Part shown: piece after piece, positions 1 through 64,000 of the stretch
Numbering within the stretch: the stretch's first letter is position 1
Layout of the letters: each line of letters opens with the position of its first letter
Origin: Candidatus Hopanoidivoransaceae bacterium
Lineage (GTDB): Bacteria; Actinomycetota; Acidimicrobiia; Acidimicrobiales; Hopanoidiivorantaceae
Assembly (NCBI GenBank): GCA_965204495.1
Contig: OZ241989.1
Location: 1,504,312-1,568,311, forward strand
DNA: 64,000 bases
Reading direction: 5' to 3'
The notes under the pieces: generated by a model
What the model was told of the DNA's origin: nothing
Database searches by the model: none
The model's input: only the letters and a program-made list of their open reading frames with translations
Program-made: the position numbers and the translations under genes

Positions 1-1274
1 CCGACATTCGCACTGGGCTGGCTACTGGGCGCGACGAGTCAGACGGTGGCGACGGAGCGGCAGCCATTTTGGTGGGGGCAGAGAGTTCAGCGGGGGCGAC
101 CAGAGCGGCAGGCGGTCTGGCTGAGAGTGCAGAGGGGTCTGGGGGCCAAGAAGGGTCTGGGAGTTTGGCGGGGGGCGAAAGTTTAGCGGGGGGCGAGAAC
201 TCAGCCGCGCCGCTGCTGGCTGAGTGCATAGCTCAAGCTTCTGCCACTGAAGAGTTCACCGACCGCTGGCGCACACCAGGCGATGTCGGCGCGAAGCAAT
301 GGGAGGAGCGGTTCGCTGAGTCTGTGTATGTGCCGCTGTTTGAGAAAGCCTGGGCACAGGCTATGGAACAGGTGGGGCAGGCTGGCGCGGAGCAAGCTGA
401 AGCGGGGCAAGCAGAACAAGCTGGAGCAGGGCAAGCGGGGCAGGCTGGGGGAGAGCAAGCTGGCGCAGAGCAAGCAGCCGCCAAGATAGATGTGGCTGTG
501 GTGGCGGGCACTCACTCCCGCTCGGTGCGGAGAGTGGCATCGGGGCTGGCATCAGGGCATAAAGCAGAACGAGTAGCAGCTGACCTGTCGGACTCAATCG
601 GCAACACCGGCACGGCACATTCGCTGCTGCTGCTGGCGCACGAGCTGGAGCAGGCCGAGCCAAATCAAACCATCGCGGTGGTGTCGCTCATAGACGGCGT
701 GGATATTCTGGTGTTCCGCACCACCGAAGCGATAGCCAGCCATGCAGCATCGCGCCCGCTGTCGGCACAGATTGCAGCAGGCGGGAAGGTGAGCTACGGG
801 AAGTTCCTGAATTGGCGAGGGCAGCTTCAAGTCCAGCCGCCTAATCGCATGGAGCCTGAGCGTCCGTCTATGTCGGCAGCGGCCCGCAGCGGCGACTGGA
901 AGTTCGGCTTCGTGGGTTCGCAGGGGCAGGAGAGCGGCACTGTCCATCTGCCGCCGGCGCGGGTTTCCATCCGAGACGAAGACGCTGCCGATGCTATGGA
1001 TCCGATCGCTATGGCAGATGTGCCAGCGAAGGTGGTTACATACACGGTGGATCGGCTGGTGTATTCGGTGAGCCCGCCTGTGGTGTTCGCCATCGTAGAT
1101 TTTGAAGGCGGCGGACGGCTGCCTGTGGAGATGACCGATGTGGAACCCGACGAGGTGGAGGTAGGGATGCCTGTGGAGATGACTTTCAGGAAGCTGTATT
1201 CGTCTGACGGCATACAGAACTACTTCTGGAAAGCTCGCCCGGTGCGAGGTGAGGCTCAGAAGCGGCAAGGCTAG
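1..1274 (+). CDS. thiolase-fold (HMG-CoA synthase/KAS-III-like) protein fused to a C-terminal DUF35 OB-fold domain; 5' end outside window
   Basis: Frame 3 is open from the window edge (DGGDGAAAILVGAE, GNTGTAHSLLLLAHEL). It ends in a DUF35-type OB fold (VVTYTVDRLVYSVSPPVVFAIVDFEGGGRLPVEMTD). It lies directly upstream of a thiolase gene, as in HMGCS/thiolase/DUF35 sets. It contains a Q/A/G/E low-complexity insert (nt ~370-480). Confidence 0.7.
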   Translation, partial: DIRTGLATGRDESDGGDGAAAILVGAESSAGATRAAGGLAESAEGSGGQEGSGSLAGGESLAGGENSAAPLLAECIAQASATEEFTDRWRTPGDVGAKQWEERFAESVYVPLFEKAWAQAMEQVGQAGAEQAEAGQAEQAGAGQAGQAGGEQAGAEQAAAKIDVAVVAGTHSRSVRRVASGLASGHKAERVAADLSDSIGNTGTAHSLLLLAHELEQAEPNQTIAVVSLIDGVDILVFRTTEAIASHAASRPLSAQIAAGGKVSYGKFLNWRGQLQVQPPNRMEPERPSMSAAARSGDWKFGFVGSQGQESGTVHLPPARVSIRDEDAADAMDPIAMADVPAKVVTYTVDRLVYSVSPPVVFAIVDFEGGGRLPVEMTDVEPDEVEVGMPVEMTFRKLYSSDGIQNYFWKARPVRGEAQKRQG

Positions 1275-1450
1275 GGCTGTGGTTCTAAGTCTGAGAAATT
1301 TGAAAGCTACGAAACTGAGGCAGCGAGAAGCAACGAAACTAAAGCAGCGAGCTAGGGAGAAGCGGTGAAACTGAGAGAAGTTAGGGCTGTGAGGCTGAGA
1401 CGAGAAACCGAAGAGCGACACCAAAAGCGACACCGAAAGGAAATCAAGCT

Positions 1451-2740
1451 ATGAGCGGCAAGGAAAACAGCGGCACGAGCAGCCCTCAAGACAACAGCAG
1501 AAGCAGCACCAAAGCCAGCACCAAGCACAGCACCAGCGGCACAAAAGGCAGCAACAAACACAGCATCAAGGACAAGGTCGCAATCATCTCCATGGGCTGC
1601 ATCCCGTTCGGCGAGCTTTGGGACAAGAGCCAAGACGACATGCTCGTGGAAGCCACCCAGCTTGCCTTCGACCAGGCAAATCTCACCAAGCACGACATTG
1701 ACGCCTACTGGGTCGGCACCGCCACCGGCGGCAACGGCGGCTATGTGCTCTCTGCGCCCCTGAAGCTGCACGGCAAGCCCGTGACCAGAGTGGAGAACTT
1801 TTGCGCCACAGGCTCCGAAGCCCTGCGCAACGCCTCATACGCCGTGGCATCGGGCGCATATGACATAGCCATGGCTGTGGGCGTGGAAAAGGTGAAAGAC
1901 AGCGGCTATCAGGGGCTGGTCGGCGGGGGCACATGGCATGACGGCACCAAGCGCAATCTCACCGCCGCCGCTATGTACAGTCTCGTGCTGCCCGCCTACG
2001 CCGAGAAATACAAAGTAGACCCCGAAGAGCTGCGCTACGCCGTAGCCAAAGTGGCAGAGAAGAACCACCGCAACGGAGCAGCCAACCCCCTGGCCCAGTT
2101 CCGCAGAGAAACCTCGGCCGAGCAGATATGCGACATGCCCGCTGTGGCCGGGCGGCTTTCCGTGTTTGACTGCGCAGGAGTGGCAGACGGGGCGGCGGCT
2201 GCCATCGTGGTGCGAGCCGAAGACGCCCACAGCTACTGCGACAACCCTCTCTACATAAAAGCTCTGGCGTTCGTTTCGGGCACGGGGGCGGGCTTGATAG
2301 ACCCAGCCTACGACTACACCACATTCCCAGAGTGCGAGATGGCGGGCGCCGAAGCGTATCGTCAAGCCGGAGTGACCGACCCTCGCTCTGAGATCGCTCT
2401 AGCCGAAGTGCACGACTGCTTCACGCCCACCGAGATGGTGCTCATGGAAGACTTGGGGTTCTGCGAGCGGGGCACGGCGTGGAAAGAGATACTGGCGGGC
2501 ACTTTTGACATAGGCGGCGAGCTGCCCGTTAATACCGACGGCGGGCTCAAGGCTTTCGGGCATCCTGTGGGGGCTTCGGGGTTGCGGATGCATTATGAGT
2601 GCTGGTTGCAGTTGCGGGGGGAGGCGGGGGAGCGGCAGGTGGACCTGCAGGGGCGGAAGCTTGGGATGGTGCATAACTTGGGCGGCTACCCCGGAGAGAT
2701 GGTTAGCTTTGTTTCTGTTCTGGGGAATGAGTTGGGGTAG
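1451..2740 (+). CDS. SCP2-type thiolase / acetyl-CoA acetyltransferase-like protein
   Basis: 429 aa with thiolase motifs (VENFCATGSEALRNA, GGLKAFGHPVGASGLRM, NLGGYPG). The N-terminal ~35 aa is an S/T/K-rich low-complexity extension. Confidence 0.85.
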   Translation: MSGKENSGTSSPQDNSRSSTKASTKHSTSGTKGSNKHSIKDKVAIISMGCIPFGELWDKSQDDMLVEATQLAFDQANLTKHDIDAYWVGTATGGNGGYVLSAPLKLHGKPVTRVENFCATGSEALRNASYAVASGAYDIAMAVGVEKVKDSGYQGLVGGGTWHDGTKRNLTAAAMYSLVLPAYAEKYKVDPEELRYAVAKVAEKNHRNGAANPLAQFRRETSAEQICDMPAVAGRLSVFDCAGVADGAAAAIVVRAEDAHSYCDNPLYIKALAFVSGTGAGLIDPAYDYTTFPECEMAGAEAYRQAGVTDPRSEIALAEVHDCFTPTEMVLMEDLGFCERGTAWKEILAGTFDIGGELPVNTDGGLKAFGHPVGASGLRMHYECWLQLRGEAGERQVDLQGRKLGMVHNLGGYPGEMVSFVSVLGNELG

Positions 2741-2776
2741 GGGTTTGCTTGGAACTTGCTGGCTTTGTAGGTTGTT

Positions 2777-2878
2777 GCTATTGCACGGCGGGCAACGGCG
2801 CATCTTTTTATGCTCAGACACGCAAGCGAACTCGCCTAAAAAGACACGCCGTCCCCCGCCTTACCCTGGAACTCGCAG
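2777..2878 (+). repeat. dispersed intergenic MITE/REP-like repeat, full copy
   Basis: Core is GGGCAACGGCGCATCTTTTT-(~30 nt)-AAAAAGACACGCCGTCCCCC, i.e. imperfect ~20 nt inverted termini. Near-identical copies occur at 14372-14455 (inverted) and 28602-28683. Confidence 0.8.
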
Positions 2879-2950
2879 CAGTTTTGCCTTGGAATTCGTA
2901 AGAGTCTTACCCTTGGAACTAGAAGCCGCCCTGCCGTGGAAAATAGATAA

Positions 2951-3667
2951 TTGAGCGAGTCTCTCTTTCTGCTGGCTGCGGCTATTATTCTTGTCGGGGC
3001 GACTATTCAGGGGGTGGCGGGGTTCGGCATGAATGTGCTGGGGGCGCCACTGCTGTTTTTGATTGAACCTTCGCTGGTGCCGGGGTCTATCATTCTGGCG
3101 GCTCTGCTGCATACTGTGCTTTCGGCTTGGCGGGAGCGGGGGGAGATCAACTTTCGGATGGTGTCTTGGATGTTCGCCGGCACGATACCTGGCATTATCG
3201 CAGGGGCTTTGGCGCTCAGGGTTTTGACCGAAAACGGGTCGGCTCTGCTGATCGCCATCGTGATCCTCTCGGCTGTGACGATCATGACTTTCGGGCTGGT
3301 GCCGCCGTTCAACCGAGGCACAACGGCAGCTACAGGGCTGGTGGCCGGATTTTCGGGTTCTACATCTGCAGTCTCGGGGCCGGTGGTGGCTTTGTTCTTG
3401 TCGCAGATGCCGGGGCCGCAGCTGCGCAGCACTATGGCAGCTTATTTTCTGATTTCAGGATCTATCTCTTTGGTGACGCTTTCCCTGGTGGGCGAGTTCG
3501 GCGCGCAGCAGTTCGCCAGAGGCTTGCTGCTCTGGCCGCCCGTAGGCATAGGGTTTTTGCTGTCTTCGCCTCTGCGGAAATACTTGGATCGCGGCTATGT
3601 GCGCCCCGCCATCCTGACGATTTCGTCTTGCGCGGCAATCTCGCTGCTAGTGCGAGCCTTGGTCTAG
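2951..3667 (+). CDS. TSUP (TauE/SafE) family membrane transporter
   Basis: 238 aa polytopic membrane protein. The N-terminus GATIQGVAGFGMNVLGAPLL and a repeated half are typical of TauE/SafE. The start is TTG and is uncertain. Confidence 0.7.
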   Translation: MSESLFLLAAAIILVGATIQGVAGFGMNVLGAPLLFLIEPSLVPGSIILAALLHTVLSAWRERGEINFRMVSWMFAGTIPGIIAGALALRVLTENGSALLIAIVILSAVTIMTFGLVPPFNRGTTAATGLVAGFSGSTSAVSGPVVALFLSQMPGPQLRSTMAAYFLISGSISLVTLSLVGEFGAQQFARGLLLWPPVGIGFLLSSPLRKYLDRGYVRPAILTISSCAAISLLVRALV

Positions 3668-3764
3668 AGAGAAAAAGACAGGATCAAGACAACAGGATCA
3701 AGACATTGGAATTTTGACTAGAAATCTGACAGCAGGTTTGCGAGCTTTACGATACAATGGCTTC

Positions 3765-4001
3765 ATGGGCAAGAAAAGAAAGATATTCATTCTGTCAGCC
3801 TTGGCTGCTGGCATAGCCATCTTCTTCGGGCGCAAGCGCATGCGCTCCAAGGCAGATGATGCCGCCAGCGAAGGCGACTGGACACCCGACGAAGACGCTG
3901 CTGAAGACACCGCTCCCAGCGACAGTTCTGCCAGCGCAGACGCCGAGGGCAGTGCCGCAGAAGAAGATTCTGAAGAGGATTCTGAAGAGACAGGTGGCTG
4001 A
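3765..4001 (+). CDS. small hypothetical protein: one TM helix plus an acidic tail
   Basis: MGKKRKIFILSALAAGIAIFFGRKR is followed by a D/E/S/A-rich tail. The start is placed at the internal ATG. No homolog recognised. Confidence 0.4.
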   Translation: MGKKRKIFILSALAAGIAIFFGRKRMRSKADDAASEGDWTPDEDAAEDTAPSDSSASADAEGSAAEEDSEEDSEETGG

Positions 4002-4110
4002 TAGGAAGGCTGGCTGAAGGCGGCTAACAGCTAGCCAGAACTAACAGCTAGCCAGCAGTTCTAACTGTTCTATTCAGTAGTTCTATTCAGCATCTCTAGC
4101 CGGCAGGTAT

Positions 4111-5700
4111 CTAGCCGGCAGGTTCAGCTTTGGGCGGCAGGTTGATAGCTCGCACCTGTCTGACAGCAGCCAGATTTCGCAGCTTTTCCACAGTTTCGCT
4201 GTCGGCTGGCTTGTCGGTGGCCAGCAGGATCAACGCTTCGTTATCTTCGGCGACAGCGCCCACATCCATGTCTGAGATATTGATGCCCATCTCGCCCATG
4301 ACCTGGCCGATGGCCCCGATGACGCCGGGCTTGTCGTCGTTGCGTATGACCACCATGTGATCCGAGGGGGGCTGATCCACTCGGTGGCCTTCCAGCCAGA
4401 TGATGCGAGGCTCCGCTCGCACGCCCAGCAAAGCCCCGCCCACTCCGTGCCCGCCGCCTCGCAAAGTCACCTCGCTCACATAGTCTTTCGGGGCGGAGGT
4501 GTTGATGGCCCGAACTTCCAGCCCTCGGCTGCGGGCGATCTCTTCGGCATTCACATAGGAAACAGGGTCGTCGCAGACAGGGCTGAGCAAGCCGGTGAGC
4601 ATCGCCAGCATCCCCATCTTGGTGTCCACTTCGCCGATGAGTCCGCTGAATTCTATTTCCACCGTGTCGGGAAGGTTGCGAACGAGCGAACCGAAGATGC
4701 CGCCCAGAGTCTCGCACAGGGGCAGATACGGCAGAAGCTCTTCGGGGGTCTGGGCGGCGTGGATGTTCACGGCGAAGCGGGGCAGCTTGCCGGCCAGCAT
4801 GTTCCCGACTTGGGTAGCCACCGACACGCCCGCCTTCTCCTGCGCTTCCTTGGTGCTGGCTCCCAGATGCGGAGTCACGACCACACCCGGCAAGCCCAGC
4901 AGAGGCGAGCCTGCGGGCGGTTCCTCGTCGAACACATCTAGGGCCGCTCCAGCAACAACGCCGGCTTTGATGGCCTCGGCCAAGTCGGCCTCGTTGATGA
5001 TGCCCCCGCGCGATACATTCACTATCCGCAGCGTCGGCTTGGCTTTAGCTAGAAGCTCGGCGTTGACCATGCCAGTGGTCTCAGGGGTCTTGGCCACATG
5101 CAAGGTGATGAAATCCGCCTCTGCGAAAATCTCTTCTAAAGTCTTCGGCTCGGCACCCAGCTGGCGGAATCGGTCAAAAGATATATAAGGGTCGTAGGCG
5201 ACTATTCGCATGTGAAACGCCGCTGCTCGTTCGGCGATTAGCTGGCCGATCTGCCCGAAGCCCACGATGCCCAGAGTTTTCTCGGAAAGCTCTACGCCTT
5301 GGAACTGCGATCGGTTCCAGCCTCCGCCCACCAGATCGGCATGAGCTTGAGGAATGTGTCGGGCTTGGGAGAGAATCAGCCCCAAAGTGTGCTCGGCTGC
5401 GGAAATGGCATTGGCCCTGGGAGCATTCACCACCACGACGCCCCTAGCGGTGGCAGCTTCGGTGTCTACATTGTCCACTCCGATGCCGGCGCGTGCGATG
5501 ATCTTGAGCTGCTCGGCCGCAGCCAGCACTTCTTCTGTGACCTGAGTCTGCGAACGCACGATGAGCGCATCGCAGTCGGCCACGGCTTCCAGCAGCTCGG
5601 CAGGTTCAAGACCAAGCCGCACATCCACCAGATGCCCGGCCTCGCGCAGCTGCTCCAAGCCCGGCTCGGCGATTTTTTCGGCTACCAGAACTTTTGCCAT
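4111..5700 (-). CDS. serA: D-3-phosphoglycerate dehydrogenase with C-terminal ACT domain
   Basis: Has the NAD-binding motif GIVGFGQIGQLIA, 2-hydroxyacid dehydrogenase core motifs, and a long C-terminal ASB/ACT region. The start is set at MAKVLVAEK (ATG 5700) rather than the ORF-track start. Confidence 0.9.
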   Translation of the reverse strand: MAKVLVAEKIAEPGLEQLREAGHLVDVRLGLEPAELLEAVADCDALIVRSQTQVTEEVLAAAEQLKIIARAGIGVDNVDTEAATARGVVVVNAPRANAISAAEHTLGLILSQARHIPQAHADLVGGGWNRSQFQGVELSEKTLGIVGFGQIGQLIAERAAAFHMRIVAYDPYISFDRFRQLGAEPKTLEEIFAEADFITLHVAKTPETTGMVNAELLAKAKPTLRIVNVSRGGIINEADLAEAIKAGVVAGAALDVFDEEPPAGSPLLGLPGVVVTPHLGASTKEAQEKAGVSVATQVGNMLAGKLPRFAVNIHAAQTPEELLPYLPLCETLGGIFGSLVRNLPDTVEIEFSGLIGEVDTKMGMLAMLTGLLSPVCDDPVSYVNAEEIARSRGLEVRAINTSAPKDYVSEVTLRGGGHGVGGALLGVRAEPRIIWLEGHRVDQPPSDHMVVIRNDDKPGVIGAIGQVMGEMGINISDMDVGAVAEDNEALILLATDKPADSETVEKLRNLAAVRQVRAINLPPKAEPAG

Positions 5701-5746
5701 GACTTCTACTGTAGATATTTTTCGCAAGTAAGGCTAGCCCGATTTC
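5681..5746. repeat. direct repeat copy A (serA start/promoter block)
   Basis: gctaccagaacttttgccat...tgtagatatttttcgca...ggctagc..gattt recurs at 8635-8700 at roughly 80% identity. Confidence 0.85.
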
Positions 5747-8654
5747 AGGTGATGCCTGCGTGGCAGCTGTTTATGCTGGCGTCTGTGCCTATTGTGTTTT
5801 CCAAGGCAGAGGGTATTTCTGCTTGGCGGTTTCCTTTGAGGCAGACGATGCCTGCGGAAGAGCGGCAGAATGCTACGGATTTGTCGGCTTCCGTGATGCT
5901 GTCTGCTGTGCTGTGGCGGAGAGGGGCGAATCCGAGCATCGAGCAGATCATGTTCTGCCTGTCCAATGCCGGTGCTGAGGTCTGCGGGCGGGCGGAGATC
6001 GCTATGGAGACTCGCCCTCTGAGAGCGTGCCCGCCTGAGGATGTGTAGGGGATGGTGAAGGCGGCCGTGCCGGCGGCGTCTCCTGCGGTGATTTTGTAGC
6101 TGCAGCCTGTGTTGGTGATGCGGGTGATTTTGGCATCGCGGTCGGCGGCGTTCGCGCAGGTTATGTCGTAGGCGCCGTCTGTGGCGTAGCTGGCAGCGTT
6201 TATGGTCATAGTGCCGCCAGCGGTCATAGACAGATCGCTGGGCGCGGTGAAGACGATTGTGGAAGCAGCGCCTATTTCTATGCTTATGACGCCGTTTTGG
6301 GTGTGTCCGCCTGAAGAGGTGTAAGGCACGGTGAAAGTCGCTGTGCCTGTGGCGCCGGTGGGCGTGACGGAGAAATCGCAGATTTTGGGATTCGGGCGCG
6401 CAACGGTTATCTTGCTGTCCACGCTGATGGCGTTGCCGCAGGTGATGTAGTAGTTGCCGTCTGAGGCGTAGTCGCTGGCATTCAAAGCGAGGGTGCGGTT
6501 GGTTCCCAGTTTGAGTCCTGTGGGCGCGGTGTAGGAGATGGTGGAAGCCGGGCCTATTTCTATGGTGAAGACTCCGCTTGTGGAGCCGCCGCCGGCGGAG
6601 GTGTAGGGCAAGGTGAAGCTGGCAATGCCTTGAGCGCCTGTAGGCGTGACGGTGAAGACGCAATTCCTCCGGCTGAGGCTGATCTTGGAATCCACATCTG
6701 TAGTAGTTCTGCAGGAGATTCTGTAGCCGCCGTCGGACGCGTAATCCCGACCATTGATCGTGAGAGTCCGGTTCGTGGCCAGCTGAAATTCGTCGGGCTC
6801 AGAGAAGACGAGAACAGAAGGCGGCGGAGGGCTGATTCGGATGGAAATCATGCCGCCTGTGGTGTATCCGCCTGAGGAAATATAAGGAACTCTGAAGGCG
6901 GCAATGCCGACCGAGGAACCCGCTCGGATCGTATAGCTGCAGCCTTTGCGCGTTACGGTGATTTTGCTGTCTATGCGGCGGGTGTCAAGACAGAAGAGAG
7001 CGAGGTCGCTGTCTGCCAGCGTTGCGTACGAAGAGGCGTCTATGGTGATGCTTCGGTTTGGTGCTACAGCTAGGGCTATAGGAGGGGTAAAATTGATGGC
7101 GCCATTGATGTTGTCCGTCAGCTTGGCTCCTATAGCAATATTGACAGATGCTGTGGCCCCGCCGGAGGAGGAGTAGCCGACTGCGAGGTTCAAGTCTCTT
7201 GACGAGTAGCTGGGACCGGATTGAAATTTAATGATGCACCCGTTGCGACTGACTTTTAGGGTAAAAGCAGCTGCAGCTCCTGAAAATCTGTGGCTTGTGC
7301 ATGTGATGTCGTAGTCGCCGTCTGTGGCATAGCGGGCGGCGTCTATAGTTATGACTCGGTCTCTTCGGATCAGAAATTGAGGATTGCTGGCCAAGGTGAT
7401 GCTGGAGGCGGTGCCGATGGTTAGGGAGACCACGCCGCTGTGAGTGTCGCCGCCGGAGGAGGTGTAGGGCACGGTGAAAGTGGCGATGCCAGCAGTGCCG
7501 CCTGCGGTTATTGAGACAGAGCAGCCGGCGTCGTTGATGCTGTCGATGGGAGCATGGGATCGGATGTTGGCGATGAGAGCATGGGATTGTCTGATGGTTC
7601 CGCACGAAATAGTATCGCTGCCGTCTGAAGCATAATCGGCAGCATTGATCCGTATAGTGCTGTAGATGCCCACAGACAGACCCGCAGGCGCGGTATAGAC
7701 GATGTGGGAGGCAACTATTGTGATGTCTATCCTGTCCGTGCGAGCGCTGCCGCTTGCAGAAGTGTAGGGCACGCTGAAGCTGGCTCTGCCTGTGGTGTTG
7801 CCTGCGGTTATGTTATAGACGCAGCCGTTGCGGGAGCTGACGGTGATCTTGGAATCCACAGCAGTCGCATCGCCGCAGAACACAGGATAGCCGCCTTGAT
7901 CGTAGGCGTAGCTGCCCGCGTCAATCGTGATAGTGCCGCCCGTGCGCACTCTGAGATTGGATACGCGCTGATAGAAAAGGACGGACGAAGGGCCGATAAT
8001 GAGAGGAATGACGCCTGTCTGCTCGTCTCCGCCAGAGGAGTGGTAGCGCACCGTCACTGTGGCCGCGCCTTGAGTAGAGCCGGCCCACACCCTGAAGCTG
8101 CAGCCAGTTGCGGTTACCGAGGCGAGGAGTCGGTGCCGGTTAGCCGGGTTGGCATTGAAGCTGCATGTTATGGCATAGTCGCCGTCTGTGGCATAGCCGG
8201 AGACATCAATTATTTTAGATCTGCCTGTACCTATGGGTATGCTCGCTGGAGCGGTGAAAGTGATATCGGAAGCAGCGGTGATAGCTATCGTGAAGGTCGC
8301 GCTGTGAGTGTCGCCGCCAGAAGAAGTCAAAAGGGTGGTGAAGGTGGCATTGCCCGTCGGGGCAGTGGCTGAGGCATTGACGGTGAAAAAGCAGCTGTTG
8401 GCGGCATTTTGGGCAACGGTGATCCTGGTGGAATCCACAGCAGTGGGAGCTCCGCAAGTGAAAGTGTTGGAGCCGTCTCTGGCAAAGCCTGCAGCGTAAA
8501 TGATGTAGCCTGTTCGCCCTGCTGGAATCGTGAGGTTGGTAGGGGCGGTGAAAACGATGTTGGAAGTCTGCGCTGATGCTTGGTCGGCAAATGAGGCGGA
8601 TGCCGTAAATAGCACCGATCCGAACAAAGCCAGAGCTACCAGAACTTTTGGCAT
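5745..8654 (-). CDS. secreted protein with ~9 tandem Ig-like/adhesin-type repeats (~95 aa each)
   Basis: Signal peptide MPKVLVALALFGSVLFTASASFA. It is followed by a reiterated unit: TFTAP..L....G.T.TI.A..YA.DG.Y.ITCG....VDSKITV.....C.F.VT..GA.G.A.FTVPYTSSGG.T..GVISI.IG. The last ~85 aa are non-repeat. Confidence 0.75.
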   Translation of the reverse strand: MPKVLVALALFGSVLFTASASFADQASAQTSNIVFTAPTNLTIPAGRTGYIIYAAGFARDGSNTFTCGAPTAVDSTRITVAQNAANSCFFTVNASATAPTGNATFTTLLTSSGGDTHSATFTIAITAASDITFTAPASIPIGTGRSKIIDVSGYATDGDYAITCSFNANPANRHRLLASVTATGCSFRVWAGSTQGAATVTVRYHSSGGDEQTGVIPLIIGPSSVLFYQRVSNLRVRTGGTITIDAGSYAYDQGGYPVFCGDATAVDSKITVSSRNGCVYNITAGNTTGRASFSVPYTSASGSARTDRIDITIVASHIVYTAPAGLSVGIYSTIRINAADYASDGSDTISCGTIRQSHALIANIRSHAPIDSINDAGCSVSITAGGTAGIATFTVPYTSSGGDTHSGVVSLTIGTASSITLASNPQFLIRRDRVITIDAARYATDGDYDITCTSHRFSGAAAAFTLKVSRNGCIIKFQSGPSYSSRDLNLAVGYSSSGGATASVNIAIGAKLTDNINGAINFTPPIALAVAPNRSITIDASSYATLADSDLALFCLDTRRIDSKITVTRKGCSYTIRAGSSVGIAAFRVPYISSGGYTTGGMISIRISPPPPSVLVFSEPDEFQLATNRTLTINGRDYASDGGYRISCRTTTDVDSKISLSRRNCVFTVTPTGAQGIASFTLPYTSAGGGSTSGVFTIEIGPASTISYTAPTGLKLGTNRTLALNASDYASDGNYYITCGNAISVDSKITVARPNPKICDFSVTPTGATGTATFTVPYTSSGGHTQNGVISIEIGAASTIVFTAPSDLSMTAGGTMTINAASYATDGAYDITCANAADRDAKITRITNTGCSYKITAGDAAGTAAFTIPYTSSGGHALRGRVSIAISARPQTSAPALDRQNMICSMLGFAPLRHSTADSITEADKSVAFCRSSAGIVCLKGNRQAEIPSALENTIGTDASINSCHAGIT
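6000..8560 (-). repeat. tandem coding repeats (~285 nt period) inside the Ig-like repeat gene
   Basis: The peptide unit recurs about nine times in the 5745-8654 translation. Confidence 0.8.
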
Positions 8655-8700
8655 CGCTTCCTATTGTAGATATTTTTCGCAGATATGGCTAGCATGATTT
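8635..8700. repeat. direct repeat copy B (start region of repeat-protein gene and amidohydrolase gene)
   Basis: Partner of 5681-5746. It contains the start codons of both divergent genes (MPKVLVA on the minus strand, ATGGCTAGCATG on the plus strand). Confidence 0.85.
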
Positions 8701-9905
8701 GCATGACCACAACAAACACTTCCATTGATCTGGGCTTTGCGGCTTTTGACGCAGACAACCACTACTACGAAGCGGAGGATGCCTTCATCCGCCACATGGA
8801 GCCTTCCATGGCCAAACGCTGCATGCAGTGGGCCGACATAGACGGCCGCAAACGGCTGCTGGTGGGCGGCAAGATCAACCGCTTCATCCCCAACCCCACT
8901 TTTGATCCCATCGCCCGTCCGGGCAGCTTGGACGACTACTTCAGAGGCAAGCAGTCGTCAGACGACATTCGCTCGGCTTTCGGCGAACTGGAAAAGCTTT
9001 CCGACCGCCCTGAATATCGCGACCGCAGCAAGCGGCTAGAGCACATGGACGGCCAAGGCATAGAGTCGGCTTTCTTCTTTCCCACTCTGGGGGTGGGCAT
9101 GGAGTCGGCGATGAAGAACGACCTGCCGGCGATGCGAACGGCCTTTCGGGCGTTCAACCGCTGGCTCAGCGAAGACTGGGGCTTCGCCCATCAAGACCGC
9201 ATCATCGCCGCCCCTTACATCACCCTCTCGGATGTGGATGAAGCTTGCCAAGAGCTGGAATGGGCGTTGGCCGAAGACTGCAGGGTCGTGAATCTGAGGG
9301 CTTCCTCGGTGCTCACCGACGACGGCTATGCCCATCTGGGCGACCCTCGCCACGATCCGTTCTGGGCGCGTGCCAACGAAGCTGGCATCGTGGTGGCTTT
9401 CCACTCCGGCGACGCAGGCTATGAGTTTCTGTATGAGCTTTGGGGCTTCAAGACCGAGTTTGAGGCTTTCCGCCAAGACCCGCTCAAGGCGATGCTCTGC
9501 ATGGCCCCCATCGCCGACACGATGGCTTCTCTGATCGGCGGCCAGGTGTTCGCCCGCTTCCCGAATTTGCGGGTCGCCACCATTGAGACGGGTTCGCACT
9601 GGGTGCAGCCGCTGTTCTATCGCATGAACAAGGCTTTCAAGCAGCAGAAGCACGCTTTCGCCGAAGATCCGATTGAGACTTTTCGCCGGCATATCTGGGT
9701 GGCCCCCTTCTATGAAGACGACATGACTGAGCTGGCAGAACTGGTGGGCGTGGATCACATGATCTTCGGTTCCGACTATCCTCATGCGGAAGGCTTGAGC
9801 GATCCGTTGGCGTTCGTGCACGACCTCAAGGGCTTCTCGGATGACGACATCCACAAGGTGATGCGCACCAACGGCATGTCGCTCATCCAGCGTCAGCCGG
9901 CTTAG
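8685..9905 (+). CDS. amidohydrolase-2 family (ACMSD-like TIM-barrel metal hydrolase)
   Basis: 406 aa with FDADNHYYE near the N-terminus and FGSDYPHAEG near the C-terminus, typical of this family. Confidence 0.8.
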   Translation: MASMICMTTTNTSIDLGFAAFDADNHYYEAEDAFIRHMEPSMAKRCMQWADIDGRKRLLVGGKINRFIPNPTFDPIARPGSLDDYFRGKQSSDDIRSAFGELEKLSDRPEYRDRSKRLEHMDGQGIESAFFFPTLGVGMESAMKNDLPAMRTAFRAFNRWLSEDWGFAHQDRIIAAPYITLSDVDEACQELEWALAEDCRVVNLRASSVLTDDGYAHLGDPRHDPFWARANEAGIVVAFHSGDAGYEFLYELWGFKTEFEAFRQDPLKAMLCMAPIADTMASLIGGQVFARFPNLRVATIETGSHWVQPLFYRMNKAFKQQKHAFAEDPIETFRRHIWVAPFYEDDMTELAELVGVDHMIFGSDYPHAEGLSDPLAFVHDLKGFSDDDIHKVMRTNGMSLIQRQPA

Positions 9906-9975
9906 CAGCAGGCGGCCGCAGCCGGTAAGTTTCACTGCCTCTTTTGAGGCTTTGCTGAGAGAGCTGCGAAGCTTC

Positions 9976-10086
9976 ATGGGATTTGACCCGACTCGCCAGC
10001 ACAGTCGGTCATACCTCGACTACTGGCTGGTCGCTTTGGCACTGCTGCTGATTGCCGGTCTTGTGCTTTGGGCTGTTTTAGGATAG
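9976..10086 (+). CDS. possible 36-aa single-TM peptide upstream of sdhC
   Basis: MGFDPTRQHSRSYLDYWLVALALLLIAGLVLWAVLG. Support is only ORF shape and hydrophobicity. Confidence 0.25.
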   Translation: MGFDPTRQHSRSYLDYWLVALALLLIAGLVLWAVLG

Positions 10087-10182
10087 TTGCTGATGGCATC
10101 TGCATCCACCGAGCAGGCCGCCCCGAGAGCAGCACAGCGGGCGACTTCGCCTAGAGCGACACTGCCGCCGACCTCGGCTGAG

Positions 10183-10979
10183 ATGCCCGTGCATCCGAAA
10201 CCCAAGGTGAGGCTGCCTTGGCCGCTTTCCGTCTATCAGTCGGCGGTGGGGAAGAAATGGGTGATGGCCGTCACGGGGATTGCCCTGCTGGGGTTCGTGC
10301 TGGTTCATATGATCGGCAATCTGCACCTCTACGAAGGGCCTGTCCATCTCAGCGAGTATGCCGAAGCGTTGCGCGATCTGGGCGGCGACATCGTGCCTCG
10401 CACTTGGATTCTCTGGGCGATGCGGATAGGGCTGATAGCAGCGTTCGGGCTGCATATTCATTCGGCTTGGAGCTTGACGGTGATGAGCCGCAGAGCAGAC
10501 GCTTCTTATGTGGGCGGGCGGGGGTATGCGTCTGCTTCTTATGCCTCTCGCACGATGCGCTGGACCGGGCCGATCATTCTGCTCTATCTCTTCTATCATC
10601 TGGCCGATCTGACTTGGGGCTGGTTCAATCCCGACTTCGTGCGAGGCGACCCTTATCACAATGTGGTGGCGAGCCTCAGCAATGTGCCCGTGGCGATTTT
10701 GTATGTGGTGGCCAATGTCGCCCTGGCCATTCACATCTATCACGGGGCTTGGAGCATGTTCCAGAGCCTCGGGGTGAACAGCCCGAAGCTCAACCCGCTG
10801 CGGCGCAGGTTCGCTCAGGGTTTTGCCGCCGTCATCCTCGTCGGCAATCTCAGCTTTCCGATTTTCGTGCAGGCTGAGGTGATAGACGACGGGGGAGTGT
10901 CGGTGGTGCGCGAACACGAGGCGCAGATGGAAGAGGCGAATGTATCAGCAATGGAGACAGCATCATCGGAGGCATCGCC

Positions 10980-10983
<4 letters not shown>
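10183..10983 (+). CDS. sdhC: succinate dehydrogenase cytochrome b subunit (b558 type)
   Basis: Polytopic membrane protein ([31 protein letters not shown]). Its stop overlaps the sdhA start (ATGA). The start is moved to ATG 10183. Confidence 0.8.
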
Positions 10984-12902
<1,919 letters not shown>

Positions 12903-12935
12903 CACAGCAAGCAACACAGCAAATAGGAACAGCAA

Positions 12936-13709
12936 ATGGCATCAACTCTCTCGCTTACATTGAGAATCTGGCGGCAAAGCAGCCCTTATGACAAAGGTCG
13001 CTTCGTGACCTACGAGATGGACGATGTGCCCGAAGAGGCGTCGTTCTTGGAAATGCTGGACATCCTCAACGAACACCTGATCGCCGCTGGTGAAGAGCCG
13101 ATCTGCTTTGAGAGCGACTGCAGAGAAGGCATCTGCGGCACTTGCGGCTTGATGATCAACGGCCAGCCGCACGGCCCGCAAAAAGGCACTGCAACCTGCC
13201 AGCTTCACATGCGCCAGTTCAAAGACGGCGACCACATCGTGGTGGAACCGTGGCGAGCCGAGGCTTTCCCTGTGATCAAAGACTTGGCGGTGGACCGCAG
13301 CCCTCTGGATGCCATAATCAACGCGGGCGGATACATCTCTGTGAACACAGGCGCAGCCCCCGATGCCAATCTCACGCCCATTCCGCACGAAACTGCTGCT
13401 ACTGCTTTTGATGCCGCCGCTTGCATCGGCTGCGGAGCGTGCGTGGCTGCTTGCCCTAACAGCGCGGCGCAACTGTTCTGCTCGGCGAAGGTGCAGCATC
13501 TCAACCTGATGCCGCAAGGTCAAGCAGAACGCTGGGAGCGGACTGAGAAGATGGTGGAGACGATGGAAGAGTTCTTCGGGTCATGCACCAACCACGGCGA
13601 ATGCGAAGAAGCCTGCCCGAAGGAAATATCTATTGATTTCATTGCTTGGACTAATCGGGATTACATAAAATCCAAGCTGAAGAATCGCTCGTTGTTTGCT
13701 CAGAAGTAG
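12936..13709 (+). CDS. sdhB: succinate dehydrogenase iron-sulfur subunit
   Basis: Cys clusters CREGICGTCG, CIGCGACVAACP and CTNHGECEEACP. Confidence 0.95.
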   Translation: MASTLSLTLRIWRQSSPYDKGRFVTYEMDDVPEEASFLEMLDILNEHLIAAGEEPICFESDCREGICGTCGLMINGQPHGPQKGTATCQLHMRQFKDGDHIVVEPWRAEAFPVIKDLAVDRSPLDAIINAGGYISVNTGAAPDANLTPIPHETAATAFDAAACIGCGACVAACPNSAAQLFCSAKVQHLNLMPQGQAERWERTEKMVETMEEFFGSCTNHGECEEACPKEISIDFIAWTNRDYIKSKLKNRSLFAQK

Positions 13710-13729
13710 TTTTTTGGTTTTTTCTTTTA

Positions 13730-13916
13730 GGGTTTTTGCTATTGCACGGCGGGCAACGGCGCATCTTGGAACTAGCAGGTTTTTGCTAACTCAACGGCGG
13801 GCAACGGCGCATCTTTTTTGCCTCCGCATTACCCTTTTGCCGTATAGGTTTTTGCGCTAAACCATTGAAGTCGTGCAAAAAAGACGCACCGTCCCCCGCC
13901 TTGCCTTGGAGCTAGC
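13730..13916. repeat. composite copy of the dispersed MITE/REP-like repeat
   Basis: Contains two GGGCAACGGCGCATCTT half-sites and the AAAAAGACGCACCGTCCCCCGCC end, in the sdhB-SCP2 spacer. Confidence 0.75.
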
Positions 13917-13948
13917 AAGAAGATGTTTACCTTGGAGCTAGATGGAGG

Positions 13949-14347
13949 TTGATGCTGATGAAATTTCTATCAGAGGAGTGGGTGGGGGAGTTGGATGCCA
14001 AGCTTCGGGAGTCGGATGTGCGGTTGCCGGAAGGGAGCAGGGCAGCTCTTTGCGTTCAGAATATTGCTGAGTTTTCAGATGGCGACGAGCCGCTTTGCTA
14101 TTTCATCCAAGTCGACGCACAGGGCGCGACTGCTGCTTTTGGCAAGGCCGCTGATCCGTCTGTCGTCTTTACCCAGCCTTACGATGTAGCAGTCTCCATT
14201 GCTCAACGACAGAGAGATGCCCATGCTGCGTTTTTGTTGGGCGAGATAAAAGTGGCAGGCGATGTCACCGCCCTTTTGCAGCTAGGCGACATAACCGCAA
14301 AAATCCAAGAGTTGGTGGAATCCCTTCATCGCATCACCGAGTTTTAG
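13949..14347 (+). CDS. SCP2 sterol-carrier-like domain protein
   Basis: 132 aa with N-terminal FLSEEWV and C-terminal GEIKVAGDVTALLQL, characteristic of SCP2 domains. Confidence 0.7.
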   Translation: MMLMKFLSEEWVGELDAKLRESDVRLPEGSRAALCVQNIAEFSDGDEPLCYFIQVDAQGATAAFGKAADPSVVFTQPYDVAVSIAQRQRDAHAAFLLGEIKVAGDVTALLQLGDITAKIQELVESLHRITEF

Positions 14348-14371
14348 GTGAATGCGGCCCTTCTCTACTTC

Positions 14372-14455
14372 GGGTAGCAGGGGGACGGCGTGTCTTTTTA
14401 GGCGAGTTCGCTTGCGTGTCTGAGCATAAAAAGATGCGCCGTTGCCCTGCGGTTG
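14372..14455 (-). repeat. dispersed MITE/REP-like repeat, full copy, inverted orientation
   Basis: Its reverse complement is nearly identical to 2790-2865 and 28602-28683. It sits between convergent genes. Confidence 0.8.
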
Positions 14456-14466
14456 ATGCCCCCGCA

Positions 14467-16179
14467 TTAGATCAAATAGCTGTATTTGTCTCTGAAGTTG
14501 TGTAGGGCTTGGACTAGCAGATCGTCGGCGCCTTCGGTTTCTACTACTCGGTCGCAGAGGGCTAGGAGCTTGGCGGATTCTTCCATGTCTAGGAAGGGGG
14601 CCACTTTTGTGCGGATCATTATGATGTCGGCGGCCAGATAGGGGGGAAGTTCGGGGTGGGGGTCGGTCGCCGACTTTTCCAGAGACTCGTCATGGACGGT
14701 GGTTTTGGCGTTGTCGGAAGTTTCAACCAGTTTGCGCTTTTCTTGGTGATCGTCTTCGGGCACTCGTGCGGCCAGCAGGGATGTCTGGTTTAGCGGGTCG
14801 GAGACATCCACATGCATGATGCCGTCGGTGTCGTAGCGGTAGGTGATGTCGAAAAGGCACTGGCTCATGGGCTTGGGGCTGGTGATGGGCACTCGCCAGT
14901 GCTGCAGCTCCACGCTGCCGAGGTCGTCGGGCGGTTTCGTGGGGTCGCCTTCCATGACGGCAAGGTTCAGCCACTCTTGATGATCCACCACAGGGGAGAA
15001 ACGCTCGGTGCCTCTGGCCGGCAAGCCTTGGTTGCGTGGGATGATGGTGGAGAAGTGCGGCTTGGCTTCCAAGTGCGAAACCGCCAGCACGCCCAAGGCA
15101 TGTTGAGTGGTGACTTGGAAGTTGTAGTCGGACATCTCGCCCTGCAGGATTGCCGAGGCGACAGCTGCGCCTTCGGCCGTTGCGGTCATCGGGTTGGAAA
15201 CCGGGCTGATCGGCAGCTGGGCGACTTCTGCGATGAAGCTCTGCACTGCGGGTATCTGGGATGTGCCCCCCACCAGCACGAGCGAATCTATCTGCAAAAG
15301 CATGTCGGCTTCGGCCACATCTGCGAGACATCGCTCCACAGGCTCTCGCGCCCGCTGCAGCAGCGGCCGGATCAGATCTTCAAACTTCAAGCGAGAAAGA
15401 CGGACGGACTCGCCGCGTGGAAGCCTTATGGAGACTTCCTGTTCGGTGCTGAGCAAGATTTTGGCTCGCTCGGCTTCTAGGCGGAGGAAGCCTTTTTCGG
15501 CTTGCGAATAGTTTCTGATCTCTTCCAAGGTGTCGCTCAACCATCCCATTATGGCCGTGTCGAAGTCCACGCCGCCCAATGTGGAGACGCCTGCCGAGGT
15601 GCGTTCCACGAAGCGGTTGTTGCGGGTTTCCAGCACGGTCACATCCAGCGTGCCGCCGCCCCAGTCCACCACCATGACGGTTTCGGTCTGGCCTTTGGTG
15701 GCTGCCATGGCTGCCGCTGTGGGTTCGTTGATGAGGGCGAGGACTTTGATATTGGCCATGCCGGCGCAGGTTTTCGTGCGCTTGCGAGCGTTGCCTCGGC
15801 TGTTGGCGGGGATTGTGACCACCGACTTGTCAAAGTGCACTCCCGATTCCAAGGCTGCGGATTTGCGAAGCTGTGCGAACAGGTAAGTGCTGATCTCGTT
15901 GAGGGTGAAGCTTTCATTGCCGACCATAGCGTGCTCTTCGGCGAAGAAGAAGCGCTTGATGGCTTCTATCTTCTGCCTCGGCGGTAGCAGTTTGGCTTCC
16001 CAGCCGAAGAGAGGCTTGTTCTGGTCGTCAAGGCCGAACACGGAAGGGAACAGCAGGTCGTGGCCCAGCTCGCCCCATTCCATAGGCGGCTCGCCGATGC
16101 GGACGGTGTTGATCTCGCCGTTCTCAAAGACGGAGACCACGCAGTTGGTGGTGCCGAAGTCTATGCCTATGGCTGCCAT
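14467..16179 (-). CDS. non-canonical Hsp70 family protein (short C-terminus)
   Basis: MAAIGIDFGTTNCVV and other actin-fold ATPase motifs (DWGGGTLDV, LVGGTSQIP), followed by a beta substrate-binding-like domain. It is 570 aa, shorter than DnaK. Confidence 0.85.
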   Translation of the reverse strand: MAAIGIDFGTTNCVVSVFENGEINTVRIGEPPMEWGELGHDLLFPSVFGLDDQNKPLFGWEAKLLPPRQKIEAIKRFFFAEEHAMVGNESFTLNEISTYLFAQLRKSAALESGVHFDKSVVTIPANSRGNARKRTKTCAGMANIKVLALINEPTAAAMAATKGQTETVMVVDWGGGTLDVTVLETRNNRFVERTSAGVSTLGGVDFDTAIMGWLSDTLEEIRNYSQAEKGFLRLEAERAKILLSTEQEVSIRLPRGESVRLSRLKFEDLIRPLLQRAREPVERCLADVAEADMLLQIDSLVLVGGTSQIPAVQSFIAEVAQLPISPVSNPMTATAEGAAVASAILQGEMSDYNFQVTTQHALGVLAVSHLEAKPHFSTIIPRNQGLPARGTERFSPVVDHQEWLNLAVMEGDPTKPPDDLGSVELQHWRVPITSPKPMSQCLFDITYRYDTDGIMHVDVSDPLNQTSLLAARVPEDDHQEKRKLVETSDNAKTTVHDESLEKSATDPHPELPPYLAADIIMIRTKVAPFLDMEESAKLLALCDRVVETEGADDLLVQALHNFRDKYSYLI

Positions 16180-16228
16180 CGGTCGCTCTCTGCTTTCATG
16201 CTTGTTGCTTTAACGCTTGTTTTCGTGT

Positions 16229-17125
16229 TCATCCTGCGCCCTTTTCTGCGCCCGTGGCTGTGCTCGTTTCAGTGCTGGTTTCTGTGCTCATTTCCGCAGC
16301 GACTTTGGCTGTGCTTGCCGTAGTGTTTGCTGCTGTGCTTGCCGTCGTGATTTCGGCTGTGCTTGCCTTAATGCCTTCGGATGTGCTTGCCATAGTTGCT
16401 TCCGCAAGGCCGCGAGCCACAAGCATAGTGCGCCCGTCTGCGTTGGCGGCTATGTATGCGGGGCGTAGCACTCGGATTGTCTGGCCGCTGCCCGACACAT
16501 CAAAGTCTGCTTTGTGCTCTTCGCTGTAGTCGGCCACGATGGTGCCGCCCGCTCTGCGGAACATGTCTTCCAGTTCGGCCACGATGGGCTGGGTTTCGCT
16601 GGCGCCCAGAGAGAGCGAATGGAGATACGAGAGGTCGGTGAGGTGCTTGCGCCGCTCGCCCGCGCTGGCTACCACAGCTTGGCGAAACTCGGCAAAAGTC
16701 TCAGACGCCGCATCGCCCGCAGCCTGCTCGGAGACGAGCATGAGAGTAAGGCGCTCGGTGTCGCTGATGAGCTGCTCCAAAAGCTGCTTTCTGCTGTGGC
16801 GGGGCTTTTTGGCGGATTGTCTGGCGGCAGGAAGGCTGCCGGGGTTGCTATCGTGGCGGTCGTGGTTGCTGTCGTGGGTGCTGTGGTTGCTATCGTGGCT
16901 GCCGTGGCTGCTGCGGGCATTCTTGCCAGCCCGAGTATTTTTCGGGGCCGCAGCATCCCTAGGGGCAGAATCATAGCCCTGCCCAGAAGCCGCCGCCAGC
17001 TGCCTGCGAATGCCCAGCAGGGCCTCGCAAGCCTCCGCCGTCTTAGGCTCCCGCTGCCGTAGCATCTCAGACACCCGAGCCAACTCCAAAGCCAGCGAGT
17101 GAAGCAAAAAGTTACGAGATTTCAT
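16229..17125 (-). CDS. hypothetical protein, possibly GrpE-like, co-oriented upstream of the Hsp70
   Basis: Has helical N-terminal/central regions and a C-terminal segment GQTIRVLRPAYI that resembles the GrpE signature RVLRPA. Two low-complexity inserts (HDSNH repeats, STETSTETST). Confidence 0.35.
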   Translation of the reverse strand: MKSRNFLLHSLALELARVSEMLRQREPKTAEACEALLGIRRQLAAASGQGYDSAPRDAAAPKNTRAGKNARSSHGSHDSNHSTHDSNHDRHDSNPGSLPAARQSAKKPRHSRKQLLEQLISDTERLTLMLVSEQAAGDAASETFAEFRQAVVASAGERRKHLTDLSYLHSLSLGASETQPIVAELEDMFRRAGGTIVADYSEEHKADFDVSGSGQTIRVLRPAYIAANADGRTMLVARGLAEATMASTSEGIKASTAEITTASTAANTTASTAKVAAEMSTETSTETSTATGAEKGAG

Positions 17126-17216
17126 CTTCGGTCAGTTCCAAGCAAGGAGGTTAGTTGGTTCCAAGGAATAGCAAAAACTCTTTAAACATCAGACCCAACA
17201 AAGTCATTCCGCCAAA

Positions 17217-18224
17217 TTATAGCAAACCCAGTTCTGCCACTGCATCTCTTTCTTCTAGCAGCTCTGCTACTGAGCGGTCTATGTGCTCGCGGCTGACGCT
17301 GTTTATTTCCAACCCTTCCACAATGGTGTAGCTGCCTTCTTTTGTGGTGCAGGGGAATGAAGAGATGATGCCTTCGGGCACGCCGTAGCTGCCGTCTGAG
17401 GGCACCGACATGCTTACCCAGTCGTCGGGCGGGCTGGTGATCGCCCAGTCGTTTATATGGTCTATGACGGCGTTGGCTGCTGAGGCCGCGCTGGAGGCCC
17501 CGCGTGCTTCAATCACGGCTGCGCCGCGCTGCTGGACTGTGGGGATGAAGTCGTTGAAGATCCAGTTTTCGTCGTCTATGACCTCGGCGGCGGGCTGGCC
17601 GTCTATGAGGCAGTTGTAGATGTCGGGGTATTGGGTGGCGGAATGGTTGCCCCAGATGGTCATCTGCGAGATGTCGCTCACTGCCACGCCGCATTTCTGG
17701 CTTATCTGCGCCAGAGCTCGGTTGTGATCCAGGCGGGTCATGGCGGTGAAGCGTTCTTGGGGGATGTCGGGGGCTGAGGATTTGGCGATGAGGCAGTTGG
17801 TGTTGGCGGGGTTGCCCACCACCAGCACTCGGATGTCTGGGGCGGCATGGCTGTTGAGGGCTTGGCCTTGGGCTGTGAAGATGGCGCCGTTGGCGCTGAT
17901 GAGGTCTTTGCGCTCCATGCCTTTGGTGCGGGGGCGGCTTCCCACCAGCAGAGCGCAGCTTATGTCGGCGAAGGCTTTGTTCGGGTCGTCTGAGAGTTCC
18001 AAGCCTGCGAGCAGCGGGAAGGCGCAGTCTTCAATCTCCATCGCCACGCCTTCCAGCGCGCCCATCGCTGGCGGTATTTCCAGAAGCTGAAGGATGATCG
18101 GCCGGTCTTCGCCCAGAAGCTGGCCTGTGGCGATGCGGAAGACGAGACTGTAGCCGATCTGCCCTGCCGCCCCTGTGACGGCTACGCGAACTGGTTGTTT
18201 GGCTGGCTGTTTGGCTGGCGACAT
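17217..18224 (-). CDS. mdh: malate dehydrogenase (NAD-dependent)
   Basis: [34 protein letters not shown]. Confidence 0.95.
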
Positions 18225-18358
18225 TTAGCTTTCCTTTGGCATTGCGGATGACATTATGGAAGTTCTGCTGTGCTGCTATTGGGTTGTTTTGGCTTCTGCT
18301 GTGCTGCTATTGGGCTGAGTTGCTATTGGGTTGTGCCAAACCACAAGCTGCTGCGAGG

Positions 18359-19570
18359 TCAGCTCAGCCGTTGCCCGAGGCGATCCACGATGGCGGATGC
18401 GAATTCCGAGCAGGCCACCTGCGTGGCTCCGTCCATGAGGCGGGCGAAGTCGTAAGTCACGATTTTCTCGGCGATGGTTACCTCCATTGCGCCGATGATG
18501 TCGTCTGCGGCCTCTTGCCAGCCGAGATGCTCATACATCATCACGCCCGAAAGCATTACCGAGGACGGGTTCACCTTGTCTTGGCCCGCGTATTTGGGGG
18601 CGGTGCCGTGAGTGGCTTCAAAGATGCCGTGCCCGGTGACATAGTTGATGTTGCCGCCGGGGGCGATGCCGATGCCGCCCACTTGGGCTGCCAGGGCATC
18701 CGAGAGATAGTCGCCGTTGAGGTTCATGGTGGCTATCACATCGAACTCGGCTGGGCGGGTGAGCACCTGCTGGAGGGCGATGTCGGCGATGGCGTCTTTC
18801 ACTAGGATTTTGCCGCCGGGGTCGCCGCCGCAGTCGTCCCAGCCGACCGCCACATCGCTGAACTCTTCGCGGACGAGCTCGTAGCCCCAGTTCTGGAAGG
18901 CGCCTTCGGTGAACTTCATGATGTTGCCTTTGTGCACCCAAGTAACGCTCTCGCGGTTGTGGCTCACGGCGTAGTTGAGGGCGGCGCGCTGCAGACGATG
19001 CGAGCCTGTGCGCGAGACGGGCTTGATGCCGATGCCGGAGTCTTCACGGATGTCGCGGTCGAAGAGTTCCTTGATGGAGGCGCGGAGCTTGTCGGCGATG
19101 TCGCTGCCCGCTTCGGCTTCTATGCCCGCGTAGATGTCTTCGGTGTTCTCTCGGAAGATGACCATATCCACCAATTCGGGGTGCTTCACAGGCGACGGCA
19201 CTCCTTGGAACCAGCGCACAGGTCGCAGGCACACATAGAGGTCGAGCAGCTGGCGCAGGGCCACATTCAGGCTGCGGAACCCGCCGCCCACAGGGGTGGT
19301 GAGAGGGCCTTTGATGCCGATGAGGTAGTCGCGGAAGGTCTCCACGGTCTCGTCGGGCAGCCAGCTGCCGGTTTCGTTGAAGGCTTTCTCGCCGGCTAAG
19401 ACTTCCTTCCATTCCACGGTCTTGCCGTGCTTGGCGGCCGCTGCGTCCAGCACATGCTTGGCTGCGGGCCAGATGTCCACGCCCGTGCCGTCGCCCTCCA
19501 CGAAAGGAATGATCGGCGTGTCGGACACATTGAGCGTGCTGTCGGGATTGAGTGTAATTTTTTCAGGCAT
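18359..19570 (-). CDS. icd: isocitrate dehydrogenase (NADP-dependent, homodimeric type)
   Basis: [45 protein letters not shown]. Confidence 0.95.
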
Positions 19571-19665
19571 AGAGGTGAGTTTATATTGAGAAGGCCGCTA
19601 TCGGAGGTTGGCAAGCGAATTGTGCGACTGGCACCGGCTTCCGTAAGCGGCTAAGCTGTCTGCTT

Positions 19666-20856
19666 ATGACAGAGTTAGCGCAGGATTTTTTGGGGTTGGA
19701 CGGGGGGCTTTCGGATGAGGAAGCTTTGCTGCGCGACACGGTGCGGGGGTTTGTGGAGGCTCGGGTGCTGCCGGATATTGCTCGGAACTTTGAGGAGGGG
19801 AGGTTTGATCTCGGATTGGTGAAGGAGATGGCAAAGTTGGGGTTGTTCGGGATGCACTTGGAGGGATACGGCTGTGCTGGGGCGGGGCCGATGGCTTATG
19901 GCATTGCTTGCAGGGAGCTGGAAGCGGGAGATTCCGGGTTGCGGAGCTTCTTGTCGGTGCAAGGGTCTTTGAGCATGACGGCTATTCGCAAGTTCGGCTC
20001 TGAAGAGCATTGCGAGGAGTTTCTGCCGAGCATGGCAGCGGGGGAGACGCTGGGGTGCTTCGGTCTCACCGAGCCTGATGCGGGCAGCGACCCTGCTTCC
20101 ATGCGAACCAACGCCAAGCAAGACGGCGGCAAAAAAGACGGCAGCAAAGCCGGGAGCGACTGGCTGCTGAACGGCACCAAGCTGTGGATCACCAACGGCA
20201 GCATCGCCGATGTCGCTGTGATATGGGCGATAACTGAAGACGGTGTGCGAGGTTTCTTGGTGCCCACAGATACGGAAGGTTTTGAAGCCCGAGACATCCC
20301 CCGCAAAGCTTCCATGCGGGCTTCCATCACCTCGGAGGTGACGCTTCAAGATGTGCGAGTGCCCGACGCGATGCGTCTGCCTGCCGCTGCGGGGCTGCGT
20401 GCACCGTTGTCGTGTTTGAGCGAGGCCCGTTTCGGCATCGTCTTCGGTGCTGCGGGAGCGGCAAGAGCCTGTTTTGAGGCCGCCTTGGAATACGCCAACG
20501 AACGCAAGCAGTTCGGCCAGCCGATCAGTTCGTTTCAGCTAACGCAAGAAAAACTGGTAAACATGCTGACTTTGCTCAATAATTCCCACCTCATAGCCGC
20601 ACATCTGGCCAAGCTCAAAGCCAAAGGCGACCTGTCGCCCGCCCAAGTCAGCTACGGCAAACGCCACAATGTAGCCGCCGCCCTAGAAATAGCCCGCACC
20701 GCCCGCTCAATTATGGGAGCCAACGGCATCTCGCTGGACTACCCCCCCGCCCGCCACATGGCCAACCTAGAGTCGGTCTACACCTACGAAGGCACCCACG
20801 AAATCCACACCTTGATCTTGGGCCAAGCCATCACAGGCGAGTCTGCTTTTAACTAG
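19666..20856 (+). CDS. acyl-CoA dehydrogenase (glutaryl-CoA dehydrogenase-like)
   Basis: GCFGLTEPDAGSDP, WITNG, YEGTHEIHTLILG. Confidence 0.85.
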   Translation: MTELAQDFLGLDGGLSDEEALLRDTVRGFVEARVLPDIARNFEEGRFDLGLVKEMAKLGLFGMHLEGYGCAGAGPMAYGIACRELEAGDSGLRSFLSVQGSLSMTAIRKFGSEEHCEEFLPSMAAGETLGCFGLTEPDAGSDPASMRTNAKQDGGKKDGSKAGSDWLLNGTKLWITNGSIADVAVIWAITEDGVRGFLVPTDTEGFEARDIPRKASMRASITSEVTLQDVRVPDAMRLPAAAGLRAPLSCLSEARFGIVFGAAGAARACFEAALEYANERKQFGQPISSFQLTQEKLVNMLTLLNNSHLIAAHLAKLKAKGDLSPAQVSYGKRHNVAAALEIARTARSIMGANGISLDYPPARHMANLESVYTYEGTHEIHTLILGQAITGESAFN

Positions 20857-20900
20857 ACAGCTACGGCCCCAGAGTAAGTTTCTCAGACACAAGACCGAGC

Positions 20901-21299
20901 TCAACTGTTCAATCCGTTGGGCTTTGCTAACTCTACGAGTTCCTCTCGCAACTCGGCTTTTTGCCTTCTGTTCATACCTGGCTTTAGCTCGACTGATACA
21001 TGAGACGCATCTTCATCGCTGTCAAGCCAGACTTTAGTTATGCCGTCTAGTTGTTCGGCTTGGTTAGCCTGCATAGCCACTGTCCAAACTCCACGGTTGG
21101 AAGGGGGCGTGTCGGGAGACTTGTTGTATAGTGCCAATGTCTCTGCTGGTGTGCTCTGGTCGCGGTCGCGAAACGAAAGGGATGGTTCTCCTTTGCGCCA
21201 CAGAAAAGCGTCGGGCAGCAGATTTCCAATTTTCCCTTCTGGGCAATGGAATGATTTGATGACTCGGTCTATCAGGCCTTTGGGTTTGCGTTCAGACAT
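20901..21299 (-). CDS. hypothetical protein (132 aa)
   Basis: Clean ORF whose ATG overlaps the upstream gene's stop by 8 nt (ATGTCTGA). No family recognised. Confidence 0.5.
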   Translation of the reverse strand: MSERKPKGLIDRVIKSFHCPEGKIGNLLPDAFLWRKGEPSLSFRDRDQSTPAETLALYNKSPDTPPSNRGVWTVAMQANQAEQLDGITKVWLDSDEDASHVSVELKPGMNRRQKAELREELVELAKPNGLNS

Positions 21300-21690
21300 G
21301 ATAAGCCTGAGATAGATTAGCCGCCAGGTCTTCCCAGCCTTCTTCTCCGTCTCTCAGATCAAGCCGTTTCTCAGATTTGACTGTGCCGTTTTCGCGGACT
21401 TTCCAATCGCCGAACCCTTTATCCAGTCTTGCGTACAAATAGCAATTCCCCACTTCGCGGCTCCATTGCACTCCGATGTACCCGTCCTCGTCAGCGAACA
21501 AGTGCGGCTCGCCCGCAGATGCATGTTCTGAAACACGCAGAAGCGAGGCTACGAAATCTCGCAAACAAGAAATGCCGGCGGGGGTTTCCGCTTCGTCGTC
21601 GGAGGCTATGCGGTTTTGGAATTGTTCAGCTATCTCGCATGCACGCCGCATGGTGCCAGATGTTGCTGGGGCATCAAATATCGTAGTCAT
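21292..21690 (-). CDS. hypothetical protein (132 aa)
   Basis: Start set at MTTIFDAP (ATG 21690), 11 nt after the amidohydrolase stop. The longer ORF-track start would overlap that gene. Confidence 0.5.
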   Translation of the reverse strand: MTTIFDAPATSGTMRRACEIAEQFQNRIASDDEAETPAGISCLRDFVASLLRVSEHASAGEPHLFADEDGYIGVQWSREVGNCYLYARLDKGFGDWKVRENGTVKSEKRLDLRDGEEGWEDLAANLSQAYHV

Positions 21691-21700
21691 GTCTTCCAGT

Positions 21701-22615
21701 CTAGCTGTCCAACTGCAGCACACGGATGGCGTTTTCTCGGAGGAATTTGGGCCAGACATGGTCGCGGAATCCGACATTGCGCATTTCTGTCATTTGGCGT
21801 TCTAGGGAGAGGCCGGCGGGGAAGTAGCCGCAGTAGATGATTTTGTCTGCGCCTCTGGTGTTGGCGTAGTTGATTATCTCTTGGGGGTAGTGCTTGGGGG
21901 CGAATGCGCTGGTGCAGTAGTGAAGCCCCGGCCATTTCAGCATCAGCTTCATCGCCAGTTTCTCCCAAGGTTCGCAGCCGTGGCGTGTTACGATCACCAG
22001 CTCGGGGAAGTCGTAGCATACTCTGTCCAGCCGTTCCACATGCTGCGGGTCGGTGGGCATGCGGGGGCCGACCACGCCGCCGTTGATGAAGATCGGGATG
22101 TTCAGCTCCACGCAGGCGGCATAGACGGGATACATTTTCGGGTCGTCAATCGGCACTTGCGGGAACTGGCCGCACGGGAAGCAGCCGACTGCTTTGATGT
22201 CGTGGGAGGCTTTGGCTTCCTTGATGCCTCGCACGGTGCCCATCACATCGTTCGGGCGGATTTCGTAGGAGAAGAAGAACCGCCCCGGGTGCCTTCGGGC
22301 TGCTTCCAGACCCTGCTCGCCCAAGCCGGTCATCGCTCGCTCTATGCCCCAGCGATCCATTTCCCGCACCGTCCATTCAATAGGGTCTTCTGAAGGGTCG
22401 ATCAGGTCGGGCACATTCTTGAACATGTATTCGGCAGGGAATTCAAACATCCCCAAAGAGTCGGCGTCTTTGAAGAGCGGCTCCATGAATGTGTAAGTGG
22501 CTTTCTTATCCTCAATAGAGGTAAAAGGAAACCCCACCCCGAGGTCGATAATCCCGCCGTCAAGCATTCCATCCCAAGGGGCCGGGTCTGTCGGGTCGGC
22601 GTAATTTGCGTTCAT
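21701..22615 (-). CDS. amidohydrolase-2 family protein
   Basis: 304 aa TIM-barrel hydrolase-like sequence (PIFINGGVVGP, VTRHGCEPW). Confidence 0.75.
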   Translation of the reverse strand: MNANYADPTDPAPWDGMLDGGIIDLGVGFPFTSIEDKKATYTFMEPLFKDADSLGMFEFPAEYMFKNVPDLIDPSEDPIEWTVREMDRWGIERAMTGLGEQGLEAARRHPGRFFFSYEIRPNDVMGTVRGIKEAKASHDIKAVGCFPCGQFPQVPIDDPKMYPVYAACVELNIPIFINGGVVGPRMPTDPQHVERLDRVCYDFPELVIVTRHGCEPWEKLAMKLMLKWPGLHYCTSAFAPKHYPQEIINYANTRGADKIIYCGYFPAGLSLERQMTEMRNVGFRDHVWPKFLRENAIRVLQLDS

Positions 22616-22658
22616 TGCTTTCTCCTGTCGGCACAGATTGACTTTTCCAGCTTAGAAG

Positions 22659-22696
22659 ATGGCTGGTTGCTGTTTCTTGAGTTCCAAGGTGAGGCG
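22659..22696. repeat. 38-bp direct repeat, left copy
   Basis: atggctggttgctgtttcttgagttccaaggtgaggcg matches 23523-23560 at 35/38 positions. Confidence 0.85.
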
Positions 22697-22781
22697 AGTC
22701 AGGCACGAGTTCCAAGATGAGACGGGAATAACAAAAACTTAACGGCTGTAGGCAGACGGAGCGAATTCCTGAAGTGGCAAT

Positions 22782-23468
22782 TCACTGTTGGTTTAGCTCT
22801 TCTGCCAGGTTTGTCACGAATGCCTGCAATTGTGGTGTCATCTGGGATGGATGCAATACGGATTCTGCTAAGTTCAATATTTCATTGGAGGACTCCAGAC
22901 CTATTTCTTTTACGAGGTAGATGATGTCTTGAATGTCCTTTTGCCGTCGAGAAGCTAGTTTCGTAGCGAGCAGGAACTCGAGGTCTTTTCTGAACGCTGT
23001 TTTCTGGCATTAGATGGTCTCTAGGAAATCGGCTTCGAAGAAGACATTGTGAATTTCGCAGACAGGCGGAGCCTTCAGTTTGGCAGGGGCACCGAGAGGC
23101 GAATTTGCGTCTATACCCCAAATCGTTCGTTCGCTGTCAGATCTAGCCTCGTGAACCCACTCGGGAGGTGGCAGCGCATCTCTCAAGCACAGAGCATGGA
23201 CCACAGCAGCGAGTGATGCGAGATCGTCAGTGTGAATGCCGCTGCGATCTAAACAGCCGCCTTCCAGCATGTGCTCCTTGCCTTCCAGAGTGGTGCTGTT
23301 CCAGTGCATTATGAAAGTGGTCAGCGCGCTTCTGCGGTCGCATCCCGTTAGACGATCTTCAGCCAAAGCCCGTGCTGTGTCGGAAACAGTGACGCACCGA
23401 TCAGGAGACAGCGGAGTCCATCCACTCTCCTGTCTTTGCTGCCACAGATTTCTAGCCTTTATATTCAC
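22782..23468 (-). pseudogene. 228-codon reading frame interrupted by one in-frame TAA (23010-23012)
   Basis: The 152-aa ORF (GTG 23468) ends ...FFEADFLETI*. The same frame continues for 75 codons (CQKTAFRKDLEFLLATKLASRRQKDIQDIIYLVKEIGLES...NQQ*) with no start codon of its own. Confidence 0.6.
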
Positions 23469-23522
23469 ATTCCTAGTTTATTCAGTTCGCTTGTTCTAGC
23501 TACGAGACATTTGTTTGGGAAA

Positions 23523-23710
23523 ATGGCTGAGTGCTGTTTCTTGAGTTCCAAGATGAGGCGGGGAGAGGCGTTGCGAGTTCCCATGTGAGGCGGGGACGAT
23601 GTGTCTGGTTGAACGCAAAGCCCAAGAAGCAAAAGGGTAAGGTTCAGCAAAAAAGATGCACCGTTGCCCTGCGGTTGAAGTTGTTTACTAGAAGATGCGC
23701 CGTTATCCGC
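23523..23710. repeat. right 38-bp direct repeat plus degenerate MITE/REP-like copy
   Basis: Contains the partner of 22659-22696, followed by GAGTTCC..GAGGCGGGGACG and AAAAAGATGCACCGTTGCCC half-sites. Confidence 0.7.
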
Positions 23711-23743
23711 AAACATCCAACTGCAGTAATAGGCTGAATACCC

Positions 23744-26008
23744 ATGAAGCGACTATCCCCCCGTAACTTCTTAGCTTTTTGCCTGTTGACGCTAATAGCC
23801 CTGCTAGCCGCAAGCTGCTCTAGCAGTTCCGACAGATCAAGCACAGACAGATCCCCCGTCTTCGCCGAAGCCGCAACACCCGACAATCCAGCCACTGCTG
23901 TAGCTGCCGGAGTGGGGCTTTCTTGCGCGCTTCGCGAAGGCGGTGCCATTTCCTGCTGGGGCTTCAACGGGGACGGCCGGTCAGGCGATGGATCTGATGA
24001 GGGTTCTTTGGTGCCTGTGGGTGTTGTGGGTATTGATGATGCTACTGCTATAGCTGCCGGCGTGACGCATTTTTGTGCGCTTCGCCAGGGTGGGGCTATT
24101 TCCTGCTGGGGCTCCAACTGGGCTGGCGAACTGGGCGATGGATCTGATGAGGGTTCTTTGGTGCCTGTGGGTGTTGTGGGTATTGATGATGCTGCTGCTA
24201 TCTCTGCTGGCGGGAGGCATTCTTGCGCGCTTCGCGAAGGCGGGGCTATTTCCTGCTGGGGCGACAACTGGGGTGGCCAGTTAGGCGATGGATCTGATGA
24301 GGGTTCTTTGGTGCCTGTGGGTGTTGTGGGTATTGATGATGCTGCTGCTATCTCTGCTGGCGGGAGGCATTCTTGCGCGCTTCGCGAAGGCGGTACTATT
24401 TCCTGCTGGGGCTTCAACGGGAACGGCCAGTTAGGCGATGGATCTTATGACGCCCTTTCTTTGGTGCCTGTGGGGGTTGTGGGTATTGATGATGCTACTG
24501 CTATCTCTGCCGGCGGGGGGCATTCTTGCGCGCTTCGCGAAGGCGGTACTATTTCCTGTTGGGGCTTCAATGGGGGCAGCCAGTCCGTCAGGGGCGGCCG
24601 GTTAGGGTTAGGCGATGGATCTGATGAGGGTTCTTTGGTGCCTGTGGGTGTTGTGGGAATCACTGACGCCATAGCCATCACCGCAGGCGCCTTTCATTCT
24701 TGCGCGCTTCGCGAAGGCGGTGCTATTTCCTGCTGGGGCGACAACCAATACGGCCAGTTGGGTGACGGATCTTATGACGCCCTTTCTTTGGTGCCTGTGG
24801 TGGTTGTGGGTATTGATGATGCTACTGCTATCTCTGCCGGCGGGGGGCATTCTTGCGCGCTTCGCCGAGGCGGTGTTATTTCCTGCTGGGGAGACAACGA
24901 GCTCGGCCTGTCAGGCGACGGATCCGATGAGGGTTCTCTAATATCTGTGGAGGTTGTGGGCGTTGCTGATGCCATTGCTGTCGATGCAGGTGATATTCAT
25001 TCTTGCGCGCTTTACCAGGGCGGCGTTATTTCCTGCTGGGGCAACAATGAATACGGCCAGTTAGGCAATGGAACTGGTAAGGGTTCTTTCGTGCCTGTGG
25101 AGGTTGTGGGTATCGATGATGCCATTGCTGTCGATGCAGGTGATATTCATTCTTGCGCGCTCCACCAAGAAGGCACTATTTCCTGCTGGGGCGACAACCA
25201 ATACGGCCAGTTAGGAGATGGATCCGATAATGACTTTTCTTTGGTGCCTGTGGGGGTTGTGGGTATCACTGATGCCACAGCAATTACTGCAGGCTGGAGG
25301 CGTTCTTGCGCGCTTCGCCAGGGCGGTGTTATTTCCTGCTGGGGCATCAACAGTAGGCTAGGTATTGGACTTGATGAGCGTTCTTTGGTGCCTGTGGGGG
25401 TTGCGGGTATCGATGATGCCATTGCTGTCGATGCAGGTGATGGGCATTCTTGCGCGCTTCGCCAGGGCGGTGTTATTTCCTGTTGGGGCTCCAACTGGGA
25501 TGGTGAGCTGGGCGATGGATCTGATGAGGGTTCTTTGGTGCCTGTGGGGGTTGTGGGTATCGATGATGCTACTGCTATAGCTGCAGGTGATGGGCATTCT
25601 TGCGCGCTTCGCCAAGGCGGTGCTATTTCCTGCTGGGGCTTAAACGGAAACGGCCAGTTAGGCGATGGATCTGATGAGGGTTCTTTGGTGCCTGTGGGGG
25701 TTGTGGGTATTGATGATGCTACTGCTATTGCTGCTGGTTGGGGGCATTCTTGTGCACTTCGCCAAGGCGGTGCTATTTCCTGCTGGGGCGACAACGATCT
25801 CGGCCGGTCAGGCGACGGATCCGGTGAGGGTTCTTTGGTGCCTGTGGGGGTTGTGGGTATTGATGATGCTACTGCTATTGCTGCTGGTGATGGGCATTCT
25901 TGTGCGCTTCGTCGAGGCGGTGTTATTTCCTGCTGGGGCGACAACGAATACGGTCAGCTAGGCGGCGGCGTTCGTCTGCCGCGATTTGTTGTCGGCTTCG
26001 GGGGCTGA
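23744..26008 (+). CDS. RCC1-repeat (beta-propeller) protein with signal peptide / probable lipoprotein
   Basis: N-terminus LTLIALLAASCSSSSD, then 14 units of GGAISCWG.N..GQLGDGSDEGSLVPVGVVGIDDATAIAAG..HSCALR. Confidence 0.85.
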   Translation: MKRLSPRNFLAFCLLTLIALLAASCSSSSDRSSTDRSPVFAEAATPDNPATAVAAGVGLSCALREGGAISCWGFNGDGRSGDGSDEGSLVPVGVVGIDDATAIAAGVTHFCALRQGGAISCWGSNWAGELGDGSDEGSLVPVGVVGIDDAAAISAGGRHSCALREGGAISCWGDNWGGQLGDGSDEGSLVPVGVVGIDDAAAISAGGRHSCALREGGTISCWGFNGNGQLGDGSYDALSLVPVGVVGIDDATAISAGGGHSCALREGGTISCWGFNGGSQSVRGGRLGLGDGSDEGSLVPVGVVGITDAIAITAGAFHSCALREGGAISCWGDNQYGQLGDGSYDALSLVPVVVVGIDDATAISAGGGHSCALRRGGVISCWGDNELGLSGDGSDEGSLISVEVVGVADAIAVDAGDIHSCALYQGGVISCWGNNEYGQLGNGTGKGSFVPVEVVGIDDAIAVDAGDIHSCALHQEGTISCWGDNQYGQLGDGSDNDFSLVPVGVVGITDATAITAGWRRSCALRQGGVISCWGINSRLGIGLDERSLVPVGVAGIDDAIAVDAGDGHSCALRQGGVISCWGSNWDGELGDGSDEGSLVPVGVVGIDDATAIAAGDGHSCALRQGGAISCWGLNGNGQLGDGSDEGSLVPVGVVGIDDATAIAAGWGHSCALRQGGAISCWGDNDLGRSGDGSGEGSLVPVGVVGIDDATAIAAGDGHSCALRRGGVISCWGDNEYGQLGGGVRLPRFVVGFGG
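23924..25979 (+). repeat. 14 tandem RCC1 coding repeats (~153-165 nt) with long stretches of near-identical DNA
   Basis: Strings such as ggatctgatgagggttctttggtgcctgtggg.gttgtgggtat.gatgatgc recur throughout. Confidence 0.85.
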
Positions 26009-26129
26009 TTTTGTCTGGGTTTCTCTGTCACAGCTTTGAGGCCTGTTTCCCCGTATTGGCAATCACTTTATCCTGCGACGGTTGAAACCTCTAAGATAGT
26101 GCAGGCACAAAATATGAAAGGCAAGCACT

Positions 26130-26990
26130 ATGGCTAAGAGATTTTCAGGGCGCAATGCGGTCGTCACGGGGGCTAGTCGTGGCATCGGGGCGGCGATTGC
26201 CGAGCGGCTGGCGGCGGACGGGGCTAATGTGGCTATCGCAGCTCGCACATTAGACGAGCATCCGGTGCTGCCCGGCAGCCTCAACGAAACGCTCGCCAAG
26301 CTGAACTCTTACGGCGGCACGCACGCGAGCATCGTGGCCGACATGGGCGACCCGGAGTCTCGCGAAGGTCTGATTGTCAAAGCCAAGGAACACCTCGGCG
26401 GCCCCATAGACATCCTCGTGAACAACGCGGCGGCAGCTATCTACATGCCCTTAGCCGAGTATCCGCTGCGCCGTGTGCGCCTGATGATGGAGATAAACCT
26501 GCTCGCCCCGATCGACCTCACCCAGCAAGCCCTGCCCGACATGATTGAAGCAGACGAAGCCTGGGTGGTGAACCTCTCCAGCGCGACTGCCAACTACGAA
26601 CCGGGCCCGCCGTATCGCCAGAGCGAGCTGCTGGAGGTGATGGGCATCTACGGCGCATCCAAAGCAGCCCTCAACCGCATGACCAACGCCTTCTCGGTGG
26701 AGACCCACAAGCACTCCATACGCATGAACACGATAGAACCCAGAGCTGCGGTTCTGAGCGAAGGGGCGGACATCAAGGTGGGCGAAATGCTCTCGTCAGA
26801 ACAGATTGAATCCATGGAGGCAATGGTTGAAGCTGCCGTGTTCCTCTGCGATTGCGAACCGGATTTCACCGGCAGAGTATGCTCCAGCTTGGATTTGATT
26901 GAAGAGCAGAACCTGATGGTGATGACTCTGGGCGGGGACGAGCCGTATCCCGGAGGCATCAGACCGATAGGCAGCCCGCTGCTGGATTGA
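26130..26990 (+). CDS. SDR family oxidoreductase
   Basis: VTGASRGIGAAIA, NNAA, YGASKAALN. Confidence 0.85.
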   Translation: MAKRFSGRNAVVTGASRGIGAAIAERLAADGANVAIAARTLDEHPVLPGSLNETLAKLNSYGGTHASIVADMGDPESREGLIVKAKEHLGGPIDILVNNAAAAIYMPLAEYPLRRVRLMMEINLLAPIDLTQQALPDMIEADEAWVVNLSSATANYEPGPPYRQSELLEVMGIYGASKAALNRMTNAFSVETHKHSIRMNTIEPRAAVLSEGADIKVGEMLSSEQIESMEAMVEAAVFLCDCEPDFTGRVCSSLDLIEEQNLMVMTLGGDEPYPGGIRPIGSPLLD

Positions 26991-27847
26991 GCGAAGCTGT
27001 GGCAGAAGAAAGCTCAACAGTTCTCTTTGATGTGAGCGACCGAGTGGCGACCATCACTTTGAACCGCCCCGAAGTGCTGAACGCCTTCAGCGCACCGATG
27101 GGCCAAGAGCTATCCGCTGCCCTGCGCCGATGCGACAAAGAAGAGGAAATCAGAGCGGTGGTGATAACAGGAGCAGGCAGGGCGTTTTGCTCCGGGGCGG
27201 ATTTTTCACAGGGTGCCAAAGTCTTTGACGCTCCGACAGATCGGGGAAGCTTCAAGTCCGACCCGTTTGATTTCCACCCTTGGGATGTGCGAAAGCCCGT
27301 GATAGCAGCCATCAACGGCCACGCTGTAGGTCTGGGCTTCACCATGACGCTTCAGTGCGACATCCGTCTAATCGCCAAAGATGCCAAGTGCGGGGTGGTT
27401 CAAGCGAGGAGAGGAGTGATGCCAGACTTGCGATCTCATTGGACGCTGCCGAGAACTGTCGGTTTCGCCAAAGCTGCCGAGCTGCTGCTGACAGGCAAAA
27501 TGTTCAGCGGCCAAGACGCAGCCGACTGGGGACTGGCGAGCCAAGCTTTGCCAGCCGAAGAAGTTCTGCCCGCAGCTCAAGAAATGGCCAAAGACATTGC
27601 CGTCAACACCGCTCCCGTATCGGTGGGTCTGATCAAGAGACTGCTCTGGAGCGACCCTGCCCTCACAGGCGAAGAGGCCAACTATTTGGAACAGCAGCTT
27701 CACCTCCATGTGATGGGCGCCCCCGACGCGAAGGAAGGACCGACAGCTTGGGCGGAGCGACGCGATCCGCAATGGCAGATGACCATAACAGCCGACTGGC
27801 CAGACTGGCCTGCGGCAGACAACGGGAAATCAAGCGAAGAGGAGTGA
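26987..27847 (+). CDS. enoyl-CoA hydratase/isomerase (crotonase) family
   Basis: ITLNRPEVLNAF, GAGRAFCSGADF. The TTG start overlaps the upstream stop. Confidence 0.85.
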   Translation: MSEAVAEESSTVLFDVSDRVATITLNRPEVLNAFSAPMGQELSAALRRCDKEEEIRAVVITGAGRAFCSGADFSQGAKVFDAPTDRGSFKSDPFDFHPWDVRKPVIAAINGHAVGLGFTMTLQCDIRLIAKDAKCGVVQARRGVMPDLRSHWTLPRTVGFAKAAELLLTGKMFSGQDAADWGLASQALPAEEVLPAAQEMAKDIAVNTAPVSVGLIKRLLWSDPALTGEEANYLEQQLHLHVMGAPDAKEGPTAWAERRDPQWQMTITADWPDWPAADNGKSSEEE

Positions 27848-27851
27848 AGCG

Positions 27852-28580
27852 ATGCGAGCTCTAGTGGTCGGCTTTGGAGAAGTGGCCGAGCAGCTGCGGT
27901 CGGGGTTGTCGGATAGAGGCTGGGATGTGGCGGCAGTTTCTGGAGGCGGTTCTGAATCTGGCGCATCTAATACTGGTTTCGCTTCAGACAAATCTGGCTC
28001 TGACCCTGTGGCATCAAGAAGTGTGGAAGTATCTAACGGCACAGCATCAAAAAGCGCAGCATCCCAAGCTGGGCTCGACATGCTCGTCTTCGTTTGCCCG
28101 TGTCCGCAAGAGCCGAAAAGCTGTGTGGATATGAGCGAGGAGATGTGGACGCAAGGCTGCGAACAGCCAATAGCGGAATCCCTGACTTGTCTTGCTCAGC
28201 ATCGCGATGCACTCTTGGCGACCGGGGGCCATGTGGTATTCGTGGTGCCGAGCTTCGCTATGTCGGGGGCCAAAGGCTTTTCCGCCGTAGCCGCAGCAGG
28301 CGAAGGTTTGCGAACCCTAGCCAAAGGTGCAGCCAAGCAATGGGGAAAAGACAATGTGCGGGTGAACACCGTTGCGCTAGACCCGCAGCATTTCGTACCT
28401 GGCGAAGCGGGCAAACAGCTCTCGGCAGTGATGGGTCTGGCAACCTCATCCGGTTTCGGACACAAAGGCGACATCGCCACCGACATCGCCTCCGCTCTGG
28501 ATTGGCTGACCGCAGAAGATGCCCACTTCATCACCGGCACTACCCTTGTTCTAGATGGCGGCATTTGGATGGCTGGGTGA
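27852..28580 (+). CDS. atypical SDR-like oxidoreductase
   Basis: The C-terminal half is SDR-like (NTVALDP, FITGTTLVLDGG). The N-terminal glycine motif is degenerate, and there is a low-complexity insert. Confidence 0.55.
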   Translation: MRALVVGFGEVAEQLRSGLSDRGWDVAAVSGGGSESGASNTGFASDKSGSDPVASRSVEVSNGTASKSAASQAGLDMLVFVCPCPQEPKSCVDMSEEMWTQGCEQPIAESLTCLAQHRDALLATGGHVVFVVPSFAMSGAKGFSAVAAAGEGLRTLAKGAAKQWGKDNVRVNTVALDPQHFVPGEAGKQLSAVMGLATSSGFGHKGDIATDIASALDWLTAEDAHFITGTTLVLDGGIWMAG

Positions 28581-28601
28581 TGCGGACAATATATCTTTGT
28601 T

Positions 28602-28683
28602 CAACCGCAGGGCAACGGCGCATCTTTTTTATGCTCAGACAAGAAAACTCGCCTAAAAAAGACACGCCGTCCCCCTGCTACCC
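28602..28683 (+). repeat. dispersed MITE/REP-like repeat, full copy
   Basis: caaccgcagggcaacggcgcatcttttttatgctcagac...cgcctaaaaaagacacgccgtccccctgctaccc. Confidence 0.8.
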
Positions 28684-28718
28684 TTCATCAGAAGTCTGAA
28701 AGAAAGTCAGAGAGCATT

Positions 28719-29489
28719 GTGAGCGACAAAAATCTCTTAGAAAACACCTCAGCCGTTGTCACTGGCGCGGGGGCGGGTGTCGGCAAGGGCATTGCGGATG
28801 CTCTTGCATCGGAAGGGGCGCATGTGGTTGTTGCTGCTCGTCGTGCGGAGAACGGGGAACCCGCAGCCGAGGAGATACGAGCGGCAGGCGGGAGCGCCCA
28901 GTTCGTCCGCTGCGATGTGGCTTCACGAGACGACATCTTCGCAGCCGTGGAAGCGGCAGTGGAGGCGACAGGCCGATTGGACTGTCTTGTCCATAACGCC
29001 CTAGGTGATGTCGGGCCGCCGAGCGCGGTTCAGGAAATCCCTGAGCAGATATGGGAGAACATGCGCACCACTGCCCTGCGAGCTTCTTTTGACTGCGCCC
29101 AAGCCGCCTATCCCCATCTGCTAAAAACGCAGGGTAGCTGCATTTTCTTGTCGTCTTCGGCGGGAGTGGAAGGCAGCGCGCACCTTCCTCTTTATGGGGC
29201 AGTCAAGGCAGCCCAGCGTGGCTTTGCCAAGAGCTTGGCTCTGGAATGGGGAGGCGAAGGCATCCGCGTCAATCTCATCAACCCCGTGGCGTTCACCCCC
29301 GCAATGGAGAGGGCTTACGCGGCCAACCCCGCCCTAGAACAGGCCTTGGCAGACACAACCCCTCTAGGCAGAGTAGGCGACCCCGCAAGCGACATCGGCC
29401 CGGCAGCAGTGTTCTTGGCGAGCGAAATGTCGCGCTACATCACCGGCCAGACGATCACCGTAGACGGCGGAGCCTTCATGGGGCTTTAG
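28719..29489 (+). CDS. SDR family oxidoreductase (FabG-like)
   Basis: VTGAGAGVGKGIA, YGAVKAAQ, ITGQTITVDGG. GTG start. Confidence 0.85.
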   Translation: MSDKNLLENTSAVVTGAGAGVGKGIADALASEGAHVVVAARRAENGEPAAEEIRAAGGSAQFVRCDVASRDDIFAAVEAAVEATGRLDCLVHNALGDVGPPSAVQEIPEQIWENMRTTALRASFDCAQAAYPHLLKTQGSCIFLSSSAGVEGSAHLPLYGAVKAAQRGFAKSLALEWGGEGIRVNLINPVAFTPAMERAYAANPALEQALADTTPLGRVGDPASDIGPAAVFLASEMSRYITGQTITVDGGAFMGL

Positions 29490-29965
29490 CCAGACATCTC
29501 CCGAATAGCTTCTAGGCACTCCGTTGCATGCTCGGAGAGGTCGTGTTCGCCGGCGTCTAGGTCGAAAGTTTTGCGGATGACGCCTTCAGGGTCTATCAAA
29601 TAGGTAATGCGGCGGGGGATGCCGTATTCATGCATCGGCATGTCGGGTGTGCGCTCGGCTTGATACAGCTTTCCGACCGATTTATCGGTGTCTGCTATGA
29701 GCTTGTAGGGGAAAGACTCTGCTTCGGCGAAAGTCTTTTGGTCGTCTACGGTGTCGAATGATGCCCCTACGATGACGGTGTTTGCGTCTGTGATTTCTTG
29801 GGCTCTATCACGGAGCCCTTGACCTTCAACCGTTCAACCAGGGGTTGAAGCCTTCGGATACCACCAGAAGATGATCCAACTGCCACGCAGTCCCTCCAGC
29901 GATACTGTCTCGCCGTCTTGGTCGGAGCATGAAAACCCCGGTGCCGATGTGCCGACTTCAAGCAT
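29486..29965 (-). CDS. bcp: Bcp-type peroxiredoxin with in-frame TGA at the peroxidatic Cys position (putative selenocysteine)
   Basis: ATG 29965 is preceded by AAGGAG. The 159-codon frame is open except for TGA at 29834-29836. WWYPKASTPG[TGA]TVEGQGLRDR parallels E. coli Bcp YFYPKAMTPGCTVQACGLRDN. It is not in the ORF track. Confidence 0.7.
29800..29836 (-). promoter_or_regulatory. candidate bacterial SECIS: UGA plus hairpin GGGCUC-CGUGAUA-GAGCCC
   Basis: A 6-bp G/C stem with a 7-nt loop begins 15 nt after the UGA on the coding strand. Confidence 0.5.
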
Positions 29966-30055
29966 GTTTTTCTCCTTTTGTTATCTCCCCGCGTGCGTCG
30001 CGGCTCACTTGCTATTGTAATGAGTCTGCAACAGGTTTCAAGGCAAAGCTTGGTG

Positions 30056-30240
30056 ATTCCAAGGTAAGGCGGGGGGCGGTGTGTCTTTTTTTGGCGTGTC
30101 TGGTTTAGCGAAAAAGCTTTCTTAGCAAAAGGGTAAGGTTCAGCCAAAAAAAGATGCGCCGTTGCCCGCCGTGCAATAGCAAGAACTATCAAAGAAAAGC
30201 CAAAAAGACACGCCCCCGCCGTGCAATAGCAAAAACCATC
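30056..30240. repeat. composite copy of the dispersed MITE/REP-like repeat
   Basis: ttccaaggtaaggcggggggcggtgtgtcttttt ... aaaaagatgcgccgttgcccgccgtgcaatagca ... aaaaagacacgcccccgccgtgcaatagcaaaaacc. Confidence 0.75.
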
Positions 30241-30251
30241 AAAGCAAAACC

Positions 30252-31772
30252 CTAAAAATTCCTGATCAACTCAATCAAAGTCCGCACGCCGAAACCTGTG
30301 CCTCCTTTGCCATCCACCCCCGACACCTTGTCCGAGAACGCCGTCCCTGCAATATCCAGATGCACCCAGGGAATCCCATCAGCCACGAACTCCGACAGAA
30401 ACAGCCCGGCCGTGATAGTGCCGCCGTTCCCGCTGCCGATGTTAGCCATATCCGCAACAGGCGAGTCCAGCTGCTTGCGGTAGTCTTCGGGCAACGGCAG
30501 CGGCCAGAGCCGTTCGCCTGCGGACTTCGCCGCGCCTTGAACAGCCTCAATCCAGCTGTCGTCATTGCCCATGATGCCTGCGTAGCTGTCGCCCAGAGCC
30601 ACTACGCAAGCACCCGTTAGGGTCGCGAGGTCGACGATGGCATCCGGCTTGTCTTCGCTGGCAAGCGACAGAGCGTCAGCCAAGATGAGACGGCCTTCGG
30701 CATCTGTGTTGAGGATCTCCACGGTCTTCTTGTTGCGGATCTGCAGCACATCGCCCACGCGAGTGGCATCGCCGCCTGTCATGTTGTCGGTGAGGGGAAG
30801 ATATCCCGTTACTCGGCACTTCGGCTTGATTTCGCTCAGGGCAGACATCGCCCCGATCACGGCGGCAGCACCAGCCATGTCGTTTTTCATGTGGGCCATG
30901 CTCTTCCAAGGCTTCAGCGAAAGACCGCCAGAGTCGAAGGTGACGCCCTTGCCCACCAGAGCGATGGACTTCGTGGGTTTGCCCGGCGGATTCCATTGCA
31001 GCTTCACGAAGCGAGGCGGCTTTTCCGAGCCTCGGTTTACTCCCAGCAGTCCGCCGAGTTTTTGACGCTTGATGTCGGCGAGGCTCCACACTTCGGCTTT
31101 GAGGCCAGAGCTTTGAGCCATTTTTTGAGCACGGCGGGCTAAGACCTCAGGAGTGAGCGAGCCTCCAGGTTCATTGACCAGATCGCGGGTCAAACACACT
31201 GCTTCAGCGATGCGGGCGCCTTCTTTGAGAGAGTCGCGAACGGCATTGCGCTGCTGGGGCGAGATAACCGTCATTTTGCGAAGCTTGCTCGGTTCGGGCT
31301 TGCTTTTGTAGTCGTTGAACTCGTAGCTGCCCAGCACGATCCCTTCGGCGAAGGCTTGCGACCACGACAAGAGGTCGGGGCGGCCATTGGCAGAGGCTGC
31401 GTTGCTGCCAGAGGCGGCGGAGTTGTTGTCTTGCATCTCGCTGAAGTCGGGCGGCAGGCAAACGGCTGAGGGGTGGCGTTTGATGACGCGGGCAAGAGTT
31501 GCGGCGGTGCTGCGGGCTTCGTCCAGAGTGGGGGAGTCGCCCAAGCCGACCATTGCTGTGAGATGTCCTTCGGCATCGGCTACGACTTCCACTTCGCCTG
31601 CTTTCGCCTTGAAGCCTCTGCTCTCCAGCAGGGCACGCGCTGCCGTCTTCTCCCTTGAAGCGGCATCAGAGGCAGCCCCGGAAGCAGAAGAAGCTTTGCC
31701 CGGACAGACGAAAACCACACGGACATCGGCTGTCTTCGGAATATTCTGCGCTACGGAAAATGTAATAGTCAT
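30252..31772 (-). CDS. pepA: leucyl aminopeptidase (M17)
   Basis: VGKGVTFDSGGLSLKP, NTDAEGRLILAD. Start set at MTITFSV (ATG 31772). Confidence 0.9.
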   Translation of the reverse strand: MTITFSVAQNIPKTADVRVVFVCPGKASSASGAASDAASREKTAARALLESRGFKAKAGEVEVVADAEGHLTAMVGLGDSPTLDEARSTAATLARVIKRHPSAVCLPPDFSEMQDNNSAASGSNAASANGRPDLLSWSQAFAEGIVLGSYEFNDYKSKPEPSKLRKMTVISPQQRNAVRDSLKEGARIAEAVCLTRDLVNEPGGSLTPEVLARRAQKMAQSSGLKAEVWSLADIKRQKLGGLLGVNRGSEKPPRFVKLQWNPPGKPTKSIALVGKGVTFDSGGLSLKPWKSMAHMKNDMAGAAAVIGAMSALSEIKPKCRVTGYLPLTDNMTGGDATRVGDVLQIRNKKTVEILNTDAEGRLILADALSLASEDKPDAIVDLATLTGACVVALGDSYAGIMGNDDSWIEAVQGAAKSAGERLWPLPLPEDYRKQLDSPVADMANIGSGNGGTITAGLFLSEFVADGIPWVHLDIAGTAFSDKVSGVDGKGGTGFGVRTLIELIRNF

Positions 31773-31852
31773 GGTGTCTCCAAGTTCAAAGTCGTGAAAT
31801 TTCAGGCTATCTTCGCTGGCATGATCTGTCTGTCTGCCATACAATTGACACC

Positions 31853-32719
31853 ATGACAGCAATCAAACTAGACGGGGAGCAGCTGGCGGCCAAGATAAAG
31901 GCGCAGCTTCAACACAGAATAGACGCTCTGAGGGAGAAAGGCATCGTGCCCGGTCTCGGCACTGTGCTGGTGGGCGATGACGGGCCTTCGGCCAACTATG
32001 TGGCCATGAAGCATCGCGACTGCGAAGAGCTGGGCATGGTCTCTCAGCACGAACACTTGCCCGCCGATGCCACGCAGGAAGAAGTCCACGCCGTGGTGGA
32101 TCGCATGAATGCGTCTGGGGATGTGCACGCTTATCTCATGCAGCATCCCTTTCCCGGGCATCTTGACTACGAGCTAGCTTTGCTGCGGGTGGATCCCGCC
32201 AAAGATGTGGACGGGCTGCACCCTGTGAACCTCGGTCGGCTGGTGCAGGGGGTGGATGCTCCGCTGGCTTGCACCCCGGCTGGCATTCAGGCACTCTTGA
32301 TGGAATACGACATTCCGATTGCAGGCGCGCATGTGGTGATCGTGGGCAGGGGATTGACCATCGGACGGCCGCTCGCCAATCTGCTGGCTTTGAAGAGGCC
32401 GAATGCCAATGCTGCTGTGACCGTGGTGCACACCGGAGTTGCCGACCTGGGTGCTTACACTCGCGAAGCCGACATTCTCGTGGCTGCTGCGGGATCGCCG
32501 CATTTCATATCGCCCGACATGGTGAGGCCGGGGGCTGCGGTCGTGGCGGCGGGAGTGTCGTTTGAAGGCAAGAAGGTGGTGTCGGATGTGGCTCCAGAGG
32601 TTGAGGAGGTGGCTGGCTGGCTGTCGCCTCGCATCGGCGGGGTCGGGCCGATGACTAGGGCGATGCTGATGCTAAACGCCGTGGACGCCGCCGAGCGCGC
32701 GGCGGAGGCTGCCGGCTGA
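31853..32719 (+). CDS. folD: bifunctional methylenetetrahydrofolate dehydrogenase/cyclohydrolase
   Basis: 288 aa with ACTPAGI, VVIVGRGLTIGRPLA and GGVGPMTRAML. Confidence 0.95.
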   Translation: MTAIKLDGEQLAAKIKAQLQHRIDALREKGIVPGLGTVLVGDDGPSANYVAMKHRDCEELGMVSQHEHLPADATQEEVHAVVDRMNASGDVHAYLMQHPFPGHLDYELALLRVDPAKDVDGLHPVNLGRLVQGVDAPLACTPAGIQALLMEYDIPIAGAHVVIVGRGLTIGRPLANLLALKRPNANAAVTVVHTGVADLGAYTREADILVAAAGSPHFISPDMVRPGAAVVAAGVSFEGKKVVSDVAPEVEEVAGWLSPRIGGVGPMTRAMLMLNAVDAAERAAEAAG

Positions 32720-35285
32720 CAATCCAAGCTGCCAGCACGATGAGCGCCCCGCCGATTATTGCTGTCGCCACGCAGACAAGCCATAGCCAGGCTGGGAAAT
32801 GCTGGAGGTTGAAGTAGTTTCTGCCGAAAGGCACAAGCAGCACTAGGGCATATAAGCCGGCCATTCCGGCTATCAGCCCGAGCTTCCATAGCTCTAGCGG
32901 CCGAGCCGTCCATGCCAAGATGACCAAGCCGAGGCCGAGCAGAGTCATCGTGGCTGCCGTGCGTGCTTGGCTCAGCTCCACAGACGAGGCTCGCCGGGCG
33001 ATTTCGTAGGCGATGAGAGTGCCTGTTGCCGCGATGATCCCGACTGGAAAGGAAAATCTCAGCACCCGCTGCAAGAATCCGGGTTTGACAAGGCTTTCGC
33101 TTGGGGCTAGCGACAAGAACAGCCCGGGCAAGCCGATGCTGAAAGTGCCGATGAGGGTGAGCTGACGAGGCAGGAACGGAAAGGCCGCGCCCGCCACCCA
33201 GAAGCTCATCAGCCCGATGACGGCGGTGATGAGCACGGCATAGACAGCCTTGGCCACGAACAGGTTGGACACTCGCTCTATATTGTTGATGACTTTGCGC
33301 CCTTCTGTGAGCACGCGTGGCAAGGTGGCGAAAGAGTTGTCGAGCAAGACGATCTGAGCCACCGCTCTGCTGGCGTCGCTCCCGGAACCCATGGCGATGC
33401 CGATGTCGGAATCTTTGAGAGCGAGCACATCGTTCACGCCGTCGCCCGTCATGGCGACCGTGTGGCCTCGGCTTTGCAGGGCTGAAACCATAGAGCGTTT
33501 TTGATGCGGGGTGACTCGCCCGAACACGGCTTTGGCTTCCAGATGCTCAATGAGTTCTGCCTCGGGTTCTGGCAGGTCGCAGGCATCCATGGCTTTGTCG
33601 CCGTCGGGGATGCCGGCTCGCACCGCCACAGACGAGACGGTCGCAGGGTTGTCGCCCGAGATGACTTTGAGAGTCACGCCTTGGCGGTGGAAATAGTCAA
33701 ATATCTCAGGGGCATCGGGGCGGATGGTGTCTTCCAGCAGCACCAGCGCGACTGGCTGGATGCTGCCGGGCAGGTCTTCAGAGGCGAGGTGGCCGGGGGC
33801 GTGGCAGAGGGCTAGCACGCGGGAGCCTCCGCTGGCGTGTTCAGCTGCTCGGGCTTTGGCGAAGTTGATGGTGGCAAGGCTTGTGTTGGCTGAGCCGGAA
33901 TCTTCGGCGGCGCCATCCTTGCCATTTGCTGCGATAGCGTCTGCTCTTGTCTTGCTGCCGCTCCCCGCATCATCCGCGCCGCTCAGCAAAATCTCAGGCG
34001 CGCCGAAATAGAACACGCCCCTAGAAGTGCTATCTGCTGAGCTATCTGCCGTGTGATCTGCTGGGCCGTCTGCTGTGTGATCTGTTGAGCTGCTCGCTGA
34101 GCCAGTTGCTTTGCTACTTGCCGCGAACTCTGCCGCCGCCCATTTCCGGGCGGACGAGAACGGCTCCTGAGCCACGATCCTCCAGCCGTCTGGAGCTTTG
34201 AACTCCCCAGCCACGGCAGCCAAAGTGGGGTTCGGATTCGGGTCGGCCGCTGCCATAGCACCCAGAGCTTCGTCTATTAACTCTCTGCTCATAGCCCTTT
34301 GAGCGGCATCCAAATAGTCCACCGAGCCGAAGGAAATCTCGCCTGTGGTTATGGTGCCTGTTTTGTCCAAGCAGAGGACATCCACATGTGCCAGCAGCTC
34401 TACGGTGGCGAGCTCTTTCGCCAAAGCTTTGCGGCGAGCCAGAACGATCACGCCCACCACGAAAGCGAATGAAGTCAAAAGCACGAGACCGTCCGGCACC
34501 ATCGCTACTGCTGCTCCCACAGTGCTCCGCAAGGCTTCTTGCCAGCCGTTGTTGTTGGTCAGCAAAGCCACCAGCAAAAGCCCGGCAGCGAACGGAACGA
34601 CCACCACGAGCACGCGAAGAATCTTGTTGACTCCCTCGCGCAGTTCTGAGTTGACCAAAGTGAACCGCCGAGCTTCCTCGCTCAGCTTGCTGGCATAGGA
34701 TTCCGCTCCGATGCCTGTGGCCATCACTCTGCCGCTGCCGGCAGACACGAAGCTCCCCGACATCACCTGCGCTCCGATTTCTTTATCTACGGGGTCGGCC
34801 TCGCCGGTGAGCAGCGATTCGTCCACTTCCAGCCCGATGGCAGACACGACCTCGCCGTCCACCACGATCTGGCTGCCGGAGGAGATGTCTATGATGTCGT
34901 CGGCTACGATCTCTTCTGCGGCTATCTCTTGCGTTTCGCTGTCTCGCACCACTGCCGCCTTGGGGGCGTTCAAGATGGCAAGCTGCTCCAGCGCACGCTT
35001 GGCTCGCACCTCTTGGACGATTCCGATGATGCTGTTGGAAAGCACAACCCCCACGAACAAAGCGTCCCGAGGCGACCGAGCCACCAAGATCAACACGAAC
35101 AAGCTCAGCATGATGGCATTCACAGGCGTGAAGACATTAGCCCGCACGATTTCGCCCAACGACCGCACAGGAGAAGGCGGCGCAGCGTTCGTCCGCCCCT
35201 CTGCCCGCCGCCTCTCTACCTCGGCAGAGGTGAGACCAGACTCTGGATCAACTCTCGTTAGATAAGCGCTGGCTGTTTCTGACAT
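32655..35285 (-). CDS. cation-translocating P-type ATPase (type II-like)
   Basis: LCLDKTGTITTGE, MTGDGVNDVLALKDSDIGIAMG, and an N-terminal cation-ATPase-N-like segment. A large S/T/D/A low-complexity insert lies in the cytoplasmic domain. Confidence 0.9.
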   Translation of the reverse strand: MSETASAYLTRVDPESGLTSAEVERRRAEGRTNAAPPSPVRSLGEIVRANVFTPVNAIMLSLFVLILVARSPRDALFVGVVLSNSIIGIVQEVRAKRALEQLAILNAPKAAVVRDSETQEIAAEEIVADDIIDISSGSQIVVDGEVVSAIGLEVDESLLTGEADPVDKEIGAQVMSGSFVSAGSGRVMATGIGAESYASKLSEEARRFTLVNSELREGVNKILRVLVVVVPFAAGLLLVALLTNNNGWQEALRSTVGAAVAMVPDGLVLLTSFAFVVGVIVLARRKALAKELATVELLAHVDVLCLDKTGTITTGEISFGSVDYLDAAQRAMSRELIDEALGAMAAADPNPNPTLAAVAGEFKAPDGWRIVAQEPFSSARKWAAAEFAASSKATGSASSSTDHTADGPADHTADSSADSTSRGVFYFGAPEILLSGADDAGSGSKTRADAIAANGKDGAAEDSGSANTSLATINFAKARAAEHASGGSRVLALCHAPGHLASEDLPGSIQPVALVLLEDTIRPDAPEIFDYFHRQGVTLKVISGDNPATVSSVAVRAGIPDGDKAMDACDLPEPEAELIEHLEAKAVFGRVTPHQKRSMVSALQSRGHTVAMTGDGVNDVLALKDSDIGIAMGSGSDASRAVAQIVLLDNSFATLPRVLTEGRKVINNIERVSNLFVAKAVYAVLITAVIGLMSFWVAGAAFPFLPRQLTLIGTFSIGLPGLFLSLAPSESLVKPGFLQRVLRFSFPVGIIAATGTLIAYEIARRASSVELSQARTAATMTLLGLGLVILAWTARPLELWKLGLIAGMAGLYALVLLVPFGRNYFNLQHFPAWLWLVCVATAIIGGALIVLAAWIVSRQPPPRARRRPRRLASASP

Positions 35286-35423
35286 ACACCTATTGTATGC
35301 AGGGGTGTGACGAGCAAACAGGAATCAGCTAGATGGGCCGGCAAGAGATGCTCCAGCAAGAATTGCGCCAGCAAGAGCTATGCCGCCAGCAAGTGGGCCG
35401 ACAATAGGCCGACAAGCTGCCGG

Positions 35424-35513
35424 CTAGCGAGCGAAAACGAACAGCTGCAGCACAGAAGCCAGCAATATCGCTACCAACAACGCAACGATAACGATAGTTG
35501 TGCCATAACGCAT
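35424..35513 (-). CDS. possible 29-aa hydrophobic peptide upstream of the P-type ATPase
   Basis: MRYGTTIVIVALLVAILLASVLQLFVFAR. The call rests on ORF shape only. Confidence 0.25.
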   Translation of the reverse strand: MRYGTTIVIVALLVAILLASVLQLFVFAR

Positions 35514-35544
35514 AGCTGCCTTCAATCCTATCAAGCTGGGTTGC

Positions 35545-37233
35545 TCAGTCGGAATTCGTAAAGTAGTCTTCAAGTGCCTCTGCCAAGCCGTCTGCTGTGT
35601 GCTCGGCAGCTTCCACAGCCACATCCAATCCAAGTCTGCGTGCGGCATCTGATGTGATGGGGCCGATGCAGGCCACAATTGGATTTGGTCGGCGGGCACC
35701 TGTCTTGCCCCCAGCATCGGTTTTGCCGTCAGCATCGCCGGCAGTCGTCACCTCTGAAACCAAGCCAGCTTTGGCGAATTGTTCTACGGCAGACGGCGAA
35801 GCAAAGGTAATGACATCGCTATTGGCAATTTCGTTACGGGAAGCCTCTGAGACTTCTACGCCTTTTGTGCGGTACGCTTCCACCACATCCACTTCCCAGC
35901 CTGCCTCTCGCAGTCCATCCGGCAGCACATCTCTGGCGACTGCTGCTCGGGCGATAAGCGCTCGCGGTTGCGGAGGGTCGGCCGTGGCTGTTTCGCTATT
36001 GGTCTCTGTTGCCAAGCTTTTGCCATGCTGGTCACCAATCTGCTCATCAGTCCCATCCGCTGTCTCGCCGTTTGCCGCTGAAGTCACGCTTTCGTCTATT
36101 ACCTCAGAAGGCGCAACTGAGGCAGCGGCCCCCTGTATCTCTTCCTCCAGCAACTCCTCCAGCAGGGCTTCGGCGATGTAACTGCTCGGCACTAGGTCGG
36201 GATGGATGTTGGTCGCTGTCAGCACTTCGGCAGTGGCGGGGCCGATAGCCGCCACTTTTGCCTTGCCGAAATCTCGGGCGTCGTTTATGGCTGACAGCAA
36301 GGCGCGGGCACCGTTAGCGGAAGTCAAAATCACCCAGTCGTAATCACCCAGACGCTCGGCTGCGGCTCGGAGTGCAGCACCTCCATCGGCAGCTTTTGCT
36401 ATCTCAATCAACGGCACTGAAATAGGCTGTGCTCCAGCCCGCGTGAATATGTCGCACAGAGGGGCGCTTTGTGCCGCAGGGCGAGTCACCACCACTCGTT
36501 TGCCGAAGAGCGGCCGCTTCTCAAACCACTCCAACTCTTGCGATGCGACCTCGCCTACCACTATCACCGAGGGTGCTTCCAGGCGGTGCTCGCCCAAGGT
36601 GGCAAGAGAAGCGCGTATCGTGCGCTGATTCGGACGAGTTCCCCAGCAAACAGCAGCCGCAGGCGTATCGGGCGACATCCCAGCCGCCAACAGCCGCTCG
36701 GCAATAGAGTCCCACCGAGCAACTCCCATCAAAATCACAAGCGTCCCGCCGAGCTTCGCTGCCGCTTCCCAATTGGCCGAACTTCGCGACTCAGGCGCCT
36801 CATGCCCGGTGATGACCGTCACCGAAGTGGAAGAATGCCGTAAGGTTACGGGGATGCCCGCATAGGCGGGGGCGGCGAAAGCTGATGTGATGCCCGGAAT
36901 AATCTCAAAACTCACCCCAGCTTCCGCCAAGGCCGCCGCTTCCTCGCCGCCTCGTGCAAACACCAACGGGTCGCCGCCCTTCAGCCTCACCACATTGCGA
37001 CCAGCCAGCCCGTGCTTCACGAGCAGCCGGTTTATCTCCTCCTGCGGCATCCGAGGCTGCCCCGGCAATTTCCCCACATTGACACGCTCAGCCTCAGCAG
37101 GCGCCATGTCCAGCACTGCCCCCACAGAAAGCCTGTCATAAACCACCACATCTGCCGCCGCCAACACTTCCGCCCCCCGCAAAGTAAGCAGCCCCGGATC
37201 CCCAGGCCCTGCGCCAAGAAGATAAACCGTCAC
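35545..37233 (-). CDS. cobA-hemD: uroporphyrinogen-III C-methyltransferase fused to uroporphyrinogen-III synthase
   Basis: The N-terminus has LLGAGPGDPGLLTLRG and VVRLKGGDPLVF (SUMT). The C-terminal half is HemD-like and carries a ~70-aa acidic insert. GTG start. Confidence 0.85.
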   Translation of the reverse strand: MTVYLLGAGPGDPGLLTLRGAEVLAAADVVVYDRLSVGAVLDMAPAEAERVNVGKLPGQPRMPQEEINRLLVKHGLAGRNVVRLKGGDPLVFARGGEEAAALAEAGVSFEIIPGITSAFAAPAYAGIPVTLRHSSTSVTVITGHEAPESRSSANWEAAAKLGGTLVILMGVARWDSIAERLLAAGMSPDTPAAAVCWGTRPNQRTIRASLATLGEHRLEAPSVIVVGEVASQELEWFEKRPLFGKRVVVTRPAAQSAPLCDIFTRAGAQPISVPLIEIAKAADGGAALRAAAERLGDYDWVILTSANGARALLSAINDARDFGKAKVAAIGPATAEVLTATNIHPDLVPSSYIAEALLEELLEEEIQGAAASVAPSEVIDESVTSAANGETADGTDEQIGDQHGKSLATETNSETATADPPQPRALIARAAVARDVLPDGLREAGWEVDVVEAYRTKGVEVSEASRNEIANSDVITFASPSAVEQFAKAGLVSEVTTAGDADGKTDAGGKTGARRPNPIVACIGPITSDAARRLGLDVAVEAAEHTADGLAEALEDYFTNSD

Positions 37234-37248
37234 GCTTCCAGCCTAGTT

Positions 37249-38850
37249 TCAGGCGTTTTCGCTTATAATCCAACCGGGTGGGATTTGGCCTCGGGGGTGG
37301 GCGGCTAGGTTTATGGCGGGGTCTATGAACTGCTTGGCTTGGCGGCCGTTCATGGAGACCCATGAAGTGGCTCGAACTTCTGCGTCGGGGATGCCTTGCT
37401 GCTCGTAATGGTCGGCGATGAGGAGGGCTGTGGCGTGGATCAAGTCGGGACGGGTGGCTGCGTGGGCTGCCTGCCAGTCGGTGAGCACAAGCTCTGGGTA
37501 GGCGAGCCAGTTGCGGCCTGTGGCTGGGTCGGTCACTTCGTATTCCAAGTGCCCGGCTTTTTCGGTGAGCATGACCCGCCACGCGAGGTAATAGCCCTGC
37601 TCGTTCCATCGGACATTGCCCGGCTCCAAATAGTGGCGCAACGGCAGGAAGACTTGCACTGCCGCGAAAATAGCCAGCAGTGCTATCGCAGGTCGGCTGA
37701 CACTAGAGGTTTTGCGGTTTGCTGTGCTTTCGGTATCATCTACTGCTCCTACAATCTGCTTCTGTGCCGTTTCGCCGAAGATTTTGCCGTTTGTTATGTA
37801 GCTCTGCCTTGGCTCTGGTTCTTTAGCAGCAGTTCCATCCGGTGTTCGCCCCCAAGCTGTGCTTGAGGCATAGCTCTGCAATGGTTCAGTCTCTCTTGAT
37901 GACCGAGGCAGTTCCCATGTTGATCTGGCAAATTGCCAGTTGGCAGTCTCCAGCCCAACTCTCACCCGTTTTGCCAATTGCCTTGGCCAGTCGGGAGGGA
38001 AGAAGACTAGGGCGCAGAAGATCATCACCCAGGGGAACACGCCGATTTTGGGGAACAGCAGCCAGGTGGCGATGTGGAAGACGACTAGCACCGTGTAAGC
38101 CCAAGGACGGCTGCGTCGCCACAGGAGCCACGCCACGATGGTGCAGTCAAATGCCGCGCTGCCCCAGCTGGCGGCGTAGGCGACTAGAGGTTCGTCCAAG
38201 AACGGGCCGATGACGGGCAGGTGGGTGCGGTCGGCGAGCCAGAGGCGCAAAGGCTGGGCGTGGAACAGCCAGTCGCCGTTGAGCTTGGCAATGCCCGCAA
38301 ACACATAAACGATGCCGACTTGTGCCCGCAATGCCCAGATGACCCATGCTTGAACCGCCTGTGTCTTAACCGCTCTGCCAGCGGCAGCGTCCAGCGACCA
38401 GTGGTGGTAGGCGGGCAGCAGCAAAAGCAGCACGGCAGCCAGAGTGATGAACCAGTAATGGTTGAGATACAGGCTCGCCTCAATCAGCTCGGTGTAGGCG
38501 AAACCCACGATGAAAAGGGCGGTGGCGAGGCGATGCCTGTAGCCGAGGGCGATGCAGATGCCGAGGGCAGCCAGAGCGATCATATGCAGATGCATCCACG
38601 GCGCAGGCAGAGGAGCGACCCAGCCGAACCAGCGGTAGGTGAGATGGTTTTCGGGGTCTAAGTAGAGAGTGTCAACCCAGCCTTTCGCCAAGAAACGCAG
38701 CGAACTGAATGCCACCAGCAGCCCGAAGCCGATGCGGAAAACTGCCAAAGAGTCGGCTGCGACAGGGCGGAGCCATCTTGCCTGGAAGCCCGCTGATTTG
38801 TCATAGCGGCCTTCCAAAAAGCCCGGCCTGCTAACCTGCTGAATCGCCAT
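37249..38850 (-). CDS. HTTM (vitamin-K-dependent gamma-carboxylase-like) domain membrane protein
   Basis: N-terminus ADSLAVFRIGFGLLVAFSSLRFLAKGWVD, with a polytopic profile typical of HTTM. Its start overlaps the upstream imelysin gene by 20 nt. Confidence 0.7.
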   Translation of the reverse strand: MAIQQVSRPGFLEGRYDKSAGFQARWLRPVAADSLAVFRIGFGLLVAFSSLRFLAKGWVDTLYLDPENHLTYRWFGWVAPLPAPWMHLHMIALAALGICIALGYRHRLATALFIVGFAYTELIEASLYLNHYWFITLAAVLLLLLPAYHHWSLDAAAGRAVKTQAVQAWVIWALRAQVGIVYVFAGIAKLNGDWLFHAQPLRLWLADRTHLPVIGPFLDEPLVAYAASWGSAAFDCTIVAWLLWRRSRPWAYTVLVVFHIATWLLFPKIGVFPWVMIFCALVFFPPDWPRQLAKRVRVGLETANWQFARSTWELPRSSRETEPLQSYASSTAWGRTPDGTAAKEPEPRQSYITNGKIFGETAQKQIVGAVDDTESTANRKTSSVSRPAIALLAIFAAVQVFLPLRHYLEPGNVRWNEQGYYLAWRVMLTEKAGHLEYEVTDPATGRNWLAYPELVLTDWQAAHAATRPDLIHATALLIADHYEQQGIPDAEVRATSWVSMNGRQAKQFIDPAINLAAHPRGQIPPGWIISENA

Positions 38851-39979
38851 CGGTGTCGCTGAAGCCTAGGGCTACTCCTAGTTTGCTTACCACCTCTGTG
38901 GAGATCGTCATCTGCAGTTCCTTCAATGCCTCGTATGCCTCGTTCAGGCTGCTGGTGTTTTCGGCGGCGGCTGTCCGCAAGGGAGGCGTGATGGCAGACA
39001 CGGCTGCATCTGCAGCATCCAAGCGGGCGGCGAGCCTGTCGGTGATGTCATCGCCCAGCAGTTCGCTCAGGCCCATCGGTCCGTCTTCCTGCGTACTGCC
39101 TTGGTTTGCTCCGCTGCCTATCAGCACTGCCCGCATTCCAGCCAGATGGTCTGCTATATCTGCTGCGCCGAGACCTAGCGGGCCTTCTTTGACTGCATCC
39201 AGATCGCCGTTTGTGGCTGGGCGAAGCTCCATGTCGCTCGTTTTGCGCAAAAGGTTGAAGCTGCTGTTTACGATGTCGTCAACGCCGCTGCCATCGGGAT
39301 CGCTCAGCACCGTGCGATAGGGCGGGCCGTCTTCAAAGCTGGTCGTCCAGTCCGACACCAGCAGTTCTGCTTCCGCAACGACCACCTGCGTGGCAGCGGT
39401 GAGATATTCGCAGTAGCGGGGGTTCGCCAGTTTCGCAATGGCGGCTTCGGGGGCAGACGGGCTGCCGACTACATATTCCACCGCGCTGAGACCGCGTTCG
39501 TCGGCTCCGACACGGGTCGCCAGATTGTCGGCGGTCAGAGCGAACGAAGTGTCGGCGATGCGTGCATCAATTTGTTCGGCGTCAATCTCCCAGTCGATCA
39601 CGGCTCGCGAACGGCGTTCCATCACCGGCCCCACCCACATGGCTTCGCTGAACGACCAGCTGGCACGCGAAGCTTCAAGAGCGTCATAGACAGAATTGAG
39701 CGCGCCTTCGGCAGCTGCATCACTGTTGGCAGTATCGCTGCTGGCAGTATCGCTGGCAAGAGAAGCGCAAAGGTCGCTTACGGCTTCGGCGAGGCTTGAG
39801 CTGGCTGTGAGAAATTCATCGTAGGCGGGGATGATGACCTCATCGGCCAAGTCGTCCAGCGCGTCTTGGCGAGAAGGCGTGGAATCGCTACAGGCTGCTA
39901 CACCGGCCGCCAGTATCAGCCCTGCGACTGCAGCCGCCAGCAGCTTCAGCTTTGAAAAATTAGACGAGACGTTAGACAT
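38831..39979 (-). CDS. imelysin (peptidase M75-like) family lipoprotein
   Basis: Signal/lipobox LILAAGVAACSDS with an all-helical imelysin-like sequence. It is paired with a second imelysin and a di-heme protein. Confidence 0.65.
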   Translation of the reverse strand: MSNVSSNFSKLKLLAAAVAGLILAAGVAACSDSTPSRQDALDDLADEVIIPAYDEFLTASSSLAEAVSDLCASLASDTASSDTANSDAAAEGALNSVYDALEASRASWSFSEAMWVGPVMERRSRAVIDWEIDAEQIDARIADTSFALTADNLATRVGADERGLSAVEYVVGSPSAPEAAIAKLANPRYCEYLTAATQVVVAEAELLVSDWTTSFEDGPPYRTVLSDPDGSGVDDIVNSSFNLLRKTSDMELRPATNGDLDAVKEGPLGLGAADIADHLAGMRAVLIGSGANQGSTQEDGPMGLSELLGDDITDRLAARLDAADAAVSAITPPLRTAAAENTSSLNEAYEALKELQMTISTEVVSKLGVALGFSDTDGDSAG

Positions 39980-39998
39980 AGCGATACCTCACAGCTTT

Positions 39999-41423
39999 TC
40001 ACAACGCTTCCAAGAATGCCAGCAGATCCTCACGCTCGTCAGAGCTTAGAGAGCGGAACGCTTCCTTTGCCGACTCTGCTTCGCCGCCGTGCCAGAGGAT
40101 GGCTTCTTCTATGGTTCGCGCCCGGCCGTCGTGCAGCAGGAAGCGGTGGCCGTTCACATCGTCTATCAGCCCTAGGCCCCATAGGGGAGGAGTGCGCCAT
40201 TCGGAGCCGGTGGCGGCGAAGTCGGGACGGTTGTCGGCTAAGCCTTCGCCCATGTCGTGGAGGAGAAGGTCGGTGTAGGGGTGGATGGTCTGGTCGGCGA
40301 GGGTGGCGATGTCGGAGGGGCCGGTTTGGAGAGTGGGGGTGTGGCAGGCGGCGCATCCGATTTCGCCGAACAGCTCATAGCCCTTGCGCACGGAAGCGTC
40401 TTCGGGGGTGCGCATGGCGGGAACGGCCAGCGTGCGGTTGTAGAAAGTCACCGAATCCAGTCTGGAATCGCTCAGCTCCGGCTTGCCGCCGTTGGGGGCG
40501 ACAGCGCAGTCGGCTTGCACGGCGGGGCAGTTTTCATCGGGGTGTATGGCGGAGGTGATGCCGATGTCGCCGTGGAATGCGCTTGCTATCTGCTGTTCCA
40601 CTGTGGCAACATTCGCCTTCCAGCCGAAACGGCCGAGCGACATCGTGGCGGCACGGGCATCCCACACATAGTTGGCGCGCCCTGAGATGCCGTCGCCGTC
40701 GGCGTCATCAGGATCGGCCAGAGCCAAGATCGCCTCTTCCGGAACGGCCTCCAGCAGCCCCGCGCCTATTACCTGCGGGGCGAGACGAGGGCTGGTCTGA
40801 ATGTCATCAGAAAGCGAACCGAAAGCCAAGTCCACGATTTCATATATAGGGTCTCGCAGCTCAAACTCTTCTCCGTCGGCGTACTGGCCGGGCACCGCCT
40901 TGTAGCTGACTTTCAGGTCGCCTTCGGCGGGCACGCCCAGCACCGACCTGTCTTGAAGCTGACTGCCATAGTTGGGATCGGGCAGGGGCGCGCCTGTGTC
41001 GGGATGCTGGCCGGGCACCGACAGGCGCAGCAGCAAGCCGAGACGGGCTTCTTCGCCGGTCGGGTCGGGGGGCGCGCCTCGTCCGTCATGGGTGTGGCAG
41101 GAGGAGCAGGCTTGGGCGTTGAAGGTGGGGCCGAGGCCGTCGCGAGCTTCGGTGGAGGCGGGGGCGATGACCCAGTTCTGTGAGAAGAAGCTGTCGCCGA
41201 TTTCAAACTTGCGGCGTTCCTCGTTGGTGAGACCGGGCGAGGCGAGACCGAAGGCGTTGCTCGTGGCGTCTTCACGAGTGGTTTCGCCGCCGAGGTCGGC
41301 TGGGGGCACGGCGAGCGAGGATGTGCTAGAGTCAGAAGTGCAGGCACTGGCCGCTAAGAGAGCAATCGCGGCCAGTGCTGCTACGGCACCCAAGCCTCGA
41401 ACCGAAGCCGCTATTTTCGGCAC
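39999..41423 (-). CDS. di-heme oxidoreductase / putative peroxidase (DUF1111 family)
   Basis: Two CxxCH motifs (CSSCH, CAACH), a signal peptide, and the standard position between imelysin genes. Confidence 0.8.
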   Translation of the reverse strand: MPKIAASVRGLGAVAALAAIALLAASACTSDSSTSSLAVPPADLGGETTREDATSNAFGLASPGLTNEERRKFEIGDSFFSQNWVIAPASTEARDGLGPTFNAQACSSCHTHDGRGAPPDPTGEEARLGLLLRLSVPGQHPDTGAPLPDPNYGSQLQDRSVLGVPAEGDLKVSYKAVPGQYADGEEFELRDPIYEIVDLAFGSLSDDIQTSPRLAPQVIGAGLLEAVPEEAILALADPDDADGDGISGRANYVWDARAATMSLGRFGWKANVATVEQQIASAFHGDIGITSAIHPDENCPAVQADCAVAPNGGKPELSDSRLDSVTFYNRTLAVPAMRTPEDASVRKGYELFGEIGCAACHTPTLQTGPSDIATLADQTIHPYTDLLLHDMGEGLADNRPDFAATGSEWRTPPLWGLGLIDDVNGHRFLLHDGRARTIEEAILWHGGEAESAKEAFRSLSSDEREDLLAFLEAL

Positions 41424-41474
41424 AGGATGGGTGTTGCTGTCGGTCTTGCCAACCCTGCGATCTAGCCAGCCCTG

Positions 41475-42692
41475 CTAGGTGACATTGATCGTCACTCCGA
41501 GGGCTGTGGCAGCAGCGACTATGGTGTCGGTCTGGTCTTCCAAAGACACTATGCCAGCCAGCACAGCCATGCGGCCTGGGTCGCTGTCGGGCACGCCGTC
41601 ACGCAGGTGCTGATCGAACGGGCCGGGGATCTGCGAGACGGTCGTGACCGAGCTGGCCACCTCGGAATTCAGCCGAGTTGCCAAGGCGGAATCTTCCTCG
41701 TCTACTAGATCCAAGATGCTGGTTCCCGTTACGCCGCCGGGGTAGTTGGCGGTGAGCACCATCTGGATGCCGCGAGCGTTGCCCACGATGTCACGGGTGG
41801 TGTTGTCGGAGAAGCAGGAGTGCTCGTCTTCCTGCGACCGCTCGGAATACGCCACATTCATGCGCTCGCCCGCAAGCTCGCCTCGTGACAGCTCGCCGAT
41901 GCCGGTGATGATGTTGTTGAGCGCCTCGCTGTTGCTGCGCTGAAGGAAATCGGCTCGGTAGTTGCTGGCATCGGGCGCCCACTCGTCACTCACTTGCTGA
42001 AGGTGGGTGAGCAGCAGGTCGGACGCCACTCGCAGATACTGAGCGCGGCGGTCGGCGTTGGAGCGGCTGGTGTAGTCGGACACGGGGCGGTTGCCGGGGC
42101 CGGATGCGCTGAGGTCTTGGCCCCAGAGGAGGAACTCAATGGCGTGCCAGCCGGTTGAGACATTTTCCTCGCCGCCTTGCTCGTTGAGCGATGTGAGCAG
42201 GTCGGCGTCAATCGTGGGGAAGGTGGCAGGGTCGTTGATGATGCCGGCATCGGGCGCGCCCTCCACATAATCAATGTATGCCTCGTCCAACGGCCAAGCA
42301 TTTACGAGACCTTCAACCTCTTCGATCGGACCGTCATAGAAGCGGAATGCCTCGGTGGGGCCGTAGTCTTCGCGGGCGGACAGCCAGGTCTGCTTGGCGG
42401 TGTTGAGCGTTTCGCCAGACGGGTCGGCGAGGAAGGCGTCAATGGCGCTGTCCATCACGCGGGCCGTTGCCAGCGAAGCTTCGTAGGATGCCCTGACGCC
42501 TCTGGCATAGGTAGCGATGGCGTCTTCGGTGGAAGCGTCGCTGTCGTCGTCATCGCTGCCGCAAGCTGTGGCGATCAGCCCGAGGGTTGCCGCGATGGCT
42601 ACTACGGGAATCAGCAGGCGGCGGGGGGCAGAGCGGCGGGGGGCAGAGCGGCGACGCGGGCTGCGCTGGTTGTTGCTAGTTAAAAAACTCAC
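41475..42692 (-). CDS. imelysin family protein (IrpA-like)
   Basis: STGWHAIEFLLWGQD (imelysin HxxE region). The Arg-rich signal peptide carries a duplicated RRSAP unit. Confidence 0.75.
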   Translation of the reverse strand: MSFLTSNNQRSPRRRSAPRRSAPRRLLIPVVAIAATLGLIATACGSDDDDSDASTEDAIATYARGVRASYEASLATARVMDSAIDAFLADPSGETLNTAKQTWLSAREDYGPTEAFRFYDGPIEEVEGLVNAWPLDEAYIDYVEGAPDAGIINDPATFPTIDADLLTSLNEQGGEENVSTGWHAIEFLLWGQDLSASGPGNRPVSDYTSRSNADRRAQYLRVASDLLLTHLQQVSDEWAPDASNYRADFLQRSNSEALNNIITGIGELSRGELAGERMNVAYSERSQEDEHSCFSDNTTRDIVGNARGIQMVLTANYPGGVTGTSILDLVDEEDSALATRLNSEVASSVTTVSQIPGPFDQHLRDGVPDSDPGRMAVLAGIVSLEDQTDTIVAAATALGVTINVT

Positions 42693-42894
42693 TGGATTTC
42701 TCCTTTGGGTTTGAGTCGGGTGTGTTTGAGTCGGAGGTTCTTCAGAGGGTGTTCGGTTGTGCTTGTTCTATTCTTTAGAAGTATGTTAGCCATAGTTAAC
42801 TAGTTTTGACAACCTATGTTTACAAGAAATTTTTTCTAGCCCGCCGCGACACGACAAAGGCAGTGCGGCAATAGGCGGGCGGTAGAATTCACAT

Positions 42895-43872
42895 GTGAGT
42901 TTTCCTGCCAGAAGGATGCGCCGTCTGAGGCGAACTGCGGCTTTGCGCCGGCTCGTGGCTGAAACCACTCTGGCCCCTGCCGACCTGATCGCTCCGCTCT
43001 TCGTGCGAGAGGGCATAGATGCCCCCGAGCCGATCCCGTCGTTGCCGGGCGTGGTTCAGCACACGCTCGCCTCGCTGCGCTCGGAAGCGGCCGAGCTTCA
43101 AGCTTGCGGCATCGGCGCGGTCATTCTCTTCGGCGTGCCCGAAGTCAAAGACGCTGTGGGCTCAGGGGCCTTCGCCCCAGACGGCATAGTGCAAGTCGCT
43201 CTAGCGGAACTGCGGGAAGAATTCGGTGACAGCATCGTGCTCATCGCCGACCTCTGCGTGGACGAATACACCGAACACGGCCACTGCGGAGTGCTCACCG
43301 CCGAAGGCGCAGTCGACAACGACGCCACCTTGGAGATATATGCAAAAGCTGCCTGCGCTCAAGCTGGCGCAGGGGCCGACATTGTGGCGCCCAGCGGAAT
43401 GATGGACGGCCAAGTGGCAGCCATCCGCTCTGCGCTAGACGGCGAAGGCCGCCCGGAGACAGCCATCCTCGCGTATGCGGCTAAATACGCCTCCAGTCTC
43501 TACGGGCCGTTCCGTGATGCCGTGGCGGTAGAGCTTGCGCCCGGCCAAGACCGCCGCGCCTACCAGCAAGACTGGCGCAACGCCAGAGAAGCCTTGGAAG
43601 AAGTGCGTCTAGACATTGAAGAAGGCGCAGACATGGTGATGGTGAAGCCGGCGGTGACATATCTGGATGTGATCCAGCGAGTGCGCCAAGAAGTGCAGGT
43701 GCCGCTAGGCGCATATCATGTCTCAGGCGAATACGCCATGATAAAAGCCGCCGGCGCAGCAGGCTGGCTAGACGCCGAAGCCGCAGCCATAGAGCAGCTA
43801 ACAGCAGTAAAACGGGCAGGTGCCGACTTCATCCTCACCTACTTCGCCAAAGAAGCAGCCGAACGGCTCTAA
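42895..43872 (+). CDS. hemB: porphobilinogen synthase (delta-aminolevulinate dehydratase)
   Basis: RMRRLRRTAALRRL N-terminus, DLCVDEYTEHGHCG, MVKPA, YHVSGEYAM. Confidence 0.95.
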   Translation: MSFPARRMRRLRRTAALRRLVAETTLAPADLIAPLFVREGIDAPEPIPSLPGVVQHTLASLRSEAAELQACGIGAVILFGVPEVKDAVGSGAFAPDGIVQVALAELREEFGDSIVLIADLCVDEYTEHGHCGVLTAEGAVDNDATLEIYAKAACAQAGAGADIVAPSGMMDGQVAAIRSALDGEGRPETAILAYAAKYASSLYGPFRDAVAVELAPGQDRRAYQQDWRNAREALEEVRLDIEEGADMVMVKPAVTYLDVIQRVRQEVQVPLGAYHVSGEYAMIKAAGAAGWLDAEAAAIEQLTAVKRAGADFILTYFAKEAAERL

Positions 43873-43975
43873 TGATGTGCTAGCGGGTCGCGGGCATGCG
43901 CATCCAAGGCTTCGGACATGGACGTTTCGGCATCGGCGATTCGTTCAGCTAGTCGGTCTTCGGTCTGTCCGATGA

Positions 43976-44146
43976 CTACTTGATGCCTTGAGTAGCATCA
44001 CGGATGGCGGCCCGTGTCTGCTTGTGTTCGTTTGCGGAGTGTTTGCGGTCTTGTATCGCACGGTGGTCGGCTTTAGTAAGCCGCTTGTCAATGCTGTCGA
44101 GCCGGGTGGCGATGTCGGCTAGCGTAGGTTCTTTGTCGGTTGCCAT
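43976..44146 (-). CDS. small hypothetical coiled-coil ORF (56 aa), possibly a frameshifted remnant
   Basis: MATDKEPTLADIATRLDSIDKRLTKADHRAIQ.... An adjacent frame continues to 43869. Confidence 0.25.
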   Translation of the reverse strand: MATDKEPTLADIATRLDSIDKRLTKADHRAIQDRKHSANEHKQTRAAIRDATQGIK

Positions 44147-44270
44147 TCGACTGCCTTTCTATTGCGGATATCGCTATTCTAGCATGAAAAATCCTAGTCG
44201 CCAACATTATCCGCCAGCCCAGTCCGCATCACCGCCCAAGAACTCGGCAAAAAATATTTCCGAGAATGAC

Positions 44271-44299
44271 TTGACAAACACGATCAAACATGCTATAGT
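44271..44299 (+). promoter_or_regulatory. near-consensus promoter P1 (TTGACA-17 nt-TATAGT), ATG 7 nt downstream
   Basis: cTTGACAaacacgatcaaacatgcTATAGTgatctatATG. It is paralogous to the P2 block at 50019-50068 on the opposite strand. Confidence 0.7.
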
Positions 44300-44306
44300 G
44301 ATCTAT

Positions 44307-44630
44307 ATGAACATGAGAAGACTGCCAAGTTTGCCTGCAGGCGTTGGTCTGATGGCACCCAGTCTCGCCCCTGTCCAGCAAACGGCTACTCCTGGGCATA
44401 ACCTGCGGAGGGGGGCTGATTGCTCATTAGGAGGGCAGTCTAGAAGTTTCCCTTGCGCCGCGTCGCTGCTTGGGTTTCTGGCGCAATCTGTGGGGGTCTT
44501 GTTTAGAGGGAGGGTTTGCAGTTTTGTTGCGGGGTGTGTTTGGCGACAGGGCAGAGAATCTTTGTCGCTTGCGAGGCGAAGTGATGGGGATATGAGTGTT
44601 TGCCTAAGTTGGCATTTGGAGGTGCTGTAA
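44307..44630 (+). CDS. putative leaderless 107-aa Cys/Arg-rich ORF
   Basis: The ATG lies at leaderless distance from P1, and the stop overlaps the next start (TAATG). The first 22 codons align without gaps to the N-terminus of the 49494-50024 ORF (shared P7, L9, P10, P18, L20, P22). The composition is otherwise unconvincing. Confidence 0.4.
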   Translation: MNMRRLPSLPAGVGLMAPSLAPVQQTATPGHNLRRGADCSLGGQSRSFPCAASLLGFLAQSVGVLFRGRVCSFVAGCVWRQGRESLSLARRSDGDMSVCLSWHLEVL

Positions 44631-46204
44631 TGGAACTTTCGGACATTTTCAGCAGTGAAACTCAGGTATCTTTTGTTTTTCCATTTAAGTTAAGTCTGTC
44701 GTGTGTCATTTTTGAAGGCAAGGACGAGGAAGTCCAATTTGACTATGACAGGTGGAAGAGTCGTGTCATTTGCAAACTTATTTGCCACAAAAATTCTTCG
44801 GATGGCTGTTATTTGTTTTCTTGGGATGAAGTTGCCGAAGATCTTTCGGATTCTTCTAGCTGTGAATTTTTGCCCAACTGTTTTCTGAAAGCCAAAATTG
44901 AGGATTCTGCCAAATTAGGATGGCTTAATGATTGTTTAAGAGATTTCAAATTTAATGGACTTGGCTTAGAAGTAAGTTGTGTTGAGATGAAGCTTTGGGA
45001 GTTCGGCTTCGGCTCAATCAAAATAGTCTCGAAGGTCATTTCGGATTTGTTAGATGGCGAACAAAAATCATTGAGTGAGGTACTCGATGATTTTCAAACT
45101 ATGCTTAATGAAAAATTTTTGAAAATTTTGGAACCCAAAATAGATTACGAAATTATTTGGAGATGCAATTTTCAAAGAAAGGATGATCCAAAAGAAATTA
45201 CAAGTTTTGCGGAGATTGCTCTTAAGCATAAAAAGAAAACTTTTCAACAAAAAAACAAGGATTACACAAAGTATAATTTTGATTTGTTGGAGCCTATATC
45301 CACTGTTCAAAGTAAAATAATAGACGAAAACGATGATAATGTAATTAATATGCAATCCTCGGGTTTGCGTAGAATAGAAACTAAAGATGAAATTGAAGGG
45401 AACTCATTTAAGATTTACATTTCAAATAACAGGAAGTTATTAGTTTCAATTTTTCAACAGAATTCAGAAGAATATGACAAAATTAAATTTAATGAAATTA
45501 TAGAAACAGTTATTGTTCACAAAGAATTTGGTGTATATCTAAATAAAATTGGCCAAACTTATGAACCCTTTTTGTCAACTTATTCTGATAAAATAGCGAA
45601 AGAAAGTATACATAATAGTAAATTGTGGCCTGACTGGCACGCATTTGCTTGGAATGTCTTGCAAGAAAAAAAGGGCTTAGATACAATTTTGACTGAGATA
45701 CAGGAAGTATCAAGAATAAGCATAATAATGTTTAACACTCTTGATAGTCAAGCAAATAGCTATCTGTCATATTCAAATTTGAGTACTCTCAAAATTGCAA
45801 ATAAAATTTTTGACCTGAATAGAATACGTGACAGCAACAATGAATTATTTTCACTCGTTAATAGATATTATGCAAAAATTAGCAATCATAATGAAAAGCT
45901 ATCTTTGTTTGCTGAATCAGTAATTGCATTTTATTTTCCTACATCATTGTCATTCATTGCTTTGATTCTAAGTTTCGCGGCAATTGATGGTGCTTTTGGT
46001 GAAACATTGAGTAATGTCATACGTTCCACTTTCCCATGGAATCTCTCTATATTGCCGGTCATTGCAGTAATTGTATTATCTTTGCTGGTATCATGCGTTG
46101 AGCGTGCTGAAAAGAGAGAAATTGAAAATGCTAGGAAGCCAGGAAGTGTCTTGGAGACACATCAGTTATGGATCGAAATGCTTGAAACTGAGAAAACAAT
46201 GTGA
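44630..46204 (+). CDS. hypothetical membrane-anchored protein (524 aa), AT-rich gene
   Basis: GGAGG lies 7 nt before ATG 44630 (MELSDIF). The large soluble N-terminal region is followed by two C-terminal TM helices (SVIAFYFPTSLSFIALILSFAAI, LSILPVIAVIVLSLLVSCV). Sampled lines are ~30% G+C. Confidence 0.7.
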   Translation: MELSDIFSSETQVSFVFPFKLSLSCVIFEGKDEEVQFDYDRWKSRVICKLICHKNSSDGCYLFSWDEVAEDLSDSSSCEFLPNCFLKAKIEDSAKLGWLNDCLRDFKFNGLGLEVSCVEMKLWEFGFGSIKIVSKVISDLLDGEQKSLSEVLDDFQTMLNEKFLKILEPKIDYEIIWRCNFQRKDDPKEITSFAEIALKHKKKTFQQKNKDYTKYNFDLLEPISTVQSKIIDENDDNVINMQSSGLRRIETKDEIEGNSFKIYISNNRKLLVSIFQQNSEEYDKIKFNEIIETVIVHKEFGVYLNKIGQTYEPFLSTYSDKIAKESIHNSKLWPDWHAFAWNVLQEKKGLDTILTEIQEVSRISIIMFNTLDSQANSYLSYSNLSTLKIANKIFDLNRIRDSNNELFSLVNRYYAKISNHNEKLSLFAESVIAFYFPTSLSFIALILSFAAIDGAFGETLSNVIRSTFPWNLSILPVIAVIVLSLLVSCVERAEKREIENARKPGSVLETHQLWIEMLETEKTM

Positions 46205-46314
46205 CAGAAACTTGCATTCTGGAATCGATAAAAATAAACAAAATTATATCAACTTAAACTGCCATTTTAATAAAAATATGTCATCAAAATGGGCATACAA
46301 ATAGCAAAAATCCA

Positions 46315-48234
46315 ATGATTATTAAAACTATAAAATATCTAAACAGCGTCTTAGCTTTAACACTAGTAGTGTTATTATTTGCTGCGGCTTGTTCATCTGG
46401 TGCCTCTGACGGTGCTGATAGCACCCTGCCAGTGGAGTCTGATATGAGCGCGACAACCGCAGACGGAGTTACATCATTTTCAAGAGTCTCGACTCCTACA
46501 ACTGCTGCAGAGAGCAGTGGGGTAGAGGTTTCTGTCGTTGTGCCGTTCACATCAGGTAACGGTTCTGGATATGTGACTGTTTCTGGCGATAGTTCGCCTG
46601 TGGCAGAGTGGTTCGCTAATCAGCCAGGTGAGGTTTCGCTGGATTTGGTTGACGCTGATGTTGCCGATCCTGCCTCTGTGGTTGAGGAGATGATAAGTTT
46701 CTGGTATTTCCAAGATGGCGATAGCGGCGATGTTCCGCCGTCAATCTATGTTTCAGGCGGCGGCGAAATCACCGACAGCCTGGGCACAAGCTATGTCGTA
46801 GAAGGCGAGCTTTTGCCGCCAGCACCGGTCGCGGAAGCTGCAACTACTACGACCAGCACGACTACCACTTCTACTGCACCAGCGACTACTGCTACAACCT
46901 CAACGACTACTTCCGGTGCGTCAACTGAACAATCTGAGCCGCCAAGTACAACAACTTCGACTGAGCCAGCAATAACCACAACAACTACTACTGTTGTGGA
47001 GTCGCCGGTGACATTGCAGGTTCAAGTATTAAATGGCAGCGGTGTGGCTGGAGCAGCCGGTCGGCTTACTGCTAAGCTTGCCGAAGCTGGCTATACCGTT
47101 TTGCCGGCAGGTAACGCACCTGAAAGATACGCCACTTCTGCCGTCTACTATCAGGATGGCTGGCAGGACAGAGCCGAGGAGATACTGGCAGCATCTGAAC
47201 TAGAAGAGATAGATCAGGTTTCTGCTATGCCGCAACAGTTCGTATCGCCAGACGCTGCTGTTGTTGTGCTTATCGGCAGAGACACCGCTCCTGTTGCAGT
47301 TAGGAGCAGCGGGCCTGCGCCGATTACAAGGTATCGGCTAGGACCAGAAGATGTTCCGATTAATGTGCCGAAAGATAGGTTCGATCCAAGAGCTTTTGGC
47401 GCATCGCTTCCTGTGAATGTGCGTGACCGACCGGAAGATGTGGCAAGGTCAAGCAATTTACTCAAAAGAGCCGCTTATTGTTTCGAGGATGAGATTGCGT
47501 ATTTTGAGGACAACTGCTTGGAAAACGATCTGCCAGCAATCTGGGCCGAGATAGAGCAGATATTTGACAGGCTCGGTTTTACTTCTAAGAACGTTTGCGG
47601 CTCTGTAGCTGACGGCAGCTTCACAGACGGCATAGTGCACACAGCAGAATGGAACCCAGCAACCGGAAACTACAGCGGCGACCTGATTTTCACAACAGAC
47701 AGGTTTATAGAAATAAACCGCCAAGCAGGAATAGATGTGCAGCGGATAAACCCGCAAGCGAACCTAGATTTCTATCTCAGAAAAGCCGCGCAATCAGCAC
47801 ACGACAGACTCAGATTCCAAGAAATCATGAAAGAAACAAGTGCCAGTCATCTCATACTATGCGCATCATGGGTAACAGAATCAGGGTCTATGCCATGGGC
47901 AGCCTACTCAGTAGCGAACACATTCGCCGCTCCGGTAAGAGAATTTTTATCACAAGGCACATACCACATCAAAGAAATATCCAGGAACGGAAACCTCGCC
48001 CATGTTATTGTGTGCCATCCGACAATAAGAGAACGCCATATTCTCTTGCACTGGCACCAAACTGGATATCGCGCAATACAGCTAGCATACAGCACTCATA
48101 CTGGCTGCCAAGGAACTTTCGACGGCGAAACATCAATCTCAGAAGACACGAACAGAGCGGAAGACACCATCAGATACACCTTCGGCCAGCAAGTCTTCGC
48201 CGCCGCCGACCTGCAGGGGTTTCCTAGAGCCTGA
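46315..48234 (+). CDS. secreted/lipoprotein with T-rich linker, LytR_C domain and unknown C-terminal domain
   Basis: Signal LALTLVVLLFAAACSSG, then a TTTTSTTTTSTAPATTATTSTTT linker. VTLQVQVLNGSGVAGAAGRLTAKLAEAGYTV matches the LytR_C pattern. The last ~300 aa are unassigned. Confidence 0.7.
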   Translation: MIIKTIKYLNSVLALTLVVLLFAAACSSGASDGADSTLPVESDMSATTADGVTSFSRVSTPTTAAESSGVEVSVVVPFTSGNGSGYVTVSGDSSPVAEWFANQPGEVSLDLVDADVADPASVVEEMISFWYFQDGDSGDVPPSIYVSGGGEITDSLGTSYVVEGELLPPAPVAEAATTTTSTTTTSTAPATTATTSTTTSGASTEQSEPPSTTTSTEPAITTTTTTVVESPVTLQVQVLNGSGVAGAAGRLTAKLAEAGYTVLPAGNAPERYATSAVYYQDGWQDRAEEILAASELEEIDQVSAMPQQFVSPDAAVVVLIGRDTAPVAVRSSGPAPITRYRLGPEDVPINVPKDRFDPRAFGASLPVNVRDRPEDVARSSNLLKRAAYCFEDEIAYFEDNCLENDLPAIWAEIEQIFDRLGFTSKNVCGSVADGSFTDGIVHTAEWNPATGNYSGDLIFTTDRFIEINRQAGIDVQRINPQANLDFYLRKAAQSAHDRLRFQEIMKETSASHLILCASWVTESGSMPWAAYSVANTFAAPVREFLSQGTYHIKEISRNGNLAHVIVCHPTIRERHILLHWHQTGYRAIQLAYSTHTGCQGTFDGETSISEDTNRAEDTIRYTFGQQVFAAADLQGFPRA

Positions 48235-48259
48235 TTTAAGGAAAAAGAAGATTTTACTT

Positions 48260-49039
48260 TTAGCTTGACAAGACACTTATAAATTGGTCAGGGTTAGACC
48301 ATAAAGACACCACAGAAAGATCTTCAACGAGATTAAAGTCTTCAGGTTTCCAAATATCCGTGTTGTCATCAAATAGTGAAATAAACTGCTGCTTAGACTC
48401 TCCGTTGGCTAAGTGGCGAATATCATACCACCCAGCTATTGTATGTTCTACAATCCTTCGAGTAGCTGCAGTGCTTTCGGTTGCTAAAATCTGAATAAGA
48501 GATTTTTGTGATTCTGTATTAACGCTAAAGTCCACATTCCAAAACTTGCCAGATTTCCCCTCAATATTTTTTGACCGGGAAAAATTAATCTTTTTCTCAT
48601 CCATGAAATCAGCAACTTCGTCAGAAATCGAAGAAACAGCTCTTGTTCTGAAAGTGAACCAAAGATCTGAGATTCGTATAGATGCATGAGCAACTTTTGT
48701 AATGGTTTCAGCCAACGAATCTCCTGAGCGACAGCGAGCCAAAAGCATTTCTCGATAGAACTCTACGCCATGAGTGACGCAAGTATCTTGAATTAGGTAA
48801 TTCTGCTTATAGGAACGCCGCTGTGACAAAGAATGCATAGACAGCCAATTTGTTGTTTCGGCGAAATCTGTCACTATCAGCTCATCTCCGTTTTCCGTGG
48901 GCTTACAGAAAATGTCAATGACTTCCCCATCAGGGTAAAGGTAAGGTGTGCGAACACGAAACCGCCCATTTTGTTCAGTGACGGCGAATTGTTGTCCCAA
49001 ATCGGCCAACAGCGTCTCGAAGCGTTTGCTGAGGTTCAT
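48260..49039 (-). CDS. DUF1828/DUF1829-like protein (259 aa)
   Basis: FRVRTPYLYPDGEVIDIFCKPTENGDELIVTDFAETTNWL fits the DUF1828 pattern. The later GKSGKFWNVDFSV segment fits DUF1829. The start ATG overlaps the upstream stop (ATGA). Confidence 0.6.
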   Translation of the reverse strand: MNLSKRFETLLADLGQQFAVTEQNGRFRVRTPYLYPDGEVIDIFCKPTENGDELIVTDFAETTNWLSMHSLSQRRSYKQNYLIQDTCVTHGVEFYREMLLARCRSGDSLAETITKVAHASIRISDLWFTFRTRAVSSISDEVADFMDEKKINFSRSKNIEGKSGKFWNVDFSVNTESQKSLIQILATESTAATRRIVEHTIAGWYDIRHLANGESKQQFISLFDDNTDIWKPEDFNLVEDLSVVSLWSNPDQFISVLSS

Positions 49040-49491
49040 ATGAATAACTCCTCTTGTCGTGGTAATGGTGGTCCTAGTATACCTGTATGTGTTATATTGG
49101 CCAATTCGCAAAATTGTTGCCACACGGCAACAGGGTTGGAAATTTCAGCCGTGATCTCTTCAGGAACACGAGCTACTTTGTCTCTGAATTCTTCGGTCCA
49201 TTCGTGGAGGTGTGTTTCTCCTACCATATTGCAATGAGGATTGTGGTGCTCTTTGCCTAAGTCAACCCCAAATATGCGTCCATGTTTTTTATGAACAATA
49301 AGGTAGTTGAGTTTGCTAACGTCGGGATTGAAAGTAGCATGGAGAAACAGAGGCCATTCTGACACTATATCGACACGGAATTCGCTTACGGAACGATTAT
49401 TCTCCCTTCTGCCCCACTCAATGTTCCCATTGATGTATTTTGGCTCTCTAATGATTGAGCCGAATTCATGCTTGGATAACTGGGCAGTCAT
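49036..49491 (-). CDS. hypothetical protein (151 aa), His-rich motif GKEHHNPHCNMVGETHLHEW
   Basis: Tightly coupled to both neighbours (2-nt gap upstream, 4-nt overlap downstream). AT-rich. Confidence 0.6.
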   Translation of the reverse strand: MTAQLSKHEFGSIIREPKYINGNIEWGRRENNRSVSEFRVDIVSEWPLFLHATFNPDVSKLNYLIVHKKHGRIFGVDLGKEHHNPHCNMVGETHLHEWTEEFRDKVARVPEEITAEISNPVAVWQQFCELANITHTGILGPPLPRQEELFI

Positions 49492-49493
49492 AA

Positions 49494-50024
49494 TCAGATG
49501 GCGAGTCTCAGGTGCCCTTTACCGCTAACCGATCGGACACTACTTGCTTTTGAAGGGTGAGCGGAGTTTTCGATAATTGCATCCAGAAAACTGACTGGAG
49601 CTAGAAGGTACTCTCTGTCTACAGCTTTGATAGCATATCGTCTCATGGTATTACAGCATTCGGGTTGCCTCATGCTTTTGACTATATAAGAAGGACACTG
49701 CCTTGTCAAGTGCACATTTGGGAAAATTGTTTCGCGCCGTCGTTGTCCTCTTTGACTGAATGGACATGTTGCAAGGCTAGCACATGGCGCGTGCGTGAGC
49801 ATGGGAGGCAAATGTGTTGCCGCTTTGTGATAATAGGCGGTTCGGACGAGATTGCCGAGAGATCTGTTTTGGCAAAAGCCGAGTACGCCAGCCACGAATC
49901 GGATGGCTGTTGTGCTGCTGCAGGTGCCTGCCATGCTGTCTACTGCAGCACAGTCTGCCGGCGTGAGCCGAGGCACTGTGCGACTGTCGCTTGTCGGCAG
50001 CATCGGAGCGGTTTTCTCGGTCAT
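49494..50024 (-). CDS. hypothetical Cys-rich ORF (176 aa); possibly only its last 59 codons (from ATG 49673) are a separate gene
   Basis: ATG 50024 lies 6 nt after the P2 -10 box. An internal consensus promoter (P3) places the in-frame ATG 49673 7 nt after its -10. Confidence 0.4.
   Translation of the reverse strand: MTEKTAPMLPTSDSRTVPRLTPADCAAVDSMAGTCSSTTAIRFVAGVLGFCQNRSLGNLVRTAYYHKAATHLPPMLTHAPCASLATCPFSQRGQRRRETIFPNVHLTRQCPSYIVKSMRQPECCNTMRRYAIKAVDREYLLAPVSFLDAIIENSAHPSKASSVRSVSGKGHLRLAI
49681..49709 (-). promoter_or_regulatory. near-consensus promoter P3 (TTGACA-17-TATAGT) inside the 176-aa ORF
   Basis: The minus strand reads cacTTGACAaggcagtgtccttcttaTATAGTcaaaagcATG. Confidence 0.6.
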
Positions 50025-50030
50025 TTGCCC

Positions 50031-50059
50031 ATCGTAGCATGTTGCGCGGTGTTTGTCAA
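50031..50059 (-). promoter_or_regulatory. promoter P2 (TTGACA-17-TACGAT), ATG 6 nt downstream
   Basis: The minus strand reads gagaatgacTTGACAaacaccgcgcaacatgcTACGATgggcaaATG. The first 20 nt are identical to the P1 block. Confidence 0.65.
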
Positions 50060-50136
50060 GTCATTCTCTAAAAAATTTTTGGCTTGTGCTGCTGTGCTGG
50101 AATCCGGGTTGCGGTCGCCGTTAAAGTAGCAGACCT

Positions 50137-51885
50137 ATGGGGTTTGCAGCTTTCGCGAAAATTTTCAGATACGGTATCCTAGCCGCCGTCGCACTGGCGA
50201 CAGCCTTCGCTGCTGTGCTCTGGCTGACCGCCACCCCAGCCTCAGCACTTGGCGGAGGCGGCGGGGTTGGCGACACGGAGAAGAATTGGGATACTGACAA
50301 TTTGCGGTTCGGGAATTATTCTGCTAAGAGTTTTGCTATACCGCATCTGAAGCCTAGCGAGCGTGGTTCTCATGAGGCTTGCGGGGCTGGTGTGGTGGAC
50401 GGGTTTTTTCAGCTTGATACTGATGTGCGCAACGATCTGCCGATTTTGGATGTGACGGTTCCAGCCAGCGGCGCGCCGTCTGTGGCGCACAGAGCGGCTG
50501 CGACTTGTTCGGAGTTCGTGACCGAGCAGGTTATCGCTCGTAACGTCGGTCGCGGTAACGGCGGTTATTGGCTTGACAGTCAAGGTATTCTGCGGCGAGG
50601 GTTGCCGTCTCATACCACAGGCAGGAATTACAGGACGCAGAGATGGTCGCCCAGCAGCCAGACATATCAGAGCGGCAGGTTCAGGATAGACGCTGAGACG
50701 ACTTCTGGCAGCTACGGTTTCGACGGCTATGCCGCGCGGATTGACTATTACACAGGCAGCGCAAGTTTAGCTAACGCGAAATTCAGGGTTGCGGGTAATG
50801 TCAGCTTTGCTGTTCCGCACAGCATTGAGCTAGTCGTGAACACCAAGAAGTCTGGCAGCGTATACACTTGGACACCTGTTTTTCCTGCTTCTGCCAGAGT
50901 GACCGCAGCTACGGCTGTGCATCTGCAAGCCGGAGATTATCTGAGTTTGTGCCCGTCTGGTTTTCATCCTAGGGGCGAAGACGCGGTGCGCAGGATAGGC
51001 AACGGCACAGGTAGAACCTTGTCGTCGCTGGATGAGGCAGGCGAAACCCGGCTGGCTGACCAGTATTGGTGCCGCTCCGATGTTCGCAAGCAAATATGGT
51101 ACGAACCAGAGTTCACAAGCAGAACTTGCGGCCCGGACCCACGACCGACATGTCCTGCTGGTGTGACTGTGCCAACCAAAGAATTCCAGGCTTATTGTCG
51201 TGTGGGCTGTTTTTTCACAGCCACAGATCTGGACACGACATCGATGCAAAGAGGCACAACTGCCATACAGGGCACGCAGAAGAATACCTGCTCTTATATG
51301 TATCCGATACCGCAATGCACAGAGAACGGAACTAAAAAGCCTATAGCCAGAGCCAAGCTGGACAGCCTGTATGTCGCTCCTATAAACAGCCCAGGGGTGT
51401 TTCCTTTCGCTTCTGACGGCAGCACAGCTTGCGACACTAATCCGCAATGCACCGCGAACGGAGCCAAACGCGATATGACTGACGCTGAGCTTCAAGCCTA
51501 CAGAACAGCCAGAGGCGCTAGTTTTGTTCCTGCCAGTGACGCCAGCACGCCTTGCACGGCAGCAGTCGCAGCTAGCGCGGCTGCCGATTTCACTGCCGAT
51601 GCTTGCGTGACAGCGATACTGGAAATTTACGAGAACCGACCTAAAGGTTTCAACGCCGAACCTGGTGTGCGCGCAGATCATCGCACAGTGACAGCTGACA
51701 CGGCTAATCCTGTTTTCGATTTGGATGTCGCTGCTGCGCATCCTGGAACAGCCAGCCCGCCTAGAGCGACCAGTGATCCTTCGGGTTGCGCGGACGGCTC
51801 TGAAGCAAGAGCCGACCATGGAACAGCCGACTCTGCGGCACGCAAGAACACAGGAGCGGAAGACGCCGAGGCTGCTATCTCATAG
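50137..51885 (+). CDS. secreted Cys-rich hypothetical protein (582 aa)
   Basis: Signal peptide ILAAVALATAFAAVLWLTATPASALG and many paired Cys residues. No family recognised. Confidence 0.6.
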   Translation: MGFAAFAKIFRYGILAAVALATAFAAVLWLTATPASALGGGGGVGDTEKNWDTDNLRFGNYSAKSFAIPHLKPSERGSHEACGAGVVDGFFQLDTDVRNDLPILDVTVPASGAPSVAHRAAATCSEFVTEQVIARNVGRGNGGYWLDSQGILRRGLPSHTTGRNYRTQRWSPSSQTYQSGRFRIDAETTSGSYGFDGYAARIDYYTGSASLANAKFRVAGNVSFAVPHSIELVVNTKKSGSVYTWTPVFPASARVTAATAVHLQAGDYLSLCPSGFHPRGEDAVRRIGNGTGRTLSSLDEAGETRLADQYWCRSDVRKQIWYEPEFTSRTCGPDPRPTCPAGVTVPTKEFQAYCRVGCFFTATDLDTTSMQRGTTAIQGTQKNTCSYMYPIPQCTENGTKKPIARAKLDSLYVAPINSPGVFPFASDGSTACDTNPQCTANGAKRDMTDAELQAYRTARGASFVPASDASTPCTAAVAASAAADFTADACVTAILEIYENRPKGFNAEPGVRADHRTVTADTANPVFDLDVAAAHPGTASPPRATSDPSGCADGSEARADHGTADSAARKNTGAEDAEAAIS

Positions 51886-52065
51886 ATGTCGCTGCCGACG
51901 GCAAAGTCACGGTGCAAACAGCAAGAATGGACTTCGAAACAGGCAGCTAAGCTGTGGGTGAAACCTACAGCCGGCTGTTCTCTGGCGACAGGAACTGCAA
52001 AATCAAAAGAACACGCACAGACGTCAGTGCGGTGTCTGCAGCCACAGCGAGCGGGTTTTACTGGT

Positions 52066-52275
52066 ATGCTGAATGCCATGTCAGCGGAATCAGTCATACA
52101 GCGCGACCCAGAAATTATGGGTGGAACGCCGACCTTCGCAGGTACGCGTGTTCAAATCAGGTCTTTGCTGGACGAGTTGGCATCCGGAACCTCAATGGAG
52201 GAATTCATAGAGCTGTATCCCGATGTGTCACGTCAGCAGGTCAAGGCGGCACTGCTGGAATTGTGCCCGCAGTAG
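52066..52275 (+). CDS. DUF433 domain protein (antitoxin-like)
   Basis: DPEIMGGTPTFAGTRVQIRSLLDELASGTSMEEFIELYPDVSRQQVKAALLEL matches the DUF433 pattern. The start is ATG 52066 or 52078. Confidence 0.75.
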   Translation: MLNAMSAESVIQRDPEIMGGTPTFAGTRVQIRSLLDELASGTSMEEFIELYPDVSRQQVKAALLELCPQ

Positions 52276-52288
52276 TCGCGTATATCTT

Positions 52289-52678
52289 GTGCCAACTTAT
52301 CCTCGGCGGGTTTTACTAGACGCTTGTCTCTCTCCGCAACTCAGCCAACTTTTCCCAGAAGATTTCGAAGTAGCCGATGCCAGAGCCAAAGGCTGGCACA
52401 AAATGAAGAACGGGGAGTTGACCGAAACAGCAGCGGAGAGCGGGTACGAGGCTATCGTCACCAAAGATCGTGCCTTCTATAGAAAAAGAGGGGTGCAACC
52501 GTTCCCGTTCCCTGTCTTCTTGATCATTCCGTCAGAAGGTTATGACACAGTGTCATATCACAAGCAAGTAATGCCTGCAATAATTGGCGATATGCTGAGC
52601 GGCGTAGAAAAACAGCACTACTCGTATGGAGAGGAGTTGCCGGGCTTGGAATCTGTGCATAAGACTATTTCTCCCTGA
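52289..52678 (+). CDS. DUF5615 (PIN-like) protein, partner of DUF433
   Basis: VLLDACLSPQLSQLF...ELTETAAESGYEAIVTKDRAF fits the DUF5615 pattern. The GTG start is inferred just after the DUF433 stop. Confidence 0.6.
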   Translation: MPTYPRRVLLDACLSPQLSQLFPEDFEVADARAKGWHKMKNGELTETAAESGYEAIVTKDRAFYRKRGVQPFPFPVFLIIPSEGYDTVSYHKQVMPAIIGDMLSGVEKQHYSYGEELPGLESVHKTISP

Positions 52679-52721
52679 TGCGGAAGAGATTTCCCGAAGT
52701 GCCGTATGTCCCAATCAGCTT

Positions 52722-54005
52722 ATGACTTCTAGCAAATCTTTATTCAGCCGGGCTCAGGGCGTTATTCCGGGCGGGGTGAACTCGCCGGTGCGGGCTTTCG
52801 GATCGGTGGGGGGGACTCCTTATTTTGTGTCGCGTGCCGAGGGGTCGCACATCTGGGATGCCGACAGCAATCGCTACCTTGACTATGTGATGAGCTACGG
52901 CCCGCTCATTTTGGGGCACGCTCATCCCGCCGTGGTAGATGCAGTAGCCGAGGCAGCTGCGGGCGGAACGAGCTATGGCGCGCCCACCGAGCGGGAAGTG
53001 CTGCTGGCGGAAGAACTCTGCGAGCGAATCCCGGGGATGGAAATGGTGCGACTGGTCTCCAGCGGCACCGAGGCCACGATGACGGCAGTGCGACTGGCTA
53101 GGGGGGCGACAGGGCGCGACATAGTGGTGAAGTTCGCAGGCTGCTATCACGGACACGCCGACTTTCTGCTAGCCGCCGGCGGCAGCGGGGTGGCAAATCA
53201 AGGTCTCTCAGGCTGCGACGGCGTAACGGCGAGCGCGGTGGCCGACACAATAGTCGCCCCGTATAACGAGGTGCCTGAACTGGACGAGCGAGTGGCGGCG
53301 GTGATTGTAGAACCTGTAGCAGCCAACATGGGGTTGGTCGCCCCCGAGCCAGATTTTCTGCCCCAGCTGCGAGATGCCTGCAGCAAAGCTGGCGCGCTGC
53401 TGATCTTTGACGAGGTGATCACAGGTTTCCGCCTGTGCCGAGGCGGAGCGGCCGAGTGGTTCGGTGTGCAGCCCGACCTTTGGTGCTTCGGCAAGGTAAT
53501 CGGCGGCGGACTGCCCGTAGGAGCTTTCGGCGGCAAGCGAGAGATCATGGAGCATCTAGCCCCCCTAGGCGGCGTCTACCAAGCAGGCACGCTCTCGGGC
53601 AACCCACTAGCCACCGCAGCAGGCCTTGCCACGCTAGCCGAACTAGACGTCCGAGCCTACGAAACCCTAGCCAACACCACCGCCCGCCTAGCAAAAGGCA
53701 TGGCTCAAGCCATAACCGAGGCAGGCATCGCCGCCGTACTGCCCCAAGTGGGCCCCCTGCTCGGGTTGTTTTTCTGCGACACCTCGCCGAAGTCTTTTGA
53801 CGAAGCCGACAAAGCCGCCCAGAACGGCGTCTATCCTCGCTTTTTCCACGCCATGCTCAAAGAAGGCATAGCCCTGGCCCCAGGCCCCTACGAGATCCTC
53901 TTCCCCAGTCTCGCCCACACCGAAGAAGACATCGCCCAAAGCATAAGCGCAGCCAGCAAAGCAGCCCTAGCCGCCGACGAAGCCGCAGCCGCAGCTCAGA
54001 CCTGA
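52722..54005 (+). CDS. hemL: glutamate-1-semialdehyde 2,1-aminomutase
   Basis: GVIPGGVNSPVRAF, FDEVITGFR. Start set at MTSSKSLF (ATG 52722). Confidence 0.95.
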   Translation: MTSSKSLFSRAQGVIPGGVNSPVRAFGSVGGTPYFVSRAEGSHIWDADSNRYLDYVMSYGPLILGHAHPAVVDAVAEAAAGGTSYGAPTEREVLLAEELCERIPGMEMVRLVSSGTEATMTAVRLARGATGRDIVVKFAGCYHGHADFLLAAGGSGVANQGLSGCDGVTASAVADTIVAPYNEVPELDERVAAVIVEPVAANMGLVAPEPDFLPQLRDACSKAGALLIFDEVITGFRLCRGGAAEWFGVQPDLWCFGKVIGGGLPVGAFGGKREIMEHLAPLGGVYQAGTLSGNPLATAAGLATLAELDVRAYETLANTTARLAKGMAQAITEAGIAAVLPQVGPLLGLFFCDTSPKSFDEADKAAQNGVYPRFFHAMLKEGIALAPGPYEILFPSLAHTEEDIAQSISAASKAALAADEAAAAAQT

Positions 54006-55393
54006 GCTTTTGTTTCCGGCAGCGCTCTAGCTACGCCCTTCATGGCGGCGTAGGCTAGCTCGGCGGGTTTTAGCTCGTCGGGGCGGAGGAGGTTGGCCAT
54101 TATGCGCAGGGCCCATTCCATGAAGGTGCGGGACTGCATGCCTGCGCTGGTGAGACGGCGGATGAGGTCGGGGTTGCCGATGGCTTTGGCGAAGAGGTGG
54201 CCGACACGGAAATAGAGGCCGTAGGTGCTTTCCAGCCAGCGGGGGTATTCGCCTAGGATGCCGAGGTCGCTGCGAGCCAGAGCGGAGGCGATGATGTCGG
54301 CGGCGGCACGGCCTGTTTCGTAGGCGTAATCTATGCCTTCGCCGTTGAAGGGATTGACAGTGCCAGCAGCGTCGCCCACCACGAGCCAGTTCGCACCCGC
54401 CTTGGGCTGCACCGAACCGCCCATCGGCAGCCTGCCGCCGACAGGCGCGATCTCGGGGCTGGCGGGGTCTACGCCCCAGAAGTCGGGCAGAGCGTGCGCC
54501 CACTCTTCCATGAGCCAGCTCGTGTTGACGCTCTTGTAATCCCGAAAAGTAGACAGCAAGCCGATGCCCACATTCACCTTCCCGTCGCCGAGCGGGAACA
54601 CCCAGCCGTAGCCGGGGAGAGTGTTGCCTTGGCGGTCGGTGATGTCTAGCGCGCTTTCTATCCAAGGGTCGTCATGGGCGGGGCTGGAGTAGTAAGTGCG
54701 AATAGCCATGCCCTGCGCCAAGCTGCGATCCCGCCTAGTGCCGAGCGCACGCCCGAAACGAGAGTTGGCTCCGTCTGCCACGATCACATAGCGGGCTTTG
54801 ACATGCTCGGTTTCGCCGCTGGCTTTGTCGCGGAGCACCGCGCCTGCTAGTTCGCTTGAATTTGACAGACTGACGGCCGCTATGTCGTTGCCATTTTCCG
54901 ACCTGCTGTAATCCACGCCATCTTCTGAAGCATGACCGACAGCCTCGCCATCTGCAGCAACTCCGCCTGGCCCAGATCTCGCCACAGAGCTGTTGGAGTC
55001 AAACAATGGCTTCACCGCCTCGACCCCGTGCCGCACGACTGCACCGACCGACCTGGCCCGCTCGGCCACCAGACCGTCCAAATCACGCCGGCGCACCACG
55101 AAGCCGTAGTCGGGATAGACAGGGTGTGACGGCCACGGCAGCTCTAGCACGGCACCGTGAGCCCGCACTCGCAACCCCTCGTGCCGATGCCAGCAGGCAA
55201 ACGCTCCTTCCAGTCCCATGTCGGCGAGTTCCTTGACTGCTCTCGGGGTGAGACCGTCGCCGCAGGTTTTGTCGCGGGGGAAATGCTGCTTGTCAACCGC
55301 CAGCACTTCCAAGCCGCGTTTCGCCGCCCAATAAGCTGCGGCCGCCCCCGCTGGCCCCGCCCCGACTATCAGAAGGTCGTAGGTCTCCGCCAC
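53996..55393 (-). CDS. geranylgeranyl reductase family FAD oxidoreductase (MenJ-like)
   Basis: YDLLIVGAGPAGAAAA and FPRDKTCGDGLTPRA, with an internal low-complexity insert. GTG start. Confidence 0.8.
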   Translation of the reverse strand: MAETYDLLIVGAGPAGAAAAYWAAKRGLEVLAVDKQHFPRDKTCGDGLTPRAVKELADMGLEGAFACWHRHEGLRVRAHGAVLELPWPSHPVYPDYGFVVRRRDLDGLVAERARSVGAVVRHGVEAVKPLFDSNSSVARSGPGGVAADGEAVGHASEDGVDYSRSENGNDIAAVSLSNSSELAGAVLRDKASGETEHVKARYVIVADGANSRFGRALGTRRDRSLAQGMAIRTYYSSPAHDDPWIESALDITDRQGNTLPGYGWVFPLGDGKVNVGIGLLSTFRDYKSVNTSWLMEEWAHALPDFWGVDPASPEIAPVGGRLPMGGSVQPKAGANWLVVGDAAGTVNPFNGEGIDYAYETGRAAADIIASALARSDLGILGEYPRWLESTYGLYFRVGHLFAKAIGNPDLIRRLTSAGMQSRTFMEWALRIMANLLRPDELKPAELAYAAMKGVARALPETKAQV

Positions 55394-55466
55394 ATCAGTT
55401 AGGCATTAGTTTCAAGCCAGCGACTTTTGAGATGCCAAAGGTGCCTGGGGTGCTGAAAGCATTTTG

Positions 55467-56336
55467 CTAGCCCTCCGCCTCCATCGCATCGCCGCCGCCC
55501 GCAAACACTGGGGCTAGCAGGACTTGTATCTCCTCGGCGGTGATGTCGGGAGAGAACGACTCTGGCAGCACCACATCGCCAGTCGCCGATAGTTCTTCTA
55601 CGAGGGCGGCGACGGTGCGGGCGGTCGCGCTGTCGTTATGGACGGCACGCTCGTAGAGCGACGCGGCGATGACTTCGCGGGCTGTGAGGTCGCCGCTGAA
55701 GCCGGGCATCTCGCCGAACCAGCCGGCGACACGACCCTCGGCACCGCCCTCGCCACGATTGGCTGCACCGTAGGGACGACCCACGCCGGTGTCGTTGGTG
55801 CCTTTGACGATCCATTCAATCTGTTGCGCCAAGCCGAGGCCGTCGGGCGACTCGGGGAAGGTCAGCATCAGCTCGCCGCCGTTGAGCTGCGGCCCTGAGT
55901 TGGTGCCGGCCCCGTCGCCGCCGTGACAGCTGGCGCACGCGGCCGTGTTGGCATAGACTTCTTCGCCCTCGCCGATGAGACCTGTCTCGCCGCGAGTGGG
56001 CGACTCCAGCGTGCCGACATAAAGGAAAGCCCAGAGCGGCAGGAACAAGAGTGCAGGCATCACCCAATACGGGATGCGCTGGCGGCGGCGAGAGGCGAGC
56101 ACGGCAGGCGGAGTCGGCGGCGGGGGAGGAGGCGGCGGCGCAGGAGCAGGATGAGGAGCCAGAATCGGAGCAGCCTGCCCGCCTGCTGAGGCACCGGCAG
56201 GAGCAGCCGCAGCAGCAGTTCCGCCAGCCGCAGCTGCATCACCTGCCGCAGCATCGGCAGCATCCCCGCCCTGGCCAGTCAGAAGCTGTCGTCTCTCTCG
56301 GGAGCGTTCTAGCAGATAATCAGGTATGTCAGCCAT
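55467..56336 (-). CDS. membrane-anchored mono-heme c-type cytochrome
   Basis: CASCHGGDG heme motif, one TM helix (YWVMPALLFLPLWAFLYVG), and an Ala/Pro-rich N-terminal region. Confidence 0.75.
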   Translation of the reverse strand: MADIPDYLLERSRERRQLLTGQGGDAADAAAGDAAAAGGTAAAAAPAGASAGGQAAPILAPHPAPAPPPPPPPPTPPAVLASRRRQRIPYWVMPALLFLPLWAFLYVGTLESPTRGETGLIGEGEEVYANTAACASCHGGDGAGTNSGPQLNGGELMLTFPESPDGLGLAQQIEWIVKGTNDTGVGRPYGAANRGEGGAEGRVAGWFGEMPGFSGDLTAREVIAASLYERAVHNDSATARTVAALVEELSATGDVVLPESFSPDITAEEIQVLLAPVFAGGGDAMEAEG

Positions 56337-56726
56337 CGGCGGCGTCCTTGTGTCCTTTCGCTCTTGTTTCTTTCTTTAAGTATGACATCCTCTAAGAATG
56401 TTATCTGTGAAGCGGCGGCAACGGGTATTATTCTCTGATGATGAGACGGAGGTCGTGCCAAAGACTGGATTGAAGGGAAGCCAAAGTCGGAACAGCGTTT
56501 CTTGCCGAAAATCAAGAAAAGGCTAAGATGACGCTGCCTGCATATAAACTTACTTTGACTGCTAAAAGCGATACATGCCACACGCAGAGCAACACCAGAG
56601 AGCAAACCAGCGACAATCCACCAGAGAGCAACCCTCCGACACCAAGCCCGAGCACCCTCCTAGAGAACCCCCCTTAGAGAACCACCCACAAGCCAGCCGA
56701 CACCCACGGAGCAAGAGAAATCTCAG

Positions 56727-57320
56727 ATGAGCGGACTACGACAAATTGACATAAGCGTCAAGAAGTTCTACCGTGCGCTCGGAGGCACTTCGGTGCTCGT
56801 CTTCGGGTTTCTGGCGGTGTGGCTGAGCATCACTGGCGAGGTGGATGCGCCCTACTTCAATGCGGCGTTCACGATCTCGTGGATCATCGGCTGCCTCGGC
56901 ATCGTGGCAGTGCTTGAATACGGACGCCGCCGCCCCGCCGAAGCCGAGATGACCTGGGGCGAGGCCATGATCGGCGCAGCCTTTGCGTTCTTTCTGCTGT
57001 TTTGGATTTACGGCGTGGTGCCGCACCTGTTCCTGACATTCGCCGACAGCGAGCTGGGCTGGCGTCCCGACCGTCCGTTCCAAGGCCCCACCCTCCCCAC
57101 ATGGTGGGCAGAAGGGCAAGGGCTGCTGGACTGGGCGTTGCCCTTTGACCTCAACTACCGAGTGCTCCGCGACATCCTCGCCACCGGCATCTACGGCGCA
57201 GCCTTGGCAGCCAACATCGCTGTCTTCTCCATCTGGCAACGACGCAACAACCCAGTCGCCGCCCCCGAAGCCGACAAATCCAAGTTCGGCCGCCCGCTGA
57301 TGCGCCGCGAGAGCGCATAA
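56727..57320 (+). CDS. hypothetical polytopic membrane protein (197 aa)
   Basis: Four predicted TM helices. First gene of the respiratory operon. Confidence 0.6.
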   Translation: MSGLRQIDISVKKFYRALGGTSVLVFGFLAVWLSITGEVDAPYFNAAFTISWIIGCLGIVAVLEYGRRRPAEAEMTWGEAMIGAAFAFFLLFWIYGVVPHLFLTFADSELGWRPDRPFQGPTLPTWWAEGQGLLDWALPFDLNYRVLRDILATGIYGAALAANIAVFSIWQRRNNPVAAPEADKSKFGRPLMRRESA

Positions 57321-57431
57321 GAGATGCAGCGAGAGTTCGTGAAAGACTGACAGAGACACCCTGCACCAAGCCCCCCCCACACCAGAGAACACCCCCAGCC
57401 CCGAAAGCCCTCCAGCCCCAGAGAGACCATC

Positions 57432-57848
57432 ATGCCATCTACAGACGCCAACCCGCCGCTTCCCGAATTCAGGGAAGACTATGTGCTCCAAGAAGTGGGG
57501 CCAGAATGGCTGTCGCAGGCCGTGAAGCCCAAGCAGTTCATCCACATAGACCAGTCGGAATGCATCATGTGCGAAGGCTGCGTGGACATCTGCCCGTGGA
57601 AGTGCATCCACATGGTGTCGCCCGAAGCCATAGACGAAGCAATCGGCACGGAGCAGCCCGGCGCCGACCCCAGCGACCATGTGATCTTCACGATTGACGA
57701 CGATGTCTGCACCCGCTGCGCCCTTTGCGTAGACCGCTGCCCGACAGGCGTGATCATCCTAGGCAAGCTAGGCGAAGCCCCCGCCGAAGGCGACCCCCAC
57801 CAGCGAGTAGCCTCCTACGGCTACGGCTACGGAATGCGGCTAGCTTGA
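57432..57848 (+). CDS. 2x[4Fe-4S] ferredoxin-like protein
   Basis: CIMCEGCVDICP and CTRCALCVDRCP. Confidence 0.8.
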   Translation: MPSTDANPPLPEFREDYVLQEVGPEWLSQAVKPKQFIHIDQSECIMCEGCVDICPWKCIHMVSPEAIDEAIGTEQPGADPSDHVIFTIDDDVCTRCALCVDRCPTGVIILGKLGEAPAEGDPHQRVASYGYGYGMRLA

Positions 57849-57972
57849 AAGCGACTAGGCAGCAGCAAGATTTGACGATAAGCCAGCAGAGCAGCCCAGC
57901 AACAAGCAGCCCAGCAACATAAGACAGCAAAGCAAGACACCAAAGCGAGCTAACGAAAAAGAGGTAGCAACA

Positions 57973-58752
57973 GTGTCAAACCTTCCCAGCAGAGCGGCGA
58001 ATGCCAGAAAAGCAGCCAGCGACTTCACCGACAAGGTAACAGGCTCGCAGGCGTGGAACTCCATCTTCCGCCCCGGCTCCATCTTCCGCCGAGGCTACAC
58101 CGACAGCCCTCGCAACCGCTCGTATGTGATCATGAACAGCGTCCTCTATCACCTCCACCCCGTGAAGGTGAAACGCCACGCCGTGCGAGTGAGCTACACC
58201 CTCTGCCTCGGCGGGCTCAGCTTCTTCCTGTTCATCCTGCTGACCGTCACGGGCATCTTCCTGATGTTCTTCTACCGCCCGGATGCTGTGTCTGCTTGGG
58301 ACGACATCGCCACTCTGGAAAGCTCCGTCACCTTCGGTCTGCTGGTGCGCAACATGCACCGCTGGGCCGCCCATCTGATGGTGCTGACCGTATTTCTTCA
58401 CATGGCAAGAGTCTTCTATCACGGCGCCTACAAACCGCCCAGAGAGTTCAACTGGGTCATCGGCGTAGTGCTGCTCACCCTCACTCTGCTGCTGTCTTTC
58501 ACCGGCTACCTCTTGCCTTGGGATCAACTCGCGCTCTGGGCGGTGACGGTCGGCACGAACATGATGGGCTACACCCCCGTCTTCGGCGACCAAGTGCGCT
58601 TCGTGCTGTTAGGCGGCGTGGAAATCGGACGGGAAACCCTGATCCGCTGGTATGTGCTGCATGTGCTGCTGCTGCCGTTCGTGATCGTGATATTCATGGC
58701 GATCCACTTCTGGCGAGTCCGCAAAGACGGCGGCATTTCGGGCCCGATGTAG
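57973..58752 (+). CDS. cytochrome b, N-terminal (b6-like) subunit
   Basis: 259 aa with four-helix b-type His pairs (RNMHRWAAHLMV...FLHMARVF, LPW). GTG start. Confidence 0.8.
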   Translation: MSNLPSRAANARKAASDFTDKVTGSQAWNSIFRPGSIFRRGYTDSPRNRSYVIMNSVLYHLHPVKVKRHAVRVSYTLCLGGLSFFLFILLTVTGIFLMFFYRPDAVSAWDDIATLESSVTFGLLVRNMHRWAAHLMVLTVFLHMARVFYHGAYKPPREFNWVIGVVLLTLTLLLSFTGYLLPWDQLALWAVTVGTNMMGYTPVFGDQVRFVLLGGVEIGRETLIRWYVLHVLLLPFVIVIFMAIHFWRVRKDGGISGPM

Positions 58753-58877
58753 GGACGACCAGGCGAGACGGACTGACGGGCAGACGAACGCAGAGACAGG
58801 TAGAAGAACGCAAGCAGGCGAAGACAAAAGCAGACGAAGATAAAGGCAGACAGCAGAAGCGACCGACATACAAGACG

Positions 58878-59696
58878 ATGGCAGACATACCAGAACATCT
58901 TTTAGAGCGAGCTAAGCAGGCTCGTGAGCGGCTGACCGGCGATGCCGGCGGGGGAGCAGCAAGCGATGCTGGTGCTTCTGCCGATGCTGGAGCAGCAGCC
59001 GCGGAGCCAGAACTAGTCGGTGCCGCCGCACCCGCTGGCGGAGGCAGTGCAGCTGGAGCCAGCGCAACTGCCGGCTCAGCAGCAGACGCCGGCGACAAAA
59101 TCCCGTCCCATCTGCTAGACCGCACCATCCCCGCAGCCGACCGCCCCCCAGCAGAGGTAGCAGTCCCAGCCGCGCCAGCCATGGCCCCAGCAGGCCCGGG
59201 CGGCAACACCCAGAGACTGCTTACCGTCGTCAAGTCGGGCTCCATCCAAGATGTCAAAACCTTGCCGTCCGACAAAGTGCATGTCTGGCCGCACCTGCTG
59301 ATAGTGGAATTCGTGGCAGCTTTGGCCGTCACGGGCTTTCTGCTCATCTTTTCCATCTTCGTGAACGCTCCGCTGTTGGAGCTGGCCAACTTCAACGAAA
59401 CCACCAACCCGTCCAAAGCTCCTTGGTATTTCCTCGGCTTGCAGGAGCTGCTCACGATGTTTCATCCGATGGTCGCAGGCGTGACGATCCCCGGCATGGG
59501 CATATTCCTGCTGATACTCGCCCCCTATGTCGACCGCAACCCCCACACCGCCCCGGAAAAACGCAAGTTCGCCATAGCCCTGATGACGATACACCTGCTC
59601 TTCTGGGCCACGCTGGTGATGATCGGCTCGTTCTTCCGAGGCCCGGGCTTCAACTTCGTCTTCCCTTGGGAAGCCGGATTGTTCTTTGACTTCTAG
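58878..59696 (+). CDS. cytochrome b C-terminal / subunit-IV-like protein with long Ala-rich N-terminal extension
   Basis: The C-terminus has PSKAPWYFLGLQELL (PEWY-type motif) and three TM helices. Only the part of the 547-aa track ORF from ATG 58878 is taken. Confidence 0.75.
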   Translation: MADIPEHLLERAKQARERLTGDAGGGAASDAGASADAGAAAAEPELVGAAAPAGGGSAAGASATAGSAADAGDKIPSHLLDRTIPAADRPPAEVAVPAAPAMAPAGPGGNTQRLLTVVKSGSIQDVKTLPSDKVHVWPHLLIVEFVAALAVTGFLLIFSIFVNAPLLELANFNETTNPSKAPWYFLGLQELLTMFHPMVAGVTIPGMGIFLLILAPYVDRNPHTAPEKRKFAIALMTIHLLFWATLVMIGSFFRGPGFNFVFPWEAGLFFDF

Positions 59697-59705
59697 GCGA
59701 TAGCA

Positions 59706-60599
59706 GTGCTGATAGCAATCGTCATAATCGTTTTGGTGCTGCTGGGGGCAGCGATGCTTTTTGCCGCCATGCGCCGCCGAGATTCTCGCTTGGCCACAGG
59801 AAAGCTCTCGCGCGAAACCCGCAGGCGGGACCAAGCCAAAGCTGAAGCCGCCGAAGCCGGGGCTGCCGACGGCTCTCCCGCCGATGCCCTCGCCACTGCG
59901 CCCGCCGATGCCGCCAGCACGGAGCAAAAAGCCGTCATCACATGGCGAGGCGGCGACACCGCCGCAGAAGTCGTGGAAGCCGAAGTCGTCTCCGACTGGA
60001 CTCCGCCCGACCCTGAAGCCGTAGGCGTGACCCGCCGTCAATTCCTGAACCGCTCCATCATCGGCTTCATGGGGCTGAGCATCACAGGCTTCGGAGCAGC
60101 CATGATCGCACAGCTCTGGCCTGCTTTCGTCACAGGTTTCGGGGCGGTCATCAACGCAGGCCCGGTGGATGAAGTGAAAGATCAAATCCGCGAGAACAAC
60201 GGCTTTTTGAAGCTCTCCAGCGGGCGCATGTGGATCACGGAATATCCCGAATCGGCGATTGAGAAAGCCCGCGCGACCTACTCGCCCGGCGAGCTGGCAG
60301 GCATGGAGCAAGGGCTTATCGCGCTGTATTGGAAGTGCCCGCATCTGGGATGCACCGTGCCCGAGTGCGTGTCTTCGCAGTGGTTCGAGTGCCCTTGCCA
60401 CGGCTCGCAATACAACAGGGTGGGCGAGAAGCGAGGCGGCCCCGCTCCGAGAGGCATGGACAGGTTCAGCATGTCGGTCAACCCCAACGGCGAGCTGCTG
60501 GTAGACACCGGCAGCATCATCCAAGGCCCTCCCATCGGCACCAACACCACCGGCCAAGAAGCCGAAGGCCCCAACTGCATCGGCCAAGCGTCCGAGTGA
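59706..60599 (+). CDS. Rieske 2Fe-2S subunit
   Basis: CPHLGC...CPCHGS motifs, with an N-terminal TM helix and linker. Confidence 0.9.
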   Translation: MLIAIVIIVLVLLGAAMLFAAMRRRDSRLATGKLSRETRRRDQAKAEAAEAGAADGSPADALATAPADAASTEQKAVITWRGGDTAAEVVEAEVVSDWTPPDPEAVGVTRRQFLNRSIIGFMGLSITGFGAAMIAQLWPAFVTGFGAVINAGPVDEVKDQIRENNGFLKLSSGRMWITEYPESAIEKARATYSPGELAGMEQGLIALYWKCPHLGCTVPECVSSQWFECPCHGSQYNRVGEKRGGPAPRGMDRFSMSVNPNGELLVDTGSIIQGPPIGTNTTGQEAEGPNCIGQASE

Positions 60600-60642
60600 G
60601 CGTGTCTGAACCTGAGATCGTGCCCGACCTGAGCCAGCGCGT

Positions 60643-61929
60643 ATGACTTCCGCATCCGTAATCCTGGCGGCATCCACGCAGCGCACCATCGGCTTGGTGC
60701 TGGCCGCCATCGCCATCTCGGGCTTCATCCTCTACTGGGTCTTCAACTGGTTTCAGGGGCGGGCCGAGACCGGCTCGGAGGTGGAGCTGGCAGTCAATCG
60801 CAAGCCTTACCACTCAGACGATGTGCTGGAAACCAAAAAGCTGGATTCCAGCCTGTTCGCCGGTCTTATTTGCTTGGTCGTGATAGGCGTTGCACTGCCG
60901 CTCTATTGGATGGGCGAACCCGGCCGACACGAAGGGCTGGTGGAAGAGAACGACGATGTCGCCGTCCATAGGGGCGAAGAGCTTTACGAAGAGCGATGCG
61001 CCACTTGTCATGGCACGGTCTCGGGGCCGGGCGGCTCAGTGCCCTACACTCTCACCGACGACAACGGCCTCTTCCTCGGCAACCTCAACTGGAAAGCCCC
61101 GTCTCTCGCGACCGTGCTCTATCGCTATTCGGTGGAAGAGGTGGAGTATGTCCTCAACTACGGCCGCCCCAACACGCCGATGCCCGCTTGGGGCGCGCCC
61201 GGCGGCGGCCCCTTCACCACCCAAGAGATAGACGAAGTGATCGCCTATCTGGCTCACGAGCAGGTTGGGACAGTTGAAGAGATGCGCCAGCGGGTAGACG
61301 ACGGACTGGCCGCCACCGTGCGCCAGCAGCTCACAACCGATGACCCCGGCGCCAGCCCAGCCTCGGAGCAATTGATGACCATCAGCCGGCAGCTCACAGC
61401 CGACAATCCCGGCTTCGCTGACGACCCCGATGCTTTGGACGCAGCCGTAGCCGCAGCTTTGGAGAGCATCAAAGCCGACCAGACGGCCTACGGCGAGCTG
61501 CTGTTCAACAACGAGGGCGACAACGGCGTGTACGGCTGCGCCCGCTGCCACACTCCCGGCTGGTCTTATGACGCGGACGAGGTGCGGAGCAGAGAAGGCA
61601 ACATGCTGATTTCGCCAGAGTTGCCCGGCGGGGGCGGTTTCGGCCCGAATCTAGGCGAGACTATACGGCAGTTCGACACCGCTTCCGACCATGAGACATT
61701 TGTGACGCTGGGCAGTCAAAACGGGGTGGCTTACGGGAACTTCGGGCAAGGCGACGGTGGCGGCCAGATGCCGGCTTTCGGCATATGCGTGGCCGACCGT
61801 GACGCAGGCGAGCGCGATTTCATCGCCCGCGACGGCTTCTGCGACCACCGAGGCGGCGAAGGCGTGCTGACCGAGGAGCAAGTGGCGGCGGTAGTCGCCT
61901 ACGAGCGCGAAGTCTTGTCGCGGAACTAG
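60643..61929 (+). CDS. membrane-anchored di-heme c-type cytochrome
   Basis: CATCHG and CARCHT motifs, with N-terminal TM helices. Confidence 0.8.
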   Translation: MTSASVILAASTQRTIGLVLAAIAISGFILYWVFNWFQGRAETGSEVELAVNRKPYHSDDVLETKKLDSSLFAGLICLVVIGVALPLYWMGEPGRHEGLVEENDDVAVHRGEELYEERCATCHGTVSGPGGSVPYTLTDDNGLFLGNLNWKAPSLATVLYRYSVEEVEYVLNYGRPNTPMPAWGAPGGGPFTTQEIDEVIAYLAHEQVGTVEEMRQRVDDGLAATVRQQLTTDDPGASPASEQLMTISRQLTADNPGFADDPDALDAAVAAALESIKADQTAYGELLFNNEGDNGVYGCARCHTPGWSYDADEVRSREGNMLISPELPGGGGFGPNLGETIRQFDTASDHETFVTLGSQNGVAYGNFGQGDGGGQMPAFGICVADRDAGERDFIARDGFCDHRGGEGVLTEEQVAAVVAYEREVLSRN

Positions 61930-61954
61930 CGATTGAGGAGCCAGAGGAGCAAAG

Positions 61955-63151
61955 ATGTTTTCAGTGATTTTGGCAGGGATCGGCTGGGAGCCGGAGATTC
62001 GCGGCGCATTGACGGTCGCTCTGGCTGCGGCTGCTCTGGTCGGCACTGTCTGGCTGCTGCTGGTGACCAACACGGGAGTGCGCCTCGGTTCGCTCGTGAC
62101 TTTGGCGGGCTTCTTCGGCTGGTTTACCATCATGGCTGGCACATGGTGGATTTTCGGCATCGGCTATCACGGCGACGCCCCGACTTGGCGGTTCATAGAC
62201 AGCTACGCCGATTCCGCAGGTGCCGAGGTGTCGGGCATTGAAGACGCCTACCTGGCCGAGGTAGACCAGCTTCCCGACCCCAACTGCTCCACTCGGCCCA
62301 TCTTCCCGCCCTCCAAGACAGGCTGGGAGTTCTCTGCCGCCCCCCCGGGCTGTGCGCCCAGAGCCATAGCGCTGTTGCTGGGCTACCCCGGCAGCGACAG
62401 GCAAGCTGTGATAGACGAGCTTGCCACCGTTGACGAAGCAGGCATCCGAGAAACCGCAGAGACCCGCAATGCCCTGCGCCAAGCGGGAGATCCCCGCAAG
62501 CTGAGCGCGAGCGAGCTGGAGCGGTCGATTCAAGCGCAGATCACTCGCCAAGAAATCGTGATAGACCAGCTGTCGCTTTCCACTCTGGCGGCCAGCGCGC
62601 CGTCTGTGATTGACTGGGCCAAAGACGAGGGCTATATCGTGCTGGAAGGCGGCTGGGACTTGCTGCCCAGCACAGAAGCGGGCGAAGCGACTGCTGCAGC
62701 CGAAGCTGTGGTGGTGGAAGCAGGCATGTTCACCAGCGACCCGGATGCCGCCACCCCCGCCTACGCTCTGGTAGACACCTACCACCGCGGCGGCAAACCC
62801 GACCGCAAGAGCGACAGCACTTGGGATCGGGTTGCCAACAAGATCACCAACTCTCTGCGCTTGACGCATCCTCCCAACTATGCGGTGGTGCAGATGCGAG
62901 CAGTGGTGCCCCGCCCTCAAATTCCCGGCGAGCCGCCTCCGTTGGCTGAGGTAGATTTGGGCAGCGATACGCTGTCTGTGGTGCTGGAGAGGGACATCGG
63001 CGACAGGAGGTTGGTTCCTGGCTTGCTGACGATAGGGTCAGGTCTGCTCTTCGTTTCGCTGTGTCTGAACCTGCATATGCGGGATCTGCGAGTGAGGCGG
63101 CGAGACGAGCTAGGAGCGGCAGAGGAAAGCCGGCGGCTAGAAGTGGAGTAA
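61955..63151 (+). CDS. hypothetical membrane protein (398 aa)
   Basis: Two N-terminal TM helices and one C-terminal TM helix flank a large soluble domain. No family recognised. Confidence 0.55.
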   Translation: MFSVILAGIGWEPEIRGALTVALAAAALVGTVWLLLVTNTGVRLGSLVTLAGFFGWFTIMAGTWWIFGIGYHGDAPTWRFIDSYADSAGAEVSGIEDAYLAEVDQLPDPNCSTRPIFPPSKTGWEFSAAPPGCAPRAIALLLGYPGSDRQAVIDELATVDEAGIRETAETRNALRQAGDPRKLSASELERSIQAQITRQEIVIDQLSLSTLAASAPSVIDWAKDEGYIVLEGGWDLLPSTEAGEATAAAEAVVVEAGMFTSDPDAATPAYALVDTYHRGGKPDRKSDSTWDRVANKITNSLRLTHPPNYAVVQMRAVVPRPQIPGEPPPLAEVDLGSDTLSVVLERDIGDRRLVPGLLTIGSGLLFVSLCLNLHMRDLRVRRRDELGAAEESRRLEVE

Positions 63152-63161
63152 ATTAGACACA

Positions 63162-63638
63162 ATGCTGGGTCAGTATCTTCCTATCATCGCTCTAGCAGTG
63201 CTGGCTGTGATCTTTGCCGCCTTGAGCATATTGGCATCCCGTCTGTTGGCACCTCGGCGGCGGACTGTGGTGAAGGAATCGCCTTATGAATGCGGCGTGG
63301 ATTTGGTGGATACTAGTTCGCAGCGTCATACGGTTCGGTTCTTTCTGGTGGCGATGCTGTTTATCGTGTTTGATGTGGAGATCATCTTCTTGTATCCGTG
63401 GGCGGTTTCCAACGGGGAGCTGGGGCTGTTCGGGTTGGTGGCTGTGCTGATTTTCTCGTTTGCTGTTTTTGAGTCGTTTTTGTATCTCATCAGCAACGGC
63501 GCGCTCAACTGGGGGCCGTCACGAAAGATGTCAGCCGACAGAGGAACCCACCAGCCTGGTGCGCCAGGTGCTGTAAGCTCGCAGCGAACCGCAGCTACCA
63601 CCGTGAGGCGGGTCGGTTCGGCAGTGCAAGCTAGGTAG
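63162..63638 (+). CDS. nuoA: NADH-quinone oxidoreductase subunit A
   Basis: ESPYECGVD, FDVEIIFLYPWAV. Has a C-terminal extension. Confidence 0.9.
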   Translation: MLGQYLPIIALAVLAVIFAALSILASRLLAPRRRTVVKESPYECGVDLVDTSSQRHTVRFFLVAMLFIVFDVEIIFLYPWAVSNGELGLFGLVAVLIFSFAVFESFLYLISNGALNWGPSRKMSADRGTHQPGAPGAVSSQRTAATTVRRVGSAVQAR

Positions 63639-63686
63639 AGACGGCAAGACAGAGATCAAGAGAAGCCGCGAACAGAAGACCGAAAA

Positions 63687-64000
63687 ATGCCACAATCAGA
63701 TTTCAATCAAGACAGCGGAGCCGTCCCCGAACTGCTGCCGCCTCTTGCTGACGACCGTCTGCTTTCCGAAGGCTTGGAGGGTCTGCAGCACAACTTCATC
63801 ACTGGGCGGGTGGAGGATGTGGTGAAGTGGTCGCGTGCTCGCAGCTGCTGGCCCGCAACTTTCGGATTGGCTTGTTGCGCTTTGGAGATGATGGCTACGG
63901 GCGGTGCTCACTTTGACTTGGCCCGCTATGGGATGGAGGTGTTCCGGGCTTCGCCTCGTCAAGCCGACTTGATGATTGTGGCGGGGCGGCTCTCGCAGAA
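63687..64000 (+). CDS. nuoB: NADH-quinone oxidoreductase subunit B (3' end outside window)
   Basis: [30 protein letters not shown]. The frame is open to the window edge. Confidence 0.9.

Follow-up and report, generated by a model that had tools for sequence, protein, structure and literature searches.

A probable lineage-specific family of intergenic, non-coding mosaic palindromes in uncultured Acidimicrobiia

REP and BIME repeats, described in Escherichia coli, Pseudomonas and Stenotrophomonas together with RAYT enzymes, whose genes the repeats typically flank, are extragenic imperfect palindromes of 20-40 nt overall. They have a conserved stem mismatch and a strand-specific structure, and one strand bears a tetranucleotide of the GTAG type (GT[A/G]G) at its 5' foot. 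They form mosaics of hairpins joined by short conserved linkers, gather in tandem or inverted clusters and persist largely vertically within a narrow lineage. In E. coli, the stem mismatch and the 5' GTAG are both required, and the enzyme binds one strand only (PMC3479197). REPINs are single long hairpins of ~70-110 nt, each arm of which is a REP palindrome; they show compensatory changes, tandem clusters and populations of near-identical copies, and their clean excisions do not span the whole conserved element (Bertels and Rainey 2011, PMC3116915). The Correia/NEMIS (Neisseria) and ERIC/IRU (enterobacteria) MITEs are non-coding intergenic repeats of 100-200 nt with terminal inverted repeats and short fixed TA duplications, polymorphic for insertion or absence between strains, which fold as RNA when co-transcribed and have orientation-dependent effects on mRNA. 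The subterminal palindromes of IS200/IS605 elements are single-strand-specific, mismatched hairpins of ~20-30 nt that lie as a left and right pair around tnpA/tnpB, adjoin conserved sequence and take part in insertion and excision without target-site duplication.

Here we describe repeats from a 64-kb stretch of DNA (the window; contig OZ241989.1) of an uncultured member of the Acidimicrobiia (Actinomycetota), a placement that named sdhA relatives at 76-79% identity also suggest. With REP and BIME repeats they share the mismatched extragenic palindrome, the strand-specific structure, the mosaic and clustered arrangement, the largely vertical persistence and, in type I copies, the 5' GTAG. They differ in having a 23-bp stem, about twice as long, with loops of 24-59 nt, in type II flanks that read GTAA or GTGA and not GTAG, in a host that is not a proteobacterium and in the absence of a RAYT gene from the DNA scanned here. 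The likeness to REPINs extends to the single long hairpin, compensatory changes, tandem clusters, near-identical copies and clean loss of less than the whole conserved element, but the individual 20-23 nt arms are not self-palindromic. Like the Correia and ERIC groups, the elements are small, non-coding and intergenic with inverted arms and presence/absence polymorphisms, and RNA folding on co-transcription and orientation effects can be listed among the likenesses; unlike them, they have internal arms, no TA duplications, one seamless indel and a wobble confined to one strand. Their strand-specific mismatched hairpins, the adjoining conserved sequence and the gain and loss without target-site duplication recall IS200/IS605, although here a lone long hairpin stands without a gene. 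We conclude that they probably form a lineage-specific family of mosaic palindromes, extragenic, non-coding and non-autonomous, in the class of the REP/BIME/REPIN and MITE repeats; because they resemble those repeats, we regard them as a new family within a known type and not as a new type of system.

A first-pass annotation had proposed a dispersed family of MITE- or REP-like intergenic repeats with imperfect inverted ends. Matches to the arms and outer motifs and an nhmmer profile search recovered the loci that it had listed: the window contains six hairpin-bearing copies (c1 to c6) and two hairpin-less relics, all of them intergenic as annotated, between 2.7 and 30.3 kb, and the profile search found no copy from 30.3 to 64 kb. 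Across the window, arm A (GGGCAACGGCGCATCTTTTT) has seven matches at three or fewer mismatches against 0.01 expected and arm B (GGGGGACGGCGTGTCTTTTT) has five against 0.03, and the outer motifs CCTTGGAACT and GTTTTTGCTAWT have 16 matches each, against 3.8 and 5.0 expected. The two arms are complementary at 16 of 20 positions, as had been claimed. The core is an imperfect 23-bp stem closed by a loop of one of two classes, 24-30 nt (~26) or 56-59 nt (~58), in a unit of 68-100 nt. This hairpin module is set in either of two flank contexts, type I and type II, one of which carries one to three tandem CCTTGGAACT units; this two-loop by two-flank modularity had been overlooked, as had the strand asymmetry of the hairpin and the orientation bias described below. 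Conservation continues past both arms, for 12-30 nt outside arm A and for 16 nt or more outside arm B, and neither extension is an inverted copy of the other; because it reaches asymmetrically past the arms, the inverted arms are not terminal. The element has no coding capacity. Gene callers run open reading frames (ORFs) through the repeats (P0121-P0127), and a translated element used as a protein query for such spurious ORFs returned seven proteins, which led to an unlinked locus, L100. Three proteins had no exact match on record: P0127 and two from the window, the latter probably owing to the choice of start codon. The repeats also break short-read assemblies, and one contig (L098) terminates within a copy.

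The first copy, c1, is a 214-nt short-loop block on the plus strand (2737-2950; nhmmer placement 2761-2881). It consists of a 5' extension (~2747-2782) ending in GTTGTTGCTATT, the hairpin module (2783-2863, with arms at 2790-2809 and 2838-2857), three CCTTGGAAYT units (2864-2873, 2887-2896 and 2911-2920) and a degenerate 21-nt repeat of the left flank (~2928-2950). Two further short-loop copies have type I flanks: c3 (14360-14473 in both the feature and its placement, arm A first on the minus strand; hairpin 14377-14450; flanks TCAACCGCA...TGCTACCCG) lies between a convergent SCP2-like gene and an Hsp70-family gene, and c5 (28582-28702, plus strand, with the same placement; hairpin 28607-28678) lies between two co-directional SDR genes. 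The 68-nt core has exactly two perfect matches, at 2790-2857 (plus) and 14380-14447 (minus), where none is expected by chance. The near-identity reported for three copies was thus borne out, with c1 and c3 identical at 68/68 positions and c5 differing from them by two substitutions and small indels in the loop and A/T runs, and by nothing else.

In what had been read as composite elements, a truncated unit precedes a complete long-loop one, and neither case is a distinct larger element. The truncated c2a (13724-13782, plus; partial placement 13724-13767) retains the 5' extension and arm A (13751-13767) and lacks both loop and arm B, arm A being joined through the microhomology CTT straight to CTTGGAACTAGCAGG. 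It is followed by c2b (13783-13939, plus; placement 13773-13923), with arms at 13799-13818 and 13878-13897, a 59-nt loop and two CCTTGGAGCT units 3' of the hairpin (13904-13913 and 13930-13939). On the minus strand, c6 (30047-30244; placement 30047-30195) is a complete long-loop unit with arms at 30071-30090 and 30148-30167 and an upstream partial unit (30203-30244, also placed by nhmmer), between the stop codon of an M17 aminopeptidase gene and a peroxiredoxin-like gene. The remaining copy, c4 (23537-23711, minus, also its placement), is a degenerate long-loop copy with an additional partial arm A (23689-23708), in a divergent intergenic region at the edge of the RCC1-repeat gene indel. The two annotated fragments are also real, and both (17134-17180 and 22680-22738) retain the outer motifs GTTTTTGCTATT and CCTTGGAAC without a hairpin. 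The first (17134-17178, minus), a relic or an empty site, reads GTTTTTGCTATT directly followed by CCTTGGAACC and then a second CTTGGAACT unit. The second (22676-22738, minus) reads GTTTTTGTTATT, then CCCGTCTCA, the final bases of arm B, and then two CTTGGAACT units, the hairpin having been lost by internal deletion.

We then compared 15 distinct stems. On the strand that reads GGGGG first, all 330 cells are standard pairs, and four pairs show compensatory double changes; the observed values were reached by none of 500 shuffles. On the opposite strand, 53 of these cells, at eight positions, are A·C mismatches and none is G·U. Positions that depart from Watson-Crick pairing are compatible with G·U or G·T on one strand only (8 versus 0; sign test, ~0.008), and folding energies for RNA and DNA alike favour the GGGGG-first strand, by 5-14 kcal/mol. 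A G·G (C·C) mismatch is fixed at stem position 7 in 15/15 distinct stems. The 5' foot of the strand that folds better reads GGGTAGCAGGGGG in type I copies, which includes GTAG, and GGTAAGGCGGGG or GGTGAGGCGGGG in type II copies, which give GTAA or GTGA. The substitution patterns show that the stem is under selection for pairing. Mutation bias was rejected as the origin of the wobble asymmetry, the changes on the template strand being both C-to-T and A-to-G, opposite to the known transcription-associated bias.

The copies are also oriented with respect to transcription, a property that the first-pass annotation had proposed checking: transcription would meet arm A before arm B in 7/8 independent co-directional spacers and in both members of one convergent pair. 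Replication strand was rejected as the cause, both orientations occurring inside 30 kb of constant GC-skew sign. This bias, the occupation of gene 3' ends and co-directional pairs, the very stable RNA folds of both strands (-33 to -50 kcal/mol, z = -4 to -7) and the combination of compensatory changes with G·U tolerance, which is typical of RNA structures, could point to an RNA element selected by the host, such as a 3'-end stabiliser, an RNase III or RNase E processing site or a non-canonical terminator or insulator, whose spread was secondary. Correia and ERIC repeats, which alter mRNA fate, provide a precedent (PMC10969869). We nevertheless consider such a role quite improbable. The strongly folding strand, which tolerates wobble changes only, is in most cases the antisense strand of its neighbours, and the sense transcript bears the A·C mismatches; copies also occur in divergent promoter regions (c4 in the window, and those at 8417 and 8529 in L100); and near-identical genomes differ by gains and losses of copies while the genes alongside stay unchanged. 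Comparison with Rfam 15 gave no matching family, with no match at the gathering score in the whole window and none on the elements at E<=1 (positions 1-31000).

A terminator role in particular, which had also been suggested, found no support in the elements. There is no U-tract directly after the hairpin on either strand: one strand continues with GCCTTACC or TGCTACCC, the opposite strand with GCCGTGCAATAGC or TGCGGTTGA, and the T and A runs lie within the stem, adjoining the loop. A consensus terminator scan detected nothing in c1-c3 or c5; its only matches in the elements were three weak ones in c6, of which the partial unit has two and the 3' extension one. Intrinsic terminators and sigma-70 promoters were both set aside, with no sites in the elements, and on inspection CCTTGGAACT was dismissed as an ECF-type or sigma-54-type promoter or a ribosome-binding site, as it has no consistent -10 element and lies at a varying distance from the start codon. 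We also rejected an integron attC site. Such sites lie at the 3' ends of mobile cassettes near an intI gene and are bounded by RYYYAAC and GTTRRRY; here GTTCAAC in the 5' flank of type I copies agrees with the first motif, the other end lacks GTTRRRY, there is no integrase and the neighbours are syntenic housekeeping genes. No host function as terminator or promoter is indicated.

Comparison of the window with genomes ~96% identical in DNA revealed that copies have been gained, lost or remodelled. The 214-nt c1 block is missing from one relative (L103) and is flanked in the window by the degenerate ~21-nt direct repeat (14/21 identity). Conversely, L103 carries a 78-nt hairpin exactly between window positions 17166 and 17167 that is exactly missing from the window and from a second relative (L102). 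This indel is seamless, with flanks 100% identical and neither duplication nor microhomology, and its junctions are T|G and A|C, whereas the E. coli TnpA-REP enzyme cleaves at CT. At the c2 site, L103 has one short-loop unit in place of the truncated and long-loop units of the window, and an exact direct repeat of 15 nt brackets the second c2 unit of L102. The c5 spacer of L097 holds a long-loop unit in the opposite orientation. Units persist for long periods at orthologous sites and are occasionally inserted, remodelled or cleanly lost, and they have spread across many intergenic spacers, forming tandem and inverted clusters.

These polymorphisms bear on whether the family is a classical MITE, that is, a deletion derivative of a DDE insertion sequence whose 20-23 bp arms would act as terminal inverted repeats and which would be moved as double-stranded DNA by a parent, with ends matching GGGCAACGGCGCATC, elsewhere in the genome. 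Small, non-coding, dispersed intergenic elements with imperfect inverted termini would fit this description, as would the insertion/deletion polymorphism of the whole c1 block with its degenerate direct repeat and the exact 15-nt repeat in L102. The arms are internal, however, with conservation continuing asymmetrically outside them. Target-site duplications, which the annotation had proposed looking for, did not emerge: no copy is flanked by a short duplication of constant length, no direct repeat is common to the copies and the cleanest indel is seamless. The one-strand wobble is unexpected if inverted repeats are recognized as double-stranded DNA, and neither the scanned window ORFs nor the gene tables for the loci that were fetched show an insertion sequence. 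A classical MITE is therefore unlikely. The annotated MITE/REP-like reading itself holds, given the dispersal beyond the window, the insertion, loss and remodelling seen between close relatives and the selection for stem pairing. Direct repeats as long as these (~21 nt and 15 nt) are expected from neither HUH nor typical DDE transposition, and unequal recombination could have produced them; the clean loss of a hairpin could be a palindrome-stimulated deletion instead of an excision.

The family is not a local duplication. Five loci of L100, a groEL-glnA region of 21 kb on a 1.62-Mb contig of a related genome and unrelated to the window region, hold seven further copies, so the refuting condition set by the annotation (no further copies, similarity confined to a local duplication) does not hold. 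Copies occur in six or more related assemblies (L094/L102, L096, L097, L100, L101 and L103), and many copies per genome can be extrapolated from the 64-kb window and this 21-kb region. At two loci (43 kb) of a sister clade with ~85-88% DNA identity, no intact copy was found and a single relic remains: L095 has a related relic in the spacer orthologous to that of 22676-22738, and c6 is missing from its orthologous spacer. Searches of plasmid and phage collections by blastn and of IMG/VR returned no match. The 20-nt arm gave a single match in JGI metagenomes, attributable to chance, and a 17-nt pattern gave 93 loci in genome contigs, also chance matches, with the second arm in 0/93.

We also considered whether the tandem CCTTGGAACT units and symmetric arms are read as double-stranded DNA by a nucleoid-associated or regulatory protein. 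E. coli BIMEs bind IHF and gyrase, tandem CCTTGGAACT units spaced 23-28 nt apart recur ahead of start codons whether or not a hairpin is present, and one such pair is kept upstream of an orthologous amidohydrolase gene in the sister clade. Yet the distance from unit to start codon ranges from 8 to ~90 nt, the neighbouring genes share no common function, and recognition of double-stranded DNA explains neither the compensatory changes nor the strand-specific wobble of the stem. We regard protein-binding sites as a highly improbable account of the family.

If the elements are extragenic palindromic mosaics, as we favour, the unit acted on would be the hairpin folded on one specific strand, reading GGGGGACGGCGTGTC first, most likely as single-stranded DNA. 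It may be recognized by a hypothetical trans-acting HUH/Y1 enzyme, RAYT or IS200/IS605-like, encoded elsewhere in the genome; the scanned window ORFs and the Pfam gene tables of the fetched loci contain no RAYT (Y1/HUH, PF01797), IS200/IS605 or other transposase. Copies that place the strongly folding strand in neighbouring mRNAs are probably selected against, and such selection would, by an argument made after the fact, give the orientation bias. A bolder and rather unlikely proposal is that the elements are substrates of a single-strand-specific system undescribed in Actinomycetota, whose enzyme could be RAYT-like but divergent, another HUH enzyme, or a structure-specific nuclease or recombinase. 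The 78-nt module would then be excised and re-inserted seamlessly at a landing motif, GCTATT^CCTTGG, with strand choice coupled to transcription and not to replication; such coupling would account for the almost constant coincidence of the folding strand with the template strand of genes nearby.

Extragenic palindromic repeats and domesticated transposases have been studied almost wholly in Proteobacteria, and here a well-defined family occurs in uncultured Acidimicrobiia. It offers natural presence and absence alleles at ~96% identity, a seamless hairpin indel and an unusually clean one-strand wobble signature, which make it a convenient case for asking whether such repeats are processed in single-stranded form and what ties their orientation to transcription.

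Repeat finding and profile searches, with profiles built on aligned copies, located six hairpin-bearing copies in the window: c1 (2761–2881), c2 (13724–13767 plus 13773–13923), c3 (14360–14473), the degenerate c4 (23537–23711), c5 (28582–28702) and c6 (30047–30195 plus 30203–30244). The same searches gave no copy between 30.3 and 64 kb. The 68-nt core proposed in the first-pass annotation recurs exactly at 2790–2857 (+) and 14380–14447 (−), with none expected by chance, and at three or fewer mismatches arm A of the stem (GGGCAACGGCGCATCTTTTT) matches the window seven times and arm B (GGGGGACGGCGTGTCTTTTT) five times, against about 0.01–0.03 expected for the arms. Two stretches described as fragments (17134–17180 and 22680–22738) are real relics in which the outer motifs, GTTTTTGCTATT and CCTTGGAAC, survive and the hairpin is missing. 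The supposed composites are not larger elements; each consists of two units, the first truncated and the second complete with a long loop. Checking the gene context confirmed that all window loci are intergenic, and their neighbours are ordinary metabolic genes (thiolase-like, TauE, sdhB, SCP2-like, Hsp70-family, RCC1-repeat, SDRs and M17 aminopeptidase).

Alignments of the copies (A3 and A4) revealed a modular unit, in which a hairpin with one of two loop forms is set in one of two flank types. The stem joins the 20-nt arm pair to three further pairs, giving 23 bp with one fixed mismatch. The added pairs are GCA/TGC in type I flanks (TTCAACC...TACCCG) and GGC/GCC in type II flanks, a fully compensatory difference. 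Type II flanks place a T-rich GGCTTTTCTTTGATAGTTNTTGCTATTGCAC beside arm A and GCCTTACCTTGGAACT beside arm B; beyond the latter come one to three CCTTGGAAYT units, spaced 23–28 nt apart. The short loop spans 24–30 nt (ATGCTCAGA[CACG]CAAG..AACTCGCCT) and the long loop 56–59 nt with an invariant TTACCCTTTTGC; each loop form is found with each flank type.

The strand that reads arm B first (GGGGGACGGCGTGTC first) forms standard pairs in 330 of 330 cells (15 distinct stems), with compensatory double changes at four stem pairs, and no shuffle attains the observed values. On its complement, the A-first strand, 53 of the same 330 cells, spread over eight stem positions, are A·C mismatches, with no G·U among them. 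The wobble direction falls on one strand at 8/8 positions (sign test, about 0.008). C-to-T and A-to-G changes both occur on the B-first strand, and one stem position shows the complete path from A-U through G·U to G-C. The B-first strand is also the one favoured by energy models for RNA and for DNA. Taken together with the one-sided wobble and the compensatory changes, this makes pairing on the B-first strand appear to be under selection. Stem position 7 is a G·G mismatch in every copy, and the 5′ foot of the B-first strand reads GTAG in type I units and GTAA or GTGA in type II units.

Of eight independent co-directional spacers, seven (c1, c2, 17166, 22680, c5, c6 and 10063/10204 of L100, a groEL–glnA region) have the A-first strand as the sense strand of the genes beside them, the sole exception being a replacement unit at the c5 position in the related locus L097. 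Within a convergent gene pair, the two elements at L100 17048 and 17334 are likewise A-first, each relative to its own gene. On these small numbers (one-sided p about 0.01–0.04), the strand that folds preferentially is thus usually the template strand. The bias is not accounted for by replication direction, because both orientations lie inside 30 kb of constant GC-skew sign. It is most simply read, as a conjecture, as purifying selection against the stronger hairpin in mRNAs. A role for the hairpin as a host RNA is disfavoured, because it is the mismatched version that sense transcripts carry. The earlier suggestion of a terminator is also unsupported: neither strand has a hairpin with a U-tract after it, and consensus scans found neither terminator nor promoter in c1, c2 and c3. 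Copy c6 gave three weak terminator-like matches, of which two fall in the partial unit and one in the 3′ extension, and in the third scanned region a single weak (9 of 12) promoter-like match overlaps arm A of c5.

Comparison with two loci about 96% identical in DNA, L103 and L102, revealed clean polymorphisms. L103 wholly lacks the 214-nt c1 block (2737–2950), and there the stop of the thiolase gene overlaps the TauE start; in the window, the right end of the block repeats, in degenerate form (14/21), the 21 nt flanking the block on the left. A 78-nt hairpin module (GCACGGC...GCCTCA) sits in L103 at exactly the 17166/17167 junction of the window, between flanks that are 100% identical, with neither duplication nor microhomology. 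Given its roughly five private substitutions, this hairpin is apparently old, and the window seems to have lost it precisely. Internal deletions also happen, since the 22727 relic (22680–22738) still has the final nine bases of arm B. At c2, L103 has a single short-loop unit, and the window, L101 and L102 have a truncated plus a long-loop unit; the added unit in L102 sits between exact 15-nt repeats (CTTGGAACTAGCAGG). The c5 position in L097 holds a long-loop unit instead, in the opposite orientation. Copy c4 lies at one edge of an indel containing an RCC1-repeat gene.

That gene (23744–26008) encodes a 754-aa protein with about 14 tandem 150-nt repeats; L094, which is 96% identical, has neither the gene nor c4 and carries a DUF6036 gene nearby. 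The site is a variable locus for a eukaryote-like repeat protein. The otherwise syntenic region varies at a further spot, where L097 (17667–21500) and L103 (20206–21932) have a large gene for a Type ISP restriction-modification enzyme (about 1550 aa) and the window has different genes. A short tandem repeat of TTCTGCTGTGCTGCTATTGGG-like units (18263–18338), located between the genes for malate dehydrogenase and isocitrate/isopropylmalate dehydrogenase, interrupts the alignments to L101, L102, L103 and L094 alike, so the length of this repeat is variable.

The host is an uncultured member of the Acidimicrobiia: its sdhA has Candidatus Poriferisocius and Actinomarinicola as best named relatives (76–79% identity) and is 100% identical on a 2.58-Mb ENA contig. 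Elements occupy orthologous spacers in L094/L102, L096, L097, L101 and L103, from assemblies 86–99.7% identical in DNA. Querying a protein database with the translated element returned spurious ORFs, one of which led to L100, on a related 1.62-Mb contig and unrelated to the window region, where 21 kb hold seven copies at five loci. Because these copies are unlinked to the window, the family is dispersed, which refutes a purely local duplication. A density of about one locus per 5–8 kb suggests, by extrapolation and with the right half of the window lacking copies, a few hundred copies per 2–2.6-Mb genome. In the sister clade (L095 and L104, about 85–88% identical in DNA), orthologous spacers lack elements except for one relic upstream of an amidohydrolase gene. 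The 20-nt arm, searched against JGI metagenomes and IMG/VR, gave no true match, and the elements had no blastn match in plasmid and phage collections and no Rfam match even at E ≤ 1. Gene callers run ORFs through copies (P0121–P0127, and a 305-aa SDR call in L097). One short-read contig stops inside a copy (L098 5900–5942), a sign that assemblies may break at the repeat.

Several other features of these regions were recorded. L104 has its own unrelated 68-nt repeat with a small hairpin (GAAGGCTGGCAAG...CTGCCAGCC..CTTC), in two copies 93% identical (1511–1578 and 2650–2717). In the window, a 159-codon peroxiredoxin/BCP-like gene (29486–29965, −) has an in-frame TGA (29834–29836) at the catalytic-cysteine position (WYPKASTPG[TGA]TVEG) and a hairpin 3′ of it, making it a candidate selenocysteine peroxiredoxin. 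L094, L095, L096 and L097 all keep the TGA; gene callers reduce the gene to an ORF of 51 aa in the first three and divide it into AhpC-TSA fragments of 43 and 94 aa in L097. A low-G+C island (44247–50083; 39–48% versus about 59% elsewhere) between 49-nt inverted repeats of 82% complementarity (44247–44295 and 50035–50083) encodes LytR_C, DUF1828, DUF6978 and several proteins without a Pfam match, and was probably acquired horizontally. Adjacent DUF433 and DUF5615 genes (51886–52678) have a layout typical of a toxin–antitoxin module, and L104 also has a DUF5615 gene. A 969-aa protein (5745–8654, −) with internal repeats of about 280–290 nt and no Pfam match is conserved in L101, L102 and L103.

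Taken together, our data demonstrate a dispersed, lineage-restricted, non-coding palindromic mosaic repeat that has been gained, remodelled and cleanly lost, with a stem that selection on one strand appears to maintain. By analogy with the known features of REPs and Y1 transposases (PMC3479197) and of REPINs (PMC3116915), we infer functional kinship with REP/BIME/REPIN elements from six shared features: a strand-specific imperfect hairpin, a fixed mismatch in the stem, a GTAG-like foot, seamless loss that spares part of the conserved sequence, tandem and inverted clusters, and vertical persistence (PMC3479197, PMC3116915). The arms, unlike those of a REPIN, are not palindromes themselves, and in this one defining feature the family departs from REPINs. 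A classical DDE-type MITE is less likely than this REP-like element, because the inverted arms are internal, a short target duplication is absent and the wobble is one-sided. An autonomous element was rejected, as a transposase gene is absent from the window ORFs scanned and from the gene tables of the fetched loci. An attC site was rejected too, with one boundary motif only fitting and syntenic housekeeping genes as neighbours. The repeats are thus real, and the MITE/REP-like reading of the first-pass annotation was essentially right. They are a new sequence family of an already known kind of element, and their strand signature, together with the natural alleles of the family, would make the mechanism testable.

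Follow-up and report, generated by a model that had tools for sequence, protein, structure and literature searches.

A gene for a probably secreted Ig-like-repeat protein lies, in the 64-kb stretch of DNA analysed here (the window), between two direct copies of a 65-bp segment that holds the start of serA and the spacer separating serA from a divergent amidohydrolase gene. The best explanation is local segmental duplication of a neighbouring paralog leading to capture of the serA promoter and start codon, a reading to which we assign a probability of about 75%. It draws on the observed structure of the locus, a single-copy ancestral state in relatives, paralog homology that runs to the junction, a nearby donor-type gene and selective constraint on the new gene. 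The host is an uncultured sponge-associated member of the Acidimicrobiia whose nearest named genome is Candidatus Hopanoidivorans cymbastelae; a search of a literature library on Hopanoidivorans found no paper. The features of the locus are as follows.

4111 to 5700, minus strand: serA, type I D-3-phosphoglycerate dehydrogenase, 529 aa, starting MAKVLVA
5681 to 5745, no strand assigned: copy A, made up of serA codons 1-7 (5681-5700) and the 45-nt spacer (5701-5745)
5745 to 8654, minus strand: repeat-protein gene, 969 aa, beginning MPKVLVA
5746 to 8634, minus strand: insert proper, 2889 bp of coding sequence derived from a paralog, codon 8 through stop
5748 to 5969, minus strand: conserved C-terminal domain, 74 aa with four Cys
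5970 to 8561, minus strand: nine Ig-like repeats of ~95 aa with two Cys each, from the repeat alignment
8635 to 8700, no strand assigned: copy B, made up of repeat-protein codons 1-7 (8635-8654) and spacer (8655-8700)
8685 to 9905 as set by gene callers, plus strand: amidohydrolase (PF04909), from its Pfam match

Copies A and B are direct repeats that match at 56 positions over 65/66 nt, with a single 1-nt indel, in agreement with the original prediction of a ~66-bp duplication at ~80% identity. Their local alignment score of 44 compares with 11.0±1.5 (maximum 18) for shuffled sequence and 12.3±1.7 (maximum 17) for 500 real 470-nt windows of the same sequence, and repeat finding on the window recovers both as repeat blocks. 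The repeat takes in serA codons 1-6 and two bases of the seventh, together with 45 nt of spacer. Homology ends abruptly on both sides: on the left, copy A runs into serA and copy B into the repeat-protein gene; on the right, the amidohydrolase gene follows copy B and the repeat-protein gene's 3' end follows copy A. Both copies are also present in eight further assemblies of the same species (from three samples) and in the sister lineage L095, so the arrangement is not an assembly artefact, and the junctions are identical across the nine species assemblies and L095 (92% identical in nucleotides). Relative to outgroups, the two copies have derived bases in common.

The SerA product matches the Pfam families 2-Hacid_dh, 2-Hacid_dh_C, PGDH_inter and ACT, all four above their cut-offs, and so has the catalytic and NAD domains, the PGDH intervening domain and the ACT domain of the type I enzyme. 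For the amidohydrolase, alignment with three homologs (P0002, P0003 and P0004) places the start kept in relatives at ATG 8703 (MTTT...), 2 nt past the repeat end and outside the duplicated segment. The divergent spacer is therefore ~45-48 nt, a length that the relatives' spacers bear out, rather than the ~30 nt first supposed, and the repeat does not take in the first amidohydrolase codons as had been proposed. The suggestion that ATGGCTAGC in copy B decayed to AAGGCTAGC in copy A has the polarity reversed: outgroups and copy A of the sister lineage read ACGGCTAGC, so that ATG 8685 is a novelty of copy B and not an ancestral start lost from copy A. Two candidate promoters precede the amidohydrolase, TATTTT 8 nt before ATG 8685 and TAGCAT 7 nt before ATG 8703, and the predicted transcription start is ambiguous between them. 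An Rfam scan of 3500-10500 gave just one sub-threshold antisense match, within the amidohydrolase gene, and thus no known RNA element in the spacer.

Each of the three genes that start at the duplicated segment has a TANNNT box ending 7-8 nt before its start codon, the layout expected of leaderless transcripts. In copy A, the putative serA promoter has the -10-like box TACAGT (5713-5708, minus), 7 nt before the ATG. In copy B, the repeat gene would use TACAAT (8668-8663, minus), 8 nt before ATG 8654, together with a -35-like box, TAGCCA (8691-8686, minus), and the candidate amidohydrolase box linked to ATG 8703 is TAGCAT at 8690-8695 on the plus strand. The former amidohydrolase -10 box of copy A has lost its final T (TAGCCC, 5735-5740), a change fixed in all nine assemblies and L095; outgroups read TAGCCT or TAGTCT. 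Across the window, 10 of the 46 genes have TANNNT 6-8 nt before the start; the motif never occurs at spacings 0-5 or 9-11 and elsewhere averages ~0.6 genes per spacing. In L009, L089 and L090 the -10 boxes are kept at fixed spacing while the remaining spacer diverges. The position of these boxes, 7-8 nt before each start, and the recurrence of the layout in the window suggest that the duplicated 65 bp would be a complete expression unit, with promoter activity and leaderless translation both predicted from sequence.

The repeat-protein gene begins within copy B. Reading on from the in-frame stop upstream, ATG 8654 is the earliest start available and the sole ATG open to the reading frame, and it derives from serA. 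The junction between codons 7 and 8 is in frame, and homology to paralogs begins at 8635. These observations uphold the proposal that the gene uses a duplicated serA start, and the layout of copy B suggests that it may use the upstream signals as well. At the other end, the TGA stop (5745-5747) abuts the edge of copy A with an overlap of one base, and does not lie inside copy A as first described.

The encoded protein consists of a chimeric signal peptide, MPKVLVA|LALFGSVLFTASASFA, the nine Ig-like repeats and the C-terminal domain. At its N terminus, Lys3 is joined by a ~14-residue hydrophobic core and by ASA/SFA motifs, features consistent with a Sec-type signal peptide and hence with predicted secretion. 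The AlphaFold2 model of a single repeat is a beta-sandwich (pLDDT 94) whose best fold matches in the PDB are PKD, Rib and SraP-type domains (TM 0.6-0.68, E≥1e-3), so that model and sequence together describe beta-sandwich domains in tandem behind a predicted signal peptide. Searches of Pfam and NCBIfam (E≤0.01) gave no family for the repeat or for the four-Cys C-terminal domain. A cell-surface anchor was sought as an LPXTG sortase signal, lipobox or transmembrane tail and was not found; the C terminus is a soluble-looking four-Cys domain, in common with the paralogs, that ends in neither LPXTG nor a hydrophobic tail. Because it has no recognised anchor, "secreted" is the safer word for the product than "surface". 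The protein has 87 homologs, many of them fused to LRR modules, and the family is lineage-restricted. The reading frame is intact in every copy, with dN/dS values of 0.30 between strains and 0.42 relative to L095; purifying selection keeps the gene intact.

The insert is essentially a bare coding sequence, which begins within the signal peptide and extends to the stop. It brings neither a promoter nor a start codon and likewise lacks a 3' UTR and a terminator; no terminator-like site was found near 5700-5750. From 8635/8636 to about 7414-7434 it is homologous to the genes for P0147, P0153 and P0149 at 79-81% nucleotide identity, and the P0153 match covers the 5' 1.2 kb of the repeat gene at 81%. 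The onset of this homology coincides exactly with the edge of copy B, with microhomology of at most 1 nt, which supports the proposal that the gene came to lie between duplicated serA/amidohydrolase start regions. In its 3' 60%, the gene does not resemble P0153. Repeats 5-6 closely resemble nothing else (≤42% aa), repeats 7-9 and the C-terminal domain resemble another paralog class, P0127/P0132, and the gene's 3'-terminal 1 kb matches the P0132 gene at 73% identity; the C-terminal domain and the stop position are common to the repeat protein and the paralogs. These differing affinities make the copy a mosaic.

No further paralog of the repeat-protein gene was found within the window. Two very large, strain-variable proteins encoded downstream in L003 and L004 (1889 and 2239 aa) were considered as donors and rejected, with no similarity in the parts compared. 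Elsewhere, P0132 (L093) is a second paralog that is itself a local duplicate; it is flanked by a 44-bp direct repeat and carries part of its neighbour's upstream gene. Flanking direct repeats were not found around P0147 (L092), P0153 (L095) or P0149 (L096). At the 5' end of the native paralogs is a poly-C tract of 10-11 nt.

Comparative data establish the ancestral state. The original prediction had pointed to relatives in which serA and the amidohydrolase gene are adjacent, and in L009, L089, L090 and L091, which have no repeat gene, the two are directly divergent, head-to-head; they are also adjacent in six more distant Acidimicrobiia (L010, L011, L012, L014, L016 and L034), and the serA genes of all ten are orthologs of the one in the window. 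A single recognisable copy of the segment is present in L089, L090 and L009 (for example, L089 7938-7998 aligns both to window 8640-8700 and to 5685-5745), and so the two copies do not occur in these relatives, which lack the gene, as anticipated. In the window species (nine assemblies) and L095, two copies flank the 969-aa gene. A scan of JGI metagenomes for the spacer pattern gave no match; a looser pattern gave a single match, L094, which is AT-rich and was set aside as chance.

The sister lineage also retains a donor-type gene. Its gene order is TauE, P0153 (minus), small ORF, serA (minus), repeat gene (minus), amidohydrolase, which places P0153 2 kb from the insertion site in direct orientation with only the small ORF and serA between. 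By blastn, L095 1-6879 corresponds to window 10679-3732 and L095 10088-12334 to window 3666-1388, which delimits one further feature.

3667 to 3731, no strand assigned: site of the 3.2-kb segment that bears P0153 in L095, just 65 nt in the window

In L096, a paralog likewise adjoins TauE. The repeat gene differs from P0153 over the 5' 1.2 kb by a dS of 0.29, and the flanking genes of the window and L095 differ by 0.22-0.26, compared with 0.63-0.89 between the window and L089/L090. These values are consistent with an event after the L089/L090 split and before the L095 split. The repeat gene is also nearer to its neighbour P0153 (dS 0.29) than P0153 is to P0147 (dS 0.37).

The homology that starts at the exact edge of copy B, together with the same-orientation paralog 2 kb off in L095, points to local segmental duplication rather than a mobile element. 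Three observations expected under segmental duplication are present, namely a single-copy flank in relatives, a nearby donor in direct orientation and a junction that places the gene under a foreign promoter and start. We infer the following order of steps. In the ancestor, serA and the amidohydrolase gene would have diverged from a ~48-nt spacer with two back-to-back leaderless-type promoters. After the L089/L090 split and before the L095 split, a neighbouring paralog encoding a secreted Ig-like-repeat protein would have been copied locally, the new copy landing between two copies of the 65-bp segment S (serA codons 1-7 plus spacer). The most likely route begins with tandem duplication of a ~5-kb unit [paralog - small ORF - serA - S]. 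A remodelling deletion may then have removed the 5' end of the second unit's paralog, the small ORF and the body of serA, so that serA codon 7 came to run in frame into paralog codon ~33.

In the resulting arrangement, copy A would maintain expression of serA and copy B that of the amidohydrolase gene, while the opposite strand of copy B would give the new gene its promoter and ATG. In a Sec-type signal peptide, the first seven residues (M-A/P/T-K-V-L-V-A) could provide the charged n-region and open the hydrophobic core. Copy A's amidohydrolase -10 box, now antisense, has lost its essential T; the new gene has been kept intact by purifying selection, and the original donor may later have been deleted in the window lineage. 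Plain tandem duplication of present-day P0153 leaves unexplained the 3' junction, which falls at the stop codon of another C-terminal domain, and the 5' similarity of the repeat gene to P0153 could reflect later gene conversion from the neighbour. No genome with the full tandem-duplication intermediate was found.

The same functional outcome could have been reached by a different mutational route, a one-step insertion with a true target-site duplication, which we consider possible but rather unlikely. It could have arisen from opposite-strand nicks 65 nt apart (or a staggered break) followed by fill-in and non-homologous end joining to a linear paralog fragment, or from a replication fork that switched template twice by microhomology, a single-step event that would yield an identical product. 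In its favour, the layout is precisely what a target-site duplication produces, the junctions show very little microhomology (no more than 1 nt at 8634/8635, perhaps AAAT where the stop codon joins), the mosaic gene suits multi-template switching, and a second paralog has a 44-bp flanking duplication. However, a direct-orientation donor-type gene 2 kb off is what tandem duplication with deletion predicts, as is a P0132 duplicate that carries part of its neighbour's upstream gene, and a single random capture would be unlikely to yield an exact in-frame fragment of coding sequence only, unless selection for it was strong.

Local duplication and capture is also to be weighed against mobility. A transposon, integron cassette, phage or ICE, with the repeats as att sites or a target-site duplication, would account for an insert flanked by direct repeats and for a patchy, lineage-restricted gene family. 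Such an origin is very improbable, given an insert that is only a 5'-truncated coding sequence with no transposase, integrase, terminal inverted repeats or attC-like element (no inverted repeat pairs its two ends) and whose closest relatives are paralogs in the same and sister genomes. Moreover, what is repeated is native host sequence, the serA start with its spacer, of which relatives have one copy. Target duplications of known IS elements and transposons are typically 2-14 bp, far below the 65 bp seen here and the 44 bp at the P0132 locus. The 5' truncation and long flanking duplication also suggested retro-insertion of a cDNA, which was rejected because the 3' end lies at the stop codon and not at a transcript end, with no reverse transcriptase context. 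Campbell-type integration of a circle bearing the segment was set aside as less parsimonious, since both junctions would still need prior illegitimate events. Finally, chance resemblance or an assembly artefact can hardly be credited at all; the short length of the repeat is the one point in its favour, but the repeat score is more than 20 sd above shuffles and the same structure recurs, with sequence polymorphism, in 10 independent assemblies from four samples.

The locus is a well-documented example of a known process and no new molecular system. Its value is as an unusually readable record of how a new gene copy gains expression signals, with the one-copy ancestral arrangement, its derived form, a donor-type gene and the two junctions visible together. 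In leaderless-rich genomes, a duplication of 65 bp could bring everything needed for expression (promoter, start codon and also the first part of a signal peptide), and a 5'-truncated coding fragment could therefore turn into a working gene in one or two steps. A literature search on promoter capture with leaderless divergent genes found nothing relevant. The locus also documents growth by local duplication of a lineage-restricted family of Ig-like/LRR proteins, which are thought to mediate host interaction in sponge symbionts. A bolder reading, which seems doubtful at best, takes the 65-bp duplication and the 44-bp duplication at P0132 as the signature of a recurrent, family-specific process that spreads promoter-less surface-protein fragments into compact leaderless promoter regions. 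If it were true, any in-frame landing would be expressed at once, since the unit of promoter and ATG is ~20-30 nt. As a corollary, native paralogs with the 10-11 nt poly-C tract may be phase-variable, in which case the serA-fused copy would be a "locked-on" version.

The duplication and capture proposed here have their closest parallel in his/lac amplification in Salmonella, where Roth, Andersson and colleagues reportedly described join-point fusions, promoter capture in tandem duplications and remodelling deletions, and framed the innovation-amplification-divergence model. By analogy, a duplication junction would have put a coding sequence under a foreign promoter, the redundant part would later have been trimmed and the selected junction kept. 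Unlike those laboratory amplifications, the event here is natural, fixed and old (dS about 0.3) in an uncultured symbiont, the in-frame fusion falls at codon 7 with reuse of the start codon, and capture involved one half of a bidirectional promoter pair that is probably leaderless.

As in transposon target-site duplication, a single-copy target has become a direct repeat on either side of inserted DNA, but at 65 bp (44 bp at the second locus), with no transposase, terminal inverted repeats or defined ends, and with a truncated host paralog as the insert. The putative promoters resemble the mapped leaderless promoters of Mycobacterium tuberculosis, in which a TANNNT -10 box precedes a transcription start at the start codon (Cortes et al. 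2013, PMC3898074): TANNNT stands 7-8 nt before the ATG of serA, the repeat gene and the amidohydrolase gene, leaving no room for a Shine-Dalgarno leader. Starts in M. tuberculosis are mapped, whereas the likeness here is one of layout, found in about a fifth of the window genes. The product resembles Ig-like repeat adhesins (PKD, Rib, Big and SraP-type) in having a predicted signal peptide followed by tandem ~95-aa beta-sandwich domains, and differs in matching no Pfam or NCBIfam family, in its moderate fold similarity (TM 0.6-0.68) and in its lack of an LPXTG motif or any other recognised anchor. Enrichment in Ig-like repeat and eukaryotic-like LRR proteins has been reported for symbiotic Acidimicrobiia (PMC11706023), and the paralogs of the repeat protein, like the eukaryotic-like LRR proteins of sponge symbionts, carry LRR modules.

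The repeat gene lies between two direct copies of the serA/amidohydrolase start region and probably begins at a borrowed serA start codon. The feature is real and well supported.

4111-5700, minus strand: serA, type I D-3-phosphoglycerate dehydrogenase, 529 aa (Pfam 2-Hacid_dh, 2-Hacid_dh_C, PGDH_inter and ACT)
5681-5745: copy A of the duplicated segment
5745-8654, minus strand: repeat gene, 969 aa by translation; no match of the protein in Pfam and NCBIfam
8635-8700: copy B of the duplicated segment
8685 or 8703 to 9905, plus strand: amidohydrolase (Pfam PF04909), with sdhCAB next downstream

Local alignment of the two copies gives 56 identities and one 1-nt indel. Their score of 44 far exceeds that of shuffles (11.0±1.5, maximum 18) and of 500 real windows of the same sequence (12.3±1.7, maximum 17). 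The similarity ends sharply at each side, and a repeat search recovered both blocks, confirming the direct duplication proposed in the original prediction.

Judged by its amidohydrolase, the organism belongs with sponge-associated Acidimicrobiia; Candidatus Hopanoidivorans cymbastelae is the nearest named genome (82% amino acid identity). All eight further same-species assemblies, from three samples, have the order serA, 969-aa gene, amidohydrolase and carry the core motif twice. The sister lineage (locus L095), which matches the window at 92% nucleotide identity across ∼7 kb, has the same two junctions. Without the repeat gene, serA and the amidohydrolase are directly divergent in the relatives L089 and L090 (amidohydrolase 90% identical), L091 (84%) and L009 (82%), as well as in six marine Acidimicrobiia (∼60%). 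The motif occurs exactly once in L089 and once in L090, and in blastn L089 7938-7998 matches both window 8640-8700 and 5685-5745. Compared with the outgroups, both copies have the same derived bases (GCTACC versus GTGAYC, TTTTTCGCA versus TTTTTTGCK, and GATTT versus GAATT), and the duplication therefore arose inside this lineage. Neither outcome that would have spoken against the original prediction was observed, whether copies without significant similarity or relatives with both copies but no repeat gene. Single-copy relatives, together with paralog homology that runs to the junction, bear out the main interpretation.

In the same species, gene content downstream of sdhB varies by strain (L001, L003 and L005 at ∼15750-17500, L003 from 20307 and L004 from 18530; window equivalent ∼14.4-17.2 kb). 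An AAA_14/DUF4143 gene occurs there in some strains, and two encode very large proteins, one of 1889 aa and one of 2239 aa that contains LRR; the window strain has none of these.

At the 5' junction, DNA homology to the paralog P0147 (locus L092) begins at CTCTGGCTTTGTTCGG, window 8635/8634, directly after the serA-derived ATGCCAAAAGTTCTGGTAGC. At most one base is common to both parents, the serA segment and the paralog. The donor N-terminus ...RKPLALAAS is swapped for M-P-K-V-L-V-A, in which codon 2 encodes A, P or T depending on the strain. Since ATG 8654 is the first start codon past an upstream in-frame stop, the protein can begin only there or at a downstream TTG or GTG, which would leave it without a charged n-region. 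At the opposite junction, the TGA at 5745-5747 abuts copy A; it touches that copy instead of lying inside it as first described. Comparison with the stop region of the paralog P0132 (...ATCAGATAGAAAT) points to possible microhomology of up to 4-5 nt (AAAT). Promoter, start codon, 3' UTR and terminator are therefore all lacking from the insert itself (5746-8634).

The amidohydrolase start needs revision. It had been placed within the repeat, but the start conserved in relatives is ATG 8703 (MTTT...), two bases outside. Nor has an ATG decayed in copy A: the triplet reads ACG in the outgroups and in copy A of L095, and ATG in copy B of both lineages, with AAG confined to the majority of copy A sequences in the window species. 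This makes ATG 8685 a derived trait of copy B. Copy A of one strain (L006, 7016-7061) reads GCAGATATGG as in copy B, versus GCAAGTAAGG in other strains, and has ATG at this triplet, reflecting either gene conversion between copies or a retained ancestral polymorphism. The in-frame ATGs at 8685 and 8694, upstream of the conserved start, are specific to the window/L095 clade. Since the first of them has a TATTTT box ending 8 nt upstream, the amidohydrolase may have acquired an alternative leaderless start once the duplication had occurred. Within this gene, an antisense match to the Mycobacterium sRNA Ms_AS-1 of Rfam (8823-8899, minus strand) scores 28.7 bits, below the gathering score of 37 (E=0.016), and is probably due to chance.

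The donor was probably close by. In L095, TauE and a small ORF that directly follows serA flank the paralog P0153, which sits ∼2 kb away from the insertion site and has the orientation of serA and the repeat gene. Its 3.2-kb segment (L095 6880-10087) corresponds to only 65 nt in the window (3667-3731), between TauE and the small ORF. The paralog also adjoins TauE in the more distant relative L096, so the window lineage most likely lost a P0153-type copy, apparently once the duplicate had become fixed. Over its 5' 1.2 kb, the repeat gene matches P0153 at 81% identity, with dS of 0.29. This value lies between the species splits of window and L095 (0.22-0.26, flanking genes) and of window and L089/L090 (0.63-0.89), matching a gene present in the first pair and absent from L089 and L090. 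Neighboring P0153 is, moreover, a nearer relative of the repeat gene than of P0147 (dS 0.37 between the two paralogs). Beyond the 5' part, the gene does not resemble P0153: repeats 5-6 have no match above 42%, and repeats 7-9 with the C-terminal domain share 57-76% identity with paralogs of the P0127/P0132 class. The gene is therefore a mosaic. Later gene conversion from the neighbor could alternatively account for the similarity to P0153.

Neighbors of the same paralog differ by genome: luciferase-like and leuA in L092, small ORF/serA and TauE in L095, luciferase-like and TauE in L096. L089 and L090 have no paralog at this place, and leuA is next to the small ORF and serA. These synteny breakpoints suggest paralog-mediated rearrangements. 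A run of 10-11 C closely precedes the called ATG of P0147 (L092 ∼3981-3991) and P0153 (L095 ∼6980-6989), and the ORFs of paralogs P0149 and P0154 start further upstream (MNNRHIAPPPVSS...), reading through the tract. The serA-fused copy lacks the tract, which looks like a slipped-strand phase-variation switch of the native paralogs.

The favored route, which we infer, has two steps: a unit made up of paralog, small ORF, serA and the 65-bp segment would be duplicated in tandem, after which a deletion would take out part of the second copy, from codon ∼33 of the paralog up to and including codon 8 of serA. Such a history would account for the two junctions, for the direct orientation and for the 65-bp "target duplication," and the copy would be stable because recombination between it and the paralog would delete serA. 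Less probable are one-step routes that would yield the same product, either capture at a staggered break by end joining or a replicative template switch. Origin as a mobile element is effectively excluded, as neither transposase nor terminal inverted repeats were found in the insert. Local duplication as a habit of this family is supported by a second locus, P0132 (L093 4001-7252, contig ctg394284, window species). It is flanked by 44-bp direct repeats (3857-3900 and 7301-7344; 42/44 identical; score 40 versus 11±1.3 for shuffles), of which the downstream one forms the 3' end of a minus-strand gene of 84 aa. After the upstream repeat comes a stretch ∼90% identical to the neighboring DoxX 3' end, the intergenic region and the next paralog's start (8125-8288). 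P0132 is a second, younger local duplicative insertion in the family.

The predicted product has a signal-peptide-like N-terminus (MPKVLVALALFGSVLFTASASFA), nine repeats of ∼95 aa with two conserved Cys apiece, and a 74-aa C-terminal domain with four Cys that is common to the paralogs and ends where theirs do. One modeled repeat is a confident β-sandwich (pLDDT 94) whose top PDB matches, at a moderate TM of 0.6-0.68, are PKD, Rib and SraP-type domains. A search of 5.8 billion clusters gave only 87 homologs, almost all of which come from metagenomes of the same kind, and many are fused to leucine-rich repeats; eukaryotic-like proteins such as LRR fusions are reported to be enriched in sponge-symbiotic Acidimicrobiia (PMC11706023). 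Inspection supports secretion; with neither an LPXTG motif nor a hydrophobic tail in the protein, its sequence does not support surface anchoring. The gene is intact in 10/10 assemblies, and dN/dS (0.30 among strains and 0.42 versus L095, compared with 0.03-0.07 for serA and 0-0.04 for the amidohydrolase) shows it to be constrained yet fast-evolving. Its dS between window 5745-8654 and L095 2021-4930 is 0.11, about half that of flanking serA (0.26) and amidohydrolase (0.22), possibly through inter-lineage recombination, gene conversion or composition constraints.

Each start at the locus follows a TANNNT box: TACAGT 7 nt before the serA ATG, TACAAT 8 nt before that of the repeat gene (with a −35-like TAGCCA 17 nt further upstream), and TAGCAT 7 nt before ATG 8703. 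Boxes and spacings are kept in L009, L089 and L090, even where the remaining spacer diverged. Among 46 likely window genes, 10 have TANNNT 6-8 nt before a candidate start and none at spacings 0-5 or 9-11; elsewhere the average is ∼0.6 genes per spacing. From layout, conservation and enrichment we infer that the 65-bp segment is plausibly a complete expression unit, which would explain how a fragment lacking both promoter and start codon turned into a gene. The former amidohydrolase box of copy A is TAGCCC throughout the assemblies as well as in L095; loss of the invariant final T is consistent with silencing of a promoter whose transcripts would now run antisense into the new gene. No terminator-like site was found between the repeat gene and serA, so read-through is possible. 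Another compact, predicted bidirectional leaderless-type promoter region separates an isocitrate/isopropylmalate dehydrogenase family gene (19570, minus strand) from an acyl-CoA dehydrogenase gene (19666, plus strand), with TANNNT 7-8 nt before each ATG.

The event belongs to a known class, segmental duplication with fusion at the join point and promoter capture, and the merit of this locus is its clarity. It suggests that in leaderless-rich genomes a few dozen bases may be enough for a captured piece of coding sequence to be expressed. Of the primary starts in Mycobacterium tuberculosis, 73% have TANNNT 7-12 bp upstream, and leaderless genes make up 22-26% of the total (PMC3898074); the layout of box and start in the window, read here from sequence alone, is that of the mapped leaderless promoters of this species.

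Follow-up and report, generated by a model that had tools for sequence, protein, structure and literature searches.

The window, the 64-kb stretch of DNA that was analysed as a whole, carries on its minus strand a reading frame for a Bcp/PrxQ-type peroxiredoxin, located between the pepA and SDR genes. Translation of this frame gives 159 sense codons followed by a TAA stop codon (29488-29486), and the lone internal stop is a TGA at codon 44; a hidden minus-strand Bcp gene, open apart from a single TGA, is what the first-pass annotation had proposed here. The AAGGAG motif that it had noticed ahead of the ATG is present in the window and also occurs at the equivalent place in two orthologous loci (L001 and L002). 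Farther upstream, about 50 nt from the start codon, a candidate sigma-70-like promoter agrees with the consensus at 10 of 12 positions, and the match is weak (1 site versus 0.5 expected). The 141-aa ORF that is listed in this region instead (29767-30192, minus strand) lies in another frame and has a low GC3 of 0.50; the first-pass annotation had called it spurious. The features of the locus are collected in Table 1.

Table 1. Coordinates of the peroxiredoxin gene and its associated elements in the window
Feature	Coordinates	Strand	Evidence
Bcp/PrxQ-type peroxiredoxin CDS, 159 residues, Sec predicted at residue 44	29486..29965	-	Translation, Pfam, NCBIfam, PDB, orthologues, dN/dS
In-frame UGA, codon 44, predicted to be read as Sec at the peroxidatic position	29834..29836	-	Orthologues, PDB 5ENU
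15-nt spacer between UGA and hairpin	29833-29819	-	
SECIS-type mRNA hairpin GGGCUC-CGUGAUA-GAGCCC	29800..29818	-	MFE fold and orthologue comparison
Hairpin 5' arm GGGCUC	29818-29813	-	
Hairpin loop CGUGAUA	29812-29806	-	
Hairpin 3' arm GAGCCC	29805-29800	-	
Shine-Dalgarno AAGGAG, 6 nt upstream of the ATG at 29965	29972..29977	-	Read from the sequence
Sigma-70-like promoter match TTGAAA, 16 nt, TACAAT	30014..30041	-	Consensus match only, 10/12

The encoded protein matches the Pfam AhpC-TSA family (PF00578) over residues 4-132, covering positions 1-123 of the 124-position model with an E value of 6.5e-31 and 107.3 bits against a gathering score of 26. Its top NCBIfam match is the thioredoxin-dependent thiol peroxidase model NF006960 at 99.7 bits; the equivalog cut-off of 140 is not reached, so that the protein is a member at the subfamily level and no equivalog of E. 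coli Bcp. Bcp/PrxQ chains in the PDB match at E=1e-20 and place codon 44 on the Cys of TPGC, which agrees with the original assignment of the TGA to the catalytic Cys. The active site reads P37-K-A-S-T41-P-G-U44-T and aligns with YPKDNTPGCT of 5ENU and YPKDDTPGST of 3DRN. In an alignment of 19 sequences, R119 is invariant and R118 is conserved at 90% or more. From knowledge of the family, we take R118/R119 to provide the catalytic Arg. In E. coli Bcp, the resolving Cys50 is found at position +5; the window protein has Gly there, and neither C13 nor C150 is conserved, leaving it without a conserved resolving Cys. The window protein thus resembles E. coli Bcp and the PrxQ proteins of plants and bacteria (NF006960; PDB 3DRN, 5ENU, and 3GKK) in fold, in the loop YPKxxTPG[C/U]T, in the conserved Arg, and in its length of ~155-160 residues, whereas it differs by the predicted selenocysteine (Sec) in place of Cys and by the absent resolving Cys.

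Related genomes were searched with peptide patterns located downstream of the UGA only, which made the search blind to codon 44. The 80 species-representative loci that it returned come mostly from Acidimicrobiia; codon 44 is TGA in 79 of them, as in the window, and TGC in L009. With L009 and five further Cys forms, this column alternates between TGA and TGC, a comparison that had been suggested beforehand. The orthologous ORFs are otherwise intact at 51-75% amino-acid identity and retain a start codon, which is ATG in 76 loci and GTG in 3. Among close relatives, the frame is free of additional frameshifts and stops, the one exception being L043 with a single extra TGA. The UGA column corresponds to the Cys of TPGC in the Cys homologues P0001-P0004, P0006, and P0007 as well as in PDB 5ENU. 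Carriers of the TGA form are marine and sponge-associated Acidimicrobiia, plus a few metagenome-assembled genomes (MAGs) labelled Myxococcota or Acidobacteriota. The possibility that TGC was misread or misassembled as TGA, for which nothing speaks beyond the single-base difference, can be dismissed, the same codon being present in 80 independent assemblies from both short-read and long-read projects. Reassignment of TGA was also rejected: TGA is the ordinary stop of 13 of the 35 confident window genes, so the codon is not reassigned.

Purifying selection acts on both sides of the UGA: over 575 pairs, dN/dS is 0.15 upstream of it (codons 2-43) and 0.22 downstream (codons 45-100). These values, well below 1 on either side, bear on the possibility that a nonsense mutation in the catalytic codon has disabled Bcp, a reading that would suit the single in-frame stop and the fact that gene callers report fragments only. 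Such a pseudogene is extremely improbable, because the TGA is shared by 79 of 80 species-level genomes whose divergence to the above identities shows that the loci are no recent copies of one sequence, and because the hairpin with frozen synonymous sites described below would not persist. The intact stretch of codons after the TGA, raised in the first-pass annotation as an argument against an old pseudogene, is also found in the orthologues.

The gene had been expected to escape ORF callers, and it is indeed cut in two by them: the public protein sets (NCBI, ENA, JGI, and Logan) hold 92-95-aa and 113-aa C-terminal fragments of it from many assemblies, the kind of product expected when a gene caller stops at a Sec codon, and one database entry (P0022) is translated with Trp at this site. 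Taken at face value, these records might represent two products, a 43-residue peptide ending at the UGA and an N-terminally truncated downstream protein, as in many assemblies gene callers put starts at about codon 64-66 or at codon 46. We regard this arrangement as very unlikely: the called start is M or V depending on the orthologue, and the window, which reads GTC ATC GTA at codons 64-66, has none; codons 45-65 are conserved in frame; and a fragment from about codon 64-66 would lack the first beta-strands of the thioredoxin fold together with the entire loop of the active site.

Downstream of the UGA, at the distance given in Table 1, the mRNA can form the hairpin that was spotted in the first pass. 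Its stem has 6 bp in the window and 7 bp in most relatives, and it is closed by a 7-nt loop, CGUGAYN. Judged from the window sequence by itself, the hairpin is no better than chance (76-nt fold, z = -0.07), and when codons 45-60 are recoded synonymously, 21% of the variants fold as well as the original or better; its significance therefore comes from the comparison of orthologues only. In 70 distinct sequences from orthologues, paired cells account for 94.9%, a value that 0 of 500 shuffles reach, and the covariation score exceeds those of all 500 shuffles and of every slid register. A compensatory swap from G-C to A-U is present at columns 27/41 in 18 sequences, and G32, U33, and G34 of the loop are invariant. 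Synonymous sites are frozen in codons 50-55, whereas the codons around them have a synonymous entropy of 1-2 bits: F51 is TTC in 73 of 73 sequences, R52 is CGT in 79 of 79, a codon used for only 9% of Arg in the window, and R54 is encoded by CGA or AGA only. The earlier proposal of a SECIS-like hairpin is thus upheld in its conservation with compensatory changes across orthologues, but not as a structure significant in the window by itself.

Run with default settings on all 80 sequences, RNAalifold returned no structure and no pairs; RIBOSUM scoring, softer penalties, or subsets of at most 40 sequences were needed to obtain the structure. Because the outcome depends on the scoring settings, we rely on explicit pair counts. 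An Rfam search of the window matched no family, the bacterial SECIS model included. By the published rule for bacterial SECIS elements (PMC4605307), the stem has 6-8 bp and the loop contains a conserved G at a distance of ~20 nt from the UGA; the window hairpin, with its loop G at +23, fits this rule. [quoted passage not shown]

The hairpin was also compared between genes with TGA and genes with TGC, where the Cys forms constitute a small sample of six DNAs (L009 and the five further ones), three of them at loci that share the neighbouring genes of the window. In this comparison, which the first-pass annotation had suggested, the hairpin co-occurs with TGA: the 7-bp form is favourable in 77 of 80 Sec forms versus 1 of 6 Cys forms. 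Four of the six Cys forms have no hairpin at all, and one (L085) has a hairpin at the same place. Folding of the 28-nt segment gives a mean of -10.2 kcal/mol in the Sec forms, compared with -1.0 to -7.9 kcal/mol in the Cys forms. The Cys forms at loci sharing the window's neighbours use other synonymous codons. The hairpin is under RNA-level selection and is associated with UGA rather than UGC.

[quoted passage not shown] ARAGORN gave nothing in the window or in the orthologous loci searched, and the only match of E. coli SelA, SelB, and SelD in tblastn against these loci was the BipA GTPase. Protein searches with an actinobacterial SelA seed led to SelA of Micrococcaceae, Streptomyces, Gemmatimonadota, Myxococcota, Chloroflexota, and unclassified Actinomycetota. 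In published tables, bin134, the 90% complete MAG that supplied L011, is scored SelD=1, SelA=0, and SelB=0, and bin76, another member of Acidimicrobiia, has SelA, SelB, and SelD all present (Slaby et al. 2017 Table S4). Actinomarina carries selA, selB, selC, and selD (Actinomarina preprint). Other selenoprotein genes were sought as TGA-joined ORFs: a scan of the window for those with coding-like GC3 gave one candidate (13970-14281, minus strand), which was rejected as the antisense of a real plus-strand ORF, and over all loci bcp is the only recurrent family, the other clusters being off-frame or gene ends.

These search results are relevant to the possibility that UGA-44 is read through without a Sec system, by a near-cognate tRNA-Trp or tRNA-Cys or by a suppressor tRNA, with the hairpin as a read-through stimulator and with Cys, Trp, or another residue inserted. 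The empty searches of the window and the orthologous loci agree with such decoding, as does the scored absence of SelA and SelB in bin134, and the hairpin, while proving RNA-level selection, does not by itself point to a particular binding partner. We nevertheless consider it improbable. The UGA falls exactly on the residue where Sec is a known functional replacement, with hundreds of documented Sec forms, and Trp or Gly at position 44 would abolish catalysis, which is at odds with the purifying selection on the gene. The hairpin fits the SECIS geometry and has an invariant G-U in its loop. In addition, bin134 does have SelD, and the selenouridine trait is reported to be absent from all sequenced Actinobacteria (PMC1794560); other Acidimicrobiia, namely bin76 and Actinomarina, have Sec genes.

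Taken together, the locus very probably encodes a Bcp/PrxQ-type thiol peroxidase of the thioredoxin fold in which the peroxidatic Cys is replaced by Sec within a P-x-x-x-T-x-x-U motif, and a peroxidase role with a thiol reductant is predicted from the family. Sec rather than another residue at position 44 is suggested by the codon, its alignment, and the hairpin. When the ribosome reaches UGA-44, the downstream hairpin would serve as a SECIS of the bacterial type; its loop would be bound by SelB-GTP-Sec-tRNA(Sec), which, competing with RF2, would bring Sec to the UGA, and the ribosome would then run on to the TAA. SelB binding is likewise proposed from sequence features of the hairpin. By analogy with the family, the selenolate, positioned by Thr41 and the conserved Arg, may attack the peroxide and be converted to the selenenic acid, and the enzyme is probably recycled by an external thiol reductant, for instance thioredoxin, as in 1-Cys-type Bcp; both the reductant and the substrate of the window peroxiredoxin are assigned here by such analogy. 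It is conceivable, if improbable, that at least some lineages, e.g., the bin134/Ca. Poriferisocius group (motif T-K-G-U; SelA-/SelB-/SelD+), decode the UGA by a strongly divergent or non-canonical form of Sec insertion in place of standard SelA/SelB, with Sec-Bcp almost fixed across a broad marine and sponge-associated Acidimicrobiia radiation and having its own compact SECIS (7-nt loop, invariant G-U-G).

The Sec-peroxiredoxin family is already known, and the window gene is a further member that represents no new system, mechanism, or family. The first-pass annotation had likewise stated that the family is not new: "Prx, TxxU, COG1225/pfam00578" is among the most abundant marine selenoprotein families, with 43 genes in the Sargasso Sea and 253 in GOS (PMC1088965, PMC2398784). 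Like these marine proteins (Zhang, Fomenko & Gladyshev 2005; Zhang & Gladyshev 2008), the window gene combines AhpC-TSA, a Bcp-type COG, and T-x-x-U with a SECIS-like hairpin right after the UGA, a marine habitat, and widespread Cys homologues. The marine reports are at read level and without taxonomy, whereas the window gene, which is set beside the Sargasso and GOS entries by description, has a defined genomic context, is nearly fixed in 79 species-level genomes, and has a lineage-specific SECIS. A review (PMC13188914) cites a single Sec-peroxiredoxin as characterised by experiment, PrxU of Eubacterium acidaminophilum (Sohling et al. 2001), in which Sec likewise stands for the peroxidatic residue in a PxxxTxxU motif. 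However, PrxU (NF040737, 233 positions) belongs to a different Prx subfamily, the window protein scoring 36.6 bits against this model, below the cut-off of 270.

The clean and deep alignment obtained here for a lineage-specific bacterial SECIS could train selenoprotein predictors. The assignment of Sec-Bcp implies Sec decoding in this lineage, which agrees with a published report that SelA and SelB are enriched in sponge symbionts (PMC5649159). Sec-Bcp is missing or truncated in the annotation of many Acidimicrobiia genomes, and the peroxide-defence repertoire of these abundant marine organisms and sponge symbionts is consequently under-counted.

On re-reading of the sequence, the coordinates that the first-pass annotation had assigned to the bcp frame, its TGA, the AAGGAG, and the hairpin all proved correct, as did its identification of the product as a Bcp peroxiredoxin with the TGA on the catalytic Cys. 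With Cys substituted at codon 44, the Pfam AhpC-TSA match extends over the full domain (E=6.5e-31, 107 bits versus a cut-off of 26), solved Bcp/PrxQ structures are also matched, and codon 44 lies opposite the TPGC cysteine of 5ENU; the equivalent position in 3DRN reads TPGS. The 141-aa ORF listed here occupies a different frame, and its GC3 is only 0.50. The stops of bcp and the convergent SDR gene overlap, leaving no space for a terminator between them. Elsewhere in the window, a low-GC stretch looks like a horizontally acquired island; two of its ORFs, including the one with a LytR_C domain, have no NCBIfam match.

Coordinates of features in the window and in loci from other genomes
Feature	Position	Strand	Remark
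bcp ORF, 159 codons	ATG 29965 to TAA 29488-29486	minus	sole interruption one TGA
In-frame TGA, codon 44	29836-29834	minus	read from sequence and translation
AAGGAG	29977-29972	minus	6 nt upstream of ATG 29965
Sigma-70-like match TTGAAA, 16 nt, TACAAT	30041-30014	minus	consensus match only
Hairpin GGGCUC-CGUGAUA-GAGCCC	29818-29800	minus	15 nt after UGA
141-aa ORF	29767-30192
Convergent SDR gene	28719-29489	plus	4-nt stop overlap with bcp, 29486-29489
Low-GC stretch	44001-50000		GC 0.39-0.48 vs 0.58-0.62 elsewhere
ORF	44600-46204		GC3 0.30-0.45; no NCBIfam match
ORF, LytR_C domain	46315-48234		GC3 0.30-0.45; no NCBIfam match
ORF	48260-49123		GC3 0.30-0.45
L043 (JBFJYB010000036.1), second in-frame TGA	~1242-1244
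L085 (CAZCYE010000008.1), Cys-form hairpin	~3145-3165
L004, L055, L059, shifted hairpin	3130-3175
L051, 102-nt "tRNA-Trp (cca)"	2696-2797	minus	directly upstream of bcp; ARAGORN
L088, selD-selA-selB	3460-7791		Arthrobacter conjugative plasmid
L093, selD-selA-selB	3965-8137		uncultured soil MAG, ERZ25039476 contig_4799

One genome per GTDB species was scanned with two peptide patterns, both downstream of codon 44, so that loci were selected irrespective of what this codon is. It yielded 80 loci, nearly all from Acidimicrobiia MAGs and a few labelled Myxococcota or Acidobacteriota; they include closed chromosomes of Ca. Poriferisocius and Ca. Aldehydirespirator, and Ca. Hopanoidivorans cymbastelae. 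Codon 44 is TGA in 79 of the 80 and TGC in one (L009). The start codon is retained (ATG in 76 loci, GTG in 3), and at 51 to 75% amino acid identity the ORFs carry no further stop or frameshift, with the single exception of L043, in which a second TGA occupies the conserved Trp30 codon (GK*VAFWW) and could reflect a faulty assembly or decay of that copy. Pairwise dN/dS (575 pairs) is 0.15 before the TGA (codons 2 to 43) and 0.22 after it (codons 45 to 100), indicating that both halves are translated in the bcp frame under purifying selection. Reassignment of TGA was ruled out, since this codon ends 13 of 35 confident window genes.

The hairpin lies where a bacterial SECIS had been expected: its loop G is at +23 from the UGA, and the geometry fits the published rule of a 6- to 8-bp stem with a conserved loop G ~20 nt after the UGA (PMC4605307). 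On the window alone, the observation is only partly above chance: the region folds no better than shuffles (z = -0.07), and 21% of synonymous recodings of codons 45 to 60, drawn from window codon usage, fold at least equally well. The case therefore depends on relatives, whose alignment bears it out. In alignment A2 (80 UGA-form sequences, 70 distinct), 94.9% of cells pair in a 7-bp helix formed by columns 24 to 30 with 38 to 44; neither this value nor the covariation score was reached in any of 500 column shuffles, and all slid registers are far worse. Columns 27/41 carry A-U in place of G-C in 18 distinct sequences, through a synonymous Gly change (GGG to GGA) coupled with an Ala-to-Ile replacement, and columns 28/40 occur as C-G, U-G, and U-A. 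Frozen synonymous sites are confined exactly to codons 50 to 55 of the UGA forms: F51 is TTC in 73/73 (36 TTC versus 34 TTT at F58), R52 is CGT in 79/79 (CGT makes up only 9% of window Arg codons), R54 is exclusively CGA or AGA, and A55 is GCC in 38/40. Loop residues G32, U33, and G34 are invariant. RNAalifold returned no structure for the full set at default settings; it recovers this hairpin when RIBOSUM scoring or softer penalties are applied, or when the input is a subset of at most 40 sequences.

The six available DNAs with TGC at codon 44 (Cys forms) encode near-identical residues (G-F/L-R-D) with different codons. The 28-nt segment averages -10.2 kcal/mol in the Sec forms (n = 80) versus -1.0 to -7.9 kcal/mol in the Cys forms (n = 6), and a forced 7-bp helix is favorable in 77/80 versus 1/6, so the hairpin co-occurs with the TGA. 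The hairpin is missing from four Cys forms, where imposing the helix costs +1.8 to +10.4 kcal/mol, and it is weak in L084; L085 still has one where the SECIS would lie, GGCGU-ACCGUG-ACGCC (-7.9 kcal/mol), which may have been left over from an ancestor that used Sec. Three MAGs labelled Myxococcota or Deltaproteobacteria (L004, L055, and L059) retain the UGA with a shifted hairpin, GGUCACGG-GUU-CCGUGAUC; CCGUGAU is the loop in Acidimicrobiia but the 3' arm in these loci, which could represent SECIS remodelling following inter-phylum transfer. The closest relatives, L001 and L002, are both Sec forms and share with the window the order ATPase, small ORF, pepA, bcp, SDR, SDR, and enoyl-CoA hydratase, which supports orthology. 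In the Cys forms L082, L083, and L009, at minimum the neighboring SDR gene adjoins bcp; TGA and TGC thus alternate at neighborhoods having the same genes.

Public databases bear out the claim that ORF callers miss this gene. Protein searches returned full-length Cys homologues (P0001 to P0004, P0006, and P0007; 52 to 61% identity) and, from NCBI, ENA, JGI, and Logan assemblies, many C-terminal fragments of the same gene, 92 to 95 or 113 aa long and starting right after the active site (P0005, P0015 to P0019, P0042, P0046, P0049, P0067, P0080, P0083, P0105, and P0108, the last on the 3.54-Mb chromosome OZ241903.1). This pattern is expected when gene callers halt at a Sec codon and is a systematic mis-annotation of a selenoprotein. 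One ENA entry of 121 aa (P0022) reads TPGWT, with Trp where Sec is expected; evidently the depositor's gene caller used a TGA=Trp code for that contig.

The best-supported mechanism is SelB-dependent insertion, in which the hairpin would direct selenocysteine to UGA-44. The product, which has the active-site Thr41 and invariant Arg R119, would be a 1-Sec Bcp/PrxQ peroxidase; no conserved resolving Cys was found (+5 is Gly, and window C13 and C150 are not conserved across orthologues), suggesting that an external thiol recycles the enzyme. No tRNA or Rfam match was obtained in the window, and neither the 40 window ORFs scanned (for SelA, SelB, and SelD) nor the orthologous loci contain Sec machinery, as expected of 64 kb from a 3- to 4-Mb genome and hence not evidence of absence. 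An odd "tRNA-Trp (cca)" in L051 is probably a false positive. Searches for SelA on the chromosomes that carry these loci, by way of the Arthrobacter plasmid cluster, a 50%-representative library, cluster look-ups, and a protein search, returned SelA from other taxa only. That cluster lies beside formate dehydrogenase with a Tn3 transposase adjoining, making the Sec trait plasmid-borne and potentially mobile in Actinomycetota; a soil MAG contig has the same three genes clustered.

Support for the machinery in this lineage comes indirectly from the literature. SelA and SelB occur together in most Aplysina sponge-symbiont bins, and Acidimicrobiia bin76 has SelA=2, SelB=1, and SelD=1 (Table S4; PMC5649159); a 2026 preprint reports selA, selB, selC, and selD in 84/84 complete Actinomarina genomes, of the same class. 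The one observation not fitting comfortably is bin134, the MAG supplying L011, with SelD=1, SelA=0, and SelB=0 at 90% completeness (Table S4; PMC5649159). On its account we retain non-canonical decoding of UGA-44 as a very improbable alternative; all Actinobacteria sequenced are reported to lack the selenouridine trait (PMC1794560), so that SelD there points to Sec use.

Given the codon-44 TGA, the purifying selection on both halves, and the hairpin conserved in the UGA forms, the putative selenoprotein of the first-pass annotation is very probably a genuine Sec-Bcp. The finding is real, and the family, as had been stated, is not new: bcp agrees in every feature tested with the Sec-containing Prx (TxxU) family, which had 253 members in GOS (PMC2398784). 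By 2006 this family was also known from 12 complete genomes, and several conversions from Cys to Sec had been inferred (PMC1794560). The window gene falls outside the experimentally studied PrxU family (NF040737, 36.6 bits versus a cut-off of 270) and below the equivalog cut-off of E. coli Bcp (99.7 versus 140 bits). Its value lies mainly in a corrected annotation, a well-supported SECIS alignment specific to the lineage, and a taxonomic anchor, Sec-Bcp being nearly universal across 79 species-level genomes of mostly marine and sponge-associated Acidimicrobiia.

Follow-up and report, generated by a model that had tools for sequence, protein, structure and literature searches.

The 8.85 kb that separate hemB from hemL in the genome of a soil Acidimicrobiales bacterium form a genuine variable island, specific to its lineage and free of mobility genes. 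We read it, with a probability of roughly two-thirds, as a hotspot of the replacement flexible genomic island kind, a composite of four modules whose alleles are swapped by homologous recombination in the flanks. The analysis covered a stretch of 64,000 nucleotides, hereafter the window, drawn from a 2.62-Mb source contig. According to this reading, the site would be fixed between two conserved core genes and would hold different, partly analogous gene sets in relatives, the alleles being exchanged through the conserved flanks and not by a site-specific recombinase. The first module is the 56-residue gene o56 beside hemB, common to two genus-level relatives (L093 and L094), and the second a 7.6-kb cassette, from 44217 to ~51885, comprising a near-consensus sigma-70 promoter, a leader ORF, AT534, a LytR_C lipoprotein and Cys582. 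An inverted PDC-M24 pair, nested in the variable slot of the cassette and driven by its own promoter copy, forms the third, and a DUF433/DUF5615 toxin-antitoxin-like pair adjoining hemL the fourth (Table 1).

Table 1. Features of the hemB-hemL region, in window coordinates.
Feature	Position	Strand	Basis or remark
hemB (porphobilinogen synthase)	42895-43872	+	PF00490, E 1e-134; left core flank
o56, 56 aa	43976-44146	-	ORF; outside the variable part, beside hemB
Left edge of variable segment	44217	.	blastn homology to L093/L094 stops at 44216
Left promoter block, A-tract then TTGACA-17-TATAGT	44247-44299	+	promoter scan, 11/12 positions
Leader ORF, 107 codons, G/T-rich	44307-44630	+	open frame
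AT534, 524 aa, 2-TM protein	44630-46204	+	no family; hydrophobic segments 429-460, 466-495
LytR_C lipoprotein, 639 aa	46315-48234	+	PF13399, E 8e-13
PDC-M24B (DUF1828), 259 aa	48260-49039	-	PADLOC PDLC04540, E 4.6e-92; PF08861, E 6e-9; phrog_5059, E 6e-21
PDC-M24A (DUF6978), 151 aa	49036-49491	-	PADLOC PDLC04533, E 5.7e-51; PF22398, E 5e-13
Leader-like ORF, 176 or 169 codons	49494-50024	-	between right promoter block and M24A
Right promoter block, TTGACA-17-TACGAT, facing the M24 genes	50035-50083	-	promoter scan
Cys582, 582 aa, 15 Cys, secreted (predicted)	50137-51885	+	N-terminal hydrophobic segment
DUF433 protein, 69 aa, putative antitoxin position	52066-52275	+	PF04255, E 4e-18; gene call in L082
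DUF5615 (PIN-like), putative toxin	~52289-52678	+	PF18480, 24.1-24.6 bits vs cutoff 23.8
hemL (glutamate-1-semialdehyde 2,1-aminomutase)	52722-54005	+	TIGR00713/NF000818, E 1e-174; right core flank

The hemB-hemL site and its occupants

Family matches confirm the limits given by an earlier, sequence-only reading, which had hemB end at 43872 and hemL, whose product comprises 427 residues, start at 52722. That reading took the DNA between them for an accessory island, and synteny bears it out: hemB and hemL are adjacent in 25/25 other Acidimicrobiales species genomes that have both (L001-L017, L019, L020, L022-L026), with tblastn matches 0-410 nt apart, and none of these 25 genomes holds a relative of the island genes. 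A search for the island boundaries in other assemblies, which had been suggested as a check, recovered, besides the source contig, two independent metagenome assemblies from other samples that carry the 8.8-kb structure and both of its junctions. The reported lack of an integrase, a transposase, a tRNA and an att repeat also holds, as the window contains no tRNA, none of the island genes scanned with Pfam, NCBIfam, PADLOC and PHROG profiles matched an integrase or a transposase domain, and the window repeat search found no direct repeats flanking the island, whose uncoded gaps are too short for a recombinase gene. As had been claimed against flanks of ~60%, the composition is strongly atypical, with 47.4% G+C in the island vs 58.8% and 61.7% in the flanks. 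The lowest 1.5-kb value within the island is 0.327 (z -10.4), vs 0.593 +/- 0.026 for the 1.5-kb windows outside it, and the tetranucleotide distance reaches z 13.8. Positions 44630-46300, put at ~28-32% G+C, measure 32.7% (60-nt lines 18-45%), which bears the estimate out, whereas 48300-49500, given the same range, measure 42.5% (60-nt lines 32-53%).

The core of L093 and L094 is 93-96% identical to the window, and in both the site is filled by a 2.9-kb version. It comprises o56, a diverged promoter copy, a LytR_C gene whose product is 50% identical to that of the window (flanking core proteins, 95-100%), and collinear deletion remnants of the window's Cys582, DUF433 and DUF5615, the last two truncated. 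These remnants imply that the genus-level group descends from an ancestor in which the site was already filled. Among the genomes sampled, three versions of the site were seen, the window type, the L093/L094 type and the empty type of distant relatives, two of them occupied. The island is a composite of modules with different histories and not one recent insertion, so that of the former description as an inserted island the lineage-specific island stands and the single insert does not.

At its edges, o56 returns no family match; it has an identical copy in L093/L094 and belongs to a cluster of five at 90% identity. Clusters at the same threshold hold seven members, on many contigs, for DUF433 and 25 for DUF5615. 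Two-gene modules of this type are commonly held to be type II toxin-antitoxin-like pairs. As in such modules, the small DUF433 gene lies directly upstream of DUF5615 and the pair is widely scattered; in contrast to typical ones, the DUF5615 match is marginal, barely over its cutoff and accompanied by a weak PIN_10 match, the start codon may be 52223, 52289 (GTG) or an internal ATG, and the activity is putative.

The cassette and its AT-rich gene

The two promoter blocks are the arms of a 49-nt inverted repeat, 82% complementary, that brackets 5.8 kb and whose exact 20-mer core occurs only twice in the window. The left block is kept upstream of every AT534 homolog with upstream DNA recovered, and the right block has matches in the L084 and L092 leaders as well. 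The leader ORF begins with an ATG 7 nt past the -10 box, which suggests that the mRNA is probably leaderless, and its stop codon overlaps the AT534 start (TAATG). Its frame contains 0 stops in five diverged copies vs 4-8 in the other frames, with a probability of being open by shuffling of 0.009-0.036 for each copy. Codon-position bias was not detected in this ORF, nor does the leader region exhibit a stable fold, covariation or an Rfam match. The leader-like ORF on the opposite strand returns no family match. Within it lies another consensus promoter (49709-49681), with an ATG after it at 49673; the arrangement TTGACA-17-TATAGT-7-ATG is found in the window only there and at 44271.

Complete or partial copies of the promoter, leader, AT534 and LytR_C series stand in L084-L092 and L095, at differing places in the chromosome, and related genomes carry the cassette at four further sites. 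The lipoprotein gene lies 3' of the AT534 homolog in L087, L088, L089, L091 and L092; L084 retains fragments only, and the lipoprotein start is visible in L095. Cys582 homologs lie farther 3' in L092 (82% identity) and L089 (35%). The genes of the middle slot differ between the window, L087 and L092, and L089 lacks the slot. The LytR_C lipoprotein comprises a lipobox signal, S/T-rich linkers, the LytR_C domain (residues 234-323) and a 300-residue C-terminal domain from a clade-specific family with 76 homologs, including two paralogs in the same genome; the protein matches structure 2m5y at 1.6e-5. Cys582, with 38 homologs, belongs to a family seen only in environmental assemblies and has no Pfam or PDB match.

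The AT534 gene, with 33% G+C (z = -10) and a GC3 of 30%, encodes a predicted inner-membrane protein with two C-terminal helices that has no Pfam, NCBIfam or PADLOC family match. Its relatives number five among 5.8e9 clusters and 11 among 1.84e9 representatives, and AT534, like M24A and M24B, is a singleton at 90% identity; the family is very small and fast-evolving. The syntenic orthologs of L084 and L087 share 73% protein identity and differ by 142 nonsynonymous vs 54 synonymous-only codon changes, as compared with 72 vs 114 in the neighbouring otsA. Their third-position divergence equals that of their neighbours, which points to vertical inheritance of a gene that stayed AT-rich. GC3 is 27-31% in the window, L084, L087 and L092 vs 60-77% in core genes, and the L095 homolog exhibits a windowed G+C of 24-31%. 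All relatives with recovered DNA, including one only 22-25% identical in protein, are at 24-36% GC on contigs of 55-62% GC, and each comes with this leader and with a LytR_C or lipoprotein gene next to it. Since AT534 is AT-rich in every host examined, its low G+C cannot be put down simply to a low-GC donor. The AF2 model of AT534 (pTM 0.72) returns CorA or CmaX for all of its top 14 PDB matches, although with TM-scores of 0.1-0.3, and the protein has neither a CorA Pfam match nor a GMN motif; the modelled fold bears a weak resemblance to CorA.

The M24A and M24B genes overlap by 4 nt. They had been taken for a DUF1828/1829 operon, of which DUF1828 stands; no DUF1829 match was found, and the partner is DUF6978. 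The rest of the former gene list (a 2-TM protein, a LytR_C lipoprotein, a Cys-rich secreted protein and a DUF433/DUF5615 pair) is retained. M24A and M24B have distant relatives in phage protein families (PHROG), and a Halorubrum virus protein is reached at 25% identity. The module is absent from every other cassette copy.

Recombination at the left edge and alternative explanations

Over 43072-44216 (1145 nt), up to the variable edge, the window and L093/L094 differ by 0 mismatches; all nine mismatches to L093 in the hemB region fall in 42892-43071, and the neighbouring core DNA is 4-7% diverged. Full identity in this tract against ~5% divergence elsewhere argues for recent homologous recombination at the left edge. 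L082 carries the island of the window with two mismatches in 8.4 kb, its hemL being identical up to 52934 and 4.5% diverged from 52935 onward, and L081 joins an L093-type left flank to a window-type island. Both of these assemblies, L081 at 4x coverage and L082, may be chimeras that merge co-occurring strains, and the case for recombination therefore rests mainly on two megabase contigs. The 1145-nt identical stretch is the exact place where an assembler could cross over. For the acquisition mechanism, left unclear by the sequence-only reading, homologous recombination in the conserved flanks offers the best explanation; it leaves the movement of the cassette between four unrelated chromosomal sites unaccounted for.

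That movement, the atypical composition, the 49-nt inverted repeat and the distant phage-family relatives of M24A and M24B could also be expected of a classical mobile element, inserted once by site-specific recombination or transposition, whose mobility genes have since been lost. We consider this quite unlikely, as the island lacks an integrase, a transposase, a tRNA and flanking direct repeats and has gaps too small for a recombinase gene that was since lost, IMG/VR viral contigs and plasmids yielded no relatives, and the modules differ in distribution and G+C. The arms of the repeat are two inward-facing copies of the promoter block, and since this block is also found ahead of AT534 homologs in other places, and directly oriented in L089, they are not element ends. 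Were the AT-rich part instead a single recent import that still bears the composition of a low-GC donor, its 33% G+C in a 59% genome, its GC3 and the singleton status of M24A/B and AT534 would be accounted for. This is unlikely in view of the AT534 relatives, which are all AT-rich within high-GC contigs, of the vertically inherited yet still AT-rich L084/L087 orthologs, and of polarised substitutions that imply an equilibrium G+C of ~40%, not 59%.

An old, clade-specific locus inherited vertically without any horizontal transfer, its oddity stemming from local selection and deletion, fits the remnants in L093/L094, which place the occupation before the lineages split, the native, multi-copy LytR_C C-terminal and Cys582 families, and AT-richness as a family trait. 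We find it improbable, because LytR_C proteins half identical at one site between nearly identical core proteins, the identical tract abutting the variable edge, the same cassette at four other sites and the M24 module missing from every other copy all speak against it. Lastly, the source is a metagenome assembly, and L081 and L082 illustrate how strain mixtures could create joins; a chimeric join or a contaminant is nonetheless hardly credible, given the island and both junctions in the 2.62-Mb contig and two assemblies from other samples, and relatives with collinear right-part remnants and an identical left part.

Known systems and biological meaning

Exchange of alleles through the flanks would make the site a counterpart of the replacement flexible genomic islands that are swapped through homologous recombination (Lopez-Perez, Martin-Cuadrado & Rodriguez-Valera 2014, PMC4033161), with which it shares a fixed position between core genes, different or diverged analogous genes in relatives, predicted exposed or envelope products, a boundary recombination tract and no mobility genes. 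It differs in that the boundaries there show peaks of synonymous substitutions as opposed to a 1145-nt stretch of zero divergence here, in its additional "additive" cargo (M24 and the toxin-antitoxin-like pair), in the two occupied versions seen, and in its soil Acidimicrobiales host, the islands of that study being from aquatic isolates. With defence-island hotspots (Hochhauser, Millman & Sorek, bioRxiv 10.1101/2022.06.09.495481) it has in common a discrete site with variable cargo including defence-type genes, although there is here one candidate system and one toxin-antitoxin-like pair, in a cargo of mostly envelope proteins. PDC-M24 is one of 145 PADLOC candidates (Payne et al., bioRxiv 10.1101/2024.01.29.577857), and by this "guilt-by-embedding" the pair is a candidate phage-defence system. 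Both profiles are matched nearly end to end by adjacent, co-oriented genes with the 4-nt overlap; here, the pair has no BREX, DISARM or type I restriction-modification system around it but lies inside an unrelated cassette, behind the borrowed promoter and leader block of that cassette.

Similar to the CorA/CmaX/ZntB channels and the CRISPR-associated CorA effector (PMC10600005), AT534 is modelled with an N-terminal α/β domain, long helices and two C-terminal TM helices. It departs from these in lacking a sequence-level match and a GMN motif, in its very low TM-score, in having no CRISPR or signalling enzyme nearby, and in being encoded by a persistently AT-rich, fast-evolving gene. Its gene shows, within a high-GC actinobacterial genome, the sharp G+C drop that Lsr2/CgpS-type xenogeneic silencers recognise in the AT-rich islands they bind in Actinobacteria (PMC7002338, PMC6584129), except that low G+C is here a conserved trait of one gene family and not a transient sign of foreign origin.

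The island is of a known, ordinary kind, from which AT534 stands apart by its persistent AT-rich composition. Lipobox and signal segments, two TM helices, the LytR_C domain and the CorA-family top fold matches suggest that the cargo acts at the cell envelope. A role there and in the interplay of phage and host would explain why the site varies and why AT534 evolves fast. Persistent AT-richness may in turn serve to silence a membrane protein that could do harm, or to keep its translation low, for instance through binding of an Lsr2-type nucleoid protein or through rare codons.

Boundaries, composition and gene content of the hemB-hemL interval

The hemB gene (PF00490, E 1e-134) ends at position 43872 and hemL (hemL equivalog, E 1e-166 to 1e-174) begins at 52722, leaving an interval of 8,849 nt with 47.4% G+C between two flanks at 58.8% and 61.7%. 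The 1.5-kb windows outside the island have a G+C of 0.593 +/- 0.026, island windows go down to 0.327 (z -10.4) with tetranucleotide distances of up to z 13.8, and composition values lie beyond z 2.5 throughout ~43500-50500. The coordinates and these values bear out the claim of the sequence-only reading that an island of atypical composition separates hemB from hemL. The composition is a mosaic across segments (see table); the 28-32% G+C claimed for two AT-rich stretches holds for the first and is too low for the second (48260-49491, 42.5%). The gene list of that reading is recovered by Pfam, NCBIfam, PHROGs and PADLOC, except that the minus-strand pair is DUF6978 and DUF1828 rather than DUF1828/1829. 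Elsewhere in the window, the region of a gene for an RCC1 / WD40_RLD repeat protein is a tetranucleotide outlier (z ~5) with a GC skew of +0.25 and an AT skew of -0.39.

Features of the window and of loci carrying related gene arrangements
Feature	Locus	Coordinates	Strand	G+C	Remark
Segment adjoining RCC1 / WD40_RLD gene	window	22501-24000		51.9%	
RCC1 / WD40_RLD gene	window	23744-26008	+		754 aa
HTTM/imelysin cluster	window	37249-42692 with 35545-37233	- (37249-42692)		between cobA/hemD (-) and hemB
Tract identical to L093/L094	window	43072-44216			1145 nt
o56	window	43976-44146	-		56 aa
Inverted-repeat arm, left	window	44247-44295			promoter copy
Leader frame	window	from 44307			
Possible leader pairing, first arm	window	44353-44360			ACAGCACC-like
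Possible leader pairing, second arm	window	44620-44627			GGUGCUGU, just before AT534 start codon
AT534	window	44630-46204	+	33%	524 aa
LytR_C lipoprotein gene	window	46315-48234	+	50%	639 aa
M24 module	window	48260-49491	-	42.5%	
M24B (DUF1828)	window	48260-49039	-		
M24A (DUF6978)	window	49036-49491	-		151 aa
Third consensus promoter	window	49709-49681			
Inverted-repeat arm, right	window	50035-50083			promoter copy
Cys582	window	50137-51885	+	56%	582 aa, 15 Cys
Segment from Cys582 to hemL	window	51886-52721		52%	
DUF5615 gene	window	52223-52678			three plausible starts
Promoter block, first	L089	1015-1082			precedes two small ORFs (113, 107 aa)
Promoter block, second	L089	2070-2137			direct orientation
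562-aa protein gene	L092	215-1903		36%	in AT534 position
P0003	L091	237-2303			688 aa, single gene call
Cassette site	window				hemB/hemL
Cassette site	L084, L087				between VCA0040-like gene and methyltransferase, near otsAB
Cassette site	L089				near folP
Cassette site	L092				adjoins nucleotidyltransferase, globin, sucC

Scans of the island genes with Pfam, NCBIfam, PHROGs and PADLOC return no integrase, recombinase or transposase domain, and the uncoded gaps are too short for a gene of this kind. No tRNA lies within the 64 kb, no direct repeats were found flanking the island, and no paralogs of its genes occur elsewhere in the window. The earlier observation that integrase, transposase, tRNA and att direct repeat are all absent is therefore upheld by domain scans, a tRNA search and a repeat search. 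A classical genomic island or integrative element would account for the atypical composition, but it is unlikely, as no integrase, tRNA/tmRNA site or flanking direct repeat was found. A 49-nt inverted repeat (82% complementary) could suggest transposon ends or an invertible segment. Its arms are two inward-facing copies of a promoter block, their similarity stopping at the -10 box. Such copies are found elsewhere singly or in direct orientation, and the island shows neither transposase nor target-site duplication, which argues against transposon ends; the segment also has a single orientation in all three assemblies, which argues against inversion. A defence island, in the sense of several validated systems clustered together, is not supported either: PADLOC gives a single candidate system, PDC-M24, and the PIN-like pair encoded near hemL is not in PADLOC.

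Occupancy of the site in relatives and recombination at its border

Among 185,579 species genomes, the closest HemB match is 74% identical and the top matches are Acidimicrobiales MAGs. In 25/25 Acidimicrobiales loci with both genes (L001-L017, L019, L020, L022-L026), the tblastn matches of hemB and hemL are separated by 0-410 nt, hemD is often found immediately upstream, and none of these loci encodes a relative of an island protein. Conservation of the same gene set across the clade, which would have spoken against an acquired island, is thus not observed, and the insertion is therefore lineage-specific. In many other Acidimicrobiales, hemD is located directly upstream of hemB on the same strand. 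In the window, a cluster of HTTM/VKGC-like, imelysin, di-haem DHOR and imelysin genes, of native composition, separates the two, so hemB is flanked by lineage-specific change on both sides.

Besides the 2.62-Mb source contig, two contigs from other samples, L081 (74 kb) and L082 (9.4 kb), encode the exact product of AT534, the AT-rich gene of the island, and both have the gene order of the window. The HemL 90% cluster has seven members, one of which led to L093 and L094, megabase contigs of genus-level relatives with core DNA 93-96% identical to that of the window. Their hemB-hemL interval spans 2.9 kb and carries an identical 56-aa gene (o56) adjoining hemB, a diverged copy of the island promoter, and a 535-aa LytR_C lipoprotein gene whose product is only 50% identical to the window copy, against 95-100% for the core. 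A further ~670 nt holds collinear fragments of the Cys582 (79-89% identical), DUF433 (94%) and DUF5615 (97%) genes. Content at the site thus amounts to 8.85 kb in the window, 2.9 kb in L093/L094 and nothing in the 25 other Acidimicrobiales. Since o56, promoter and LytR_C gene are shared and collinear remnants persist, the site was already occupied in the common ancestor of the window and L093/L094 lineages, and the right-hand genes (Cys582, DUF433, DUF5615) later decayed through deletion in one branch. The central part diverges far more than the core, indicating allelic replacement.

The left border bears a probable trace of exchange. Window positions 42883-44216, covering hemB and the 56-aa gene, are 99.3% identical to positions 6136-7469 of L093/L094, whereas neighbouring DNA is 93-96% identical. 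All nine mismatches fall in 42892-43071, within the first 190 nt, and the remaining 1145 nt are devoid of any mismatch between megabase contigs that are ~5% divergent elsewhere. Third codon positions differ at 10-11% in neighbouring core genes and at 1.6% in hemB. Homology ends at 44216, ~30 nt before the promoter block. From these alignments, the identical stretch is best taken as a recent homologous-recombination tract abutting the variable segment. The two contigs from other samples suggest that the same island sits in different clonal frames. L082 has 2 mismatches to the window over ~8,380 island positions and, from 52935, a hemL allele that differs at 55 positions in 1 kb and is distinct from both the window and L093 alleles. 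In L081, a left flank of L093 type (including hemB and o56, 99.8-99.9% identical) is followed by an island and a right flank of the window type (0 mismatches in 2,380 nt). This evidence is suggestive, not decisive: L081 has a coverage of 4x, its sample contains both strain types, and an assembler could readily switch between them within the 1145 identical nt, so L081 and L082 may be chimeric assemblies.

The best-supported reading is that hemB-hemL represents a "replacement flexible genomic island" hotspot (PMC4033161), with some additive cargo. As in such islands, different content is seen at one site between the same core genes, and a homologous-recombination signature (here the zero-mismatch tract) marks the boundary. 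Versions of such islands also encode analogous, highly diverged genes for exposed structures; at this site the LytR_C lipoproteins are highly diverged, and surface exposure is predicted from signal, lipobox and TM segments. The accessory island proposed from the sequence is supported, with refinements that include an older occupancy of the site, recombination, and a recurring cassette.

A recurring cassette around an AT-rich gene

The AT534 product (524 aa) returns no family in any profile library; its relatives number 5 in a set of 5.8e9 clustered proteins and 11 in one of 1.84e9 representatives (profile search). Its AlphaFold2 model (10-sequence alignment, pLDDT 67.5, pTM 0.72) predicts an N-terminal alpha/beta domain, long helices and two C-terminal membrane helices. 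The best 14 PDB matches of this model are all CorA or CmaX chains (probability <=0.95), but E is a modest 4e-3 to 7e-2 and the TM-score a low 0.1-0.3. CorA/MIT superfamily members have a family profile and a GMN (or related) motif closing the first TM helix, and AT534 has neither: Pfam gives no match even at E 5, PDB profiles give no match, the GMN motif is missing, and the 11-sequence alignment shows no conservation of the TM region. The model thus suggests a resemblance in architecture, not family membership.

The AT534 family evolves fast. The syntenic orthologs in L084 and L087 share 73% protein identity, with 142 nonsynonymous versus 54 synonymous-only codon differences, whereas identity is 82-91% for neighbouring genes, which differ at 18-29% of third and 3-9% of second positions. 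The third-position divergence of AT534 (18%) equals that of its neighbours; therefore the gene was vertically inherited in L084/L087 while staying AT-rich (GC3 27-29%). Polarised substitutions (AT>GC 66, GC>AT 45) give an equilibrium G+C of ~40%, far below that of the host, albeit from small numbers and with a parsimony bias. Given vertical inheritance at low GC3 together with this low equilibrium, AT-richness persists as a family trait; it is kept up by selection, or else an unseen AT-rich pool exists. No relatives of AT534 or M24B were found in IMG/VR viral contigs.

The AT534 arrangement recurs, whole or in part, at every relative with recovered DNA (L084-L092, L095); these include members with an identity of just 22-25% and, in L092, a distant analogue of 562 aa. 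Its order is promoter block, G/T-rich leader (roughly 180-350 nt in relatives), AT-rich gene (24-36% G+C, set in 55-62% G+C DNA) and LytR_C lipoprotein gene, at unrelated chromosomal sites (see table). The promoter block, in which an A-tract precedes a TTGACA-type -35 box and, after a 17-nt spacing, a TATAGT-like -10 box, is kept wherever upstream DNA was recovered, and the core of the promoter-leader block is GAGAATGACTTGACAAAC. LytR_C lies directly downstream of the AT534-type gene, as fragments alone in L084 and as the lipoprotein start alone in L095. Further downstream, L089 and L092 carry Cys582 homologs (35% and 82% identical, respectively). The slot between LytR_C and Cys582 is empty in L089, holds unrelated minus-strand genes in L092 and, in the window, is filled by the M24 module. 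Unrelated minus-strand genes are likewise seen downstream of LytR_C in L087, a locus without a Cys582 gene. Pfam and PADLOC return no match for slot genes of the other copies.

For the LytR_C C-terminal domain there are 76 homologs, including two paralogs in the same genome, and for Cys582 there are 38; both families are seen only in environmental assemblies of this kind. Pfam gives no match for any of the 24 Cys582 family members, and PDB sequence and profile searches with M24A, M24B, AT534, the LytR_C C-terminal domain and Cys582 return nothing except the LytR_C domain itself. Individual copies show irregularities. L089 has two promoter blocks in direct orientation; its AT534 homolog is split (339 + 179 aa) and a 1-nt deletion interrupts its leader frame, so this copy is probably decaying. 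The 562-aa protein of L092 has no BLAST similarity to AT534, but the shared (K/R)xxEFGFGS motif and two C-terminal TM helices mark it as a very distant family member. In L091, P0003 joins the AT534 homolog to the N-terminal part of LytR_C, through either read-through or an assembly or frameshift effect.

In the window, the left promoter copy is predicted to drive the leader and AT534, and the right copy faces the M24 genes. The string TTGACA-17-TATAGT-7-ATG occurs in the 64 kb only at 44271 and 49709. The stop codon of the leader frame overlaps the AT534 start (TAATG). This frame has 0 stops in five diverged copies while the other frames have 4-8, and shuffling yields an open frame with a probability of 0.009-0.036 per copy; leader substitutions show no codon-position bias. 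A structured RNA was considered for the 320-nt leader and rejected: an Rfam scan of 43500-53000 gives just a chance match to a fly lncRNA and none for the leader, excess folding stability is nil (z 0.09), and no covariation is seen, the covariation term being unfavourable. A possible 8-bp pairing of the leader with the AT534 start site (alignment A8, columns 47-54 and 355-362) is kept in 92.5% of cells, with no compensatory changes and no statistical support. We read the leader as a putative translated, coupled ORF whose nucleotide sequence is also constrained.

The remaining cargo comprises two gene pairs. M24A and M24B are adjacent, co-oriented, overlap by 4 nt, and give near full-length matches to both PDC-M24 components (PDLC04533 at 5.7e-51, residues 5-150 of 151, and PDLC04540 at 4.6e-92, respectively). 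M24A contains HHNPHCNMVGETHLHEW, which we take to be reminiscent of His-Me/HNH nuclease motifs. M24B has no match in plasmid collections and one 25% match in phage collections. PDC systems (bioRxiv 10.1101/2024.01.29.577857) comprise 145 candidates, put forward because their genes sit within BREX, DISARM or type I restriction-modification loci; no mention of PDC-M24 was found in the literature searched. DUF433 (E 4e-18) and DUF5615 (24.1-24.6 bits, cutoff 23.8) probably form a PIN-like toxin-antitoxin-type pair, 14 nt apart if the GTG at 52289 is the start. The source record apparently annotates a 91-aa DUF5615 product alone, and the Pfam match covers residues upstream of its start. Members of the 90% clusters of DUF433 (7) and DUF5615 (25) come from many contigs, which gives this pair a far wider distribution than the other island genes.

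Possible role of the cassette and significance

An envelope role is predicted for part of the cargo (the CorA-like membrane protein, the LytR_C lipoprotein and the secreted Cys-rich protein), and part has a flavour of defence and addiction (the PDC-M24 candidate and the PIN-like pair). We infer that such cargo may be the reason for the variability of the site. AT-richness may in turn serve silencing or translational throttling, an idea that draws on knowledge of Lsr2 and CgpS (PMC7002338, PMC6584129). A more specific reading, which we hold to be rather unlikely, is that the recurring cassette is an undescribed, clade-restricted Acidimicrobiia unit that serves phage exclusion or abortive infection at the envelope, with AT-richness selected as control. 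It would combine the consensus promoter, a translated G/U-rich leader, an AT-rich, fast-evolving CorA-fold protein, the LytR_C lipoprotein and the Cys-rich secreted protein, and its slot would capture other genes such as PDC-M24. In this reading AT-richness (GC3 ~30%, hosts 60-77%) would be kept by selection; silencing could be exerted by an Lsr2-type protein, or translation throttled via the coupled leader ORF.

The island itself is of a known kind, and the cassette with its persistently AT-rich gene is the part worth following. The island represents a clean case of a hotspot that varies without mobile-element machinery, in poorly studied uncultured soil Actinomycetota, and its exact boundary and recombination tract make it traceable in metagenomes. 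For the PDC-M24 candidate, both the host group and the genetic setting are new. The small unannotated AT534 family stays at ~30% G+C in 60% G+C genomes across deep divergence, always behind a conserved leader; if this composition is selected, it would provide a natural test case for AT-richness controlling dangerous genes in high-GC bacteria.
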